Of a DNA stretch of 64,000 nt, positions 1-64,000 are shown piece after piece. Both the position numbers and the translations under genes were made by a program. How positions within the stretch are numbered: the first letter of the stretch is position 1; every line of letters begins with the position of its first letter. Source of the DNA: Raillietiella orientalis (lineage: Eukaryota). The stretch spans positions 62,001 to 126,000 of the forward strand of contig JAYWIR010000040.1 of assembly GCA_036172245.1 (NCBI GenBank), given 5' to 3'. The notes below the pieces were generated by a model, which did no database searches, was not told the DNA's origin, and saw only the letters and a program-made list of their open reading frames with translations.

Positions 1-1348
1 AAGACCGAGGTCAGCATCTCCACCTCCGTCCAGTTGAGGCCTCCCGGTACCCGGGCTCCTAAGTACCTTATGAGCACTCCCTTCAGAGAAAGTGGGTAGC
101 TCATAATTTGGCACAGACAGGCTTCCACAATCGTGTCCGCTTCCACCACAGTTGCTGGGATCCAGTTTTCCATGGTTGTTATGGTCAACACCTCGAGCGC
201 TATTCCGGCTAACTCGATCTGCCGTTGTGCCGCAGAGGGTGTGACCACCACGATATTACGCACCTCATTGTGGAAGTCGATGAGGCCTGCATTGCGCAGG
301 AACAAGTCCCTGTATTCCGTCTGGTCTCCTAACAGTAACTGGGCTCTTCTGCTGTTAAGTGTTCCAGGACAACCATCCCGGTATTCTCATTTCTAAGGTC
401 CCACTCTTCCTCTGCTCTACCTGAAACGACCGGGATCAGTCCTCTCCTGTTCATCAGACATAGGTTCAGGTAGTGTGCGGAGATGGTCACTATCCTGAAC
501 CCCCACTCATCGAAGGACCTGATGGGCAGGTAGACACGCCTCCAATCTTCAGCTTCAGCAAAGGCCTACTCAACCCCAGTTCGCTGGTTGAACCGATGTT
601 CTCTCAGGTCGTCGTAGAGGGAAGCTTTTAACCCAAGCTCCCGCCAGTTCGCCACCTCCACGCCTGCCCCTTGATAAAGGGCCGCATAGAGCGCGGCTAT
701 TTGGCTACGATACTGCCAAATCTGAGTTGGCAGCCTCGGGTTTAAGACGTTGGGTGCCCTTGTCATGTTTTCGGTTTGCTCTATTATCTCTGCTGTGTTC
801 TCCGCCGCGATGACCCGCCCGTATCTGTGGCGGTGGTCATAGCCCACGGCGTACCAAAGAATCTCCTCACAGCCAGACTCTACAAGCTTTTTCTGCTTCC
901 TATGGGGAAGACTGGCATCCAATGAGTATCTCAACAGGTCTGGGATCCCCCTAATCGCTCGGAGATACCTTTCCGTGAGCACACTTCCCGATGTGCCAGT
1001 TCCCCTATCGGCTACCGCAGTGAACCAAGCCTGTAGAACTCCCATGGGAGCTGTCATTGGTGGGCGTCTTCCTGTCTCCGACCTTTCGAGCGAATCCCAT
1101 TTTTCCTGCCCGATGGTCGTGTCTGGTGCCTCCAACGTACTGCACCTGATCAAGAGGGTGTGCAAGGTGCCTAACTGTGTCGGACACCTTGACCCCCAGA
1201 TCACCTCTCTGCTAATTTGCACCTCCTCCGCGGCTTGCTCATACCTACGGAGGAGTTCAGCTGCAAGTGCGTTGATGAACCCATGTGTATGTAAATCAGT
1301 TTCCAGATTTGTTGTAATTTTCAACGTTGCGAGCTTTTGCTTCTGAAT
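1..1348 (-). pseudogene. Decayed long ORF of unknown family (candidate endogenous viral element), running off the left edge
   Basis: The 252-aa ORF 566-1324 continues in frame past the TAG at 566-568 (AFAEAEDWRRVYLPIRSFDEWGFRIV...). After one frameshift near 330-360 it reads open to base 1 (QLLLGDQTEYRDLFLRNAGLIDFHNEV...), giving over 430 codons with no evident introns. No motif recognised and unrelated to the LINEs. Confidence 0.4.
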
Positions 1349-3331
1349 TTATTTTGAGTTGTGCCTGACACCATCCAGATCTAAGTTTAGAATCACTCAA
1401 TTTGCAAGCGTACTGATTGTTGTTATGTATACTGTGATTGCCTTTGAAACCAGCACAATAAACATTTCAAAACAGATGCTTTTTTCGTTAGATCAACAGC
1501 TAGCCACACGCACCCTGATAGGGTGGGACGTCATTGAAGTGTGGTTAATGAGCGCAGACACTTCTGTTTATTGTGAGCACGTTTTCCTGCAAGATAAAAG
1601 CCATCCCGAATTTTTTTTTCCTGTCGAGACGTCCGTTGTTGTGAGCTCTGTTTTCTTGTGCGCTACTAGGTAGCCACATAGTAAAGTATTATGCAGCCGA
1701 ACTGCGTTTTGAAATTTATGTTTGATTTTGTGATGTTTCCGATTGATAGTTCGAAATCGAAGCAGTACCCTTCAAACTGTATTGGGAACGGCTGCTGTGC
1801 ACTACTCCTCTGTATACGTTGTCTTCCTCATAGACAGCTCTGCATACTGTGTGCAAGGTAGCCAACTGAGGCAGTGGTGCCGGAAAGTTTTCTTACAGGA
1901 AATTATGTGACGGTAGAATTCACCAATGGCGGCAGACAGCAATTAGGAATATTGTTTGTTTTGTTACATCTGTTTGCTTGTTATCGTCATCGTCCTGAAT
2001 ATTCGGAAATAAGTATGTTAATCGTTTGCGGTTCCTATTTCCACAGTTCGCTTACTTAAGCGGAAATCCATTCCACGGCTTCTCACAAGCAAGATTTCGA
2101 GCCTCTTGCGGGTGCCGTTTACAAAGTAAATTTGTTCGGACTTTTCGAAGTCGTATGCATTCTTGTGAGTTGGTGCTGGCAGTAGACTTTCTTGTGTATG
2201 TGTACAGTGTACGTAAATTACGGAGGTGGACAGAGTGTACCGATTCATTCAAATAATGAAGTGGGCTGCGTTTGAACTCCATATTATAAGTGATTTTAGT
2301 GGCCTAGTCTACTTTTTGATTTCGCAGGCTGCGTTCTTGGTTCTGTACTAGCATACTCTTTGCTTGATCTGTGCGTGGATGCCTAGTAGGGTTCAAATGT
2401 GCAAAGATTTGTACATAGGAACAGTTGAGGCATCCTTAGAATGTAGAGACAATGAACTAGTTCGAGTGAAACTTACAGTCTTTAATAGGCATATAGAATG
2501 TCTTACCGAAACGTCACTTTGCTTTGTTCAGTGGGTGAATTCTGGTTCGATATGGTAATGGTTCTTTCATTAATCAGTTGGATATTCCATTATTCTTCTG
2601 ACAACGTGATCTGGATATGCCTGTTTGTCTTAAGGCATTGTATCTTTTTGTGGTGCTTGACTCAGCTGAGGTGTGGATCCTGGTTTACGGAGACCAGGAT
2701 GCGTGGCATGTGGAATTTTCGATGACCTGTGTTATTTGGAATCATATAGGATTCCATTTTCAATTTGGTCATTGAATCCATGGTGCACCGTTTGTTTGTG
2801 TTCTCTTGCGAGATCGATGACATTTGTGCATTATTCATTGTGTAGATGCGCTGCGTCGCGTTTGAGTCGTTGCTCTTAATTTGTGTTTGTTACGGCGGAA
2901 TTGAGGGTCTTTTAAGGATCCCAAACATTGTTTCTACATTTTCACATCTGTGCGAAATATTCCCGTTTTTAGCACGTGGTTGTACTCTGGTATTGAGCTC
3001 TTGGACTTTCTTTCGAACAGTGTTCCCTGTTTGACTCAGTTGTCTCTATTTTCATATTTCTGTCTAAGTGCTGTGGTCCGCGGATTACGAAAACGACTCG
3101 TCGACTCATTTTACTGTGCCATTCTGACGATGTCCAAACTGAATGCCGAGAATCAGCGCTTGTTGGCTTGAATGTTGTATTGTGCTATATCAAAGTGAGA
3201 GTGAGCCATAGTTTTGTGAATTGTCGCGAAATGGACAGGTACTTTGATGGAGTTTGGTTTTGCTAGTAACTTCGGGATATTTTCGGAGTTGAAGTCGTTT
3301 GGTGTTGGTGAAGCCGTTTTGCTATTATGCT

Positions 3332-3729
3332 TTTACACCCGGGTGCGCCGGGGCGTTTATTTCTTTAATAAAAAAAATAAACAAGCAAGTGTAGGGCTAT
3401 CGCCCCTACAGTGTTCAGAACATGTTCTTCTGAACTCGTCGAGTGGGCAGCACGCAGGCTCCCAAGGTCGACTCGGCAGCGGAGGGGGAAGGGACAAATA
3501 GAAAAAAGCAAAAAGAAAACACTATTTACAAAAGCAGGGAGGGGTTGGGGAAGGGATCACGTTCCGCTGGAGACGTCCTCTACATCCTTTGCAGGATGCC
3601 GGCAAGTTCAAACTGCATGTGTCCCAAATGGGTCCATCTGGCTGCCGTCCTCAGGAAGCGCAGGGCGTAGCACAAAATGTCCCTATCGTTCGGTCCACCA
3701 GTGGCGGTGCTCCAAGCCGCTATCCAATC
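3332..3729 (-). mobile_element. 5'-truncated copy of Tx1-like LINE family A (end of ORF2 plus 3' UTR)
   Basis: Near-identical reverse complement of about 27001-27390. Flanked by a perfect 12-bp TSD, TGCTATTATGCT, at 3320-3331 and 3730-3741. Confidence 0.93.
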
Positions 3730-4589
3730 TGCTATTATGCTGGTTTACCAGGACCATCCTTCATCTGTGTTGGCTCAGTCTGTGGTTGTGCAGTTTGGTA
3801 CTCTCCAACACAAGAACGGCAGATTATAGCAAGTGTACTGAGACATGATAATGTGACATTGTGTTTGGCAGCTGCTTACGAGAAAGCAGACTATTTTTTT
3901 TATTTTTTTTGAGGTATCGATGGTATCTATTTGCTTTTTGTATGTTCCTTGACATCTTAATGAGTCTCTCATTTGATCCTTACTTTTCGCGTTAAGTTTT
4001 ATTCGTTTTAATTTTTTTCTTTCCCATGATATTCTCCAGTTTTTGTTACCTTTAGCTACCTAGTTTAAATAGTTCATGGCATATATTGAGTTCGAAAGTG
4101 TTTAATCATCGAAGGGTAATTATGCATCCTTATCGTCCGAAGAATTTTTAGGGAACGAAGTTTGCTCAGGCATATTTACTCTCTGTATGCATTTCGCCAT
4201 TCATAGAGTTGATTTTGTTTTTTTTTGGCAGATTCGTTGCTGAACCTTCCTCTCTCGTGTCTCAGTTGCCAGTGGAGATCTGCTTCGCCGCGTGTGCGTT
4301 CGCGATTCCGAAATGCTGGCACATATGTTGCTCAGCAGTTGGCGGACGCCAGCTTACGGTACGCCAACAACGGCGCGAGAGAGCTCCGGCGGAACAAGAA
4401 CTCTCTCCGAATCGACGCCGCTCGTGCCAAAACTCTCGCCCGTATCTCCAGGAGAGAAGTCCGGTGGCTTCTCGGCGGTTATGCGTGGCCTCAGGGTGTC
4501 TCCCTTAACCTAGGAAAGATCACACGGATGTTTCTCATTCTGTGCGGAAGAACAAGCCACGTTGTCGTGGTGCGAAAAATCCCGCTAGC

Positions 4590-4803
4590 TGCAGACCTTT
4601 GCGAAGAAATACTCGAGCGCCGATGCCTCGGTGAACCCTGGAAGCAGGAGCAGAAGGTCTTCGGCAGAGGCCGACACGGCAAGCGTGCCGGGACATGAGC
4701 TCGGCAGGGTTGCCAAAGTCTCCCTGTATGCTTTCAGCACCAATTCAAAATAGATGCTGAAGAGCAGCGGGATTAAGCTGTCACCCTGCCTAAATCCTCG
4801 TCG
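4590..4803 (-). pseudogene. Degenerate LINE RT fragment
   Basis: Minus-strand translation RRGFRQGDSLIPLLFSIYFELVLKAYRETL...SAEDLLLL matches the QGD/YADD region of the other copies. Confidence 0.8.
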
Positions 4804-6300
4804 TTTTTCACTCGGATATGTCGGGGCATTTAATTAATCTAATCTTTACAGAATTAGTTAACCAAGTCATTGAACAGTTTGTTGTGGGAAAACACTTGGT
4901 TTTCCCACGCTGACAGTCCGACCACGCTTCTGAGATGCAGAAGTTGCCCAACGGCACGCCAAGGTACCTCAGGTGTGCCGTTGGGCACACCTGAGGCAGA
5001 TGCCCGTGGGGATCCCCAGGCGGGTCCAGTCGGACTGCCCCTCCCACGTCGCTTTCTCCGGAACAACCGCGCACTTGCTCCTGTTGACGCTCACGCCCGC
5101 ACCGCGACGGATCAACTCAAAAGAAATCTTCAAGCGTCGCTGCCGGGGTGGACATGGACAACAGGAGAAGCAAGTCGTCGGCATAGACCGCCACGGCCGG
5201 CGTACCTGGACAGGAAGGAGCTCGGCAGGTTGGCTAGCGTCAGCCTGTAAGCCTCCAGCACCAATTCAAAATAGATGCTGAATAGCAGCGGGCTTAAGCT
5301 ATCGCCCTGCCTAATTCCTCGCCGTACCGGCATGCCGTACACGCGACAGCCACTGAAAACAATGGGTGTAATCGCGTGGCGCCAGCAGGAGCGCAAGTAC
5401 GCCAACAGGGATGCCGGGAAACCCAGACGTTCCAAGAGCTCAAGAAGCTTTTGGTTCACGCAATCGAAAGCTTTCTGCAAATCGACAGCAACCGCCAAGG
5501 CTCCCGGGGTTTCCCATTGCGACACTCGCCTCCGTCTGCGAGAGTTCGACGGCGTCGTTTCCGCTCGACGTTCCACCGCCACACGATGCTGCGATTGCAG
5601 CCATGTGCGGATGAAGAAAAGGTACGCGTTCAAGGACCTCCAGGGAACAGCATAGGTCTGTTCCGGACTTATCAAAGACTCCGCGATCCTCCCCATCCGC
5701 GCCACACAAAGTTTCGAGAACAACTTGACGTCCAAATTCACCAACGTGATCGGACGGCAATTGTTCACTTGGCGCAAATCTCCGCCTTTCGGCCGGAGAC
5801 GCACCTTCGCTTTGCGAAACGAGGCGGGGACATCGCCCGCGTCTCGCATCAACGACGAGAGTTGCAGCACCAGGCAGATGAGCTCCGCCGCAAAGCACTG
5901 GATGAATTCCGCGGAGAGTCCATCCTCGCCTGCCGCTTTTCGTCTCTTGAGCCCCGAGATGTCTGAAAAAGTTTCCTCTGCCGTGAACGGATCATCGAGA
6001 CGCGCGCGTTCCTCCCCGGTTACAACAGGTGCATCAATCGGCAGAAGCAGCTCGGAGACTGCGTTGCGTCGCTGCCTCTGCATACAGCGAAGAGTAATAG
6101 CGCCTGACTATCAGCCGCACGCCGGTTGGAACCGAGCATTCCCGGTCCAGATAGTGGAGCAGAACTGTCGCTCCAGACTGCCAGACCTGGCACAAGGCCT
6201 AGGCCTTGTACTCAATTAATCGACCAACGTCCGCGCCCCTGGAAAAGGAACGAGCCTGCAGAAAATCTCTGCTGTTGGCTACACCGTCGCCGAAGCCCGC
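4804..6300 (-). mobile_element. Tx1-like LINE family I: linker and RT, C-terminal region deleted, with 3' end
   Basis: ORF 5130-6083 contains KAAGEDG, RPITLVN, DLQKAFD and RQGDSLSP; YADD lies in a shifted frame. The 3'-terminal ATTAAA-hairpin variant is at 4804-4833. Confidence 0.88.
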
Positions 6301-6302
6301 AT

Positions 6303-6590
6303 CGAGAGGACGTGTTTTTCCTTCGCTCCGAAAGCGAGCTTGAGTAAGTGTTTTTTTTTTGTGCAGTGTTTGCGATTTTCACATTGCCGGTGTCCGATGG
6401 CTGCGATGCCAGAGGGCCGAATGCCCTAGAGCTGGACCACGAACGATTGGTCCAGGGCCGAGGGGACGACCTCCTTACCCCTGATTTTCAGGGGCGTTCG
6501 CAGCAGGCGCTAGACGAGGGCTGCATCCTTGTAGTGCACCTCCCAATGGCCTACCGCGCTCACTGGCATAAGTGCCAGGACATCGTCCTC
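6303..6590 (+). mobile_element. 5' end (UTR plus degenerate ORF1 start) of a C-like LINE
   Basis: Begins CGAGAGGACGTGTTTTTCCTTCGCTC, like 14534 and 37418, and has GGTGTCCGATGGCTGCGATGCC (MAAMPE) as in family C ORF1. Confidence 0.75.
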
Positions 6591-6960
6591 TCAGACACCT
6601 ACGCGTTCCACCTCGCTCCAGAGCTGGTCGCCCGTCCCTTCCCGGTACGCGACACTGACCATGTAGGCCAGAAGGGGGTTGTAGCCGCTCGCGGCGTACG
6701 CCCGCAGCTCTGCCTCGTCGGGTGGGGCTCCGTGAGCCGCCTCTGCCTTAGCAACGGCGGCAAAACTTCTCGCTGGAGGCGAGCGACGATTGGTGGAGGC
6801 TTCCACTCCTCCCGAAGAAGGTCCTGCGACGCAGGGGGATTCCTCCACCTCCATTTCTGCGGGCACTGGCTTCATTTTCAAATGAAAAATCCCACCACAC
6901 CCAAAAGGAACAACCGCAAAAAAACAACAAAGACGGAGCGCAAGAATGCACGTCCGAACA
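6591..6960 (-). mobile_element. 5' end (UTR plus ORF1 N-terminus) of LINE L (B/F-related)
   Basis: GGACGTG motif at 6955-6949. ORF1 segment RSFAAVA...DEAELRAYAASGYNP resembles family B RSFADVA...DESELRAYVA. Confidence 0.75.
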
Positions 6961-6977
6961 ATGGAGGGGGTCGGCTG

Positions 6978-9961
6978 TTTATCACCGGGTGCGCCGGGGC
7001 GTTTATTAAAAGCTATCCGGGAACAGAGTTCCTGGACAAAGGGGAAAACAAGATAGGAAGGGGGCGGGATCCCCGACACGCAGGTCGGTATGCCGAAAGT
7101 CCGGAACGGATGGGAGGGGACCACAAATAGACTACTATAAAAAATAAAAATAAAAATATGATGGGGAGGGGACAGGGGTCTTTGGTGAGTCCGTTCCTTC
7201 CTTTCAAAACCGGCGATGGATGCGGCGATCTCTCTCCTTACGTCCTGTGGAACATGGGCCCACTCGGCAGCCGACGACATGCTTGCGCTGGCTAATCCGG
7301 TGGGCTGACGAACGATGGCCAGCTTCTCCAACTCTCGGTGGGCCTTGTCGATGGCGCGGGTGCAACACACGGTTGCAACGACAGCACCCAAAGACAGGCC
7401 GCCTGGCGTGAAGAAGCGGCGCATCAAGTCCCTCGCGGTGTCCCCCTAGTGCACGAGAGCTGATGCCAGCCTCCGCCAAAGTCCTAGAAGGGCACCGCAG
7501 TCCAGGAGCAGGTGCGTGAGCGTTTCCACTTCCGCGCACCGCTTACAGTTTGGGGAGACAACTCCCCCGGAAACACGGTTCGTCCGCTGGTTGGAGTGAA
7601 AACCCCAATGCATTAGCATGATGACGTCCTGCTTCCACGAAAGGGGGAACACAGAAGTGTTCAAACAGGTGGGAATGACCACAAGTTCTTCGGGGGGCAC
7701 ACTCAAGTGTTCACTCCACCGAAGCAGTCCCTTCGAGATGTGGCGAGGCGTGGCGGCGTCTGCCAGCTCGCAAGTCCTCCAGCCGCCAATAGGTCGTGTT
7801 GTTCCTGCGATGGTGCAGGCGACCTCCCATCTCGCCGATTCGCAGCTGTCATCTCTTGCCCTGAGGGCTCACAGTGCTTCAGCGAGGGGGGTGAGGGCCA
7901 GGCGATTCCACTTCTCCTGGCTGCTGCAGACCTCATCAACCGTGCAGTACGGGGAGAGGTGAACGCAACGGAGTTCCAGGAGGGAAACATCCTGGTGCTT
8001 TGCCCAGCCTTGCAACGGTTCCTGCCGCCAGGCTTCAAAGTTCGTTGGGCGGCAGGAGATCCATTCCTGGGCTGCCAGGAGCCGGTAGAGCGGCTTCAAA
8101 GGGAAATCGAAACTTGTCGTGGGGCGCTCCGAATGCGGACGCAGCGACAGAAGTCCGTCGCTTCCGGTGCAGCGCCGTAGGAGCAAGCCCGCAGGAGCGT
8201 ACCACGGAGTGGACCAAAGGTTGGCGCACAGGGCCAACATCCGAGGCTGCACCTGCAGCTCGATTCTCTCCAGCGCAGGATGCCTAAGCCAGCATCCCGA
8301 CGCGGAGCCGCCAAGTCTTTCAGGCGGATCCTGGACCTCGCGGGACCCCACAGAGCGTTACTCAACAGGCTGTGCGCCTGGAGCTTGGCCGAGTAGGGGG
8401 GCGGGCAAACAAAAAGCAGGGGGCGCAAGAGGGGCGCAACGAAGGTGTTCCATATCGCGGCCCGCTCCGACAGGAGGAACCTCCCATGCTGGAACGGGCT
8501 CAGCGCACTCGTAGCCTTCCGAAGGCAGTCCGACCACACTTCCACTGGGCTGATGTTCCCCAGCGGAACGCCCAGATATTGAGTGGATGAAGCGGTCGGG
8601 ATCCCCAGGCGGATCCAGTCGGACTGCCCCTCCCACGCCGCACCAATAGGTACGACCACGCTCTTGCTCCTGTTTACGCTCATGCCCTCTCCCCGGCGAA
8701 TCAGCTCGAAGAAATCCTCGAGACTGGACGCCGGGGTGGTCGTGGGTAAAAAGAGAAGCAGGGCGTCAGCATAGGCCGCCACGGACGGCGTTCCTGGACA
8801 AGAGCTCGGCAGGTTGGCCAGGGTCAGCCTGTACGCCCTCAGCACCAACTCAAAGAAGATGCTGAATAGCAACGGGCTTGAGCTGTCGCCCTGCCTGATG
8901 CCCCGCCTCACCGGCACGCCGTACACGTGGCAGCCGCTAAAAGAGATGGAAATGAGCGCGTGGCGCCAGCAAGCGCGCAAATAGGCCACGAGGTGCACCG
9001 GGAGACCGAGGCGTTCCAGGAGCTCCAGCAGGAGATCCTGATTTACGCAATCGAACGCCTTGCGGAGATTGACCGCGACCGCCAAGGCACCCGGCGCTTC
9101 TCCAGGCCAAAAGCAGCGACGCCTAGCCTCGGCAGCCGCAGACGCGGTTGCCTGGCTGTCGTGCGCCACGCAGCGTTGGAGCTTGAGCCACGTGCGCGCT
9201 AAGAACAGGTTCGCCTCCATGGACCGCCCGGGAACAGCGTAAGACTGCTCCGGACTTACCACGGATCCAGCGATCCTGCCCAGGCGCGCGAGACACAGCC
9301 TGGAGAACAACTTGACGTCCGCATTCACCAAGGTGATGGGACGCCAGCTGCTTAAATGGCGCATGTCTCCGCCTTTCGGCAACAGACGCACCCTTGCTGA
9401 GCGAAACGAGGCCGGGACATTGCCCGTCTCTCGCATCAGCGCAGAAAGCCTCAGCACCAGGGGGATGAGTTCCGCCGCGAAGCACTGGAAGAACTCCGCA
9501 GGCAGACCATCCTCACCTGGCGCCTTGCGCTTCTTGAGGCCCGCTATGGCGGAAGACACTTCTTCCGCCGTGAAGGGCAAGTCAAGAGTGGCGCGTTCCT
9601 CCTCGTCGACCGCCGGGGAATCCGCCGGCAGAAGCAGCTCCGAGAGACTGCGTTCCGTCGGCTCCCTAGCGTACAACAAGGAGTAATAGCGCTTTAGGAG
9701 GCGGCGAACTTCGGCCGCGCCCGAGCACTCCAGGCCCTGGTCGTCGAGCAGACAAGCCGCTCCTGACTGCCAGACCTGGCGCTCGGCCTTGGCCTTGTAC
9801 TCCGCAAGGTACCGGACGTCCGGGCATCGGGAGAATTGGCAGGCCTGCAGAAACTCTCTGCTGTTGGCCACGCCTTCCCCGAAGCCACGGGGAAGCTGGC
9901 GCAAGAGGAACCGGCTGCAGAACTCGCAAACCGATCTTTTCAGATCGTCCCAGTCCACGAG
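6978..9961 (-). mobile_element. Tx1-like LINE family F, copy 1 (linker, RT, CCHC, 3' UTR); inactivated
   Basis: RT motifs in ORF 8096-10063 (YADD mutated to YADA) with frameshifts downstream. CKRCAEVETLTHLLLDC present; 3' hairpin at 6978-7007. Paralog of 47858-50842. Confidence 0.92.
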
Positions 9962-10125
9962 CGAGAGCGGACGGGTTTTTGTTTCGCTCTTGAGCGTTTG
10001 TGGTTTTATTTTTTTCTTTTTTTTCTTGGTGTGCCAGTGGATTCGGTGGTGGCTAGGCAGCAATGCCTGGGACCACCACCAATGTTAAGGAGGGGGCGAC
10101 GTCTATGTCGGCAGAGGTGGTCCAG
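9962..10125 (+). mobile_element. 5' end of a D-like LINE (K) inserted antisense into F1
   Basis: CGAGAGCGGACGGGTTTTTGTTTCGCTC 5' motif, T-rich UTR, and an ORF1 start MPGTTT like family D MPDTTT. Confidence 0.7.
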
Positions 10126-11045
10126 TTTATTTTGAGGGGTTGAGTGTACTTTCTTTAGCATGAAAGATTCGATTCAGTCATCATCTTCAGCAATCTATTC
10201 AGGGAAGTTCGGAATACACATGAAAGGTGGGGAGGGGAAGGATTTCGTGACAATTTGGGGAGGGGAGTCACTGTGGGAGGGGAATGGGAGGTGGATTCAT
10301 TTTCCATTTGTTCTTCGGTATCATGGGAGATATGTTGGATATAAATGTTCCGCGACCATCGTATGGCCAACATCGACGATGTATGGGCAATTTGCTTGAC
10401 AGCATGCTTGGATAGTCCAGCCAAGCGAAGAATAGCATCGTTCGAGGGATCGCAAGAACCAAGCGTGCCTACTACAATTGCATCGTTTAACACTTGGAGG
10501 TCTTGGGATTCCAGGAAACGTTGCAGCGGAAGGTATTTCACTTGTTTCCTTTCGCGTGCAGTGTTAAGCGCAGGCAGCCTGTTTTCATACGGAACCACTA
10601 GGTCGAGGATGAGGGCATGAGAAGAGTCACGTAAAAAGAGGTCTGGCCGTAAGGTGGAGTGGGAGTCCGGAATACATCGATCGCTTGAGGACATAGGCCA
10701 AAGGGGGAATAATGTTTCTTTGAGAACCTCCAGAATGGCATTATGCCTCGAGGATATAGATATACCGAGATGAGCGGGACAATGTGAGAGAACATGGGCT
10801 AGTGTTTCCTTAGGATGGGGACATTTTCGGCATTTTCAGTAAATCCAGGCCTTTTCCTATTTCCATTTAATGGTAATTGATTTAATCGTGCGCGGTGAAT
10901 GAACCTCCAATCGGCGAACCGAATCAGCGAATCCTCTTCTAGGAAGCTCATTGATGCCGAATGCTTCATTACGCACTCTATTGATCGTCCTTGGTCGGGT
11001 TTGGAGAGTAGGGATTTGATTTTTTGATCTCTCAATAGAGATCGA
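10126..11045 (-). mobile_element. 3' fragment of an RLE-type non-LTR retrotransposon (NeSL clade, Utopia-like)
   Basis: KPDQGRSIEC and FADWRFIHRARLNQLPLNG; after a frameshift, CRKCPHPKETLAHVLSHC, RHN, RPDLF..LDLVVPYEN..ARERKQVKY (PD-(D/E)xK endonuclease) and IRWSRNIY. Ends at AATAAA (10131-10126). Lower GC than its neighbours. Confidence 0.85.
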
Positions 11046-11046
11046 A

Positions 11047-12125
11047 TTGACTTCGCAATTTTTCTCCTCGATGTCGGGAGTAAAATGCCAGCCCTGTTCT
11101 CCCTCTGCGGTTTCGGGAAGATTTTTCTCCAACGCCGCGCTTGGAGCTTGGGTCATTGGCAGCTTTTCTCGGGCAATTTTCCGGTTTTCCGATTTTTCTT
11201 TCCCCGCGCGTTTCCCTTGCGCCTTTTTGGCGGCCGAGGGAATCGGGGTGGGGCGTTTAGGGCACACACGACGGACGTGTCCCTTCTCCCCGCACAAGTA
11301 GCATACGATGTTTGGGCACCTCTTTCGGATGTGTCCGACCGCATCGCAGTAGCCGCAATACCGTGGCTTGCCCGCATACCAGAGGTCTACCGGTTCTCCC
11401 TCGACCTCAAGTTTGTGGGGAAGCTTCGCATCGTCTTTTAAGGTTACACGTGCCGCGGCGAGGCCCCCGAAGTGTCGTCCGTAGCCCTCAAAGATTGTGG
11501 GCTCAGGGCACAGCGCGTATACGTCCCGTATTTACTTAGCTCTTCTTTGAAGGCAGTGCGCGCCATGCGCTTAGATATTCCTGTCAAATGGACCACTAAC
11601 GAGTGGTCCATTGACACCGGGAAGATCTTACGGCCGTCCATGATCAGCGGGGTATTTATCAGGCGATCGGCTAGGCTGATGCTCTTGCACACCAGCTCAA
11701 CGCGCTGCGCCCCGCTGAGCAAGCACAGACCTTCCAGATCTTCCTCACGGACATTAGCATTTTGAAGCGCTCTGATAAATGAGCGCGCCGTGTTTCCCTC
11801 AAACAAAGGGCCTACCTTGTATACAAGCGATGGCTTGTATTCACAGGCCCGATAGGCGGCTTCCTCGGCCAAGGCCTCCGCACTGGGAGCGACGACCATT
11901 TCGCTCCAAGTCTTCGCCGGCTGCGAAGACGGTCCAGGGACTGTTGCCTTCATAGCTGTAGGTTGTGTGGGAGGACTTGCGTCCCCCACGACTACATCCA
12001 TCGCGGTGTCCTCTGGCACGGCTGCCATCGGACACCGAGGACCCACACTTGACACCTAACTGCACAAACTTCGGCTGCTTCCCAGACAAGCGCTGGCGGA
12101 GCGACCAAAAAACACGTCCACATAC
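11047..12125 (-). mobile_element. 5' part of C-like LINE N (UTR plus gag-like ORF1, frameshifted)
   Basis: GGACGTGTTTTTTGGTCGCTCC at 12119-12098. ORF1 from 12028 (MAAVPEDTAM) is homologous to the 14625 ORF1 and includes the knuckle CGEKGHVRRVCP. Confidence 0.85.
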
Positions 12126-12474
12126 ACCGACTTTCGGCAAAGGACCGCAAGACCGCGGGGGAGTATACGTCACCTACCTTATAAAGGAGGGCCGGGTTGT
12201 AGCCGTCGGCCATATACGCACGCTCTTCCTCTGCAGGGGGCGGCGCAGGCGCCGCCATCACCGGGCTCCAAGCCCTCGCCGGGGCGGGGGACGATTCCGT
12301 GGGAGAGATGGCCCCCACATCCATGGGCTGGGGGGACGAGGCTCGCTCGCCCCCCTCCGCCGTCTTTGCGGAATCCTCAGGCATCTCTGCCCAGGAACAA
12401 CCGCTCAAACCAAAAACACCAAGAACACTCGCGAGAAAAGCGCGAAGCACCACAAAAGCACGTCCGTCCTCTCG
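12126..12474 (-). mobile_element. 5' end of LINE M (UTR plus ORF1 N-terminus)
   Basis: Starts CGAGAGGACGGACGTGCTTTT. ORF1 ARAWSPVMAAP...RAYMADGYNPALLYKVG is homologous to the other ORF1 N-termini. Confidence 0.8.
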
Positions 12475-12489
12475 CGCGCGCCGTGGCGA

Positions 12490-14533
12490 TTCACACCCGG
12501 ATGTGGCGGGGCATTTATTTCAGTGAAATAAAAATACAGGAAATGTCGCGTGGCAAACCCCAATGTTCACCACTCCAAAACAGCTTGCTGGTTGCCGGCT
12601 GCATGCCGGAGAGGTCCTTCCGATGTGCGGGGATGAGAAATAACAAACAAAAAGAAACAAAAAGTTCAAATGTGGGGGGGGAACAAATGTTTTAGGGGTG
12701 GGAGGGCAGGGAAGGGATCACGTTGCGCGTGGGCAGGTCCCCTAGATCCTATCCACGATCCGGACAAGCTCAGTCCTTTCAGAGCCCAAGTGGCGCCACT
12801 TGCAGACACTGCGCGCGAAAAGGCGAGTCCATCGTAAGGCGTTGCCAGTTGGCTGACGTCTTCTTCTGGTGGCGTTCCAAGCCGCCACGATCCCTCGAAT
12901 GCAGCAGAGGATTGCTACAGAAGCGGGGGTGAACAAGGCGTCACTACAGAACAGGCGCCTGAAAACGTCCTTGGGGCCGCATCCGCGCAAGTCCAGGATC
13001 GCCGTAAGGCGATCCCATAAAGGGCGGATGGCACTGCACTCAATGAGAAGGTGGGGGAAGGTCTCTTTTTCCCCGCACCGGTCGCACTGGGGATCCACAG
13101 CCCCCCGGGTGGTGTGATACAGGCGTGCTTTACAGGGTAAACCCCAATGCATTACAAGCAGCGCCACCTCCTGCCATTTAAGGGGGAGGGATCCACTGTT
13201 CCAGGACGCTGGGGGCCACTTCATCTCCTCCGGAGATATTCCGAGTAGCTCGCCCCAGCGTCGAATTCCGTTGGGCGGGACACTCGGTGTCGCAGCGTCC
13301 CCTAGCTGCCGAGATGTCCACGCCTTTATCGGTTGTGTCCTTCCTTTTACGGTGCAGGACACGGTCCATTTCCCCAGCTCCCTACTGTCCCTGGCACTGA
13401 TGAGAAAGGGCAGCACTGGGGCAAGGGGGGTTATCAAAGCCCACATAAGCTTGTCGTGGGACCGCACGATCTCCTGCAGCGCCCAGCGAGCATGCCTTTT
13501 CAGGCAAGTGTTCTTTGTGCCCGCCGGTACGTAGATCTTTCCCCAGATGGAGACTGACTCGTGCAACCAGGCAGAGTAGTTCCCTGGGAGGCAGGAGATC
13601 CAGGCGTTCTCCCGTACCACAACGTCCATGCGACGCAGGAGAAAGCCGCCGTGTGCTTCTCTGCGGTCGCACGCCAGCAGAAAAAACAAAAGTCCTCCGA
13701 ATCCGCAGGCTCGTTGGGCCAGGAGGCGTGCTGGAACGCACCAAGGCGTGTCCCACAATTCGGCCGCGAGGGCGAGAGTCCTGAATCCGAGTTGAAGTTC
13801 CATGCGCTCCAGCGTAAGTACTCCAAATCCTCCGTCCTTACGTGGAGCGCACAAGTCTTTGAGCCTCACACGGGACCTCCCTTCTTTGGCTCGGGACTCA
13901 CCACGGAAGCGGCCACCCGCCCCAAGCTCTCAGCCCACAACTTGGCATACAACTTTGCGTCCGCATTCACTACTGTGATGGGACGCCAGTTGCCAATGTT
14001 GCGTAAGTCTGCTGATTTCGGCAGGAGACGTACTTTTGCTGACCGGAACGAAGCGGGAACTTCGCCGTGTTCGCGGATCAGCGTACTTAACCTGAGCACC
14101 AGGGGGGCCAGCTCTGGCGCGAAGCGATGGTAAAACTCCGCGGGCAGGCCGTCCTCCCCTGGTGCCTTCCGTTTCTTTAGCTTTGCGATGGCGGGGACGA
14201 CCTCCACCATCGTGAACGGTTCTGCCAACCGGAAACGATCCTTCTCCTTGAGCGCGGGAGCACCATCCGGCTGCAGGCGCTGCGCGAAATGGCGCTCCGG
14301 TGTTAGTGGCGCGTACAAGGAGGAATAGAACTCCCGCACGATGCGGCTTACCTGAGCTGGGCTGGAGCGTTCTTGGCCCTGATGGTCCAGCAAGCAGGCC
14401 GAGCCTGACTACCAGGCCTGCCTCTCCGCCTAAGCCTTGAATTCTGCCAGGCGACGAACGTCGGGACGCCTGGAATAACGGCGGGCCTGAAGGTATGCCC
14501 GCTCGTTCCTGACTCCGTCGCCGACTCCCTTGG
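12490..14533 (-). mobile_element. Tx1-like LINE family J, 3' part, RT core deleted
   Basis: ORF 13866-14393 (KAPGEDG, WRPITVVN) is joined at about 13885 directly to ORF 12742-13869 (RLKDLCAPR...CDRCGEKETFPHLLIEC). 3' hairpin variant at 12490-12519. Confidence 0.9.
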
Positions 14534-16752
14534 CGAGTAGACGTGTTTTTCCTTCGCTCTTCAGTGAGTCGAGAGGAATCGGTTTTTTCTTGCGTTGTTT
14601 GGTGTGGAACATCGTTGGTGTCCGATGGCAGCGATGCCTGAGGACACCACGATGGAGGTAGGTGTGGGGGAGGCTTGCCCACCCCCACAGCCTACAGAAT
14701 CAGGGGCGTCCGCCCCGGAATCGCCCTCGCCGCTCAAGGCGAGGAGCTGGAGCGCCATGGTGGCCGCGCCGAGCGCGGAAACCATGGCCGAGATGGCGGC
14801 CTACCGGGCAGCTGGGTACAAGCCCAGCTTGGTTTACCAGGTAGGCAATCTCTTTGACGGGCGAACTGCACGCGCTTTTTCGAAAGCGCTGCAGAACGCC
14901 AACGTGTTGGAAAAGGACCTTGACGATCTATCCGTGCTCAGCGGGGGTCAGCGCGTCGAGGTTGTCTGCAAGGACATCACCTTGGCGCAAAGCTTGATTA
15001 CCACCCCGCTGAACGTGGACGGACGCAAGATCCTACCAGTCACGATGGACCGCTCCGTAGTGGTCCATCTGACAGGGATCACCAGCCGCATGACGCGGTC
15101 TGCGGTTGGTGATCAGTTAAGAAAGTATGGAGATGTTCACGCGCTATGGCCAAAGGCCACAATCTTAGATGGCTACAATAGCCTTTTCGGAGGGCAGGCC
15201 GCCGCGCGCGTGACGGTGAAGGAGAGTGGGCTTCCCCACAAACTAGAGGTCAATGGCGAAGTCGTAGACCTCTGGTACGTGGGGAAACTACGCTTTTGTG
15301 GCTACTGCAATGCAGTAGGACACTTGCGCAAGCGGTGCCCGAACATTGTGTGCCACTTATGCGGGGAGAAGGGCCACGTACGCCGCGTATGCCCTAAACG
15401 CCCCACTCCGGTGCCGCCTGCTGCAAAGAAAGCACAGGCAAAACGCGGTAAACTGGTCGAAAGACCAAAAAGAGATACTGGCCGGCAGCAGCCGCTAGCC
15501 CCTGTTCCTCCCACAGGCGTCGGAAGAAAAACCCTCCGAAGACGCGGGAGTCCAAGACGGCTGGCAGTTGGTCAAGGCCAGGAAGGAGAAAGAGGTGCCC
15601 CCCGCGGAACACGCGAAAGCGCTAAAAAAGAAAGCCGGCAAGGCGAAAAAACCTGGGCGGCGCTCTAAGACCATGTGGGAGTGTACGGTAGCACTGGAGC
15701 GCATAGCCGTTCCCAAGATTGCCACCCGGGGCGACGAGCCTTCCCTCCCGTTTCCGCCGCGCCCGAGGCTCGCGACGGCGAACCCTCTGTGCAAACAGAG
15801 GGTGAGCCGCGCGACGCCCCGGTGAACACCGAGGACGCCGCGTTCGCAAAGGCGGCGGAGGAGCTCGCGGCCACGCTGGCGGAGCGTGAGAACCCCTCAC
15901 GCAAGGCCGTGCGAAGGCCGGCTCCCGCGAAAAAGGCCCCCACAGGTGAGTTGGACCTGGGGGCCCGAAGAACATCCTCCTCCTCGAAGGCACCCCCCAG
16001 GAAGTCGGGACGCAAGTCCCAGAAACCCAGGAGGCGCCTCCCCTCCACCCGCGAGGAGGAGAAGACGGAAGGTAGCGGTAGCGTAAGAATCCCGGAGGGG
16101 AAACTCCCACGCTCAGAAGCCGTCGAGCCGGCCACCCCCATGGAGGAGGGTGAGCAGGGGGGCGAAGTCCTCCCTGCAGTCGCCGAGCCTGAACAGCCCG
16201 CCCCCATGGAGGAGGGCCAACAGGTAGGCGTGACCCCAACTGAGGGTGATCCGCTCGACGCGCCGTTACCCATGGAGGAGGGGGACCAGGTGCACGCACC
16301 GCCTGACTTTCCTCCTCCACCTGACGTCCCGCCCCAACAGGTGGCGGACGCCGAATCGCCATCTTTCCCGAAGTAACACCTGGGCTCGCCAGTCGCCGTC
16401 GGATTCGCTCCGCCTGGTGGAACATCAACGGGCTGCGCGACGACAGTAACAGGCGAGATGCGGCCGACACCCTGCGTGAGCTCGACCTGGCCCTGCTGCA
16501 GGAGATCCACGTGATCACCGCGGCAGACACCCAGGAGATCGAGACGATCGCGGGGGGTCGGTTGTATTGGCGATGCGGCCTCCGCAACACCTGCGGGGTC
16601 CCGTTCTTCGTGAAGCCGGCCATCGACGCTGCCGTGAAGGGCGTGCGCTTCGATGACGACGGTCGGGTCGGTCAGCTGATTCTCGCTGTAGCGCGACTGG
16701 CTGGCGGACACGAACGTGCGGAAGGCTCACCTGATAGCAGGAGATTCCAATC
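14534..16752 (+). mobile_element. Tx1-like LINE family C, copy 1, 5' segment (UTR, ORF1, APE N-terminus); continues at 20898-21240 and 32257-32926
   Basis: 5' motif, ORF1 14625-16376, then APE WNINGL..LLQEIH..HLIAGD interrupted by B1. Inserted antisense into J. Confidence 0.92.
14625..16376 (+). pseudogene. ORF1 gag-like nucleic-acid-binding protein (family C), frameshifted
   Basis: Two CX2CX4HX4C knuckles (CGYCNAVGHLRKRC, CHLCGEKGHVRRVC), a basic low-complexity region and acidic PMEEG repeats. Confidence 0.88.
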
Positions 16753-19700
16753 GAGTGCGAACGTGTTTTTCTTCGCTCTCGTCTCCGTGCTTTCATCCCC
16801 TTCATCTTGGCGTCGTACATTTTGACGACGATGTCGACCAAACCCGAAGCTACTGAAGTTGGAGGAACAGCATCCGGATCTGCAATCGCGGAACCGACGG
16901 CCGCCTCCACTTCGTCTTTGTCGCCAATGGAGAGGAGTTTTGCTGACGTTGCCGCCACAGCAGCCGTCAAAGGGAAACCACTCGACGAGTCGGAGTTGCG
17001 GGCATACGTAGCTTAAGGCTATAGACCTGCTCTCCCATATAAGGTAAGTGGTTTTCTTTCTGCGCGCGACGGGAATCAGTTCAACGATGAACTGACCCGT
17101 GTTGGCGTGAGAGAGGAGGACCTCCTCGCCATTATGCCCGTAAAGGATATGGGCTATTTCAAAATGCGTTGCAAAGACGCTGCACTTGTGCAACGCTTGC
17201 TGCGCACCCCGTTGTCGATCCGTGGCCAGAAGGTCTTTCCGGCCGCCATGGACGACTCATTTGTGGCGGAGATTTTCGACATCGAGTCGGAAATCTCCGA
17301 TATTGATATTCGGAACGCGTTGGCGAAATTCGCCACGGTCCATGCGCTGTGGAGGGTGCGTAGCAACCTCAAGGACTTCCCGTCCATACACAGCGGAGTC
17401 GCTGGAGTCCGGCTTACAATGCCGGACCGCCGTCTGCTGCCCACCAAACTACAGGTAAAAGACACGGTCGTTCACCTGTGGTTCGTGGGCAAAGTAAGAA
17501 CGTGCGAGCAATGCGGTAAGGAGGGGCATTATTTGGATAAATGTACCTCTGGAAAATGCCGTTATTGCAAACTATCCGGGCACCAATTGAAAAATTGCCC
17601 GGATCTTTTGCGAAAAAAGGCAGCCGCGGAGCTCCATCTTAAGAAACAAAGCGCGGATATAAAGAAAAACTCTGCGAAAAACCTGGAGACCCCACGGCAG
17701 AAATTCCGTAAAAACGCGAAGCGGAATGTCGCCCCAAAGCTGCAGGAAGCCTTGCACGCGAAGCCCTGCGCGCCCCCTCTCGCGGCAGGGAAGCCGCAAA
17801 AGAAAGGGTGCGGGGAATCCGGGGCAATGGTGAGTCCCCCTAGGCGCAATAGATGTCCTTCCCAAGCACGCCCGGCTCTCTCGGAGTTCGAGCAACCGGC
17901 GGGGACGCCAATGGACAACGGCGGTAAGGACACTTCCAGTACCGTCAGATCCATTCCTTCACCTCCTGCAGTGGCTGAGAAGCCCAAATCGGGTAAGAAG
18001 GGTTGTGCCGTGTCGACTTTGAAAGTCGGCAAAAAGAAATCCGCGTCGCGATCCAACACCGCGAAAGCGGAGGAAAATCTCACGCCGTCGCAGTCGGAGA
18101 GCAAGCTCTCGACTGGCGCGGATGCCATGCCAACGAAGGGATTAAAAGCCCTTCCGAAGGCAGCGCCCATGACGAGCGTGTCGAAGCCATCGATAGTGCT
18201 TCCGTACAAAGACGCGGATGGCTTCAAAGATGGCAATGGAGCACAATCTCCATTTACGGCGCCACGCGAAGTGAGGAACCGTAATGAAGTAAAGAAGACT
18301 TCAGCAAAGGTCCCTCGTGCAAATGCGCGTGAGCACGCTGAAAACGCGCATGCCGCGAAAGCAGCCGTCACCAAAAGCGATGCTCTGGTGACGGAAAACG
18401 AAAACAGGACAGCTGTCAATCCAGCAGAACCTGTCACTGCTTCGCGGAAGGCCGAAACCCGATCGAACATGCGCCGGTCGGACTCCGAAATGGATGCCGT
18501 TCCGATCACCGAGACGAGGACAACTCGCTCGAAAGCGTGAGCGCGCCGATCAAAAGTAGGCAGCCAGGCAACTGTAGCCGCGAAGCCACGCTAAGTCTCC
18601 ACGAAACCCGACGGGGATAAGCCTGGCGTGGAGGCATTACATGCATGCAGCACGACAGAGGACGGTGGCGACCGTCCCCTCCAGCCAGTCGTGCTGCTCG
18701 CCGTCTGCTCGCCGGATAAAGCGAGCAAAAAGCCGCCACCTTCCCAGCAGTAATGCGGGGAATCGCGTCTTCTCGTCGTCTGTCCGTAACGTGTTGGAAC
18801 GTGAACGGACTACATAACGACGAGAAGAGGCGATTAGTAGCCAACGCCCTGCGCCCCTTCGACCTCGCGCTCCTGCAGGAGATTCACGTAATCTCCGACG
18901 AGCAGGCAGCCGAAATCGAGGCGCGCGCAGGCGGAACGCTACATTGGCGGTGCGGCGGCGCACACACGTGCGGCGTCGCGTTCCTCGTAAGAGGAAAAAT
19001 GGCGGAAGCGGTGCGTAGTGTTCGTTTCGATGACGACGGACGGATAGGCCAGCTGGTCATCAAGTGGTCCGAGTCCATCGATCTCGTCGTTACGAACGTC
19101 TACGCGCCGAGTGGCTCTCGCTACCTCGAAGAAAGAGTAGCTTTCTTTGGTGAGGTGCAGAGCCACTGGCTCAACAACTGCGGTTTCCAAGTGGCGCACC
19201 TCGTCGCTGGGGACTTCAACGTCCGCCTGCTCTCCGACGATTGGAGCCGCCCGAGGGAGCGCGCGCTGCCCATCGAGATGTGCGCGTCCGTGCACGCCGC
19301 CAACTTGATGGTCAGAGAACCTGGAATGGAAAGATCGCTCGATCACGTTTTCCTCGATGAAAACCTGCATTCGCGTGTGGGTAGGAGAGGAAGATTGTTG
19401 ACTAGGCTTTCTGACCACCACAGGTTGGAGTTTGAGATCCTTCCGCCAGGCAGGGGGCCTCCGTTGCGAAGCTGGAGGATGCAGGCGGATTGGCTTAGCC
19501 AACCGGAGGCTGCGGAGCATCTACGTGGACACCTCCGAGGCTTTGCCATTCAAGAACTTGCGGACTGGGACGATCTCAAAAGATCTGTCGCGCCGGCAGC
19601 GGAGGATTTCTCTCGCTTTTGCCGGGCACTCAATACAGGAAGCGGGGTTTCGGGTTTCCATTGCGGCAATTGACCGCACTTCTGGAAGCTCACTCGTGGA

Positions 19701-20897
19701 TCTCCTGCCGCCCAATGAACTTTGAAGCTTGGCGGCAGGAGTCTGTTGAATCCTGGGCGGCGTTCCAAGGAATACGCCCTGAAGATCTTCGCCCGCTGCG
19801 TCAATTTTTTCCACGATCCTTGGAAGAAGTACTGCAGGACGAGGTGAAGTTTTCTACCCTGGCTGCCACACCTCTTGCCGCAGCGCTGTCTGCCCTCAGG
19901 GCAAGAAACGACAGTTACCAACCGGCGAGGTGGGAGGTTTCCTGCACGATAGCGGGAAAAACCAAAATCCTTGGCGCCTGGAAGACGAGTGAGTTGGCGG
20001 ACGCCGCCACTCCTCGTGTTACTGCAAAGGGACTCCTCCGGTGGGTCAGAAGAACTTGCTGTCACCCCCGAAGAACTTGTAGTCCCTCCACAGTGTATTG
20101 ACAGTTTGCTGCTCCCCCTTGCTTGGAAACAAGCCGTGCTCTTTTCGTTCACTGGGGTTTTCAGTGCAACGAGCGTTGGCATCGTGACTCCGGGGGACTT
20201 GCGTCTGCGAACTGCGTTCGGTGCGGATCGACGGAGTCGATTCCGCACCTACTTCTGGACTGCGGTGTCCTACAAGGACTGTGGCGTAGGCTGGCAACAG
20301 CAGTAATGCATCCCGTGGACACCGCAAGAGACTTGCTGCGACGATTCTTCACGCCGAGCGGGCTGTCACTAAGCGCAAGGATTGCAACCATCGGTTGCAT
20401 ACCCGCTATAGTTTCCGTCCGCCAGGCGTTGGTAATCAACGGACAGCACGAAGAGGTAATCAGCAAAGCATCCTTCTACATGGGAGCATCCGCTAGATGG
20501 CCTCATTTGACAGAGGAGACAAAAAGGAATCTCGCCGCAATACACCGCCGGTTGACACACCCTCAGCAGCGGCCAACCCGGTGATCATTGCCCTACCCTC
20601 CATAAACTAATTTTGTATTTTCTTTTTACACCCGCGTCCCCATAGGCTCCGGAACATTTGAGGTGCTCATCGTTTATATCCCCGTGAGTACGGAGCCTAA
20701 CCAAAAACCCTTTTCCCTTCCCTCCAGTTTTTGATTTTTGTTTGTTTCCCCTCATTCCCCCCACGCTGCGAGGGGTTTGTTTACCAGGCCTGCGTGCCGG
20801 TAATTTTTCTATGTTGTCTGTCGTTCTGTTGGTTGGGGACATTGTCCCTGACCAGTTTATTATTATTAATAAACGCCCCGGCGTGACCGGGTGATAA
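16753..20897 (+). mobile_element. Tx1-like LINE family B, copy 1; both ends present, about 1.76 kb RT deletion
   Basis: TSD ATT(C/T)CAATC at 16744-16752 and 20898-20906. ORF1 16831-18753 has stops; TAATG at 18751-18755; APE from 18753. The deletion junction at about 19589 corresponds to 42472-44231 in B2. Confidence 0.93.
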
Positions 20898-21240
20898 ATT
20901 TCAATCTCCGTCTGCTAACAGGTGAGCCAGAAACACAAGAGAACGCGATGAACGAGTTGTGCGCCACCATGCGTGCGCGCATCTTGTTCGCGGGTGAGAG
21001 GGGAATGGTCCGCAGCATCGACCACGTCTTCCTCGACGCTGACCTGTGTTCCCGGGTCGGCAAACGGGGGAAAGTTGCGTCGACGTTGTCGGACCATTCC
21101 CGGCTAATTTTCGAGATGTGGCCTCTCGACAAAGGACCGGCATCCAGGGATTGGCGTCTGCCGGGGGACTGGACGCGACTCTCAGGTGCGAAGGAACACC
21201 TTCGCAAATACCTGAGAGGCGTCACGCTCCGGAAACTCCA
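20898..21240 (+). mobile_element. Family C copy 1, APE C-terminal segment
   Basis: FNLRLL...SIDHVFLD...LSDHSR resumes the GDFN motif broken at 16752. Confidence 0.9.
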
Positions 21241-21976
21241 TTGAAACCCGGGTGCGCCGGGACGTTTATTCTCACGAATAAACTTATACAATCTGTGACT
21301 GGACCAGTAGTCCAGCCACGCCCTGGAAAGATATAGCTTGCCGGGCTACCGGTGCGCAGACCGGCGCGGTCGACCTCGGCAGGAGAGGGGAGGGGGAACG
21401 AAACAAAAAGAAATCAAAAAATAAACAAAAATCAGGGAGGGAGCGGGAAGGGATCACAGTCTGCTGGGAGGGTCCGTCATCCTCTGGAGAATGCTGGCAA
21501 GCTGTTTCTGCGTGTGTGGTTCCAGGTGGGGCCATCGCGTCGCCATCCTGAGGAAACGGGCGGCATACACGTTGGCATCCCTGTCGCTGGATCCTCCCGT
21601 CGCTTTGCTCCATGCCACGACGATCCAGCGTAGACAGCACAGGGCTGCAAGCGAGGCCGCTGGAGGCAGGGCGTTGCGGACGAAGAGGGGGCGCAAAGCG
21701 TCTCTGGGGTTGCCTCCGGGGATCCCCAGGTTTGCGGCAAAGCGTTCCCACAAGGGACGGAGGGCAACACAATCCACTAACAGGTGGGGGAGGTATTCCC
21801 TCTCCCCGCACCTGACACAATTAGGGTTGACACCCCCCCGCGTCCAGTGGTGTCGGCGGGCGTTGCAAGGAAGCCCCCAATGCAACACCAGTAGCGACCA
21901 CGGTCAGACGTGTTCTCTGCGTGCTCCTGACTCGCTCGACTTTATTGGTGTAGTGCGGTGCATCAGTGGTCGGGGG

Positions 21977-23578
21977 ATGGCAGAAATGCCTGATCCCGCC
22001 ACTAGTGAATGTGGGGTGGGGGCCGGGCGAACGTTCCCCGTACCCATGGAGATAGGGTCACCTGCCCCGTAAGCTTCGTCCCCTGCGCCGGCGAGGGACT
22101 ACAGCGCCGCGGTCGCCGCGCCATCTGCAGCGGCCATCGCCGAGGCCCAGGCCTGAAAGGCCTACAACTACAACCCGAGTCTGCTGTATAAGGTAGGCCG
22201 GGTGTTTGATGACCGTGTGGCGCGCTCCTTCGAGGAGGAGCTCCACCGTTTGAACGTTAACAAGGAGGATCTGCTGGGTCTCTCCATCCGCAGCGGGGGA
22301 CAGCATGTCGAGTTGACCTGCAAAGAAGCAGGGTTGGCGCAAAGACTGCTGCGAACCCCCGTCAGGGTCGAGGGCCGCCAGATCTTCCCTGTCCCGGTGG
22401 ACAACTCAATAGTTGTCCACCTCCGTGGAATCACCGTGCGGATGTCACCGAGCGCCGTTAGGGCTGAACTCAGCAAATTCGGCACCGTACACGCGCTGTG
22501 GCTGAAGCCCAACAGGTTCCGTACTTATGACGGACTCCTGAGCGGACTCGCCGCGGCACGTGTGACTGTGAATAAGGACATTGGGGTTCCCCATAAACTA
22601 GTAGTCGACGGAGATTCTGTCGACATGTGGTATCTGGGGAAACCCAAATACTGTGCGTTTTGTGATGGTACGGGGCACGTGAAGAAACGCTGCCCCAACA
22701 TCACCTGCCGCAAGTGCAAGGCAATCGGGCACACGGAAGAAGTGTGCCCCAAAAAGACTTCGCGCGCGCCGGCTGCTGCCGTGAGCGGCAAGAATGCGAG
22801 CAAGAAGCCTGGCAAGACCAGTCCGCCGTCTGAAAATACGGTTGACCCGGAGCCAGCCAAAAAGGGCATCCCGACCACCCCGTCTGCAGAAACGCAGGCA
22901 ACCAAGGTGGAAGGAGAAGAGCCTGGCTGGCAAAAGGTAAGTCCAAAGAAAAAGAAAGAAAAAAAGGACGTAAATAATAAAAATAAAGTCCCTGCAAAAA
23001 CCGCGAAACCCGCGAAAAAGCAGGGACTGAAAAAATGCACGATCGTACTGGAGCGCCTTGCAGACGCCGAAGTGCCGTGCGAACAGGACGTTGCCGTGTG
23101 CAACAACGCTGACAGCCCCGTCGCTGTGCAAACAGCGTCCGAGGGCTGCGGCGAGGGGGAGAGCCGCGATGACGCGGGCTTTGCAAAAGCCACCGCCGAG
23201 CTCGCCGCCAGTCAGCAGCCTCCCGCAAAGGTCGGGAAGAAGGCCGTTCGACGTCCGGCCGAGAGGAGGGAGACCGGGACCTCGGACTCGGACCTGGAGA
23301 CCGGACACGCACCATCCGCATCTGCACCCCCGAGGAAGACCGGAAGGAAAATCCGTAAGCCGAGGAGGATCGTCTCCTCCGAGGAAGGGGAATCCTCCGG
23401 AAACGAGGGTGCGGCGAGCATGGGAGAGATGGACACGAGTCCTGAACTCCCACGATCGGTCGAGACGGAGCCGATGGAGACGGAGGGGGTCGTTGAGCCG
23501 CCCCCCACCGCACAGGAGAAAGCCGGCGTCCCGCCCCTAGGTGAGGCGGGAGACGCAGCATCACTTTCCCAGCAGTAA
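21977..23578 (+). pseudogene. ORF1 gag-like protein (family A)
   Basis: ATG at 21977 and two early in-frame stops. Knuckles CAFCDGTGHVKKRC and CRKCKAIGHTEEVC. Confidence 0.88.
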
Positions 23579-26500
23579 TGCCGTGACTCGCCACCTGCCG
23601 TCAAATACGCATCGCCAGCTGGAACGTCAACGGGCTTTGCGATGACGGCAGGAGACGAGACATAGCTGCCACCTTGCAAGCCTTCGACCTCGTGCTGCTG
23701 CAGGAGATCCATGAGATTTCTGCAGAACATGCGCGGGAGATCGAACGGATAGCAGGTGGTCAGCTTATGTGGCGATGCGGCCACCGCCGTACGCGCGGGG
23801 TCGCTTTCCTTCTGAAGCCTGCCTTACAACGCGCGGTGCGGAAAGTTCGTTTCGATGAGGCAGGTCGGGTCGGGCAAATCACCTTCAGGTGGTCCGACTC
23901 CATCAATCTCGTCGTCACGAACGTGTACGCGCCGAGCGGCGGTCACGCGCACGTGGCACGGACGGCGTTTTTCCGTGCGTTCAAACGCGAATGGCTGTCG
24001 GAGGCAGGCGCGCGCACGGCGCACCTGATAGCCGGCGATTTTAATATTCGCCTGCTATCAGGTGCGGCGAGGACAGAGGCCACCCCGGTCAACGAGATGT
24101 GCGCTGCGGTGCACGCATCCAACTTGTTATCCGGGGATACCGGGATGGAACGGAGCGTGGACCACGTCTTCCTCGACGATCACCTGCGCTGTCGCGTGGG
24201 CAGGCGAGGTAAGATACAGTCCGCAGTCTCCGACCACTCCCGTGTGGAACTCGTCATTCGCCCGCGCGCAGGGGGCCCCCCGCGCAGGCGTGGCGTCTAC
24301 CGGGGGACTGGCTGACCAAGCCAGGCGCAGCGGAACACCTCCGCGCGTTCTTGCGAGGTTTCAGCCTGCAGACGCTCGACGACTGGGACGATTTGAAAGT
24401 CTCGGTGCGAGAGTTCTGCCAACAGTTCCCCATGGACCGTCTCCCGAAAGGATTTGGAGAAGGTGTTCGGAACGATAGGGCTTACCTGCAGGCCCGTCGT
24501 TACTCCCGAACACCAGACGTCCGAAGACTGGCGGAATTTAAAGCCGGGGCCGAGCGGCAGGCCTGGCAATCGGGGTTGCCCAGCCTGCTGGACGACGAAG
24601 GCCAAGAGCACTCGGCCCCGGCAGAGGTGAGTAGCCTAGTGCACGGCTATTATTCTTCCCTGTACACCAGGGTGCCTCCGGACCGGGAATTTTCCCAATT
24701 TTTGCTTCCGGACGGTGCCCCGGCGATCGGGGAAGAAGAGAGAGTACGCCTGGACGAGCCTTTCACGATGGGTGAAATCATCACCGCAATCGGGAAGCTC
24801 AAAAGGCGGAAGTCACCGGGGGAAGACGGCCTGCCCGCGGAGTTTTTTCAGTGCTTCGCGGCGGAGCTGGCTCCCCTGGTGCAGCGGCTAACGCTGCTGA
24901 TCCGAGAGACAGGAGACGTTCCCGCCTCCTTTAGATCGGCACGTATGCGTCTCCTACCGAAAGGAGGAGACTTACGGAACCTCAGCAATTGGCGTCCGAT
25001 TATCGTACTGAACGCGGACGCCAAGCTGGTTGCGAAGCTATGGTCGGAGCGAATGGGGCGGGTGGCGGAAAGCTTCATCAGCCCGGAGCAGACCTACGCT
25101 GTTCCCGGGCGAAGCATGGACGCCAACCTGCTCTTCGCGAACACCTGGTTCGAACTTCAAAGAACCAGAATGAATGGAGGGAACAAGGTCGGCAGCCCGA
25201 TTTGCGGGACGTCCGCTGGTGGTTCGCGGGATAGTCGGGAGAGAGAAGGGGCCCTCGCGGTCGCTGTCGATTTGCGAAAAGCATTCGACAGTGTCGACCA
25301 GGAGCTCCTGCTGGAGCTTCTGGAGCGCTTGGGCTTCCCGGCCTCCTTATTGGCCTTTCTGCGCTCTTGCTGGCGCGACGCGCTGACCAACATTTCTTTC
25401 AGGGGAAGGAACGTGTTCGGTGTGCCGGTGCGCCGCGGGATACGGCAGGGTGATGGCTTGAGCCCCTTGCTCTTCAGCACCTACTTCAAGTTGGTGCTGA
25501 GGTCATTCAGGGAGACTCTTGGTCGCCTGCCGCGCGTGTGCCCAGGTACACCGGCCTTGGCGGCGTATGCGGACGATCTTCTGCTGCTGCTCCCCATGTT
25601 TACCCCGGCGTCGGCGGTCGAAAACTTTTTCGAGCAGCTGCGTCGCGGGACAGGACTGGAGGTGAACAGAGCAAAGTCGTCCGTTGTTGCAGTCGGTTCC
25701 TCGTGGGCAGGGCAGCTAGACTGGTCTCGATTGGGAATCCCCACGGTACGGTACCTTAAGTACCTCGGTGTGCCGTTGGGGGACTACTCCCCAGCGGAAC
25801 AATGGTCTTGCTGCCTCCAAAAGGCCGAGAGAGCGATCGGCCCGTTCCTGGATGGCAAGTTTTTTTTGCCGGAACGGGCCGTGGTGTTGAACACGTTCGT
25901 GGCCGCCCTTTTTCGCTTCTTGCTTTTTGTTTGCCCTCCACCCTGCGGTGTCAGAAAACGGACGAAGGACCTCCTCAGAATCGCCCTTTGGGGCAGAGGT
26001 AGGTCCCGAGTCCGTTTGAAGGACTTATGTGCCCCTCGTCGCGATGGAGGCCTCGGCCTCCTCACGCTGGAGCGGCTGGAACTGCAGCTGCAGTTCAGGA
26101 CTCTAGCTCTAGTAGCAAAGCTATGGAGCACCAGCTGGTGCAAGCCTGCACGACGCTTGGTTCAGCGAGCTAGCGGCTGCGCGGGACTGTCTACCTTCCT
26201 AGCGCGCCGCAAACGCCGGTACCTGTTCCACTGCGGACTGGCACTTCGGCGAGTGGCGAAGCTGACCAGAACGAACACCTGGATCTCCTCACAGCCCGCG
26301 AACGGTACTTCCTGGTTGCAGGAAAACCTTCGCACGTGGGCCCAGATCGAGGAAGCGAGCCCGGAGTTGCGGCAGCGAATGCTGCACTCCTATCATAGGA
26401 GCCGCTCGCTGCAGGACATCATCGTGCAGCCCGCCTTGAGTGCGTGGGCTGAGAGGACCTCCCTTGCCACAGCTCTGTCCCACCTCAAGGAACATCTGGG

Positions 26501-27197
26501 CAGTAGCCAGCCGGCCATGTGGGAGGTCCGGTGTACGATCAGGGACACTGAGAAAGAACAAGGTGGTTGGACCACGGGTCAGCTTGCTGATGCCGCGATC
26601 CCAAGTTCCCCACCGAGAGGACTGTTGCGCTGGGGAGAGCTGCTGTGCATCCCGCGGGATGAACTCGAGTGGCCCCCAGTGCTGAGGAATACTCGGGCCC
26701 TCCCCCTAAAGTGGCAGGAGTCGGCGTTCCTGGTGTTGCACTGGGGACTCCCCAGCAACGCCCGCCGCTCTCATTGGACGAGGGGGGTTGTGGACCCAAA
26801 CTGTGTCAGGTGCGGGGAACGAGAAACTCTCCCGCACCTGCTCGTTGACTGTGTTGCCCTCCGGCCCCTGTGGTTGCGCTTTGCAAGAGCCGTGGGTGCA
26901 CCCTTGCACGCTCCCAGAGACGTTTTAAAGCGCCTCTTCGTGCGCGACGCCCTTTCGCCTGCCGCAGCCCTTGCAGCCCTCTGCTGCCTACGAGGGATTG
27001 TAGCGGCTTGGAGCACCGCCACTGGTGGACCGAACGATAGGGACATCTTGTGCTACGCCCTGCGCTTCCTGAGGACGGCAGCCAGATGGACCCATTTGGG
27101 ACACATGCAGTTTGAACTTGCCGGCATCCTGCAAAGGATGCAGAGGACGTCTCCAGCGGAACGTGATCCCTTCCCCAACCCCTCCCTGCTTTTGTAA
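23578..27197 (+). pseudogene. ORF2 APE-RT-CCHC polyprotein (family A)
   Basis: ATG CCG TGA puts a stop at codon 3, and there is a frameshift near 24290. LLQEIH, NVYAP, AGDFN, SDH, KAFD, QGD, YADD, YLG and CVRCGERETLPHLLVDC are all present. Confidence 0.92.
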
Positions 27198-27360
27198 ATA
27201 GTGCTTTCTTTTTGCTTTTTTCTATTTGTCCCTTCCCCCTCCGCTGCCGAGTCGACCTTGGGAGCCTGCGTGCTGCCCACTCGGCGAGTTCAGAAGAACA
27301 TGTTCTGAACACTGTAGGGGCGATAGCCCTACACTTGCTTGTTTATTTTTTTATTAAAGA

Positions 27361-27390
27361 AATAAACGCCCCGGCGCACCCGGGTGTAAA
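27361..27390 (+). promoter_or_regulatory. Conserved LINE 3' terminus: AATAAA plus CCCGG-loop-CCGGG hairpin (representative of 15 copies)
   Basis: AATAAACGCCCCGGCGCACCCGGGTGTAAA; variants mark every Tx1-like 3' end in the window. Confidence 0.85.
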
Positions 27391-30300
27391 AGCAGTACCG
27401 ACTGTTGCCACTTCATGGGGAGGGTGCGCGAGTCCATGAGCACCGGGGGCCACTCGAGATGTTCCTCCGGAACATCCAGTAGCTCGCTTCAGCGCAAGAG
27501 TCCGTGTGGGGTGGTCCTCGGGGTCGCAGCGTTGGTGAGCTGACCCGTTCTCCAATCCGCGATCTTCTTTGCCTGCTGGCGATCTTGACAGTAACCTCCC
27601 ATTGTGCCGCGACGTCGCTGCCCAGATGTTCCCGTAGGGTAGGCAGTACTGCAGCAAGGGAGGTTCTTAGTGCCAACGCTCTCCTTCGGGGATTCTCGAT
27701 GATTTCTCGGAGCGTGCGGTGGGCATGCGGCCCGGACAGAGCTATTCGCTCGTGTTGCGGGCTCTGCTCCTGAATCATCGCCCACGTGCGGACGGTTTCC
27801 TGCAACCAGGTAGGACCGTTCGCGGGGCGTACGAGGATCCGCGCCGAGTTGTTCTCCACGAGCTTGGCCGCCCTCCGAAGTTGAAGTCCGCAGTGGCAGA
27901 TGGAGCTTCGGAGTGCAAAGTAGGACGAGAGTCCCGCATTGCCGGTGGCCCGCTCGACGAGGAGACGTGCAGGGAGGCACCAAGAGGTGCACCAATTTTC
28001 TGCCATAAAGGCAACAACTCGGAACTGGAGCTGTAGCTCCAGCCGCTCCAACGTCAGGAGGCCCAGACCACCATCCCGACGAGGAGCGCACAAGTCCGAA
28101 AAACGGACTCGGGGCCTCCCTCTGCCCCAAAGGGCGATCCTCAGGAGGTCCTTCGTCCTCTTCTTTCACTCCGCTGAGGGGGGGCAAACAAAAAGCAAGG
28201 GGCGAAGGAGGGGGGCCGCAAACGCGTTCCACGCCGCGGCCCGTTCCTGCAGGTAGAACCTGCCGTCTTGGAACGGGCCGATCGCCGCCTGAGCCTTCTG
28301 AAGGCAGCCGGACCACGCTTCCGCAGGGGAGTACTCCCCCAACGGCACACCAAGGTACTTGAAGTACCTCACCGTGGGGATCCCCAAACGGACCCAGTCC
28401 TGCTGCCCTGCCCACGCCGCACCAACTGGCATCACGGACGACTTCGCCCTGTTCACCGTCAGTCCTGTTCCCCGACTCAGCAGGTCGAAGAACTCCTCGA
28501 CCGCCGAAGCCGGGGTGGACATAGGGAGCAGCAGCAGAAGATCGTCCGCGTATGCCGAAACCGCAGGCGTACCGGGAAAATCGCACGGCAGGTGCGCCAT
28601 AGTCTCCCTGTACGCTCTCAGCACCAATTCGAAATAGGCGCTGAAGAGCAGGGAGCTCAGGCTGTCTCCCTGCCGTATGCCGCGTCGCACCGGTACGCCG
28701 TACACGGTGGATCCACTAAAAAAAACATTAATAAGCGCGTCGCGCCAGCTGGAGCGCAGGTAGGCCAGCAAAGAGGCCGGGAAGCCCAAGCGTTCCAGAA
28801 GCTCCAAAAGGAGATTCTGGTCGACGCAATCGAATGCTTTATGCAAATGGACTGCGACCGCGAGAACTCCTCTCCCCTCCCGACCATACCGTCCCCCACC
28901 GACGGACGCACCGGAATTCCGGTTGCTTATTATGCTCCTTCCTTGTTGGAGCTCTAACCATGTGGAAGCGTGGAACAGGTTCGCCTCCATACTTCGCCCG
29001 GGAACAGCATATGTCTGTTCCGGGCTGATGAAGATGTTGGCAACCCGTTCCAGAAGCTCTGCCCACATCCTGGCTAGCAACTTGGCGTCCGCATTCACTA
29101 TTGTGATGGGACGCCAGTTCATGCTCCTAAGGTCTCCTCCCTTAGGGAGGAGCCGCACCTTTGCTGAACGAAACGAGGTGGGAACGTCACCTGTTTCGCG
29201 GATCAGCAAGGTGAGCTGATGTACCAGGGGAGTAAGCTCTGCCGCGAAAGTTTGATAAAATTCCGCAGGCAGGCCGTCCTCCCCTGGAGCCTTTCGCCTC
29301 TTGAGCTTTCCGATGGCCGAGATGATCTCGCCCATCGTGAAAGGCTCGTCGAGGTTCCTTTTCTCCTCCTCCCCGATTGCTGGAGCACCTTCCGGAAGCA
29401 GGAGTCGTGAGACAGCCTGCTCCGGAGGCGCCCTGGCGTACAGGGAGGAGTAAAATTTCCTCACTATCCCGCGTTTCTGAGCGGGAACCGAGTGCTCCCG
29501 GCCCTGGTCGTCCAGCAAGCTGGCCGACCCGGATTGCCAGGCTTGCCTCTCGGCTCCCGCTCGATACTCTGCTAACCTGCGCATGTCGGGGGTTCTCGCG
29601 TAACGTCGAGCCTGAAGATAGCGCCTTTCGTTACGCGGCCCCTCCCCAAATCCCGCAGGTAGGCGATTCAGAGGGAACTGGTCGCAGAACTCCTAGACCG
29701 ACCGCTTGAAGCGGTCCCAGTCCTGAAGTGTCTGCATCCTGAAGCTCCGAATAAACGCGCGGAGGTGCTCCGCCGCGTCGGGAAACTTCAGCCAGTCCCC
29801 TGGCAGACGCCACGCTGACGAGGGGGGGCCCTTGTCGCGCGGACGCACTTCGAACATGATCCGACCATGGTCCGACAGCTCGGATGGTACCTTGCCGCGC
29901 CTGCCCACCCGAGAGCATAGGTGCTGATCAAGGTACACGTGATCGATGCTGATTTCCATGGCCGTGTCCCCGGCCAACAAGTTGCGCGTGTTCATTTCTG
30001 CGCACAACTCGTTGACGCGGTCGTTCAGTGTATCCGGCGCACCTGAAAGCAGGCGCAGGTTGAAATCACCTGCGATCAGGTGCGCTTTGCGAACTCCTGC
30101 ATCGGTCAGCCAATCGCGTCTCAGGGCAAGGTAGAATTCCCTTCTTGCCTTCGCCCTCAACGCGTTGTTTCCGCTAGGAGCGTATAGGTTGGTGAAGACC
30201 AGGTCGATAGAGTCGGACCAGCTGAGAGTCAGCTGACCGACGCGACCTGCGTCATCGAACCGAACGTCCTTTATTGCGGTCTCGATGGCTGGCCGAAGCA

Positions 30301-32256
30301 GGAAGGCGACACCGCTTGATTTCGCGGTGCCGCAACGCCACAACAGCCGCCCACCCGAGATCCGTTCGATCTCCCGGGCTTGATCTGCGGAGATCACGTG
30401 GATCTCCTGCAGCAGCACCAGGTCGAAGGATGCCAGGGTGGCGGCCACGTCACGCCTCTTGCCGTCGTCGCTTAGCCCGTTCACGTTCCAACAGACGATC
30501 AGAAGACGACGGCGAGAGGCGATTCCCGGCATTATGGCTGGGAAAGTGGCGTCGCGACACCTGCCGCGGGGCAGGTGTAGGACAGGTCCATCGGTACGAG
30601 GACGGAGGCCTCTTCAGGCGCCTGGGGTACCTGTTCGGCCTCCATCCTCACCATCCCCTCCGTGTCCGAGCGTGGAAGTCTCTCGGGCGACGGGTCCCGG
30701 GAGTTTCCCACGCTCATGGCACCCTCGCTACCGGAAGCCATCTCTTCCCCTTCGTCGGGGGAGACGATCTTCCGTGGCATTGTGGACTTTCGTCCTGCCT
30801 TTTTGCGGGGTGCCGCGGAGATGGATGCTGTGTTTCCGGCCTTCTCCTCGGGGTCGGAAGTGGCCGACTCCTGAGGGGAAGCCGGACGCCTGACGGGCTT
30901 GTTGCCAGCCTTGGGGGCAACCGGCTGGAACGAGGCAGCCAGCTCCTCCGCGGCGCGCTCGAAGGCGACGTCATCGAGCGTGGGCTCGATGACGGACGCC
31001 GCCGCCTCGCTCCCCTCCTTGTTGACTTTGTCAACGGAGGGTTGAGCAGGGGCGGCAGCGAGTTCTTTAGCGCCGCATTCGTCGATGTTGGGAATCCGTT
31101 CTACAACGACGCAGCAGCTTTTAATTTTTTCGCTGCGCAGAGCGGTTTCGCTCCGTTTCGCCACGTTCTTTCCCTTCTTTTGGGAGTTTTTCTTGGGGTC
31201 GACCTTCTACCAACCTGGCTCTTGCCCCTCGCCCTCGACCTTTTCGGCGTTTTTCGCCGGGGTCTCGGGGCTGGCCTTCGCCTTGGTGGCGGAGGTGACC
31301 TCCTTAGCAGCAGCACGAGCTGCCAGCTTCTTTCTCTTTTTTGCCGCGCGCTTTCTCGCGTTTTTCGCGGACACGACGCGGACTGTGTTTTGGGGGCACA
31401 CCAGACGGGTGTGCCCCGCTTGTTTGCATTGCTGGCACTGCACGCTCGGACACCTCATTTTAAGGTGACCAAAGCTGCTGCAGCAGCCGCAAAACTTGGG
31501 TTTCCCCACGTACCACACGTCAACGGATTCACCGTTGACGGTGAGTTTGTGGGGAAACTCACATCCCTCGCGAACCGTCACTCGCGCTGCACCCAGGCCG
31601 CCAAGCACCCCGTCGTAATCGACAAAAGGAGTAGGCTTTCCCACAGCGCGTGGACAGTTGCAAATTTTTCTAATTCGTTCCGGATGGCCTCCTTGGTCAT
31701 CAGGAACGTGATACCGGTCAGGTGAATGATCACCGACCGGTCTTCAGTAATGGGGAGAAGCCTCCGCCTGCCCATAATTACGGGGATTCGCAGAAGTCTC
31801 TGCGCAAGAGTTGCCTCCTTGCATATAACTTCCACAAATTGACCCCCGCTTCTGACGGACATAGCGAGAAGCTCCTCTTTTTGTACACCGAGAACGCGCA
31901 TCGCCTGCGAAAAGGCGCGCGCGTTCTCGGGAGAATATAAACCGCCTACCTTATATAGAAGGGGTGGGTTATACCCCTCCTCCAGGTAAGCGCGCATTTC
32001 CGCCACAGCCGCTGGTGTAGGTGTCGCACCCACGGCGTTCCAAGCCCTGGGTAGGGCCGGGGGCGCATCCATGCTGGCGGAAGCCTCCACTGATGCGGGA
32101 GCCCCCACCTCCATCTCTTCCGGGGGCAATGAGGTCATCGCCCCCGGATCCTCACCGGTGGTGGTATCAGGCATTGCTTCCTAATCCTCCACCCACACCA
32201 CGCACAAGCACCAACGGAAATGAAACTCAGGAGCAACGAAAAGAGACGTCCGCTCG

Positions 32257-32926
32257 ACGCTCCAGAATCTCCAGGACTGGGACCGTTTTAAGGAATCGGT
32301 CCGCGAGTTCTGTGAGCAGTTCCCCCTGGATCGCCTGCCCCCCGGATTCGGCGAGGGTGCTCGCAACCATCGGGCCTATTTACAGGCTCGTAGGTACGAG
32401 AGAACCCCTAATGTCCGTCGCCTGGCCGAGTACCGCGCCGGGGCCAAACGCCAAGCCTGGCAATCCGGGTCGGTCAGCTTGCTGGACGACCAGGGCCGGG
32501 AATGTTCGTCCCCGGCGTCGGTACGGCATCTCGTGCGGAGTTTTTATTCCTCCCTTTACGCCAGGGAACCCCCGGATCGAAACGCCTCTCGGCGCTTGCT
32601 TCCGGATGGCGCCCCGGCAATAGGGGAGGAGGAGATGGAAAGCTTCGACGAGCCTTTTACCGCCGGCGAAATTCTCACCGGTATCAAAAGGCTCAAGAGG
32701 CGTAAAGCTCCAGGGGAAGACGGCTTGCCCGCGGAGTTCTTTCAGAGCTTCGCGGAAGAGCTGGCACCCCTGCTGCTTAAGTTGATCAGGCTGTTCCGAG
32801 ACGAAGGCGATGTTCCCGCCTCGTTTCGGTCAGCCAGAGTGAGGCTCCTTCCGAAAGGGGGAGACCTCAGGGATTTAAAGAACTGGCGTCCGATCACGAT
32901 CGTGAATACGGACGCCAAGTCGATAG
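32257..32926 (+). mobile_element. Family C copy 1, linker and RT N-terminal segment
   Basis: QDWDRFKESVREFC...KAPGEDG...WRPITIVNTDAK is colinear with C3 (57188-58903), and is cut by the G1 3' end. Confidence 0.88.
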
Positions 32927-35900
32927 TTGCCACCCGGTCACGCCGAGGCGTTTATTTGAAATTCTCTTTGGTTCGTGGTACGAGGCCCCACTACGGCCAT
33001 CTCTACTGGACCTGCCGGGTCGCCGGTACGCAGACCGGCGCGACTCTCCTCGGCAGCGGAAGGGGGTGGGGGAAAAAACAAAAAGAAAAATAAAACATAA
33101 AAACAAAAAGATTTGGGAGGGTTGGCGAGGGATCACTGACCACTGGGAGGAGGGTCCATCCTTCGCAGGATGCCCTCGAGGTCCGTTCGTATAATTCCCA
33201 GGTGGGGCCATCTGGTCACAATCCGCAGGTAGCGGACTGCAAGTACGATAGCATCCCTGTCGTGATTCGGTCTTCCGACGTTGCTCCAGCACGTCACAAT
33301 CCCGCGTACGCAGCAAAGTGCAGCCAGGGCAGCGGCTGGACGCAGGGCATCATGCACGAACAGAAGCCGAAAAACGTCTCTGGGCTGGCTGCCCTCCTGG
33401 ATCCGTAGCGAGGCACGAAGACGTTCCCACAGGGGTCGGAGGGCAGCACAATCAACAAGGAGGTGGGGGAGGGTTTCCCGTTCCCCACACCTGATGCAGG
33501 TAGGATCTACTCGACCCCTGGTCCAGTGGTGGCGGCGTGCGTTGCAGGGTAGACCCCAATGCAACAACAGAAGCGCCGACTCCTGCCACTTCAGGGGGAG
33601 GATCCTAGATCCAATTAATACCGGGGGCCACTTCAGGTCATCCGGCTGGATGCCGAGTAGCTCGCCCCATCTCTGCAGTCCTCTCGGTTTGACACTAGGT
33701 GTACTGGCGTCCGCCAGTTCACCCGTGGACCAGCCGCTGATCAACTTCTCCTTGCCTGCGATGCGGCAGGAGACTTGCCACCTAGGCTTGCGGCTGCTGG
33801 AGAGCGCCCTCCTCAGGAAGGGCATCGCCGTAGCTAGGGGGGTTGTCTCTGCCCACGTGCTTCTCGCGGGACACTGGAGTATCTTCCGCAGAGTGCAGCG
33901 GGAATAGGCGCCGCGTCGCAGGCAGTTCCACATCTCTGAGTTCTGCTCTTTGATATTCGCCCACGTGCCAGCGGTCTCCTCCAGCCATGCGGAGGAGTTG
34001 GCGGGGCTGCATTCCATCCAGCCGTTTTCCTTTGCCAGGGTTGCCATCCGTCCCAGGAGGAGTCCGCATCTCTTGATTTTCGAGCCGCGGCACAGAAGAT
34101 GAGACGCGAGACCCTCCGTTCCGGATACACGGCTGGCAAGGAGTCGGGCCGGAACGCACCATGGGGTGCTCCATAACTTCTCTGCGATGGCCAGGGTGCG
34201 CCATCGCAGCTGGATTTCTACTCTCTCCACCGTCAAGAGGCCCAGACCGCCATCCCGACGTGGAGCACACAAGTCCTTCAACTGGACTCGGGGCCTCCCT
34301 CTTCCCCAAAGGGCAATTCTCAGGAGGTCCTTTGTCCGTTTTTTCAACTCTCTGGGGACGGGGCAAACAAAAAGCAGGGGGCGGAGGATGGGAGCTGCAA
34401 AGGAGTTGCACACCGCGGCCCGTTCCGGAAGCAGGAACTTGTCTTGCAAGAACGGGCCGATCGCCGTTTTTACTTTTTGGAGGCAGCCGGACCACGCATC
34501 CGAAGGGGAGTAATCCCCCAACGGCACACCGAGGTACTTCAAGCACCTCGCCGAGGGGATCCCCAAACGGACCCAGTCCTGCTGCCCAGCCCACGTCGCA
34601 CCGACTGGCACCACCGACGACTTCGCCTTGTTAACCTGCAGTCCGGTTCCGCGGTTAAGCAGGTCGAAGAAATCCTCGACTGCCTTTGCCGGGGTGGACA
34701 TCGGCAACAAGAGGAGAGGATCGTCGGCGTACGCTGCTACGGCGGGCGTGCCGGGGCACGAGCTCGGCAAGAGGGCCAGCGTCACCCTATACGCTCTCAG
34801 CACCAACTCAAAGTAGGTGCTAAAGAGCAGGGGACTGAGGCTGTCACCCTGCCGTATGCCCCGCCGTACCGGCACGCCGTACGCCATTTGACCTCTGAAA
34901 GAGATATTGATCTGCGCGCTGCGCCAGCAAGAGCGCAGGTAGGTCAGTAGGGAGGGAGGAAAGCCCATGCGTCCCAGGAGCTCCAGCAGGAGATCCTGGT
35001 CCACGCAGTCAAACGGTTTATGCAGATCGACTGCGATCGCTAAGGCTTTCTTCCCCACCTGGGAGTCCTGTCCCTGCCCGGCTGACGCCCCCAAAGCGGG
35101 GCTGCCAATCCTTCCCTCTTCCTTTTCTTCACTACTCTGCACATGAAACCATGTGCTCGCGAAGAAGAGGTTGGCCTCCATACTTCGCCCGGGAACAGCG
35201 TAATTCTGCTCCGGGATAATTATGGAATTGGCCACCTGCCCCAGACGCGAAGCCCACAGTCCGGAGATCAGCTTCGCGTCTGTGTTCACAATTGTGATCG
35301 GACGCCAGTTGCTGAGTTTCCTGAGGTCTCCTCCTTTCGGAAGGAGCCTCACTCTGGCTGACCGAAACGAGGCGGGTACATCGCCTTCATCTCGGATCAG
35401 CCTTGTCAACTCAAGCACCAGGGGTGCCAACTCTGCCGCGAAGCATTGAAAAAACTCCGCAGGCAGGCCGTCCTCCCCTGGTGCTTTCCGCCTCTTGAGC
35501 CTTTTGATACCGGCGAGAATTTCGCCGGTGGTAAAAAACTCGTCGAGGCTTTCCTTCTCCTCCTCTCCTATTGCCGGGGAACCGTTCGGAAGCAAGCGCC
35601 GAGAGGCATCTTGGTCCGGGGGCGCCATGGCGGAAAAGGAGGAATAATAACGCCGCACGAGGTGCCGTATTCTAGCCGGAGCCGAGTGCTCCCGGCCCTG
35701 GTCGTCCAGCAAGCTGGCCGATCCGGATTGCCAGGCTTGACGTTCGACCCCGGCTCGATACTCTGCCAGGCGACGGACATTGGGGGTCCTCTCGTACCTG
35801 CGTGCCTGTAAATAGGCCCTATGGTTCCGAGCCCCCTCCCCAAATCCGGGGGGCAGGCGGTGCAGGGGGAACTCCTCGCAGAACTCGCGGACCGAGGCCT

Positions 35901-36722
35901 TAAAAAGGTTTCAATCTTTGAGACTGCGGAGGGTGACGCCTCTCAGGAATTCGCGAAGGTGTTCCTTCGCACCTGAGCGGCGCGTACAGTCCCCAGGCAA
36001 CCGCCACGCCCTGGACGGGGGTCCCTTGTCGCGCAGCCACACCTCGAATATCAATCTGGAATGGTCAGATAGTTCCGACGCAACTTTCCCTCGTTTGCCG
36101 ACCCGCGAGCCCAGGTCGACGTCCAGGAAGACGTGGTCGATGCTGCTGACCATTCCCGGGAGTTCCTTTAACAAGTTGCGCGTGCGCATGGCAGCGCACC
36201 ACCCGTTAGCAGTCCGTTCCTGTGTGCGTGGCTCACCTGATAGCAGGCGGAGATTGAGGTCTCCCGCTATCAGGTGAGCCACGCGCACGTTCGCTTCCAC
36301 CAGCCAGTCGTGCTTCAGGCTTTCCAGGAACGCCGCGCGTTCCCGGTACCTTTTATAACCGCTTGGGGCGCATACGTTTGTTACGACGAGGTCGATCGTG
36401 TCGGACCATCTGAAAATCAGCTGGCCGACACGACCGGCTTCGTCGAAGCGCACGCCCTTCACGGCAGCGTCGACCGCCGGCTTCATGAAAAACGCGACGC
36501 CGCAGATGTATCGGGTGCCGCATTGCCACACCAGCCGCCCCCCTGCGATCCTCTCGATCTCCTGGGCGTTCTCCCCGGTGATCACGTGGATCTCCTGCAG
36601 GAGTGCCAGGTCGAAGTCACGCAGGGTGGCTGCCGTGTCCCGTGTGTTGCTGTCGTCGCGCAGCCCGTGGACGTTCCAACATGCCACACGCAATCGACGG
36701 CGACAGGCGAGCCCAGGTGTTA
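32927..36722 (-). mobile_element. Tx1-like LINE family G, copy 1 (entire ORF2 region plus 3' UTR; ORF1 lost)
   Basis: TAACA junction at 36722-36718; APE 35911-36720; 859-aa RT-CCHC ORF 33133-35712; 3' hairpin at 32927-32956. Confidence 0.92.
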
Positions 36723-37402
36723 TTCCCTTAAGTGGCAAGAGTCGGCGTTGCTACTGCTGCACTGGGGTTTACCCTGCAACGCACGCCGCTTCCACTGGAC
36801 AAGGGGAGCTGTGGATCCTGAGTGTGTCAGGTGCGGAGAGCGGGAATCGCTCTCCCACCTTATTGTGGACTGTGCTACCATCCGACCCCTCTGGAAACGG
36901 TTCGGGACGACCCTCGGGCTCCCTACGGGCAGCACCCCCAGAGACGTTCTTCGGCCCCTCTTCGTGAAGGACGCATTGCAGCCAGCCGCAGCCATCGCAG
37001 CCTTGTGCTGCGTCCGTGGCATCCTGGCGGCATGGAACGACGCCAACAACGAAAGAGTGGGTCCACAGGCGAGGGATGTCATCCCGTATGCCCAATGCTT
37101 CTTGCGGAGAGCTGCCGGATGGCCCCAACTGGGGAATATGCAGACAGACCTCGAGGGCTTCGTTCGACGGATGGGCCCTCCCCACAGCGACCAGTGATCC
37201 CTTCGCTGCCCTCCAACTTCTTTTTGGTTGTTTCTTTTTATTTTTCTTTTTGTCTTATCCCCATCCCCCTTCGCTGTCGGGGAGTGCCACGCCGGGCTGC
37301 GTCCCGGTGTCGCGACAGGTCCTGTGTTTACGGCCGTGGTGGGGCCTCGTACCACGCATGTAGAGTTTACAAATAAACGCCCCGGGCGTACCCGGGTGAC
37401 AA
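36723..37402 (+). mobile_element. 3' segment of a family C element
   Basis: PLKWQESALLLLHWG...CVRCGERESLSHLIVDC; paralog of 55588-56270; hairpin at 37372-37402. Confidence 0.88.
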
Positions 37403-37417
37403 CGCCGAATCCCTTGG

Positions 37418-37443
37418 CGAGTGGACGTGTTTTTCCTTCGCTC
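37418..37443 (+). promoter_or_regulatory. Conserved 5'-terminal motif, putative internal promoter (representative of 11 copies)
   Basis: CGAGTGGACGTGTTTTTCCTTCGCTC; variants sit at the 5' junction of each intact element. Confidence 0.6.
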
Positions 37444-39634
37444 TTCAGAGAGTCGAGAGAAAGCGGTTTTTTCTTGTGTTGTTTGGTGTGGAACATCGTT
37501 GGTGTCCGATGGCAGCGATGCCTGAGGACACCACGATGGAGGTAGGTGTGGGGGAGGCTTGCCCACCCCCACAGCCTGCAGAGCATGTGGGGGCATCCGA
37601 TCCGGAATCGCCCTTGATGCCCAAGGCGAGGAGCTGGAGCCCGATGGTGGCCGAGCCGAGCGCGGAAACAATGGCCGAGATGGCGGCCTACCGGGCAGCT
37701 GGGTACAAGCCCAGCTTGGTGTATCAGATAGGCCCCTTAGTTGATGGAAAAACGGCACGCGCGTTTTCGAAAGCGCAGGAAAACGCCGGAGTTTAATAAC
37801 AAGATCTCGACGGCCTGTCCGTTCTCAGCGGAGGTCAGCGAGTCGAGGTGGTGTGCAAGGAGATCACGTTGGCTCAAAGTCTGATCACCAACTTGTTGAA
37901 CGTCGACGGCCGCAAGATCTTGCCGGTGACGATGGACCGCTCCGTGGTGGTCCATCTCACTGGAATCACGAGCCGTATGACTCGCTCTGCGGTAGCACAA
38001 GAACTTCGGAAGTTCGGCGAGGTGCACGCGCTGTGGCCTAAGCCAACAATCTTCGAAGGCTTTAACAGCCATTTCGGAGGCCAGGCTGCAGCGCGGGTAA
38101 CCGTGAATAAGGATTGTGGGCTTCCCCACAAGCTGGAGGTCGCGCAAGAGAGCGTGGACCTCTGGTACGTGGGAAAGCCCCGGTATTGCGGCTACTGGGA
38201 TACCGTAGGACACCTTCGCAAGAGGTGTCCTAACATCCAATGCCACATGTGCGGGGAGAAGGGCCACGTTCGACGTGTGTGCCCAAAACGATCCACCTTG
38301 GTTCCTCCTGCCGCGAAAAAGGCGCAGGGGAAACGCGCAGTAAAGGTCACAAGACCTAAGGCGGAACCTGGCCGGCAGAAGCTGCCAGATCCTCAACCTC
38401 CAAAAGAAAAGACGGAGGATAAACCTTCCCAAGTGGCGGAAGGTGAAGAGGGCTGGCAACTTGTAGCAGCCAGAAAAGAAAAAAGCTCCTTTAAAGGAGA
38501 AGAAAGAAAAGTCGGCCGGTAATGCAAAAAAACCCAAGCCGCGTTCGAAAACCTTACGCGAGTGCACGGTGGCATTGGAACGTGTCGTCGTTCCTGAAGG
38601 TGCCACCCGGGGAGACGAGCCTCCCCTCGCCGTTTTCTTCGCGCCCGAGGCTCGCGATGGCGAACCCTCTGTGCAAACAGAAGGTGAGCCGCGCGACGCC
38701 CCGGTCGACACCGAGGACGCCGCGTTCGCAAAGGCGGCGGAGGAGCTCGCGGCCACGCTGGCGGAGCGTGAGAACCCCTCACGCAAGGCCGTGCGAAGGC
38801 CGGCTCCCGCGAAAAAGGCCCCCACAGGTGAGTTGGACCTGGGGGCCGGAAGAACATCCTCCTCCTCGAAGGCACCCCCCAGGAAGTCGGGACGCAAGTC
38901 CCAGAAAGCCAGGAGGCGCCTCCCCTCCACCCGCGAGGAGGAGAAGACGGAAGGTAGCGGTAGCGTAAGAATCCCGGAGGGGGAACTCCCACGCTCGGAA
39001 GCCGTCGAGCCGGCCACCCCCATGAAGGAGGGTGAGCAGGGGGGCGAAGTCCTCCCTGCAGTCGCCGAGCCTGAACAGCCCGCCCCCATGGAGGAGGGCC
39101 AACAGGTAGGCGTGACCCCAACTGAGGGTGATCCGCTCGACGCGCCGTTACCCATGGAGGAGGGGGACCAGGTGCACGCACCGCCTGACTTTCCTCCTCC
39201 ACCTAGCGTCCCGCCCCAACAGGTGGCGGACGCCGCATCGCCATCTTTCCAGGAGTAACACCTGGGCTCGCCAGTCGCCGTCGGATTCGCTCCGCCTGTT
39301 GGAACATCAACGGGCTGCGCGACGACAGTAACAGGCGAGATGCGGCCGACACCCTGCGTGAGCTCGACCTGGCCCTGCTGCAGGGGATCCACGTGATCAC
39401 CACGGCAGACACCCAGGAGATCGAGACGACCGCGGGAGGTCGGTTGTATTGGCGATGCGGCCTCCGCAACACCTGCGGGGTCGCGTTCTTCGTGAAGCCG
39501 GCCATCGACGCTGCCGTGAAGGGCGTGCGCTTCGATGACGACGGTCGGGTCGGTCAGCTGATTCTCGCTGTAGCGCGACTGGCTGGCGGACACGAACGTG
39601 CGGAAGACTCACCTGATAGCAGGAGATTTCAATC
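37418..39634 (+). mobile_element. Family C copy 2, 5' segment; continues at 45539-45881
   Basis: Paralog of 14534-16752, including the same internal APE deletion and the same B insertion point. Confidence 0.92.
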
Positions 39635-42600
39635 GAGTGCGGACGTGTTTTTCTTCGCTCTCGTCTCCGTGCTTTCATCCGCTTCATCTTGGCGTCGTAC
39701 ATTTTGACGACGATGTCGACTAAACCCGAAGCTACTGAAGTTGGAGGAACAGCATCCGGATCTGCAATCGCGGAACCGACGGCCGCCTCCACTTCGTCTT
39801 TGTCGCCAATGGAGAGGAGTTTTGCTGACGTTGCCGCCACAGCAGCCGTCAAAGGGAAACCACTCGACGAGTCGGAGTTGCGGGCATACGTAGCTTAAGG
39901 CTATACACCTGCTCTCCGGTATAAGGTAAGTGGTTTTCTTTCTGCGCGCGACGGGAATCAGTTCAACGATGAACTGAACCGTGTTGGCGTGCGGGAGGAG
40001 GACCTCCTCGCCATTATGCCCGTAAAGGATATGGGCTATTTCAAGGTGCGTTGCAAAGACGCTGCACTTGTGCAACGCTTGCTGTGCACCCCGTTGTCGA
40101 TCCGTGGCCAGAAGGTCTTTCCGGCCGCCATGGACGACTCATTTGTGGCGGAGATTTTCGACATCGAGTCGGAAATCTCCGATATTGATATTCGGAACGC
40201 GTTGGCGAAATTCGCCACGGTCCATGCGCTGTGGAGGGTGCGTAGCAACCTCAAGGACTTCCCGTCCATACACAGCGGATTCGCTGGAGTCCGGCTTACA
40301 ATGCCGGACCGCCGTCTGCTGCCCACCAAACTACAGGTAAAAGACACGGTCGTTCACCTGTGGTTCGTGGGCAAAGTAAGAACGTGCGAGCAATGCGGGA
40401 AGGAGGGGCATTATTTGGATAAATGTACCTCTGGAAAATGCCGTTATTGTAAACTATCCGGGCACCAATTGAAAAATTGCCCGGATCTTTTGCGAAAAAA
40501 GGCAGCCGCGGAGCTCCATCTTAAGAAACAAAGCGCGGATATAAAGAAAAACTCTGCGAAAAACCTGGAGACCCCACGGCAGAAATTCCGTAAAAACGCG
40601 AAGCGGAATGTCGCCCCAAAGCTGCAGGAAGCCTTGCACGCGAAGCCCTGCGCGCCCCCTCTCACGGCAGGGAAGCCGCAAAAGAAAGGGTGCGGGGAAT
40701 CCGGGGCAATGGTGAGTCCCCCTAGGCGCAATAGATGTCCTTCCCAAGCACGCCCGGCTCTCTCGGAGTTCGAGCAACCGGCGGGGACGCCAATGGACAA
40801 CGGCGGTAAGGACACTTCCAGTACCGTCAGATCCATTCCTTCACCTCCTGCAGTGGCTGAGAAGCCCAAATCGGGTAAGAAGGGTTGTGCCGTGTCGACT
40901 TTGAAAGTCGGCAAAAAGAAATCCGCGTCGCGATCCAACACCGCGAAAGCGGAGAAAAATCTCACGCCGTCGCAGTCGGAGAGCAAGCTCTCGACTGGTG
41001 CGGATGCTATGCCAACGAAGGGATTAAAAGCCCTTCCGAAGGCAGCGCCCATGACGAGCGTGTCGAAGCCATCGATAGTGCTCCCGTACAAAGACGCGAA
41101 TGGCTTCAAAGATGGCAATGGAGCACAATCTCCATTTACGGCGCCACGCGAAGTGAGGAACCGTAATGAAGTAAAGAAGACTTCAGCAAAGGTCCCTCGT
41201 GCAAATGCGCGTGAGCACGCTGAAAACGCGGATGCCGCGAAAGCAGCCGTCACCAAAAGCGATGCTCTGGAGACGGAAAATGACAACAGGACAGCTGTCA
41301 ATCAATCAGAACCTGTCACTACTTCGCGGAAGGCCGAAACCCGATCGAACATGCGCCGGTCGGACTCCGAAATGGATGCCGTTCCGATCACCTAAACGAG
41401 GACAACTCGTTCAAATGCGTGTGTGCGCCGATCAAAAGTAGGCAACCAGGCAACGCTCGCCGCGAAGCAACGCGAAGTCCCCACGAAACCCGACGGGGTT
41501 AAGCCTGGCGTGGAGGCATTACATGCATGCAGCACGACAGCGGACGGTGGCGACCGTCCCCTCCAGCCAGTCGTGCTGCTCGCCGTCTGCTCGCCGGATA
41601 AAGCGAGCAAAAAGCCGCTACCTTCCCAGCAGTAATGCGGGGAATCGCGTCTTCTCGTCGTCTGTCCGTAACGTGTTGGAACGTGAACGGAATACAGAAC
41701 GACGAGAAGAGGCGATTAGTAGCCAACGCCCTGCGCCACTTCGACTCCGCGCTCCTGCAGGAGATTCACGTAATCTCCGACGAGCAGGCAGCCGAAATCG
41801 AGGAGCGCGCAGGCGGAACGCTACATTGGCGGTGCGGCGGCGGACATACGTGCGGCGTCGCGTTCCTCGTAAGAGGAAAAATGGCGGAAGCGGTGCGTAG
41901 TGTTCGTTTCGACGACGACGGACGGATAGGCCAGCTTGTCATCAAGTGGTCCGAGTCCATCGATCTCGTCGTTACAAACGTCTACGCGCCGAGTGGCTCT
42001 CGCTACCTCGAAGAAAGAGTAGCTTTCTTTGGTGAGGTGCAGAGCCACTGGCTGAAGAACTCCGGCTTCCAAGTGGCGGACCTCGTCGCTGGGGACTTCA
42101 ACGTCCGCCTGCTCTGCGACGATTGGAGCCGCCCGAGGGAGCGCGCGCTGCCCATCGAGATGTGCGCATCCGTGCACGCCGCCAACTTGATGGCCAGCGA
42201 ACCTGGAATGGAAAGATCGCTCGATCACGTTTTCCTCGATGAAAACCTGCATTCGCGTGTGGGTAGGAGAGGAAGATTGTTGACTGAGCTTTCTGACCAC
42301 CACAGGTTGGAGTTTGAGATTCTTCCGCCAGGCAGGGTGCCTCCGTTGCAAAGCTGGAGGATGCAGGCGGATTGGCTTAGCCAACCGGAGGCTGCGGAGC
42401 ATCTACGTGGACACCTCCGAGGCTTTGCCATTCAAGAACTTGCGGACTGGGACGATCTCAAAAGATCTGTCCGCGAGTTCTGCTCAATTCCCCTTGCACC
42501 GGCTTCCACGCGGTTTCGGACAGGGCGCGGCCAACAGTAGAGACTTTCTGCAGGCCCGCACGTTTTTGAGACGCGCGGATCTCGGGCGTCTCGCAGAGTA

Positions 42601-45538
42601 CAAGGCGAGGGCCGAGTGCCAGGTCTGGCAGTCCGGAGCAGCATGCCTGTTGGACGACAAGGGCCAGGAATGTTCGGCCTCAGCCGAAGTACGCCGCATT
42701 GTGAGACGCTACTACTCCTCGCTGTACGCGGAATCCCCGACGGAGGATATTCTTTCTGAGATACTCCTGTCTCAGGATGCTCGTGTTGTCGGCGAGGAGG
42801 AACGCGAACGTCTCGACGAGCCCTTCACGGCGGATGAATTTTCGTCCGCCATCGCTGGGCTGAAGAGACGAAAGGCGCCAGGCGAGGATGGGCTCCCTGC
42901 AGAGTTTTATGAGTGCTTCGCAGTGGAGCTCATTCCCTTGATGCTGAAACTCGCGACGCTGATGAGTGAATCCGGGAATGTCCCGGATTCCTTCCGCTCA
43001 GCGAAGGTACGTCTCCTGACGAAAGGCGGAGACTTGCGTCAACTTGACAAATGGCGCCCGATCACTTTGGTGAACTCGAACGTCAAGTTGTTTTCCAAGC
43101 TGTGGGTCGCGCGGTTAGGAAGTATCGCGGAATCTGTGGTGAGACCGGAACAAACCTACGCGGTTCCGGGACGATCCATGGAGGCGAACATCCTTTTCGC
43201 GCGTACATGGATGCATCTGCAGGAAGTTGAGGCGCAGCAAAGCCAGGTTGCTGCGAGAGTCACTGCCGCAGGCAAGAAGAACAGGCGCCGACGGCAGGAG
43301 GGAACGCCAGGTGCCTTGGCGGTCGCGGTCGATCTTCACAAGGCGTTCGACTGCGTAAACCAGAAGCTGCTTTTGGAGCTTATGGAACGCCTTGGGTTCC
43401 CGGCGCACCTCCTGCTGTATTTGCGCGCGTGCTGGCGCAACGCGCTAACCTGCATCACTTTCAGCGGCTGGCGCGTGTATGGTATTCCCGTTCGTAGGGG
43501 CATCCGACAGGGCGACAGCTTAAGCCCGTTGCTCTTCAGCATCTTCTTTGAGTTGGTGCTAAGAGCATACAGGCTGACGCTGTCTCACTTGCCAAGCTCC
43601 TGCCCGGGAACGCCTGCCGTGGCAGCCTACGCTGATGACCTGCTTCTTGTGATCCCCGTGTCCACCCCGGCGTCAAGTGTCGAGGATTTCTTCGACCTGA
43701 TTCGTCGCGGAGCGGGCGTCAGCGTGGACAGAGAGAAGAGCGTGGTCGTTCCTGTGGGTACGTCGTGGGAGGGGCAGTCCGACTGGATCCGCCTGGGGAT
43801 CCCCACGGGCGGGTACTTTAAGTACCTTGGCGTTCCGTTGGGCGCTTTCGGCGCATCCGGAACGTGGGCGGACTGTCTCCAGAAAGCAGAGTTGGCCATC
43901 AGCCCGTTCTTCAACGGCAAGTTCACCTTGCAGGAACGGGCGACTATTTGGAACACCTTTGTGGCCCCCCTCCTCCGTCCCCTGTTTTTTGTTTTGGACC
44001 CCCACTATGCGGCAAAACAGCGGGCTAAACGCCTGCTCAGGAACGCTCTCTGGGGTCCGGCGAGATCCAGGATCGGCCTCAAAGATTTGTTGGCTCCGCG
44101 TCGGGATGCTGGTTTGGGTATCCTGACAATGGAGCAAATCGGACTGCAGGTGCAGTTCCGACTGCTGGCACTGTGTGCCCAGCTATGGACATCCCCCCTG
44201 TGTGTGCCAGCCCGCATTCTCCTGCGGAGATGCGCCGGCAGCGGAGGATTTCTCTCGCTTTTGCCGGGCACTCAATACATGAAGCGGGGTTTCGGTTTTC
44301 CATTGCAGCAGTTGACCGCACTTCTGGAAGCTCACTCGTGGATCTCCTGCCGCCCAATGAACTTTGAAGCTTGGCGGCAGGAGTCTGTTGAATCCTGGGC
44401 GGCGTTTTAAGGAATACGCCCTGAAGATCTTCGCCCCCTGCGTCAATTTTTTCCACGATCCTTGGAAGAAGTACTGCAGGACGAGGTGAAGTTTTCTACC
44501 CTGGCTGCCACACCTCTTGCCGCAGCGCTGTCTGCCCTCAGGGCAAGAAACGACAGTTACCAACCGGCGTGGTGGGAGGTTTCCTGCACGATAGCGGGAA
44601 AAACCAAACTCTTGGCGCCTGGAAGTCGAGTGAGTTGTCGGACGCCGCCACTCCTCGTGTTACTGCAAAGGGACTCCTCCTGTGGGCAGAAGAACTTGCT
44701 GTCACCCCCGAAGAACTTGTAGTCCCTTCACAGTGTACTGACAGTTCGCTGCTCCTCCTTGCTTGGAAACAAGCCGTGCTGCTTTTCGTTCACTGGGGTT
44801 TTCAGTGCAACGAGCGTTGGCATCGTGACTCCGGGGGACTTGCGTCTGCGAACTGCGTTCGGTGCGGATCGACGGAGTCGATTCCGCACCTACTTCTGGA
44901 CTGCGGTGTCCTACAAGGACTGTGGCGTAGGCTGGCAACAGCAGTAATGCATCCCCTGGACACCGCAAGAGACTTGCTGCGACGATTCTTCACGCCGAGC
45001 GGGCTGTCACTAAGCGCAAGGATTGCAACCATCGGTTGCATACGCGCGATAGTTTCCGTCAGCCAGGCGTTGGTAATCAACGGACAGCACCAAGAAGTAA
45101 TCAGCAAAGCATCCTTCCACATGGGAGCATCCGCTAGATGGCCTCATTTGACAGAGGAGACAAAAAGGAATCTCGCCGCAATACACCGCCGGTTTACACA
45201 CGCTCAGCAGCGGCCAACCCGGTGATCATTGCTCTACCCTCCATAAACTAATTTTGCATTTTCCTTTCACACCCGCGTCCCCATAGGCTCCGGAACATTT
45301 CAGGTGCTCAGCGTATAAATCCTCGTGAGTACGGAGCCTATCCAAAAACCCGTTACTCTTCCCTCCAGTTTTTGATTTTTGTTTGTTTCCCCTCATTCCT
45401 CCCACGCTGCGAGCGGTCTGCTTACCAGGCCTGCGTGTTGGTAATTTTTCTATGTTCGCTGTCGTACTGTTGGTTGGGAACATTGTCCCTGACCAGTTTA
45501 TTATTATTAATAAACGCCCCGGCGTGACCGGGTGATAA
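39635..45538 (+). mobile_element. Full-length family B copy 2 (about 5.9 kb), inactivated
   Basis: Perfect 9-bp TSD ATTTCAATC at 39626-39634 and 45539-45547. ORF1 39713-41635 has stops; TAATG at 41633-41637; ORF2 41635-45225 has frameshifts and a stop at 44408-44410. Confidence 0.94.
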
Positions 45539-45881
45539 ATTTCAATCTCCGTCTGCTAACAGCTGAGCCAGAAACACAAGAGAACGCGATGAACGAGTTG
45601 TGCGCCACCATGCGTGCGCGCAACTTGTTCGCGGGTGAGAGGGGAATGGTCCGCAGCATCGACCACGTCTTCCTCGACGCTGACCTGTGTTCACGGGTCG
45701 GCAAACGGAGGAGGGTTGCGTCGACGTTGTCGGACCATTCCCGGTTAATTATCGAGATGCGGCCTCGCGACAAGGGACCGCAATGCAGGGATTGGCGTCT
45801 GCCGGGGGACTGGACGCGACTCTCAGGTGCGAAGGAACACCTTCGCGAATTCCTGAGAGGCGTCACGGTCCAGAGTCTCTG
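45539..45881 (+). mobile_element. Family C copy 2, APE C-terminal segment
   Basis: Paralog of 20898-21240. Confidence 0.9.
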
Positions 45882-47347
45882 TTTAAACCCGGTACGCCGG
45901 GACGTTTATTTTTTCAAATAAACTCATATAAACTGTGACTGGACCAGTAGTCCAGCCACGCCCTAAAAGCATTCAGCCTGCGGGGCTACCGGTGCACAGA
46001 CCGGCGCGGTCGACCTCGGCAGCAGAAAGGAGGGGGAATGAAAGAAAAAGAAAAGAAAAAAAAATAAACAAAACTGGGAAGGGAGCGGGAAGGGATCACT
46101 GTCTGCTGGGAGGGTCAGTCATTCTCTGGAGGATGCCGGCAAGCTGTCGCTGAATGGTGGGTTCCAGATGGGGCCATCGCGTCGCCATCCTCGGGAAACG
46201 GGCGGCGTACACGGTGGCGTCCCTGTCGCTGGAACCTCCCGTCGCTTTGTTCCAAGCCACGACGATCCTGCGTAGGCAGCACAGGGCTGCAAGCGAGGCC
46301 GCCGGAGGCAGAGCATCACGGACGAAGAGGGGGCGCAAAGCGTCTCTGGGGTTGCCTCCGGGGATCCCCAGGGCTGCGGCAAAGCGTTCCCACAAGGGAC
46401 GGAGGGTAACACATTCCACTAGCAGGTGGGGGAGGTATTCCCTCTCCCCGCACCTGACACAATTGGGGTTGACACCCCCCCGCGTCCAGTGGTGTCGGCG
46501 GGCGTTGCAGGGGAGGCCCCAATGCAACACCAGGAGTGCCGACTGTTGTTACTTCATGGGGAAGGTGCGCGAGTCCATGAGCACCGGGGGCAACTCCAGA
46601 TGTTCCTCCGGAACATCCAGTAGCTCGCTCCAGCGCAAGAGTCCGTGTGGGGTGGTCCTCGGGGTCGCAGCGTGAGCTGACCCGTTCTCCAATCCCCGAT
46701 CTTCTTTGCCCTGCTGGCGATCTTGACAGTAACCTCCCATTGTGCCGCGACGTCGCTGCCCAGATGTTCCCGTAGGGTGGGCAGTACCGCAGCAAGGGAG
46801 GTTCTTTGAGCCCACGCTCTCCTTCGGGGATCCTCGAAGATTTCTCGGAGCGTGCGGTGGGCGTGAGGCCCGAACAGAGCTATTCGCTCGTGTTGCAGGC
46901 TCTGCTCCTGAGTCATCGCCCACGTGCGGACGGTTTCCTGCAACCAGGCAGGACCGTTCGCGGGGCGTACGAGGATCCGCTCCGAGTTGTCTTCACGAGC
47001 TTGGCCGCCCTTCGAAGCTGAAGTCCGCAGTGGCAGATGGGGCTTCGGAGTGCAAAGTAGGACGAGAGTCCCGCATTGCCGGTGGCCCGCTCGACGAGGA
47101 GACGTGCAGGGAGGCACCAGGCGGTGCACCAATTTTTTGCCATAAAGGCAACACTGTGGAACTGGAGCTGAAGCTCCAGCCGCTCCAGCGTCAGAAGGCC
47201 AAAACCGCCGTCCCGACGCGGAGCGCACAAGTCCGCGAGACGGACTCGGGGCATCCCTCTGCACCAAAGGGCTATCCTCAGGAGGTCCTTCGTCCTTTTC
47301 CTAGACTCCGCTGAGGGGAGGCAAACAAAAAGTAAGGGGCGAAGGAG
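45882..47347 (-). mobile_element. Family D copy 2, 3' segment (no A insertion)
   Basis: Paralog of 21241-21890 plus 27391-28210, continuous across the A site at about 46530. Hairpin at 45882-45910. Confidence 0.9.
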
Positions 47348-47857
47348 TCCCAGACCACCATGGAGGAGGGGGATAAGGTGAGTGATTGCCGCCTTCTCCC
47401 AACGGTAGAACCTGTCCAGGAGATAGCCATGGAGGAGGGGGAGCAGACAGTTGACAACCGCTCCCCCCTGCCGTCCAACGCAGCCGACGAATCGGTCCCC
47501 ATGGAAGAGGGGGAGCAGGTGCGTGGAACCCGCCCCCTTCAACCGTTGCGGTCCGCCGAGGAATCGGCCCCCATGGAGGAGGGAGAACCGGTGCGCGGAG
47601 ATCCCGTTCCTCCATCCGTCCCGCCCGACCAGGTGGCGGGAGCCCCATTGCCACTTTCCCTGGAGTAACACCTGGGCTCGCCTGTCGCCGTCGATTACGC
47701 GTGGCTTGCTGGAACGTCAACGGGCTGCGCGACGACAGCAAAAGTCGGGACACGGCCGCCACCCTGCGTGACTTCGACCTGGCACTCCTGCAGGAGATCC
47801 ACGTGATCACCGCGGAGAATGCCCAGGAGATCGAAAGGATCGCAGGGGGACGGTTGA
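47348..47857 (+). mobile_element. C/G-like fragment: ORF1 C-terminus and ORF2 start
   Basis: Four MEEG repeats, TAACA at 47666-47670, then ACWNVNGL..LLQEIH. Confidence 0.85.
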
Positions 47858-50800
47858 TTGTCACCCGGGTGCGCCGGGGCGTTTATTATAAACTATCCGG
47901 GAACAGGGTTCCCGGACAAAGGGGAAAACAAGAGACGAAGGGGGTGGGATCCCCGACACGCAGGTCGGTATGCCGAAAGTCCGGAACGGGAGAAAAGGGA
48001 CCACAAACACACTACTATATAAAAAAATAAAAGAAAAATATGGAGGGCAGGGGACAGGGGTCTTTGGTAAATCCGTTCCTTCCTTTCAAAACCGGCGATG
48101 GATGCCGGCGATCTCTCTCCTTACGCCCTGTGGCAGAGGGGCCCACTGGGCAGCCGACGACATGTTTGCGCTGGCTAATCCGGTGGGCTGACGAAGGATG
48201 GCCAGCTTCTCCAACTCTCGGTGGGCCTTGTCGATGGCGCGGGTGCAACACACGGTTGCAACGACAGCACCCAATGACAGGCCGCCTGGCGTGAAGAAGC
48301 GGCGCATCAACTCCCTCGCGGTGTCCCCCTGGTGCAGGAGAGCTGATGCCAGCCTCCGCCAGAGTCCTAGAAGGGCACCGCAGTCCAGGAGCAGGTGCGG
48401 GAGCGTTTCCACTTCCCCGCACCGCTTACAGTTTGGGGAGACGACTCCCCCGGAAACAAGGTTCGTGCGCTGGTTGGAGTGAAAACCCCAATGCACCAGC
48501 ATAATCACATCCTGCTTCCACGAAAGGGGGAACACAGAAGTGTTCAGACACGACGGAGGAACCACAAGTTCTTCAAGGGGCACACTCAAGTGTTCGCTCC
48601 ACCGAAGGAGTCCCTTCGGAACGTGGCGAGGCGTGGCGGCGTCCGCCAGCTGGCAAGTCTTCCAGCCGCCAATAGGTCGCGTTGTTCCTGCAATGGTGCA
48701 GGCGACCTCCCATCTCGCCCGTTCGCAGCTGTCATCTCTTGCCCTGAGGGCTGACAGCGCGTCGGCAAACGGCGTGACGGCCAGGCGGGTCCACTTCTGG
48801 CTGTTGCAGACCTCATCCACCGTGCAGTACGGGGAGAGGTGAACGCAACGGAGTTCCAGGAGGGAAACATCCTGGTGCTTTGCCCAGCCATGCAACGGTT
48901 CCTGCCGCCAGGCTTGAAAGTTCGTTGGGCGGCAGGAGATCCATTCCTGGGCTTCCAGGAGCCGATACAGCGGTTTCAAGGGGAAACCGAAGCTTCTCGT
49001 GACGCGCTCCGTGTGCGGCCGCAGCGACAGAAGTCCATCGCTGCCTGTGCAGCGCCGCAGAAGCAGGCGCGCGGGAGCGTACCACGGAGTGGACCAAAGG
49101 TTGGCGCACAGGGCCAACATCCGAAGCTGCACCTGCAGCTCGATTCTCTCCAGCGTCAATATGCCTAAGCCAGTATCCCGACGCGGAGCCGCCAAGTCTT
49201 TGAGGCGGATCCTGGACCTCGCAGGTCCCCACAGAGCGTTCCTCAACAGGCTGTGCGCCTGGAGCTTGGCCGAGTAGGGGGGCGGGCAAACAAAAAGCAG
49301 GGGGCGCAAGAGAGGGGCAAGGAAGGTGTTCCATATCGTGGCCCGCTCCGGCAGGACGAACCTGCCATGGTGGAACGGGCTCAGGGCATTCGAAGCCTTC
49401 CGAAGGCAGTCCGACCACACTTCCACTGGGCTGATGGTCCCCAGCGGAACGCCCAGATATTGCACGGAGGAAGCGGTCGGGATCCCCAGGCGGATCCAGT
49501 CGGACTGCCCCTCCCACGCCGCACTAATAGGTACGACCACGCTCTTGCTCCGGTTTACGCTCATGCCCGCTCCCCGGCGAATCAGCTCGAAGAAATCCTC
49601 GAGACTGGATGCCGGGGTGGTCATGGGTAAGAGGAGGAGCAGGTCGTCAGCATAGGCCGCCACGGACGGCGTTCCTGGACAAGAGCTCGGCAGGTTGGCC
49701 AGCGTCAGACTGTACGCCCTCAGCACCAACTCAAAGAAGATGCTGAAGAGCAACGGGCTTAAGCTGTCGCCCTGCCTGATGCCCCGCCGCACCGGCACGC
49801 CGTACACGTGGCAGCCGCTAAAAGAGATGGAAATGAGCGCGTGGCGCCAGCAAGCGCGCAAATACGCCACGAGGTGCACCGGGAGACCGAGGCGTTCCAG
49901 GAGCTCCAGCAGGAGATCCTGATTTACGCAATCGAACGCCTTGCGGAGATCGACCGCGACCGCCTAGGCACCCGGCGCTTCCCCAGGCCGAATGCAGCGA
50001 CGCCTAGCCTCGGCAGCCGCAGACGCGGTTGCCTGGCTGTCGTGCGCCACGCAGCGTTGCAGCTCGAGCCACGTGCGCGCGAAGAACAGGTTCGCCTCCA
50101 CGGACCGCCCGGGAACAGCGTAAGACTGCTCCGGACTTACCACGGATCCTGCGATCCTGCCCAGGCGCGCGACCCACAGCCTGGAGAACAACTTGACGTC
50201 CGCATTCACCAAGGTGATGGGACGCCAGTTGCTTAAATGGCGCATGTCTCCGCCTTTCGGCAACAGACGCACCCTTGCTGAGAGAAACGAGGCCGGGACA
50301 TTGCCCGTCTCTCGCATCAGCGCAGAAAGCCTCAGCACCAGGGGGATGAGTTCCGCCGCGAAGCACTGGAAGAACTCCGCAGGCAGACCATCCTCACCTG
50401 GCGCCTTGCGCTTCTTGAGGCCCGCTATGGCGGAAGACACTTCTTCCGCCGTGAAGGGTAAGTCAAGAGTGGCGCGTTCCTCCTCGTCGACCGCCGGGGA
50501 ATCCGCCGGCAGAAGCAGCTCCGAGAGACTGCGTTCCGTCTGCTCCCTAGCGTACAACAAGGAGTAATAGCGCTTTAGGAGGCGGCGAACTTCGGCCGCG
50601 CCCGAGCACTCCAGGCCCTGGTCGTCGAGCAGACAAGCTGCTCCTGACTGCCAGACCTGGCGCTCGGCCTTGGCCGTGTACTCCGCAAGGTACCGGACGT
50701 CCGGGCATCGGAAGAATTGGCGGGCCTGCAGAAACTCTCTGCTGTTGGCCACGCCTTCCCCGAAGCCACGGGGAAGCAGGCGCAAGGGGAACCGGCTGCA

Positions 50801-52450
50801 GAACTCGCGGACCGATCTTTTCAGATCGTCCCAGTCCACGAGCTCTCGAACGGCAAAGGTCCGCAGATGCTGGCGGAGGTGCTCCGCAGCATCGGATTTC
50901 TCAACCAGTCGGCCGGCAACCTCCAGGCGTGCGTCGGAGGGCCCTTGCCAGGCGGGAGTAGCTCAAACTCCAGCCTGTAGTGGTCGGAAAGCTCGGACGG
51001 CACGGGACCTCTTCGACCCACCCGACAATGCAGGTGATCGTCGAGGAACACATGGTCCGGCAAAGCACGCATTCCGGGATCGTCGGCCTGCAAATTCGAG
51101 GCGTGCACCGACGCGCACACCTCGTTCACCAGCCGTTTCTCCCGGCGACGGTGAGACTCCTCCGATAGCGCGTGGACGTTGAAGTCCCCGGCTACGAGGT
51201 GAGCCACGTCGGGGCCGGAGTTGCTGAGCCAGCGGTCGCGCAGTCTCTCGAAAAACTCCAGTTTCTCGGTGTGACGCGCGGAGCCGCTCGGCGCGTACAC
51301 GTTCGTGACGACAAGGTTGATCGATTCGGACCACTTGAGAGCAAGTTGGCCCACACGACCTTCCTCGTCGAAACAAACGCTCCGCACCGCTCCCGCCACC
51401 CTGCCCCGGACAAGGAATGTGACTCCGCAGGTATTCTGGGAGCTTGACCTCCAATGGAGCGTCCCGCCTGCGCGAACTTGCAGATCGGTCGCTTGCTGCT
51501 CGGAGAGTGCGTGAATCTCCTGCAGCAGGGCCAGATCGAAGTCACGCAAGACGTTGGCAACCAATCGCCTCTTCTCGTTGTCCTGCAGCCCGTTGACGTT
51601 CCAACAGGCCACTCGGACGCGACGGGAAGAAGCGAGACCGCGCATTGCTGCTACGGACATGGAGGTGCGTTCCTCGCCCCGTCCGGCGAGGCATCAGCCG
51701 GGAGCACGGCGGATGAGGTAGCGCAAGCGCTTCCTGTCCCCGCCGCGCCGCTCGCGGCCGGCTCGGTGGAGTCGAGGACCATTGCCTCGGGCTCCGAGGA
51801 GCATCGGGAACCGTTCCCGGCATCAGGCTCTTGCCTGGCAAGTTTTGGCTTGCGCGCAGCCCTGGCCTTGACCGGGGCTTGGCGAGCCTTAGCGCTGCCC
51901 TCGGACTCCACCTCGGAGTCCGAATTGCGCGCGCGCGGCGGCGGGCGTTTCGCCTGCCTCTTTGTTTCCTGGCAGCCCGGAGCTGGTCCAGCACTCTTAG
52001 AGGGTGCCTTCGTCGCCGATCCCCCTTTCGGGGTCACGGCTTCGGCAGCTCCCCTCTCGCCGCGGGTGTTTGCGGCGGCGCGCGCGGCGGCAGCAGAGGC
52101 TTTTCCTTGCGCCCTTCTGGGCGCGCGGGGTTGCCTCTTCACCCCGCCTACCTTTTGGATCGGGAAGTGGGAAGGATCGCGCGGTTTGCGCTCCTTCTTT
52201 CCCCCGACGAAGGTCCAGCCATCCTCGCCGCCTTCCTGTTTGCCCCGGTTGGGCGCGAGGGCTTCCAGGGTCCTTCGCATCCTTTCCAAGGCCTCGGATA
52301 CGGCGATGGAGGCCAGTGTCTCCTTCGCCACGTCTGCCTTCTGCACCTCCTTACCGGGAGGTGCGGGCACAGTGGCGGGATTCTCGGGTGTCGCGCGAGG
52401 CTTTTCAGCCTTTGCTGGCGTTCGGCCCGCCGTGGCCGGCTTGCCTGAGT
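47858..52450 (-). mobile_element. Family F copy 2 (ORF1 C-terminal half, ORF2, 3' UTR), inactivated
   Basis: ORF1 part 51651-52370; APE 50821-51660; RT 49964-50839 and 48086-49879 with YADD; hairpin at 47858-47887. Confidence 0.92.
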
Positions 52451-53743
52451 AGAGATTCAGCTGCGGTGGCGCACCCTGGCCATCGCAGAGAAGTTATGGA
52501 GCACCCCATGGTGCGTTCCGGCCCGACTCCTTGCCAGCCGTGTATCCGGAACGGAGGGTCTCGCGTCTCATCTTCTGTGCCGCGGCTCGAAAATCAAGAG
52601 ATGCGGACTCCTCCTGGGACGGATGGCAACCCTGGCAAAGGAAAACGGCTGGATGGAATGCAGCCCCGCCAACTCCTCCGCATGGCTGGAGGAGACCGCT
52701 GGCACGTGGGCGAATATCAAAGAGCAGAACTCAGAGATGTGGAACTGCCTGCGACGCGGCGCCTATTCCCGCTGCACTCTGCGGAAGATACTCCAGTGTC
52801 CCGCGAGAAGCACGTGGGCAGAGACAACCCCCCTCGCTACGGCGATGCCCTTCCTGAGGAGGGCGCTCTCCAGCAGCCGCAAGCCTAGGTGGCAAGTCTC
52901 CTGCCGCATCGCAGGCAAGGAGAAGTTGATCAGCGGCTGGTCCACGGGTGAACTGGCGGACGCCAGTACACCTAGTGTCAAACCGAGAGGACTGCAGAGA
53001 TGGGGCGAGCTACTCGGCATCCAGCCGGATGACCTGAAGTGGCCCCCGGTATTAATTGGATCTAGGATCCTCCCCCTGAAGTGGCAGGAGTCGGCGCTTC
53101 TGTTACTGCATTGGGGTCTACCCTGCAACGCACGCCGCCACCACTGGACCAGGGGTCGAGTAGATCCTACCTGCATCAGGTGTGGGGAACGGGAAACCCT
53201 CCCCCACCTCCTTGTTGATTGTGCTGCCCTCCGACCCCTGTGGGAACGTCTTCGTGCCTCGCTACGGATCCAGGAGGGCAGCCAGCCCAGAGACGTTTTT
53301 CGGCTTCTGTTCGTGCATGATGCCCTGCGTCCAGCCGCTGCCCTGGCTGCACTTTGCTGCGTACGCGGGATTGTGACGTGCTGGAGCAACGTCGGAAGAC
53401 CGAATCACGACAGGGATGCTATCGTACTTGCAGTCCGCTACCTGCGGATTGTGACCAGATGGCCCCACCTGGGAATTATACGGACGGACCTCGAGGGCAT
53501 CCTGCGAAGGATGGACCCTCCTCCCAGTGGTCAGTGATCCCTCGCCAACCCTCCCAAATCTTTTTGTTTTTATGTTTTATTTTTCTTTTTGTTTTTTCCC
53601 CCACCCCCTTCCGCTGCCGAGGAGAGTCGCGCCGGTCTGCGTACCGGCGACCCGGCAGGTCCAGTAGAGATGGCCGTAGTGGGGCCTCGTACCACGAACC
53701 AAAGAGAATTTCAAATAAACGCCCCGGCGTGACCGGGTGGCAA
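52447..53743 (+). mobile_element. Family G copy 2, 3' segment
   Basis: Near-identical inverted copy of 32927-34225; ORF 52623-53537 matches the G1 C-terminus. Confidence 0.92.
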
Positions 53744-55587
53744 CTATCAACTTGGCGTCCACATTCACTATTGTGATGGGACGCCAGTTGTTCATGCTCC
53801 TCAGATCTCCTCCCTAAGGGAGGAGCCGCACCTTTGCCGAACGAAACGAGGCGGGAACGTCGCCTGTTTCGCGTATCAGCAAGGTGAGTTGCTGTACCAG
53901 GGGGGTAAGCTCAGCCGTGAAAGTTTGATAAAACTCCGCGGGCAGGCCGTCCTCTTCTGAAGCCTTTCGCCTCTTGAGCATTCCGATGGCCGAGAGGATC
54001 TCGTCCATCGTGAAAGGCTCGTCGAGGGTCTTTTTCTGCTCCTCCCCGATCGCTGGAGCGCCTTCCGGAAGCAGGAGTCGTGAGACGTTCCTCTCCGGAG
54101 GTGCCCTGGCATACAGGGAGGAGTAGTAACTCCGCAGCAGGCCGCGGATTTGGGCAGGTGCCGAGTGCTCCTGGCCCTGATCGTCCAGTAAGCTGGCCGA
54201 TCCGGACTGCCAGGCTTGCCTCTCGGCTCCCGCTTTGTATTCCGCCAGCCTGCGGATGTCGGGGGTCCTGGCGTAACGACGGGCCTGCAGGTAGGCTCGT
54301 TCGTTACGGACCCCGGTCCCAAAACCCGTGGGTAGGCGGTGCAGAGGGAACTGGTCGCAGAACTCCTGGACCGACCGCTTAAAGCGGTCCCAATTCTGGA
54401 GTGTCCGCAGCCTGAAGCTCCGTATGAACGTGCGGAGATGTTCCGCCGCGTCCGGGAGCTACAGCCATTTTCCTGGGAGACGCCACGCTGACGAGGGGGG
54501 GCCCCTGTCGCGCGGATGGATTTCGAGGACTAGCGGGCGATGGTCGGACAGCTCGCACGGTAACTTCCCGCGCCTGTCCACGCGAGGGCACAGGTGCTCG
54601 TCAAGAAACACGTGGTCAATGCTGCCTTCCATCCCCGGTGCACTGGCCAACAGATTACAGGTGTGCACCGCCATGCACACCTCGTTGACCAGGTCACGCT
54701 CAGGATTCTGCTCATCTGGTTTCAGGAGAACGTTGAAATCGCCAGCAACCAGAAGGGCATTCCGCACGTTTGCTTCGCTCAGCCAGTCTCGCCGGAGGGC
54801 AAGGAAAAGCTCTTTCCTCGCCCTTCTGTTCATCAGGTCCTTGCCGCTCGGTGCTTACACGTTCGTGACGATCAGATCAATCGACTCGGACCACCTGAGA
54901 GTCAGCTGGCCGACACGACCGTGATCGTCGAACCGCACGCCCCTAGCCGCGGCCTCGACGGCTGGCCGAAGCAGGTAGGCGACACCGCAAGTTTTCGCTC
55001 TCCCACGCCTGTACCATAGCCGCCCTCCGGAGATCCGTTCGATCTATTGCGCTTGTTCTGCAGAGATCACGTGGATCTCCTGCAGCAGCGCAAGGTCGTA
55101 GGACTCGAGAAGGGCGGCCATGTCTCGTCTCCTGCCGGCGTCTGTCATGCCGTTCACGTTCCAAACGGCGATGCGCAGACGACGGCGGGAGGAGATTCCC
55201 GGCATTACTGCTGGGAAGATTAAGGTGTGGGGGAGCCCGCCTCTTGCGAGGCGGGCGGGATGTCCATGGGGGTTTCGGCCTTCTCAGGCACCTGAGGCAC
55301 CTGTTCGGCCTCCACCCCCTCCATCCCCTCCGTGTCCGCGCGTGGGAGTCTCTCGGTCGACGGGTCCCGAGAGTTTCCCACGCTCATGGCGCCCTCGCTT
55401 GCGGAAGCCATCTCTTCCCCTTCGACGGGGGAGACGAGCTTCCTTGGCTTTGTGGACTTACGTCCAGCCTTCTTGCGCGGTGCCGTGGACACGGAGGCTG
55501 CGCTTCCGGCCTCCACCTTGGGGTCGGAAGTGGGGGACTCCTGAGGGGAGGCCGGACGCCTCACTGCCTTTTTGCCAGCCTTGGAGG
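53744..55587 (-). mobile_element. D-related LINE H: ORF1 C-terminus, APE, RT N-terminus
   Basis: ORF1 RRPASPQESPTSDP resembles D; TAATG at 55207-55203; VAGDFN, SIDHVF, LSDH and WRPITIVN present; several stops. Confidence 0.88.
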
Positions 55588-58500
55588 TTTACACCCGGAT
55601 ACGCCCGGGACGTTTATTGTAAAAACTCTACATCCGCGGTACAAGGCCCCGCTCACGGCCATATGCACTGGACCTGCCGGGACGCAGGGACGCAACCCAG
55701 CGTAGCGTTCGTCAGCAGCGAAGGGGGATGGGGATAAAACAAAAAGAAAAATAAAAAAAATAAACAGACAAAAAGAAGTTGGAGGGCAGGGAAGGGAACA
55801 CTGAACGCTGTGAGGAGGGCCCATCCGTTGAAGGAAGCCCTCGAGGTCCGTCCGTATATTCCCCAGTTAGGGCCATCCGGCAGCTCTCCGCATGAAACGT
55901 TGGGCGTATGGGACGACATCCCTCGCGTGTAAACCCACTCCTTCGTTATTGGCTTCGCTCCATGCCGCCACGATGCCACGGACACAGCACAAGGCTGCGA
56001 TGGCTGCGGCTGGCTGCAGTGCGTCCTTCACGAAGAGGGGCCGAAGAACGTCTCTGGGGGTGCTGCTCGTAGGGAGCCCTAGGGTCGCCCTGAACCGTTC
56101 CCAGAGGGGTCGGATGGCAGCACAGTCCACAATAAGGTGGAAGAGCGATTCCCGCTCTCCGCACCTGACACACTCAGGATCCACAGTTCCCCTTGTCCAG
56201 TGGAAGCGGCGTGCGTTGCAGGGTAATCATCAGTGCAGCAGTAGCAACGCCGACTCTTGCCACTTAAGGGGCAGGATCCTGGATTCCTTTAGTACCGGGG
56301 GCCACTTCAGCACATCCTTCGGGATGGCGAGCAGCTCGCCCCATCTCATTAATCCACGCGGCTGGACGCTCGGGGTCGTGGCGTCCGCGAGTTCTCCTGT
56401 GGTCCAGCCGCTTAACATCTTCTCCCTGCCTGCGATCTGGCAGGTGACTTGCCACCTCGGCTTCTGGCGATCCTAAAGCGTCATCAGGAGATAGGGCATC
56501 GCAGTAGCAAGGGGGGTCGTCAACGCCCACCTGCGACGCCGGGGAAATTCCAGTATTTCCCGCAGGGTGCGGTTGGCGTATGGGCCGATTCGCAGGCAGT
56601 TTATGTGGTTTTCACTTCTCCGGTTCAGCTTAGCACATGTGCCAGCAGACTCCTCCAACCAGGCGGAGGAGTTGGCGGGGCCACAAACCATCCAACCGTT
56701 CGTCTTCGCCAAGGTTGCTATGCGTCCGAGCATAAGGCCGCATCTTCGGATCTTCCGGCCAGGGCACAGAAGAAACGACGCGAGTCCTTCGCATCGGGAC
56801 ACACGCCTGGCGAGGTGGCGGGCCGGAACGCACCAAGGGGTGCTCCACATCTTCGCTGCGATGGCGAGGGTTCGCCACCGCAGCTGGAATTCCACGCGCT
56901 CCAGCGTCAGGAGGCCAAGGCCACCGTCCCGACGCGGAGCGCACAAGTCCTGCAGAGGGACTCGGGGCCTCCCCTTGCCCCAAAGGGCGATGCGGAGGAG
57001 GTCCTTCGTCCTCTTTTTAACTACTCTTGGGGCGGGGCAAACAAAAAGCAAGGGGCGGAGGATGGGGGCCGCGAAGGCGTTCCAAACCGCGGCCCGTTCC
57101 GGCAAGTGAAACTTGCCTTCCAGGAACGGGCCGATCGCCGGCTCAACTTTTTGAAGACAGCTGGACCACGCTTCCGCAGGGGAGTAGTCACCCAACGGCA
57201 CACCAAGGTACTTGAGGCACCTCGCCGTGGGGATCCCCAGACGGACCCAGTCCTGCTGCCCTGCCCACGCCGCACCTACTGGCACCACCGACGACTTCGC
57301 CCTGTTGACCTGCAGTCCGGTCCCACGGCTGAGCAGATCGAAGAAGTCTCCGACCGCATTCGCCGGGGTGGACATAGGTAACAGAAGCAGAAGGTCGTCG
57401 GCCTAGGCTGCTACGGCGGGCGTGCCGGGACACGAGCTCGGCAAGGAGGCCAAAGTCACCCTGTAGGCTCTCAGCACCAACTCCCTGCCTGATGCCCCGC
57501 CGCACCGGCACGCCATGCACCTTCTGACTGCTGAAAGAGACGGAAATGATGGCATGGCGCCAGCAGGAGCGCAGGTAGTTGATCAGGGAGGGTGGGAAGC
57601 CCATGCGAACCAGGAGCTCCAACAAAAGCCCCTGGTCAACACAGTCGGACGCCTTATGGAGATCGACTGCGAGCGCTAAGGCCCCCTTCCCCGCCCGGGA
57701 GTCCATTCCCTGCCCTGCTGGCGGCCCCAAAGTGGGGTTGCCGATTTTTCCTTTCCCTTCCTTTTGACACCTCTGCGCGTGCATCCATGTGCTCGCGAAG
57801 AAGAGGTTGGCATCCATACTTCGCCCGGGAACAGCATATGTCTGCTCCGGACTAATAATGGAGTCTGCCACCTGCCCCAGACGCGAAGCCCATAGCCCGG
57901 CAACCAACTTGCCGTCCGTATTCACAATCGTGATCGGACGCCAGTTGTTCAAATTCCTAAGGTCTCCCCCTTTCGGAAGGAGCCTCACTCTGGCTGACCG
58001 AAACGAGGCGGGAACATCGCCTTCGTCTCGGATCAGCCTTGTCAGCTGAAGCAGCAGGGGTGCCAGCTCTTCCGCGAAGCTCTGATAGAACTCCGCGGGC
58101 AAGCCGTCTTCCTCTGGAGCTTTCCGCCTCTTGAGCCTTTTGATACCGGCGAGAATTTCGCCGGTGGTAAAAGGCTCATCGAGGCTTAACGACTCCTCCT
58201 CCTCTATTGCCGGGGCACCATCCGGAAGCAAGAGCCGAGAGGCATCTTGATCCGGGGGCGCCCTGGCGTAAAGGGAGGAATAATAACTCCGCACGAGATG
58301 CCGTACCGACGCCGGGGACGAACATTCCCGGCCCTGGTCGTCCAGCAAGCTGACCGACCCGGATTGCCAGGCTTGGCGTTTGGCCCCGGCGCGGTACTCG
58401 GCCAGGCGACGGACATTAGGGGTTCGCTCGTACATTCGGGCCTGTAAATAGGCCGAATGGTTGCGAGGACCCTCGCCGAATAAGGAGGGCAGGCGGTCCA

Positions 58501-58896
58501 GGGGGAACTGCTCGCAGAATTCCCGGACCGATTCCTTAAAAAGGTCCCAGTCTTGGAGATTCCGGAGCGTGACGCCTCTCAGGTATTCGCGAAGGTGTTC
58601 CTTCGCACCTGAGAGTCGCGTCCAGTCCCCCGGCAGACGCCAGTCTCTGGATGGCGGTCCTTTGTCGCGAGGCCGCATCTCGAAAATTAACCGGGAATGG
58701 TCCGACAACGTTGACGCAACTTTCCCCCGTTTGCCGACCCGGGAACACAGGTCAGCGTCGAGGAAGACGTGGTCGATGCTGCGGACCATTCCCCTCTCAC
58801 CCGCGAACAAGTTGCGCGCACGCATGGCGGCGCACAACTCGTTCATCGCGTTCACGTGTGTTTCCGGCTCACCTGTTAGCAGGCGGAGATTGAAAT
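55588..58896 (-). mobile_element. Family C copy 3 (APE C-terminus to 3' end; no D or G insertion)
   Basis: ORFs 57188-58903 and 56473-57375; small deletion at about 57482; stop in the YADD tyrosine codon; hairpin at 55588-55618. Confidence 0.9.
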
Positions 58897-59209
58897 TTAT
58901 CACCCGGTCACGCCGGGGCGTTTTTTAATAATAATAAACTGGTCAGGGACAATGTCCCCAACCAACAGAACGACAGAGAACATAGAAAAATTACAGGCAC
59001 GCAGGCCTGGTAAACAAACCGTTCGCAGCGTGGGGGGAATGAGGGGAAACAAACAAAAATCAAAAACTGTAGGGAAGGGTAACGGGTTTTTGGTTAGGCT
59101 CCGTACTCACGGGGATTTATACGATGAGCACCTAAAATGTTCCGGAGCCTATGGGGACACGGGTGTAAAAAGAAAATACAAATTTAGTTTATGGAGGGTA
59201 GGGCAATGA

Positions 59210-62200
59210 TCACCGGGTTGGCCGCTGATGAGGGTGTGTAAACCGGCGGTGTATTGCGGCGAGATTCCTCTTTGTCTCCTCTGTCAAATGAGGCCATCTA
59301 GCGGATGCTCCCATGTAGAAGGATGCTTTGCTGATTACCTCTTGGTTCTGTCCGTTGATTACCAACGCCTGGCGGACGGAAACTATCGCGCGTATGCAAC
59401 CGATGGTTGCAATCCTTGCGCTTAGTAAAAGCCCGCTCGGCGTGAAGAATCGTCGCAGCAAGTCTCTTGCGGTGTCCACGGGATGCAATAGTGCTGTTGC
59501 CAGCCTACGCCACAGTCCTTGTAGGACACCGCAGTCCAATAGTAGGTGCGGAATCGACTCCGTCCATCCGCACCGAACGCAGATCGCAGACGCAAATCCC
59601 CCGGAGTCACGATGCCAACGCTCGTTGCACTGAAAACCCCAGTGAACGAAGAGCAGCACGGCTTGTTTCCAAGCAAGGGGGAGCAGCGAACTGTCCATAC
59701 ACTGTGGAGGGACTACAAGTTCTTCGGGGGTGACAGCAAGTTCTTCTGCCCACCGGAGGAGTCCCTTTGCAGTAACACGAGGAGTGGCGGCGTCCGCCAA
59801 CTCACTTGTCTTCCAGGTGCCAATGAGTTTGGTTCTTCCCTCTATCGTGCAGGAAACCTCCCACCTCGCCGGTTGGTAACTGTCGTTTCTTGCCCTGAGG
59901 GCAGACAGCGCTGCGGCAAGAGGCGTGGCAGCCAGGGTAGAAAACTTCACCTCGTCCTGCAGTACTTCTTGAGAGGATCGTAAAAAAAATTGGCGCAGGG
60001 GGCGAAGATCTTCAGGGCGTATTCCTTGGAACGCCGCCCAGGATTCAACAGACTCCTGCCGCCAAGCTTCAAAGTTCATTAGGCGGCAGGAGATCCAAGA
60101 GTGTGCTTCCAGAAGTGCGGTCAACTGCCGCAATGGAAAACCGAAACCCCGCTTCCTGTATTGAGTGCCCGGCAAAAGCGAGAGAAATCCTCCGCTGCCG
60201 GCGCATCTCCGCAGGAGAATGCGAGCTGGCACACACAGAGGGGATGTCCATAGCTGGGCACACAGTGCCAGCAGTCGGAACTGCACCTGCAGTCCGATTC
60301 GCTCCATTGTCAGGATACCCAAACCAGCATCCCGACGCGGAGCTGACAAATCTTTAAGGCGGATCCTGGATCTCGCCGGACCCCAGAGAGCGTTCCTAAG
60401 CAGGCGCTTAGCCCGCTGTTTTGCCGCATAGGGGGGGTCCAAAACAAAAAACAGGGGACGGAGGAGGGGGGCCACAAAGGTGTTCCAAATAGTCGCCCGT
60501 TCCTGCAAGGTAAACTTGCCGTTAAAGAACGGGCTGATGGCCAACTCTGCTTTCTGAAGACAGTCCGCCCACGCTTCGGTTGCGCCGAAAGCGCCCAACG
60601 GAACGCCAAGGTACTTAAAGTACCCGCCCGTGGGGATCCCCAGGCGGATCCAGTCGGACTGCCCCTCCCACGACGTACCCACAGGAACGACCACGCTCTT
60701 CTCTCTGTTCACGCTGACGCCCGCTCCCCGACGAATCAGGTCGAAGAAATCCTCGACACTTGACGCCGGGGTGGACACGGGGATCACAAGAAGCAGGTCT
60801 TCAGCGTAGGCGGCCACGGCAGGCGTTCCCGGGCAGGAGCTTGGCAAGTGAGACAGCGTCAGCCTGTATGCTCTTAGCACCAACTCAAAGAAGATGCTGA
60901 AGAGCAACGGGCTTAAGCTGTCGCCCTGTCGGATGCCCCTACGAACGGGAATACTATACACGCGGCAGCCGCTAAAAGTGATGCAGGTTAGCGCGTGGCG
61001 CCAGCACGCGCGCAAATACAGCAGGAGTTGCGCCGCGAACCGAAGGCGTTCCATAAGCTCCAAAAGCAGCTTCTGGTTTACGCAGTCGAACGCCTTGTGG
61101 AGATCGACCGCGACCGCCAAGGCACCTGGCGTTCCCTCCTGCCGTCGGCGCCTGTTCTTTTTGCCTGCGACAGTGACTTTCGCAGCAGCCTGGCTTTGCT
61201 GCGCCACAACTTCCTGCAGCTGCATCCATGTACGCGCGAAAAGGATGTTCGCCTCCATGGATCGTCCCGGAACCGCGTAGGTTTGTTCCGGGCTCACCAC
61301 AGATTCCGCGTTTCTTCCTAACCGCGCGACCCACAGCTTGGAAAACAACTTGACGTCCGAGTTCACCAAGGTGATCGGACGCCAGTTGTTAAGTTGGCGC
61401 AAGTCTCCGCCTTTCGGCAGGAGACGCACCTTCGCTGAGCGGAAGGAATCTGGGACATTCCCGGATTCACTCATCAGCGTCGCGAGTTTAAGCATCAAGG
61501 GAATGAGCTCCACTGCAAAGCACTGATAAAACTCTGCAGGGAGCCCATCCTCGCCTGGCGCCTTTCGTCTCTTCAGCCCAGCGATGGCGGACGAAAATTC
61601 ATCCGCCGTGAAGGGCTCGTCGAGACGTTCGCTTTCCTCCTCGCCGACAACACGAGCATCCTGAGACAGGAGTATCTCAGAAAGAATATCCTCCGTCGGG
61701 GATTCCGCGTAGAGCGAGGAGTAGTAGCGTCTCACAATGCGGCGTACTTCGGCTGGGGCCGAACATTCCTGGCCCTTGTCGTTTAACAGGCATGCTGCTC
61801 CGGACTGCCAGACCTGGCGCTCGGCCCTCGCCTTGTACTCTGCGAGACGCCCGACATCCGCGCGTCTCGTAAACGTGCGAGCCTGCAGAAAGTCTCTACT
61901 GTTGGCCACGCCCTCTCCGAAACCGCGTGGAAGCCGGTGCAAGGGGAATTGGCAACAGAACTCGCGGACAGATCTTTTGAGATCGTCCCAGTCCGCAAGT
62001 TCTTGAATGGCAAAGCCCCGGAGGAATCCACGTAGATGCTCCGCAGCCTCCGGTTGGCTAAGCCAATCCGCCTGCATCCTCCAGCTTTGCAACGGAGGCA
62101 CCCTGCCTGGCGGAAGAATCTCAAACTCCAACCTGTGGTGGTCAGAAAGCTCAGTCAACAATCTTCCTCTCCTACCCACACGCGAATGCAGGTTTTCATC

Positions 62201-62803
62201 GAGGAAAACGTGATCGAGCGATCTTTCCATTCCAGGATCGCTGACCATCAAGTTGGCGGCGTGCACGGACGCGCACATCTCGATGGGCAGCGCGCGCTCC
62301 CTCGGGCGGCTCCAATCGTCGGAGAGCAGGCGGACGTTGAAGTTTTTAGCGACGAGGTGCGCCACTTGGAAGCCGGAGTTGTTGAGCCACTGGCTCTGCA
62401 CCTCACCAAAGAAAGCTACTCTTTCTTCGAGGTAGCGAGAGCCACTCGGCGCGTAGACGTTTGTAACGACGAGATCGATGGACTCGGACCACTTGATGAC
62501 AAGCTGGCCTATCCGTCCGTTGTCATCGAAACGAACACTACGCACCGCTTTCGCCATTTTTCCTCTTACGAGGAACGCGACGCCGCACGTGTGTGCGCCG
62601 CCGCACCGCCAATGTAGCGTTCCGCCTGCGCGCTCCTCGATTTCGGCTGCCTGGTCGTCGGAGATTACGTGAATCTCCTGCAGCAGCGCGAGGTCGAAGG
62701 GGCGCAGGGCGTTGGCTACTAATCGCCTCTTCTCGTCGTTCTGCAGTCCGTTCACGTTCCAACACGTTACGGACAGACGACGAGAAGACGCGATTCCCCG
62801 CAT
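59210..62803 (-). CDS. Non-LTR retrotransposon ORF2, 1197 aa (APE + RT + CCHC); open but with catalytic substitutions
   Basis: CWNVNGL, LLQEIH, NVYAP, SLDH, LSDH, KAPGEDG, WRPITL, KAFD, RQGDSLSP, YLG and CVRCGWTESIPHLLLDC present. GDFN is KNFN and YADD is YAED. Confidence 0.93.
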   Translation of the reverse strand: MRGIASSRRLSVTCWNVNGLQNDEKRRLVANALRPFDLALLQEIHVISDDQAAEIEERAGGTLHWRCGGAHTCGVAFLVRGKMAKAVRSVRFDDNGRIGQLVIKWSESIDLVVTNVYAPSGSRYLEERVAFFGEVQSQWLNNSGFQVAHLVAKNFNVRLLSDDWSRPRERALPIEMCASVHAANLMVSDPGMERSLDHVFLDENLHSRVGRRGRLLTELSDHHRLEFEILPPGRVPPLQSWRMQADWLSQPEAAEHLRGFLRGFAIQELADWDDLKRSVREFCCQFPLHRLPRGFGEGVANSRDFLQARTFTRRADVGRLAEYKARAERQVWQSGAACLLNDKGQECSAPAEVRRIVRRYYSSLYAESPTEDILSEILLSQDARVVGEEESERLDEPFTADEFSSAIAGLKRRKAPGEDGLPAEFYQCFAVELIPLMLKLATLMSESGNVPDSFRSAKVRLLPKGGDLRQLNNWRPITLVNSDVKLFSKLWVARLGRNAESVVSPEQTYAVPGRSMEANILFARTWMQLQEVVAQQSQAAAKVTVAGKKNRRRRQEGTPGALAVAVDLHKAFDCVNQKLLLELMERLRFAAQLLLYLRACWRHALTCITFSGCRVYSIPVRRGIRQGDSLSPLLFSIFFELVLRAYRLTLSHLPSSCPGTPAVAAYAEDLLLVIPVSTPASSVEDFFDLIRRGAGVSVNREKSVVVPVGTSWEGQSDWIRLGIPTGGYFKYLGVPLGAFGATEAWADCLQKAELAISPFFNGKFTLQERATIWNTFVAPLLRPLFFVLDPPYAAKQRAKRLLRNALWGPARSRIRLKDLSAPRRDAGLGILTMERIGLQVQFRLLALCAQLWTSPLCVPARILLRRCAGSGGFLSLLPGTQYRKRGFGFPLRQLTALLEAHSWISCRLMNFEAWRQESVESWAAFQGIRPEDLRPLRQFFLRSSQEVLQDEVKFSTLAATPLAAALSALRARNDSYQPARWEVSCTIEGRTKLIGTWKTSELADAATPRVTAKGLLRWAEELAVTPEELVVPPQCMDSSLLPLAWKQAVLLFVHWGFQCNERWHRDSGGFASAICVRCGWTESIPHLLLDCGVLQGLWRRLATALLHPVDTARDLLRRFFTPSGLLLSARIATIGCIRAIVSVRQALVINGQNQEVISKASFYMGASARWPHLTEETKRNLAAIHRRFTHPHQRPTR

Positions 62804-64000
62804 TACTGCTGGGAAGGTGGCGGCTTTTTGCTCGCTTTATCCGGCGAGCAGACGGCGAGCAGCACGACTGGCTGGAGGGGACGGTCGCCACCGTCCTCTG
62901 TCGTGCTGCATGCATGTAATGCCTCCACGCCAGGCTTAACCCCGTTGGGTTTCGTGGAGACTTCGCGTTGCTTCGCGGCGAGCGTTACCTGGCTGCCTAC
63001 TTTTGATCGGCGCGCACACGCTTTCGAACGAGTTGTCCTCGTCTCGGTGATCGGAACGGCATCCATTTCGGAGTCCGACCGGCGCATGTTCGATCGGGTT
63101 TCGGCCTTCCGCGAAGCAGTGACAGGTTCTGCGGGATTGACAGCTGTCCTGTTTTCGTTTTCCGTCACCAGAGCATCGCTTTTGGTGACGGCTGCTTTCC
63201 CGGCGCGCGCGTTTTCAGCGTGCTCACGCGCACTTGCACGAGGGACCTTTCCTGAAGTCTTCTTTAGTTCATTACGGTTCCTCACTTCGCGTGGCGCCGT
63301 AAATGGAGATTGTGCTCCATGGCCATCTTTGAAGCCATCCGCGTCTTTGGACGGGAGCACTTTCGATGGCTCCGACACGCTCGTCATGGACGCTGCTTTC
63401 GGAAGGGCTTTTAATCCCTTCGTTGGCATGGCATCCGCGCCAGTCGAGAGCTTGCTCTCCGACTGCGACGGCGTGAGATTTTTCTCCGCTTTCGCGGTGT
63501 TGGATCGCGACGCGGATTTTTTTTTGCCGACTTTCGGAGTCGACACGGCACAACCCTTCTTACCCGATTTGGGCTTCTCAGCCACTGCAGGAGGTGAGGG
63601 AATGGATCTGACGTTACTGGAACTGTCCTTACCGCCGTTGTCCATTGGCGTCCCCGCCGGTTGCTCGAACTCCGAGTGAGCCGGGCGTGCTTGGGAAGGA
63701 CATCGATTGCGCCTAGGGGGACTCACCATTGCCCCGGATTCCCCGCACCCTTTCTTTTGCGGCTTCCCTGCCGCGAGAGGGGGCGCGCAGGCCTTCGCAT
63801 GCGAGGTTTCCTGCTGCTTTGGGGCGACATTCCGCTTCGCGTTTTTACGGAATTTCTGCCGTGGGGTCTCCAGGTTTTTCGCAGAGTTTTTCTTTATATC
63901 CGCGCTTTGTTTCTTAAGATGGAGCTCCGCGGCTGCCTTTTTTCGCAAAAGATCCGGGCAATTTTTCAAGTGGTGCCCGGATAGTTTGCAATAACGGCAT
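62803..64000 (-). CDS. ORF1 C-terminal part (family B), partial
   Basis: Open from the second knuckle (CRYCKLSGHHLKNC) to PSQQ-TAA, which overlaps the ORF2 ATG. Confidence 0.85.
   Translation of the reverse strand, partial: CRYCKLSGHHLKNCPDLLRKKAAAELHLKKQSADIKKNSAKNLETPRQKFRKNAKRNVAPKQQETSHAKACAPPLAAGKPQKKGCGESGAMVSPPRRNRCPSQARPAHSEFEQPAGTPMDNGGKDSSSNVRSIPSPPAVAEKPKSGKKGCAVSTPKVGKKKSASRSNTAKAEKNLTPSQSESKLSTGADAMPTKGLKALPKAASMTSVSEPSKVLPSKDADGFKDGHGAQSPFTAPREVRNRNELKKTSGKVPRASAREHAENARAGKAAVTKSDALVTENENRTAVNPAEPVTASRKAETRSNMRRSDSEMDAVPITETRTTRSKACARRSKVGSQVTLAAKQREVSTKPNGVKPGVEALHACSTTEDGGDRPLQPVVLLAVCSPDKASKKPPPSQQ

Follow-up and report, generated by a model that had tools for sequence, protein, structure and literature searches.

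Nested clusters consisting only of LINEs form centromere DNA in several green algae, and the locus described here bears on the way in which a LINE might come to restrict its insertions to related copies. In Coccomyxa, Zepp clusters are described as nested, 1.5 to 42 kb in length, at 61% GC against 53% for the genome, and present once per chromosome (PMC3446292), and the same literature takes them as centromere markers (PMC3446292; 10.1101/2024.02.27.582245). ZeppL-1 of Chlamydomonas and its relatives is likewise reported as one CENH3-bound cluster per chromosome, with recent mobility within the clusters and occasional insertion outside them (PMC8226300; 10.1101/2025.03.28.645958). In Drosophila, islands of non-LTR retroelements (G2/Jockey-3) are reported to serve as centromere cores (PMC6516634). 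Two further reports concern how LINE copies become joined: R2 proteins are described as template-jumping onto further 3′ UTR RNAs, which yields head-to-tail copies (PMC11371274), and R1-type double insertions are described as keeping the target site inside the junction, with most junctions running from a tail to an internal position (PMC5932611).

We analyzed a stretch of 64,000 nucleotides (the window), most of which had been described in a sequence-only reading as ∼60 kb of related LINEs with no LTR element, DNA transposon, or satellite. This description held. LINE protein homology covered 90% of positions 4590 to 64,000, and LINE protein homology plus DNA repeats within the window covered 96%, versus 9% of the flank (1–4589). 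Of the 37 ORFs that were 250 aa or longer, 18 carried Pfam domains, all of them RVT_1, Exo_endo_phos, zf-RVT, or CCHC knuckles; of the 129 ORFs of 130 to 249 aa, 5 gave matches, only to zf-CCHC or Exo_endo_phos. In neither set did Pfam detect an integrase, transposase, RNase H, or gag. Across the window, TRF returned no satellite arrays, Rfam no RNA matches, and ARAGORN no tRNA genes. The sharp GC boundary that had been placed near 4250 was present as a step at 4200 to 4250 (from 0.34–0.35 at 3800–4199 up to 0.53–0.56 from 4200), but it did not coincide with the edge of the LINEs, whose homology begins only at ∼4603. GC is ∼60% in the island versus 46% in the flank, of which 4.6 kb is visible, on one side of the island only. 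The flank consists of a low-GC part (1–4250; 46% GC overall) with no recognizable gene, in which an ORF at 566 to 1348 on the minus strand had no homolog, and a GC-rich stretch (4251–4602) with neither LINE homology nor repeats.

Nine RT copies in the window gave HSPs of 250 aa or more, and these formed a single clade relative to 12 outside proteins (support 100/100, stem 2.05). Defining a family by RT DNA identity below ∼86% to other families, we counted about nine (A, E, H (S4X), S7, D, F, B4, G, and B), in agreement with the eight to ten related families proposed earlier; the accompanying claim of a single LINE lineage is correct for this clade, but an R2-type fragment of ∼1.1 kb is also there. 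Exo_endo_phos and RVT_1 occurred together in one 1208-aa ORF and also in the other families, and the best solved relative was human L1 ORF2p (E = 3e-45), with R2 far weaker. These matches support assigning the lineage to the L1 group, and to that extent the earlier label of Tx1/L1-like LINEs stands, with an N-terminal AP-type endonuclease preceding RT in ORF2. ORF1 is separate, 366 to 498 aa long, and has zf-CCHC; after the RT, zf-RVT matched at 27.3, 21.6, and 21.4 bits, each below the 27.5 cut-off. The predicted element plan is an ORF1 with CCHC knuckles and an ORF2 with an AP-type endonuclease, an RT, and a putative C-terminal zinc motif. All 15 3′ ends carry AATAAA and a GC-hairpin motif followed by 4 to 6 nt (the motif matched 23 times in the window, 15 of them at element 3′ ends), and none of the 15 has the poly(A) or A run typical of L1 proper.

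The nearest public proteins outside the lineage were at most 40% identical, and no chlorophyte protein was among 72 word-based matches. Up to seven different contigs of run X1 covered single places of the window, so further copies exist. Many island copies are old and broken. No autonomous element could be demonstrated in the window: stops or frameshifts interrupt D, E, F, G, and A2, and A3 has an open ORF2 (1208 aa, 59,210–62,836) in which the endonuclease GDFN motif reads KNFN.

The left part of the window begins with an insertion outside the island. D′ (3330–3729, minus strand) is a 5′-truncated, 400-bp copy of the D family, 98% identical to D, that lies in the non-LINE DNA of the low-GC flank between perfect 10-bp target site duplications (TSDs; 3320–3329 and 3730–3739). 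At the island edge, an RT fragment (T0; 4603–4803, minus strand; ORF2 aa ∼632–698) is the target of S4X (4804–6956, minus strand), an internally deleted copy with a complete 5′ head, the beginning of ORF1, RT, and a degenerate 3′ motif. Between the S4 head and the tail of S5 is a patch (6957–6977, minus strand) of 13 to 21 nt resembling antisense endonuclease-coding sequence. S5 itself (6978–9962, minus strand) is an E-family copy, 94% identical to E, extending from ORF2 aa ∼280 to the 3′ end, and its interior adjoins a short plus-strand LINE 5′ head fragment with a T-rich leader (9963–10,045). The R2-type (RLE) fragment follows (∼10,155–11,150, minus strand); it is lower in GC and is the only transposable element (TE) piece outside the L1 group in the window. 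Pfam gave no match to it, and phmmer matched it to the C-terminal 165 residues of three R2 proteins (E = 9e-10 to 7e-7); by its matches to R2 proteins in the PDB, its part at 10,155 to 10,835 contains the C-terminal CCHC and PD-(D/E)xK restriction-like endonuclease. S6 (11,150–12,488, minus strand) is a B-like 5′ head plus an ORF1 with CCHC knuckles, and its head is directly adjoined by the tail of S7 (12,489–14,518, minus strand), an ORF2 with an internal deletion whose interior adjoins the B1 head.

The remainder of the island is dominated by nested copies. A full-length B forms the B1 composite (14,519–37,402, plus strand) and contains three direct insertions. A1 (16,754–20,900, plus strand) entered B at the GDxN codons of its endonuclease region and has an internal deletion of 1.76 kb at 19,589/19,590. 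F1 (21,241–32,256, minus strand) is full-length, antisense in B1, and split by D (21,899–27,392, plus strand), a full-length element of 5494 bp with an ORF1 of 473 aa and one frameshift in ORF2 near 24,213 to 24,312. G (32,927–36,724, minus strand) lies antisense at the VN.D.K codons of the B1 RT; its ORF2 has one in-frame stop, and B aa ∼498 to 1054 are absent on its 5′ side. The head of B2 (37,403–45,881, plus strand; the B 5′ part, with A2 at 39,636–45,541) adjoins the B1 tail without a spacer, and F2 (45,882–47,347, minus strand), the 3′ part of F, follows. P (47,392–47,857, plus strand) is B-like, runs from the end of ORF1 to endonuclease aa ∼85, and is cut by E (47,858–52,446, minus strand), whose ORF2 has one stop and one frameshift and whose upstream 750 bp has no homolog in the window. 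G2 (52,447–53,743, plus strand) is a 1.3-kb 3′ part of G. B4 (53,744–55,586, minus strand) belongs to an F-like family (80% identical to F, 70–72% to B), extends from the end of ORF1 to ORF2 aa ∼498, and contains G but neither A nor F. B3 (55,587–58,892, minus strand), the B 3′ part, contains A and has no interruption at the positions of F and G, which makes it the empty-site reference for both, and A3 (58,893–64,000, minus strand) runs off the window end.

Elements of this lineage entered earlier kin by target-primed reverse transcription, leaving TSDs of 5 to 17 bp and 5′ truncations. The nesting that had been noted from the letters was borne out in three cases by TSDs and empty sites: D in F1 has 10-bp TSDs (21,889–21,898 and 27,393–27,402) and an empty site in F2 at ∼46,532, F in B1/B2 has 17-bp TSDs (21,224–21,240 and 32,257–32,273) and is absent from B3, and A in B has a TSD, its empty-site reference being the related G family only. 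TSDs of 10, 10, and 17 bp with empty sites, together with the truncated copies D′, S5, and G2, mark this process. Composite blocks were later duplicated, inverted, and deleted. Positions 14,519 to 21,894 match 37,403 to 46,536 at 93%, 40,438 to 45,879 match the reverse of 58,556 to 64,000 at 96%, and three copies share the same A-in-B junction. For 60% of the island, the window contains a second copy with an identity of 88% or more. Block duplication has thus multiplied a few insertion events, and independent nesting events are far fewer than visible nestings.

After collapsing block duplicates, 12 independent 3′ ends remained, of which 11 adjoin LINE sequence; the other lies ∼0.9 kb beyond the island and adjoins non-LINE DNA. 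Of the eight complete 5′ heads, three adjoin the 3′ terminus of another element in the same orientation without a TSD-sized spacer (S7/S6, S5/S4, and B1/B2). The youngest copy pairs, D/D′ (98%) and G/G2 (99.4% over 1294 bp), both lie inside the window. Although the targets B1 and B4 are only 72% identical, the G-B1 and G2-B4 junctions fall at the same nucleotide in the same orientation, this being one of the 12 homologous RT sites that the window contains. At G, the final 13 nt of the B1 flank are of the B4/F type (one mismatch) and not the B3 type (four mismatches), a patch with p ∼0.01 that was picked post hoc. In the E family, the tails of both E and S5 run into the same antisense endonuclease position of kin coding sequence, a flank of hundreds of bp beside E and of only 13 to 21 nt beside S5. 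Same-site reuse was confined to G and E, with n = 2 for each. The D family occupies two unrelated target sites with clean TSDs, one of them non-LINE, so it inserts without obligate sequence specificity, and no motif shared among the A, F, D, and E targets was seen at the window junctions. The idea of a self-targeting LINE niche therefore survived in part: the locus is lineage-restricted, 11 of 12 3′ ends adjoin LINE sequence, and the sole other TE is the R2-type fragment, but self-targeting by sequence is not general, given the two D sites, and site reuse speaks for it in G and E only.

These data support a lineage-restricted LINE niche. We consider it probable that the locus is a retrotransposon island made by one radiating L1-group LINE lineage whose insertion is directed to kin or to a chromosomal domain. 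The lineage would then be steered to its own kin or to that domain and not merely survive there. Direction could be partly mechanistic, with transcripts extending ∼13 to 20 nt beyond the element end and taking flank sequence along; in family G, the carried flank may prime at the homologous site of another copy, and template jumping or nick reuse might link tails to complete heads. The sequence-only reading had suggested a centromere, a heterochromatin island, or a dual-strand small-RNA cluster; that the domain is centromeric or pericentromeric, by analogy with Zepp and ZeppL clusters, is possible but doubtful. We regard as quite unlikely the most far-reaching proposal, in which priming guided by homology lets the lineage construct and maintain a chromosomal domain of its own, and the window holds a self-perpetuating, multi-family, LINE-only island, a possible centromere, in a host outside the taxa known for Zepp-like centromeres. 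Under that proposal, transcript tails taken from antisense RT, from antisense endonuclease, or from the head of an adjoining element would anneal at homologous kin sites, which would explain both nested insertions at one and the same nucleotide and the seamless joining of tails to heads between families.

The island could instead be a passive graveyard, a tract with little recombination or without genes that lets every insertion persist, the LINEs themselves showing no preference for where they insert. The old and broken copies, the unrelated R2-type fragment, and D′, which demonstrates that non-LINE DNA can be a target, are consistent with such retention. However, a graveyard should gather every TE class, whereas the 166 ORFs gave LINE domains only and one clade fills 96% of the island, and neither tail-to-head joins nor same-nucleotide reuse by G and E is expected from retention alone. 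The 3′-end context, the joins, and the site reuse favor kin- or region-directed insertion over this explanation, which we consider unlikely. It is improbable that recombination and not transposition made the island, with a few insertions into one B multiplied by tandem and inverted segmental duplication. The large matching blocks, the 60% of the island in copies at least 88% identical, and the common A-in-B junction fit such an amplified seed, but collapsing duplicates still leaves ∼9 families and no fewer than 12 independent 3′ ends, and the different inserts of B3 and B4 mean that a single duplication tree fails to explain the copies. Strict Tx1-like specificity, in which each family's endonuclease recognizes one defined sequence inside kin elements, could account for the two G copies at a single RT codon and the two E copies at a single antisense endonuclease position; the two unrelated D targets, the differing A, F, and B3 targets, and the short S5 flank, more easily explained as a carried tail than as a genuine target, make it very improbable. 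An assembly artefact, with repeats mis-joined or collapsed, is scarcely credible even though the region is highly repetitive and run X1 consists of contigs only, since just two repeat pairs reach 98% identity, both short (0.4 and 1.3 kb; others 89–97%), junctions have TSDs and matching empty sites, and a 3755-bp run X1 contig starts 31 nt before the A 5′ junction and continues into A, this contig not being independent support because run X1 may be the source sample.

Directed insertion into kin or domain remains our preferred reading. The island combines many families living side by side, clean junctions for which empty sites exist, reuse of one site in targets that have diverged, and short patches of carried flank. 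From these features a specific mechanism for kin-directed insertion can be proposed and tested, in which read-through tails would prime by homology, with template jumping in addition. Should the families turn out to occupy a single cluster on each chromosome, the island would be a multi-family equivalent of Zepp from a lineage scarcely represented in public protein sets; dispersed families would make it an ordinary repeat island.

Among known systems, Tx1-type LINEs resemble the island elements in having endonuclease and RT, in their CCHC motifs, and in an ability to lie within other repeats, and G and E each reuse one site; D, A, and F differ in having no shared target. Drosophila centromere islands contain several TE classes. 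They are alike in being islands of non-LTR retroelements, but simple satellites are reported to flank them, and TRF found none in the window. ZeppL-1 clusters share L1-group LINEs, recent copies in the cluster, and, as described, occasional insertion outside, but have one to two families per species, in host genomes that are GC-rich throughout. Tandem dimers of R1 and other non-LTR elements, and R2 template jumping, likewise give LINE tail-to-head joins as described (PMC5932611; PMC11371274); the three joins of the island differ in that each runs from a tail to a complete head, without a TSD-sized spacer, and between different families. The L1-group Zepp clusters of Coccomyxa subellipsoidea and Chlorella are alike in their nested LINEs over tens of kb, in GC above the surroundings (61% versus 53% there, ∼60% versus 46% here), and, according to these reports, in having few or no other repeats (PMC3446292; 10.1101/2024.02.27.582245). 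The island elements have a conserved hairpin motif at their ends and no poly(A), and the likeness described here is one of organization; Zepp clusters are described as essentially single-family (10.1101/2024.02.27.582245), whereas ∼9 families occupy one island here.

The island, by which we mean the LINE-filled part at 4590-64000, belongs almost wholly to one LINE lineage, as the sequence-only reading had claimed for about 60 kb of the window. LINE protein homology covers 90% of it, and homology together with intra-window repeats covers 96%, versus 9% of 1-4589. A Pfam scan of six-frame ORFs gave matches for 18 of the 37 that reach 250 aa, the domains being RVT_1, Exo_endo_phos, zf-RVT and CCHC knuckles and nothing else; among 129 ORFs of 130-249 aa five matched, to zf-CCHC or Exo_endo_phos only. 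TRF, Rfam and ARAGORN found no tandem repeats, Rfam RNAs or tRNA-type genes in the window. The 4.2-kb flank has 46% GC and a CpG o/e of 0.81, and from ~4200 to the window end GC is ~58-60% and CpG o/e ~1.0, a near-unity ratio which argues against a vertebrate-type, CpG-depleted genome. The GC boundary proposed near 4250 holds as a compositional step (from ~4200) but not as the edge of the LINEs, whose homology begins ~350 bp later; the GC-rich ~350 bp in between (4251-4602) have no match elsewhere in the window or among LINE proteins. The flank also carries a 260-aa open frame at 566-1348(-) (53% GC, CpG o/e 0.68), for which Pfam, a word search and Atlas gave no family, homolog or neighbor, respectively. 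Contigs of one DNA sequencing run (contigs only, word share 0.12; possibly the source sample, so not independent), when compared with window positions 1-20000, gave diverged family copies and partial cover of the flank.

The sequence-only reading had seen roughly 8-10 related families, and we counted ~9, with inter-family identities of ~50-75% in ORF2 and 65-86% in the RT region at the DNA level. In a tree with 12 outside proteins, the nine RT copies that were long enough for alignment group as a single clade (support 100/100) with a stem of 2.05 changes per site; three window RT copies with HSPs <250 aa are omitted. The closest solved structure to the 1208-aa ORF2 at 59210-62836(-) is human L1 ORF2p (E 3e-45), with R2 proteins far weaker. 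Among 1.84 billion representatives searched, the members of the lineage were two fragments: one of 619 aa, with 56% identity to family A and 74% to family D (tblastn), and one of 106 aa, with 76% identity to the family E endonuclease. The next match was at 36%, and among the matches listed no other exceeded 40%. An Atlas search with ORF2 returned generic LINE clusters only, and a metagenome scan returned six loci at 24-44% identity and no near relative.

Full-length copies are ~5.5-5.9 kb long (D, 5494 bp) and encode an ORF1 of 366-498 aa with CCHC knuckles, followed by ORF2. The upstream part of E contains a 280-aa Ala/Arg/Pro/Lys-rich frame (51694-52446(-)) with no CCHC knuckle and no similarity to ORF1 of the other families. 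Eight 5' heads from different families (16754, 21899, 32256(-), 14519, 37403, 6956(-), 12488(-) and 9963) have in common a GGACGTG-like motif and, after it, a leader rich in T that contains CGCTCT-like and GGTGTGG-like words, which together may represent a promoter or initiator. All 3' ends have AATAAA, a conserved, GC-rich stem-loop with a 5-bp stem, and 4-6 nt more, and none has an A run. Of 23 motif matches, 15 mark such ends of elements and the remaining eight are internal or due to chance. The 3' hairpin is conserved rather than covarying: RNAalifold, run on an alignment with a shortened A sequence, gave just a 4-bp stem. A common 5' truncation of two copies (X and S7) at aa 302 was discarded, as that residue is merely the onset of sequence conservation.

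None of the copies in the window can be shown to be autonomous. Copy A3 has the only fully open ORF2 (1208 aa), and at ~62336-62350(-) four adjacent G-to-A changes turn its endonuclease motif from AGDFN to AKNFN; GDFN is kept in A1 and A2. Comparison of the three A copies showed no mutation bias of RIP or deaminase type. Reading frames are broken by in-frame stops in E, F and G, by one frameshift in D and by frameshifts in A2. Relative to A2 (42471 to 44232), A1 is without 1.76 kb of ORF2 at 19589/19590, a point which a contig of the sequencing run reads through without the deletion. In families D, F, G and B, the GDxN codons of the endonuclease lie between the arms of a long near-perfect inverted repeat (24016-24075(+), 30029-30088(-), 36223-36282(-)), weak in A, E and B4, whose RNA folds at -33 to -42 kcal/mol (z -6.4 to -9.6). 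One compensatory pair distinguishes G from D/F; covariation of the hairpin was not significant, the observed score being reached in 47 of 500 shuffles.

The nesting is real. Copy F1 is split by D (21899-27392) with 10-bp duplications, and its sister F2 is intact there; B1 is split by F1 (21241-32256, minus) with 17-bp duplications bearing two mismatches between them, and B3 is intact there. A interrupts B at the GDxN codons of the endonuclease region and is flanked by a 5-9-bp duplication, the empty-site reference being the related G family only; the site falls inside the loop of the inverted repeat. A 400-bp 5'-truncated D copy in the low-GC flank is 98% identical to D and has a perfect 10-bp duplication. 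Composite segments were also copied within the island: 14519-21894 matches 37403-46536 (93%), 40438-45879 matches the reverse of 58556-64000 (96%), and 32269-34223 matches the reverse of 52447-54401 (90%), so that the A-in-B junction is present three times and F-in-B twice. Copies with at least 88% identity to another part of the window make up 60% of the island. B3 contains A and lacks F and G, B4 contains G and lacks A and F, and a single duplication tree does not account for the copies.

After collapsing block duplicates, we had 12 independent 3' ends, of which five adjoin antisense LINE coding sequence, three sense LINE sequence, three the complete same-orientation head of another element, and one non-LINE DNA ~0.9 kb outside the island. 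We saw no target motif common to the D, A, F and B3 sites, and therefore no general sequence specificity; the proposed self-targeting niche is supported insofar as 11 of 12 ends adjoin LINE sequence, but not as a general specificity for a target sequence.

The junctions have two non-random features. One is that in each of two families, G and E, two copies are joined at a single position. Copies G and G2 share 99.4% identity over 1294 bp, as against 72% over 662 bp for their targets B1 and B4, and both junctions are antisense and fall on the identical nucleotide within the conserved VN.D.K codons of the RT; the window has 12 homologous RT sites, two occupied and ten empty. The B1 flank ends in 13 nt (GCCAAGTCGATAG) that have one mismatch to the B4/F type and four to the B3 type, and the preceding 48 nt are B3-like; four mismatches in 13 at 7% B1-B3 divergence have p ~0.01, for a stretch picked after the data were seen. 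In family E, the tails of both copies run into one and the same antisense endonuclease position, and this sequence goes on for hundreds of bp next to E itself but for only 13-21 nt next to the second copy, S5. Transcripts might sometimes terminate 13-20 nt beyond the element (30-50 nt downstream of AATAAA); such read-through would take neighboring flank along, and the carried flank could prime at the homologous site in a kin copy. These three steps would provide the simplest single explanation. Alternatively, the cause would be non-allelic recombination or conversion, which requires the exchange to have fallen within ~20 nt of the junction, where no long identity exists.

The other non-random feature is that three of the eight complete heads adjoin another element's 3' terminus without a spacer of target-site-duplication size: S7/S6 at 12488/12489, B1/B2 at 37402/37403, and S5 with its 13-21-nt patch followed by S4 at 6956-6978. 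In double insertion at one site, as the cited account describes it, target sequence is expected within the junction and joins are mostly tail-to-internal (PMC5932611). R2 proteins are described as template-jumping from finished cDNA onto further 3' UTR RNA, which yields head-to-tail copies (PMC11371274), and by analogy template jumping would suit the three joins better than double insertion.

We favor insertion directed to kin or to the domain, with block duplication afterwards, because there is a single foreign TE piece, because of the junction features, and because both youngest pairs lie within 64 kb. It is unlikely that the island is a passive graveyard in which insertions were merely retained, since a graveyard would gather every TE class and the sole foreign piece here is a ~1.1-kb R2-type LINE fragment. 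This fragment (10155-10835(-), extending to ~11150) has a CCHC motif and a restriction-like endonuclease domain, resembles solved R2 proteins (E 9e-10), and gave no Pfam match and no public protein match, including among longer proteins. Its GC is lower (~51%), and its neighbors are a piece of ORF1 on one side and a copy of family E on the other; an A-rich run at ~10010-10045(-), considered as its poly(A) tail, belongs at least in part to a plus-strand LINE head, as the T-rich leader of that head.

The island has close parallels in green algae. Zepp clusters of Coccomyxa are reported as nested, 1.5-42 kb long, with 61% GC versus 53% for the genome, and one per chromosome (PMC3446292), a close likeness to the island, of which the window shows one flank. 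The likeness extends to the ZeppL clusters of Chlamydomonas, reported to be CENH3-bound (PMC8226300; 10.1101/2025.03.28.645958). By analogy the island might be centromeric. Unlike Zepp and ZeppL clusters, which the cited description presents as single-element in composition (10.1101/2024.02.27.582245), this island combines about nine families, and its elements are without poly(A).

Follow-up and report, generated by a model that had tools for sequence, protein, structure and literature searches.

AUG-less ORF2 in LINEs of Raillietiella orientalis and its probable coupling to the ORF1 stop

LINE copies in the window

The window, by which we mean the whole stretch of 64,000 nucleotides analysed here (Raillietiella orientalis, contig JAYWIR010000040.1), is a stack of nested, mostly broken GC-rich LINEs. 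It contains 11 APE starts: six have TAATG, four TAACA and one CAATG, each placed 14 codons before a conserved Trp. The 17-mer with TAACA is found at 16374, 39256 and 47666 on the plus strand and at 36722 on the minus strand, all four sites as originally predicted; the chance expectation is 0.19, and at least four matches appeared in 0 of 100 shuffles. The TAA of TAACA is the ORF1 stop, and ORF2 lies in the -1 frame. In all four cases the W of WN[IV][NH]G comes 14 codons after ACA. That TAACA takes the place of the TAATG of other families agrees with the common register found in six of the seven remaining APE starts, for instance in our two controls with ATG, family B (18751–18755, plus) and family A (23576–23580, plus).

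The junction at 16374 belongs to a copy of the C subfamily. Its ORF1, with zinc knuckles (zf-CCHC, PF00098, above cut-off), occupies 14625–16376 on the plus strand, from the ATG at 14625 to the TAA at 16374–16376; it is broken internally by a stop at 15666–15668 and aligns over 1–584 of an unbroken C ORF1. The overlap of stop and first codon is at 16374–16378 (plus), with ACA as codon 1 of ORF2 at 16376. Codons 1 to about 104, the N-terminus of APE, follow at 16376–16688 (plus), with N16 at 16421 and E43 at 16502. A family B insertion interrupts this ORF2 from about 16689, and C sequence returns at 20898–21240. Some 630 bases of upstream flank (13889–14519) are common to this copy and locus L121: they are an antisense piece of the ORF2 of another LINE, which points either to a shared target site or to a duplication.

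The TAACA at 39256–39260 (plus) belongs to a duplicate of the same nest (14519–19589 against 37403–42471, 92.7%), so that it is not independent of the one at 16374 and the four sites are three elements. A G-subfamily fragment of 507 bases (47352–47858) has an ORF1 tail and ORF2 codons 1–63, with TAACA at 47666–47670 (plus). The G2 copy on the minus strand has TAACA at 36718–36722 and a full-length ORF2 at 33133–36720, with a first stop at codon 270; it has no ORF1 upstream and is fused 5'-to-5' to a fragment of a different LINE at a chimeric junction around 36729. Between 36720 and 36740 the G2 ORF2 (minus) meets the 3' fragment of a C-type ORF2 (plus) with a few shared bases, and this junction falls exactly at the stop-start hairpin. 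All window copies of the TAACA lineage are broken, none is intact. A peculiarity of families E1 and E2 is found at 51645–51660 (minus): besides the usual start there is another ATG in frame, five codons ahead of it.

Type of element and relatives in the genome

Copies were counted in the 210-Mb assembly. The elements which carry the TAACA junction are APE-RT LINEs with two ORFs. Locus L007 has an unbroken ORF1 of 584 aa, and locus L130 an unbroken AUG-less ORF2 of 1195 codons with APE and RT domains (PF03372, E 9e-11; PF00078, E 6e-19); PF13966 appears solely below its cut-off. The APE domain matches the human L1 endonuclease at E 8e-5, roughly equal to exonuclease III, and residue 10 of the query corresponds to residue 8 of the human enzyme in the alignment. 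A protein search gave 13 matches, without context, of which the closest relatives have 20–27% identity. In metagenome contigs none of 100 pattern matches was confirmed as a relative.

A second, distant LINE group (L102, L104, L107, L111 and L119) has WN[IV]NG starts in which the ATG precedes the Trp by 15 codons; its junction also differs. Among loci L003–L220 the ORF2 homology stops recurrently at codons about 54–63, 155–157, 267–268 and 285–297: 11 copies end at 63, 11 at 156, five at 268 and 11 at 292–297. This suggests preferred sites of LINE insertion into LINEs; some of the counts may be alignment artefacts.

Loss of AUG throughout a lineage

Exact matches to the TAACA 17-mer number 312 in the genome. 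TAATG in the C/G context was found 0 times genome-wide: all 32 matches to the relaxed pattern TAATGCCNGGNCTCGCC belong to family A, so that no copy with TAATG turned up which might contradict the original prediction. When codon 1 is left free, 313 copies match. Among the 100 of them listed, codon 1 (counted by hand) is ACA in 82, ACC in eight, GCA in eight, ATA in one and AAA in one; ATG is found in none of these 100. The ORF1 stop in the same 100 is TAA in 87, TAG in eight and TGA in two, with a sense codon in three. The stop of ORF1 is thus retained while the first codon of ORF2 drifts between ACA, ACC and GCA. TAACA was expected throughout the C/G lineage, which is right for most copies, but TAACC and TAGCA junctions are also present. 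Two other explanations were rejected. A non-standard code in which TAA is sense does not fit with TAA, TAG and TGA all found at the same junction position. C-to-U editing would need two changes in ACA, and edited RNA would return as ATG on copying.

Representatives of C, C2, G, G2, K and the ACC subfamily form one clade among the ATG families, with support 100/100 in an IQ-TREE tree of 16 rows. FastTree gives the same AUG-less clade with 0.94 on APE and 1.0 on RT. The GCA copies are too short for trees and are placed by their junction sequence only. A single clade of AUG-less representatives bears out the idea that the two-base change is older than the spread of the subfamilies.

Other families also have codons other than ATG at the start of ORF2. 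Family H stands out by its ACG: in 40 copies counted by hand codon 1 is ACG in 34, ATG in two, TCG in two, TTG in one and ACA in one, and the ORF1 stop is 8 nt before the ACG. Locus L215 of this family is unbroken over 1200 codons, with its first Met at 78, and two ACG copies from different subgroups have dN/dS 0.31 over 291 codons. A tree which unites family H and the ACA clade passes the AU test (p-AU 0.355), so that the two may share their loss of AUG. In family D, 48 of 53 copies have ATG; the other five form the D2 subfamily, with AAG at codon 1, which is sister of family D at 100/97 and has dN/dS 0.58–0.80 over five internal pairs. AUG is thus usually preferred, as family D illustrates. 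Two divergent copies of family I (L157 and L158; G000 C1, C2) have AAT at codon 1 and carry a GGA...TCC stem; they may represent one more lineage without AUG.

Selection on ORF2 upstream of any Met

The first Met of ORF2 is found at codon 64, 79, 101 or 171 according to the subfamily, always after N16 and E43. It had been claimed that no in-frame ATG precedes the catalytic WN and QE motifs, and this agrees with a first Met at codon 64 or later in the compared copies; in the whole ACA clade an in-frame ATG before E43 is found in five of 63 copies, at five different positions. All 63 ACA-clade copies have N16 and 60 of them have E43, values which are partly built in, since copies were found by these motifs.

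Selection was estimated from pairwise comparisons of real copies. Over the whole ORF2, dN/dS between ACA subfamilies is 0.24–0.30 at dS 0.48–0.70, far from the neutral evolution which would have spoken against the original prediction; ACA against ATG families gives 0.26. Sibling copies within an ACA subfamily have 0.37–0.74 and ATG family A has a similar internal value (0.48), as expected if copies decay after insertion. Purifying selection on APE itself, proposed earlier as a check, is apparent in codons 2–62, which lie ahead of the first Met of the copies compared and contain two catalytic-motif residues: dN/dS between ACA subfamilies is 0.11–0.28. Codons 29–62, which lie past the downstream hairpin described below and before the first Met, have pN/pS 0.14–0.36 (Fisher p 0.003–0.04) in five pairs of genomic copies, which share copies and are not independent. 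Two pairs with the decayed window copy at 16374 are weaker (pN/pS 0.41–0.54, p 0.06–0.17). By this evidence of selection, which persists between the ACA subfamilies, the AUG-less ORF2 was translated, and from upstream of any Met.

Hairpins at the junction

Folds of single sequences place up to three hairpins at the junction. HP1 (16326–16349, plus) is a small upstream hairpin predicted in the 3' end of ORF1; it is predicted in many families, and its z ranges between -0.2 and -3.6 in 21 representatives. HP2 (16366–16384, plus) holds the stop codon in its loop and has 6 bp in the ACA register; mutations weaken it in the window copy. Each of its positions pairs in 58–62 of 62 ACA-clade copies, with a sequence that barely varies, and covariation tested in the ATG register is not significant. 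Family H has no HP2. In E1, where the ORF1 stop is shifted two codons upstream, a GNRA-type loop is retained.

HP3 is the well-supported hairpin of the three. It is long (16385–16457, plus), lies inside the APE coding region at +10 to +82 relative to the first base of codon 1 of ORF2, and starts 8 nt after the stop. In an alignment of 22 junctions both sides change in 13 of the 32 pairs (reached in 3 of 500 shuffles), doubly changed cells number 38 (0 of 500 shuffles), and 78% of cells are paired against 32–53% when the structure is slid; the structure was taken from the fold of one member, and this, together with the relatedness of the sequences, inflates the shuffled and slid controls. Among 62 copies of the ACA clade, pairing holds in 89% of cells. 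Compared with synonymous redraws, HP3 has z from -2.0 to -8.1 in 14 of 14 representatives; in 12 of 14 its z is below all other sampled ORF2 windows, and no window of ORF2 is more stable in C, C2 or G. RNAalifold, run on the junction alignment of 22 sequences, gave only four pairs and did not recover HP3. No Rfam family reaches its gathering score; two matches are far below.

The hairpin is no stronger where AUG is missing: its energy is -33 to -55 kcal/mol in AUG-less families and -36 to -45 kcal/mol in those with ATG. In E1 and H the stop is 2 and 3 codons further upstream and the distance from HP3 to codon 1 is unchanged. This spacing, kept where the stop moves, suggests that HP3 is tied to the position of the start.

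How ORF2 may be translated

We consider it probable that ORF2 is made by a coupled termination and reinitiation similar to that of SART1, with tolerance for non-cognate codons. A ribosome on the bicistronic RNA would finish ORF1 at the TAA and remain on the RNA. HP3, 10 nt into ORF2, would hold this post-termination ribosome, which would step back by one base into the -1 frame and restart at codon 1 or very close to it. The place of restart would be set by the stop and HP3, so that the identity of the codon would matter little: it may be AUG, as in most families, ACA, ACC or GCA, as in one clade, or ACG, as in another family. What is inferred here is the reinitiation, the role of the hairpin, which residue comes first and which tRNA serves. 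A termination and reinitiation positioned by structure is suggested because the stop is fixed (within 3 codons of one place in 14 of 14 representatives), the spacing of HP3 is kept and codon 1 is free. The original prediction had offered ACA reinitiation or a frameshift; reinitiation is the better of the two, but ACA is too specific, as subfamilies with ACC and GCA exist and codon 10, discussed below, is an alternative start. The optimal spacing of a hairpin for initiation is about 14 nt, and HP3 at +10 is closer; a structure 8 nt after the stop has a spacing which is also typical of recoding stimulators.

A bolder version of this reading is possible, and we put it forward tentatively: a restart blind to the codon, in which the parked ribosome resumes on any codon that overlaps the stop, possibly with an elongator tRNA and without initiator Met. 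Such restarts are described for caliciviral RNAs in vitro and for recycling-deficient yeast. If it were true here, it would be the normal route to an essential enzyme in a wild-type cell.

A restart at codon 1 competes with reinitiation or leaky initiation at codon 10, in the first beta-strand of APE, ACA then being a decayed start. Codon 10 is near-cognate (ATT, ATC or TTG) in 56 of 62 ACA-clade copies and a start there would retain N16 and E43, but it is TTA in the other six; it also lies within the 5' arm of HP3, where Ile or Leu is expected from the APE fold. Codons 2–9 are nearly invariant, which speaks for a start before them, although hairpin pairing could account for that. We regard a start at codon 10 as unlikely.

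Equally doubtful is a -1 frameshift or short bypass at or just before the ORF1 stop, with HP3 as 3' stimulator and an ORF1-ORF2 fusion as product. The claim that ORF2 is in the -1 frame holds; it was also said to be open upstream of the stop, which extends for usually only 13–23 codons in most ACA copies, and in family H merely about 4 codons separate the two stops. The 8 nt from stop to HP3 suit a frameshift stimulator, but there is no slip site to match: a heptamer X XXY YYZ with Y = A/U is absent in the overlaps of C, C2, G, G2, K and H, and in 13 of 14 representatives. For the predicted fusion, none of the five ACA overlaps examined contains a slippery heptamer that has a run of A or U. 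ATG family B alone has C AAA AAG, with a mismatch; this near-slippery heptamer is at 18736–18742, 8 nt before HP2. According to a figure legend of PMC5911963, a -1 frameshift is needed in the Dictyostelium elements TRE5-A and TRE3-A. A shift upstream would not require the stop to be held within 3 codons, as it is in all 14 representatives.

An IRES-like internal initiation, in which HP1–HP3 recruit ribosomes without translation of ORF1, would explain three predicted hairpins clustered at the junction and a free first codon. It is improbable: the strict register from stop to start across families is what coupling predicts, and the Rfam search gave no family at gathering score.

Splicing is more improbable still. 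The sequence YYTTCCCAG upstream could act as a 3' splice site, with an AUG brought by a 5' exon: AG follows a pyrimidine run at -7/-6 in 55 of 63 ACA-clade copies, and donor-like AG|GTA is found near the beginning of ORF1 in families B and C. But a multi-copy subfamily has GG instead (three copies share TTCCCGGGAA), with the HP2 pairing kept as G-U; family H has no such acceptor-like site, and the phases do not match, 0 for the donor candidates and 1 for the acceptor. Cis preference is established for L1 and should yield spliced copies if the ORF2 RNA were spliced; in 99 of the 100 listed copies the upstream sequence is native, and the exception is a chimeric junction.

That the ACA clade is non-autonomous and mobilised by the ORF2 of the ATG families, which coexist in the same nests, is largely refuted: most copies are broken and siblings differ at dN/dS 0.37–0.74, but the ATG family A decays after insertion in a similar way (0.48), selection between subfamilies persists up to dS 0.7 at the level of ACA against ATG (0.24–0.30 and 0.26), unbroken ORF2s exist and the tree keeps the ACA clade separate.

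Comparison with known systems

The coupled termination and reinitiation which we favour is closest to that of SART1, a telomeric LINE of Bombyx mori. Passages in PMC3894237, PMC5972666 and PMC10275272 attribute its translational coupling at UAAUG to Kojima et al. 2005, and the part of PMC5972666 on this element states that a structure downstream of UAAUG is required. SART1 and our LINEs are bicistronic, with an overlapping stop and start in the same register, the ORF1 stop overlapping codon 1 of ORF2 in the -1 frame. They are also alike in an RNA structure downstream of the stop, a likeness of position which does not imply homology of the hairpins. They differ in the codon: SART1 has AUG, whereas here one clade has ACA, ACC or GCA and another family ACG, UAAUG being met in the sister ATG families. 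SART1 targets telomeres, whereas here copies nest in other LINEs.

In human L1 the translation of ORF2 is AUG-independent and depends on that of ORF1, a result attributed to Alisch et al. 2006 in passages of PMC11485995, PMC5972666, PMC5009743 and PMC2881922. Human L1 has retained its AUG, with a spacer of 63 nt; here the AUG was lost naturally, the loss is fixed, and the stop overlaps the start.

Caliciviruses are the other useful comparison. According to the relevant part of PMC5972666, their reinitiation survives two or three changes in the start codon and a downstream stem-loop helps poor starts; a passage in PMC10275272 describes caliciviral reinitiation in vitro at non-cognate codons with the cognate tRNA. 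As far as these passages go, the TURBS systems of caliciviruses and influenza B have an overlapping stop and start and a restart which tolerates near-cognate and non-cognate codons, as here. They differ by an upstream UGGGA, which is motif 1 of TURBS. In the 100 nt or so before the stop, TGGGA is absent in 14 of 15 representatives and present in one, and the chief conserved structure lies downstream instead of upstream.

LINE-type elements with AUG-less frames have already been published: the figure legend in PMC5911963 gives NLTR-B of Dictyostelium an RT without start codon. The Dictyostelium elements differ from ours, which have no slippery site and in which sister families with and without AUG have the same register. 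A natural LINE clade with an ACA start was not found in a literature search of a limited library, one without most subscription papers and Repbase-type descriptions. The arrangement is real; it would work like the coupling of SART1, but it has neither the UAAUG of that system, nor the TURBS signal, nor the slippery site of canonical -1 frameshifting. The absence of AUG throughout the lineage, the selection upstream of any Met, the conserved position of the stop and the covarying hairpin are directly supported.

Significance

The translation of LINE ORF2 is a long-standing open question, in which independence from AUG rested mostly on engineered mutants. Here sister families which share one register with AUG, ACG, ACA, ACC or GCA are a natural experiment, and their junctions of about 150 nt are a ready allelic series for reporters. 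The covarying HP3 is a candidate signal for the restart of an AUG-less ORF2. ORF finders which require an ATG would call working LINE lineages dead.

Follow-up and report, generated by a model that had tools for sequence, protein, structure and literature searches.

Three times in the window (the whole stretch of DNA that was analysed, 64 kb in length), the 3ʹ end of one L1-like retrotransposon lies 15–17 nt upstream of the full 5ʹ end of another one on the same strand. We propose that these junctions arose by sequence-specific insertion of one element, followed by a second insertion into the copy of the target that was regenerated upstream of the resident, an explanation that we think stands about an even chance of being right. 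The junction pattern itself is real and goes beyond chance. Eleven full 5ʹ ends were mapped in the window, and three of them follow a 3ʹ end on their own strand at distances of 15, 15 and 17 nt; no further same-strand 3ʹ/5ʹ pair was found at a spacing of 0–30 nt, the other eight 5ʹ ends having no 3ʹ end upstream. When 11 ends were placed at random, at least three fell within 0–30 nt in one of 200,000 trials. An earlier reading of the sequence alone (below, the sequence-only reading) had listed three head-to-tail junctions of 15–17 bp, and all three are present in the sequence. Its remark that the three spacers have no sequence in common was borne out on comparison, while the third spacer, given there as 6961-6977, is present one base away, at 6960-6976.

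The window has a GC content of ~0.59 and consists nearly entirely of nested non-LTR retrotransposons. These represent at least seven L1-like families, in which an AP-type endonuclease and a reverse transcriptase are encoded. The anatomy was built from tblastn searches with ORF1 and ORF2 of one of them, family X, together with self-alignments and target-site duplications (TSDs); TSDs elsewhere in the window measure 8–17 bp, and the element copies diverge by 3–40%. The longest frame, of 1208 aa (59210-62836, minus strand), is matched by the Pfam families Exo_endo_phos (2.3e-7) and RVT_1 (4e-17), and zf-RVT was found by Pfam in other ORF2 copies. In comparison with human LINE-1 ORF2p the 1208-aa ORF2 gave E = 3e-45, and with an L1 endonuclease chain 2.4e-4. 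ORF1 (498 aa) has a CCHC-like spacing of Cys and His residues, for which the Pfam zinc-knuckle match was weak and sub-threshold. A protein search of a large collection returned 72 relatives, the best of them 20–29% identical and either generically named or without a name.

All families have a common 3ʹ terminus that lacks poly(A), AATAAA(C/T)G(C/T)CCC-GGCG...CCGGGTG followed by several further bases, and the full-length copies start with CGAG.GGACGTG(T)n, where CGAG.GGACGTG is the conserved 5ʹ motif. The 3ʹ hairpin has a 5-bp stem, which is invariant in the 11 aligned 3ʹ ends, and no covariation in the stem was found among them. A search for the 3ʹ motif ATAAA[CT]GCCCC with up to one mismatch gave 18 matches in the window, of which 15 were accepted as element ends; the matches at 11250, 11649 and 15394 stand without hairpin context and were excluded.

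The features that bear on junction 1 are listed here in the order of their coordinates, with the kind of evidence in brackets.

12778..14518, minus strand: host J, ORF2 from ~aa 297 to the C-terminus (with zf-RVT), 3ʹ UTR down to 12490; interrupted by C1 at 14533/14534
14519..14533, plus strand: 5ʹ copy of the C1 TSD, in-frame antisense of J ORF2, codons K-G-V-G against R-G-F-G of X ORF2 (alignment)
14534..37402, plus strand: C1 composite, with the C segments 14534-16751, 20906-21240, 32257-32926 and 36727-37402 (tblastn, TSDs, self-alignment)
16752-20897, sense: X1, nested in C1 at the endonuclease G-D-F-N codons, TSD ATTTCAAT
21241-32256, minus strand: G, nested in C1 at ~aa 277 and carrying H; 17-bp TSD 21224-21240 / 32257-32273 (15/17)
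about 21899-27390, plus strand: H, nested in G (self-alignment)
32927..36726, minus strand: E, nested in C1 and 5ʹ-truncated, antisense at the ORF2 codons D-G-K-L-V, ~aa 496 (tblastn, TSDs)
37372..37402, plus strand: 3ʹ terminal motif of C1 (AATAAACGCCCC-hairpin-GGGTGACAA), last base 37402; the motif is present in the 11 aligned 3ʹ ends
37403..37417, plus strand: spacer of junction 1, CGCCGAATCCCTTGG, lying between ...AATAAACGCCCCGGGCGTACCCGGGTGACAA (3ʹ end 37402) and CGAGTGGACGTG... (5ʹ end 37418); 3ʹ copy of the 15-bp C1 TSD, from host J ORF2 antisense (14/15 against 14519-14533)
37418..39633, plus strand: C2, with the full 5ʹ end CGAGTGGACGTG, ORF1, and ORF2 to ~aa 165 (5ʹ motif, tblastn, TSDs, self-alignment)
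39634..45538: X2, full-length, inside C2 at the endonuclease G-D-F-N codons, TSD ATTTCAAT at 39626-39633 / 45539-45546
45547-45879, plus strand: continuation of C2 beyond the nested X2, then cut by the 3ʹ end of Gʹ (tblastn, TSDs, self-alignment)
55592..58888, minus strand: C3, third copy of family C, with a different 3ʹ flank, carrying X3 at the same site and without a G or E insert
58897 to beyond 64000: X3, inside C3 (tblastn, TSDs)

The upstream partner of junction 1, C1, is a 22.9-kb composite (14534 to 37402) split by the three nested inserts X1, G (with H) and E; ~1.7 kb of C is absent at the E insertion. That C1 is continuous is shown by the 17-bp TSD around the nested G, as well as by C3, in which this site is intact and the two halves are joined. 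Both partners of the junction belong to family C. The sequence-only reading had matched the spacer, with one mismatch, to the flank of C1 at 14519-14533 and had taken it for a TSD-sized flank, and we found the same 14/15 match. This twin flanks the 5ʹ end of C1 and lies in frame in ORF2 of the host J, where it reads KGVGDGVRNERAYLQAR, aligned to RGFGEGVANSRDFLQAR of X (in the J frame KGVGDGV..., against RGFGEGV of X). Thus, spacer 1 is the 3ʹ copy of the C1 TSD. As a control, only one of 60 shuffled 15-mers matched anywhere as well as 14/15. Two other accounts of this flank were rejected: that the 15-mer is part of the own 5ʹ end of the C element, since in J, and likewise in a second host, P, it belongs in frame to ORF2 of the host; and that the antisense 5ʹ UTR beside host ORF2 was left by twin priming (5ʹ inversion), since C1 is complete with its own TSD. 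A third copy of the 15-mer TSD together with the remainder of J, expected past the rearranged C2, was not found within the window.

Junctions 2 and 3 are both on the minus strand and involve other families.

6303..6415, plus strand: C-like 5ʹ UTR fragment in host P (minus strand), at the ORF2 nucleotide that C1 occupies in J; hosts 62% and inserts 77% identical
6416..6959, minus strand: L, with the 5ʹ end GTTCGGACGTG, 5ʹ UTR and ORF1 to ~aa 100; its far side adjoins the C-like 5ʹ fragment
6960..6976, minus strand: spacer of junction 3, AGCCGACCCCCTCCATT, between the F1 3ʹ end (6977) and the L 5ʹ end (6959); a TSD-length F-family target, antisense of the endonuclease codons I-A-G-G-R-L (12/17 against the K flank at the same register, 13/17 against the intact site in E)
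6977..9961, minus strand: F1, of family F, ORF2 from ~aa 275 to the 3ʹ end, ~92-96% identical to K; interrupted at 9961/9962 by the 5ʹ end of Q (plus strand)
12126..12474, minus strand: M, 5ʹ UTR and beginning of ORF1, truncated where the C-like N begins (5ʹ end ~12125)
12475..12489, minus strand: spacer of junction 2, TCGCCACGGCGCGCG, between the J 3ʹ end (12490) and M (5ʹ end CGAGAGGACGGACGTG, 12474); its best counterpart elsewhere agrees at 12/15, a level that shuffled 15-mers reach too
47858..52446, minus strand: K, second copy of family F, inserted in the E-like host fragment 47348-47856; its 3ʹ junction and that of F1 have one and the same register on the antisense of I-A-G-G-R-L
52447..53743, plus strand: Eʹ, 99.4% identical to E but inserted in a different, G-like host (53744-55587), where its 3ʹ junction is at the nucleotide used by E

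Spacer 3 consists of 17 nt that match the F target and of nothing more, and it is followed directly by L, whose 5ʹ end coincides with the position expected for the second-strand nick in an F-type insertion. At a fixed register, the 3ʹ flanks of F1 and K read A(G/A)CCG.CCCCCT.C..T, with 12 of 17 positions in agreement (P = 1.3e-4); the K flank continues into its E-like host, the site being the antisense of I-A-G-G-R-L in the endonuclease. Taken alone, spacer 3 matched ORF2 sites at 13/17, which 47 of 60 shuffles did equally well. For spacer 2 alone the corresponding count was 58 of 60, and it fits a TSD by length only. We also considered whether spacer 2 came from the antisense strand of the P-A-V-A codons, which immediately precede the YADD box of the reverse transcriptase, and rejected this, the match (12/15) being no better than that of shuffles. 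Junction 2 is provisionally grouped with junctions 1 and 3, by analogy only. All three junctions have the order that a double insertion would produce, namely a 3ʹ end, a TSD-length piece and a full 5ʹ end, with one TSD-length copy of the target per junction, as indicated by sequence for spacer 1, by the 12/17 match for spacer 3 and by length for spacer 2.

The downstream partners L and M had been suggested to be the 5ʹ ends of families F and J. ORF1 of L was nearest to that of family X (49.5%, in comparison to 31–41% for other non-X ORF1 copies), and ORF2 of F was likewise nearest to X (72%, in comparison to ~35–69% for the long ORF2 matches of elements that belong to neither X nor F; P, 69–77%); the nearest relatives of both M and J were G and H. 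These common relatives point weakly in the suggested direction, but L and M are each present as a single copy in the window. The outer ends of the element pairs at junctions 2 and 3 are interrupted.

To account for the junctions, we suppose that the endonucleases of these elements would nick preferred sequences, many of them in conserved codons of ORF2 of other elements and usually on the antisense strand. The first nick of target-primed reverse transcription (TPRT) would be made at the upstream edge of the future TSD, and the insertion would duplicate 8–17 bp of the target, so that the upstream flank and the upstream TSD copy would keep the nick site; because both would be left unchanged by the first insertion, a second nick at the same place would be possible. 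A second element with the same specificity could then be primed there again, and the second-strand nick, made at the usual stagger, would fall at the boundary of the TSD and the resident 5ʹ end. The product would be host, TSD, new element, TSD, old element, and the upstream element would probably be the younger one. At junction 1 such a double insertion needs either separate site-specific entries of X and G into C1 and C2, or retrotransposition of a ~12-kb C[X] composite, copied as a unit. Re-cleavage of a previously used target was one of three mechanisms put forward in the sequence-only reading and it is the one in best agreement with the data: spacer 1 is a TSD derived from ORF2 of host J, spacer 3 resembles the F target at the K register, and several families reuse their sites. 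The endonuclease specificity, the re-nicking of the upstream TSD copy and the order of events are among the parts of this scheme that we infer.

The main rival for junction 1, which we hold possible although rather unlikely, is a tandem duplication at the DNA level: a C element with X and G already inserted in it would have been duplicated through its 15-bp TSDs, giving J-TSD-C-TSD-C. Unequal exchange, template switching in replication or rolling-circle copying could have been the route, with gene conversion producing the uneven divergence afterwards; junctions 2 and 3 would have been made by the same route, or by later unequal exchange within an existing dimer. Such a duplication is suggested by the collinearity of the two units, 14519-21894 (7.4 kb) and 37403-46536 (9.1 kb), which begin exactly at the 15-mer, and by the presence of both X and G (in C2, the 3ʹ part of G) at identical sites in the two. 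The identity of C1 and C2 also remains at 96–99% without a break across the C/X boundary, as expected for a copied composite. H, present in G and not in Gʹ, would then represent a later event, and the growth of dimers by unequal exchange is documented by McGurk & Barbash (PMC5932611).

The divergence of the two units, however, speaks against a plain duplication. The identity of C1 and C2 is a mosaic, 61–88% in ORF1 and up to 96–100% elsewhere, and in ORF1 each is no closer to its partner than to the third copy, N. The nested inserts differ as well, G and Gʹ (92.5% identical) being more diverged than X1 and X2 (97.2%); the TSD copies beside G and Gʹ differ at 6 of 17 positions (P = 1e-3), and their 3ʹ tails also differ. 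In a three-way comparison with the unlinked C3[X3], we counted 44 private substitutions in the upstream copy, 79 in the downstream copy (P = 0.002 for 44 against 79) and 85 in copy 3, and the tandem partners were no closer to one another than to the unlinked copy. Moreover, three exchanges by way of repeats of 15–17 bp would be surprising amid kilobase-long direct repeats with 65–96% identity, for which recombination should be far easier. The divergence pattern fits three separate insertions, with the upstream copy presumably the youngest, as re-nicking predicts. Tandemisation through the TSD, the second mechanism of the sequence-only reading, is thus in keeping with junction 1 and with the X and G inserts common to C1 and C2, but the uneven divergence argues against it in its plain form.

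The double-insertion explanation depends on elements returning to the same target, and in the window several families do so, family E most clearly. E (32927-34223, minus strand) and Eʹ (52447-53743, plus strand) are identical at 1289 of 1297 positions, in comparison to 387 of 520 (74.4%) for their host flanks; the host of E is C1 and that of Eʹ is a G-like element, with the 3ʹ junction at the identical nucleotide. Judged from these alignments, E and Eʹ are two recent and independent insertions at one nucleotide, in the antisense of the D-G-K-L-V codons. C1 in J and the C-like copy at 6303 in P also have the identical 5ʹ junction nucleotide, with 84 of 109 positions matching between the inserts and 243 of 394 between the hosts; the P site of the C-like copy reads AGFGDGVANSRDF.... 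The insertion points of G (in C1) and Q (in F1) differ by ~11 nt, within homologous codons adjoining D-W-D. Families E, C and F thus each reuse one exact nucleotide position in unrelated hosts, as judged from two to three copies per family here. The F1-type 3ʹ end was met once more, in a contig of a related DNA sequencing run (run X1, not the element X1), joined to the I-A-G-G-R-L site with at least 46 nt of host beyond; this contig may be the counterpart of the F1 or the K locus. The specificity is not absolute: unrelated sites are occupied by C3, in a G-like host, and by a fragment of H (3336-3722; 99% identical), in low-GC, non-LINE sequence.

The same observations bear on the third mechanism of the sequence-only reading, in which integration is guided by the 5ʹ end or promoter of the resident element and takes place at a fixed distance upstream, whatever the local sequence, as in TRE5 or Ty3. 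The spacing of 15–17 nt, constant in the three cases, and the conserved CGAG.GGACGTG motif at the 5ʹ end would agree with such guidance. Yet spacer 1 is the own TSD of the upstream element and host ORF2 sequence, no resident 5ʹ end lies downstream of the same targets where they are used by K (47858), by the C-like copy (6303) and by E and Eʹ, and eight of the 11 mapped 5ʹ ends lack an upstream 3ʹ end. We therefore gave up promoter guidance as highly improbable.

Equally improbable, in our view, is a chimera formed at the RNA level during TPRT: at the 5ʹ end of its first template, the reverse transcriptase would have switched to the 3ʹ end of another RNA, and the spacer would represent a short 5ʹ transduction on the first RNA. 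Non-LTR reverse transcriptases are known to jump between templates, which would yield the same-strand, head-to-tail arrangement. In at least two families, however, transcription would have to begin exactly one TSD length upstream of the element; C2 with the antisense Gʹ, ~9 kb or more, is unlikely to be a single cDNA, and the 15-mer is also in place in J, at 14519-14533.

We also considered whether repeats had been misjoined at element ends in the assembly. The region is highly repetitive, and run X1 contains 21% of the sampled words of the window, no RNA run being listed as containing them. When its contigs were compared with positions 1–20000 of the window at 85%, 307 contigs were obtained, 243 of them less than 95% alike; they look like relatives or other copies and not like the present locus, and among those listed none spans junction 2 or 3. 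An assembly artefact is nevertheless the least probable explanation of all, as the copies differ by 3–40%, which marks them as distinct loci and not a collapsed repeat, and in three cases, from different families, the join coincides exactly with a TSD boundary and the termini are intact.

Junctions of this type are already known, from R1, P-element and jockey dimers and from tandems of Utopia. According to McGurk & Barbash (2018, PMC5932611), two insertions in one site give tandem elements with the TSD at the junction, a route that is documented there for dimers of P elements and of jockey, and that is proposed for the R1 array of Drosophila melanogaster; the R1 units are separated by 33 nt of rDNA and the P-element dimers by 8 nt. 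The present elements are similar to R1 in being AP-endonuclease non-LTR retrotransposons that form head-to-tail units with a short duplicated target between them. In contrast to R1, whose target is rDNA, they occupy codons in ORF2 of other retrotransposons, with spacers of 15–17 nt, and in contrast to both R1 and the P-element dimers at least three pairs, from different families, are found within 64 kb, one pair sharing nested inserts. Kojima & Jurka (2015, PMC4640811) describe Utopia as occasionally arranged in tandem in U2 genes and name "transposons" among the listed targets of sequence-specific LINEs. By its features, an AP-type endonuclease and copies at the same nucleotide of the same target, the present system also resembles the Tx1 and R1 clades, which include elements with strict target sequences; it differs in that several co-resident families each apparently have a different target inside the coding sequence of one another, with a specificity that is not absolute. 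TRE5-A of Dictyostelium and Ty3 of yeast integrate upstream of tRNA genes (PMC5391098). They, too, come to lie a short, fixed distance ahead of a transcription unit, but their guidance is by Pol III factors and not by sequence; here the spacer is target or TSD sequence, and the site is used also with no resident downstream.

In Zepp and ZeppL, L1-type LINEs insert into existing copies, and the cluster studied here is also dense and nested. Zepp carries a poly(A) tail, whereas the present elements have a conserved 3ʹ hairpin motif and no A run, and most of them are inserted at defined codons in the antisense orientation. Craig et al. (2021, PMC8226300) describe the Zepp and ZeppL clusters of green algae as L1-type clusters that target existing copies, with arrays made up mostly of the 3ʹ ends of one family by way of 5ʹ truncation. 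The window differs from these in holding at least seven families and 11 full 5ʹ ends, and not mainly the 3ʹ ends of one family.

The targeting of LINEs by LINEs is more interesting than the junction type. We tentatively propose, rating it at somewhat less than an even chance, that the window houses a guild of co-resident L1-like families, the endonuclease of each being tuned to a different block of conserved codons in ORF2 of its competitors, mostly in the antisense orientation. The candidate targets would be (F/V)-G-(D/E)-G near aa 297–301 for family C, I-A-G-G-R-L in the endonuclease for F, and D-G-K-L-V in the reverse transcriptase for E; G and Q might aim beside the D-W-D codons and X at G-D-F-N. 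In a keyword search of the literature we found no paper on LINE families aimed at defined codons of other LINEs. The idea is open to experimental test, as ORF1 and ORF2 of family X, 498 and 1208 aa long, are both still open.

Tandem pairs with the TSD at the junction are the proposed first step from a dispersed transposon to a satellite array, and the junctions described here are clean examples from L1-like elements of a non-model eukaryote. If the guild proposal is correct, the elements would build a self-contained island by mutual insertion and inactivation, and arrays would grow by repeated insertion because the target is regenerated in the TSD. A nested "doll" such as C with X and G would then be rebuilt independently, mimicking a segmental duplication, and apparent segmental duplications in such islands could be repeated site-specific insertions. 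This would also explain how transposon-only islands, for example the centromere-like clusters of algae, assemble without damage to genes, and it would provide a source of AP-type endonucleases with new, defined specificities.

Besides the retrotransposon frames, a low-GC ORF of 226 aa was found; Pfam gave no match for it, and a search against solved structures gave a match.

In the comparison of C1 and C2, the tandem pair of C-family copies among the L1-like non-LTR retrotransposons (LINEs) of the window, identity reached 96% in the first 150 nt and 96-99% beyond about 15834, and in ORF1 (14669-15834 in C1, 37553-38720 in C2) it was only 61-88%. The ORF1 distance between C1 and C2 was the same as that of either copy to N, a third, C-like copy on the minus strand. 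The divergence looks like gene conversion, or as if sublineages had swapped their ORF1 modules. Downstream repeats were found in both copies (C1, about 16130-16390; C2, about 39000-39270), with units similar to those of another element, related to E, which lies antisense in C1:

47358-47600, plus strand: E-like fragment with imperfect ~72-nt repeats separating its ORF1 from its ORF2; the encoded units resemble P-M-E-E-G-E

The motif GCCGAA was present upstream of the 5' end of N (12126-12145, minus strand), 19 nt from GGACGTG, and the C-like copy at 6303 carries it at the identical spacing; in C1 the corresponding bases are GCCGAC. This hints at a C-family target that would have a short core, and the overall flank identity is low and varies with the chosen register.

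The three copies of family X, nested in C1, C2 and C3, are 95-99% identical to one another, and open reading frames are kept in two of them: an ORF2 of 1208 aa in the copy within C3 (59210-62836, minus strand) and an ORF1 of 498 aa in the copy within C2 (39899-41395, plus strand). Since the copies are this similar, family X may be active now or may have been so recently. Contigs of the sole public sequencing run found (run X1) were placed on positions 1-20000 of the window, where 21 of 307 were alike at 99% or more and 43 of 307 at 95-99%; the bulk, contigs of these LINE families, were 85-95% alike. One contig of 3755 nt carried a full-length X without the deletion present in element X1, with a start 29 nt within a host of C type, where X occupies the site that it has in C.

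E takes the place of a C1 segment of about 1.7 kb (roughly aa 498-1054 of ORF2), with boundaries at 32920-32927 and 36726-36727. The truncated 5' end of E adjoins C1 about 20 nt from the place homologous to the entry point of H in G, another element antisense in C1. The replacement could reflect two E-type insertions that recombined later, or a target deletion.

A plus-strand 5' UTR fragment of roughly 90-113 nt that connects to an internal position of a minus-strand ORF1 was seen twice:

6303-6415 (plus) / 6416-6959 (minus): 5' UTR fragment joined to ORF1 of element L at about aa 100
9962-10050 (plus) / 11060-12125 (minus): 5' UTR fragment, an R2-like piece between, then ORF1 of N at about aa 260

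The intervening piece, placed between the 5' fragment of the plus-strand element Q and N, differs in type from the surrounding LINEs:

10050-11060, minus strand: R2-like retrotransposon fragment, low GC, 5'-truncated
10155-10835, minus strand: its 226-aa frame, with an R2 protein match

In a search against solved structures, this frame resembled R2 retrotransposon proteins (E = 9e-10), with the match in the C-terminal part of the R2 chains, around residues 940-1380. A Pfam search of the frame gave no match; read by eye, it appears to contain a CCHC and a PD..D..K-like pattern.

At the left edge (1-4600), GC is lower (0.43-0.50). There, tblastn of LINE proteins gave no match except a 5'-truncated copy of H (3336-3722, minus strand), and a Pfam search of a 260-aa frame (566-1348) gave none. 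This H copy is 99% identical to H at 27001-27352; it shows that H is young, with targets not limited to LINEs. P, the minus-strand host of the 5' UTR fragment at 6303-6415, is followed immediately at its 3' end by an ORF2 piece on the same strand (aa 632-698; 4603-4806), 79% identical to the corresponding ORF2 of P. In P itself, all sequence from about aa 776 to the 3' UTR is missing. Either this is a tail-to-internal arrangement, or P is nested sense-wise in another element.
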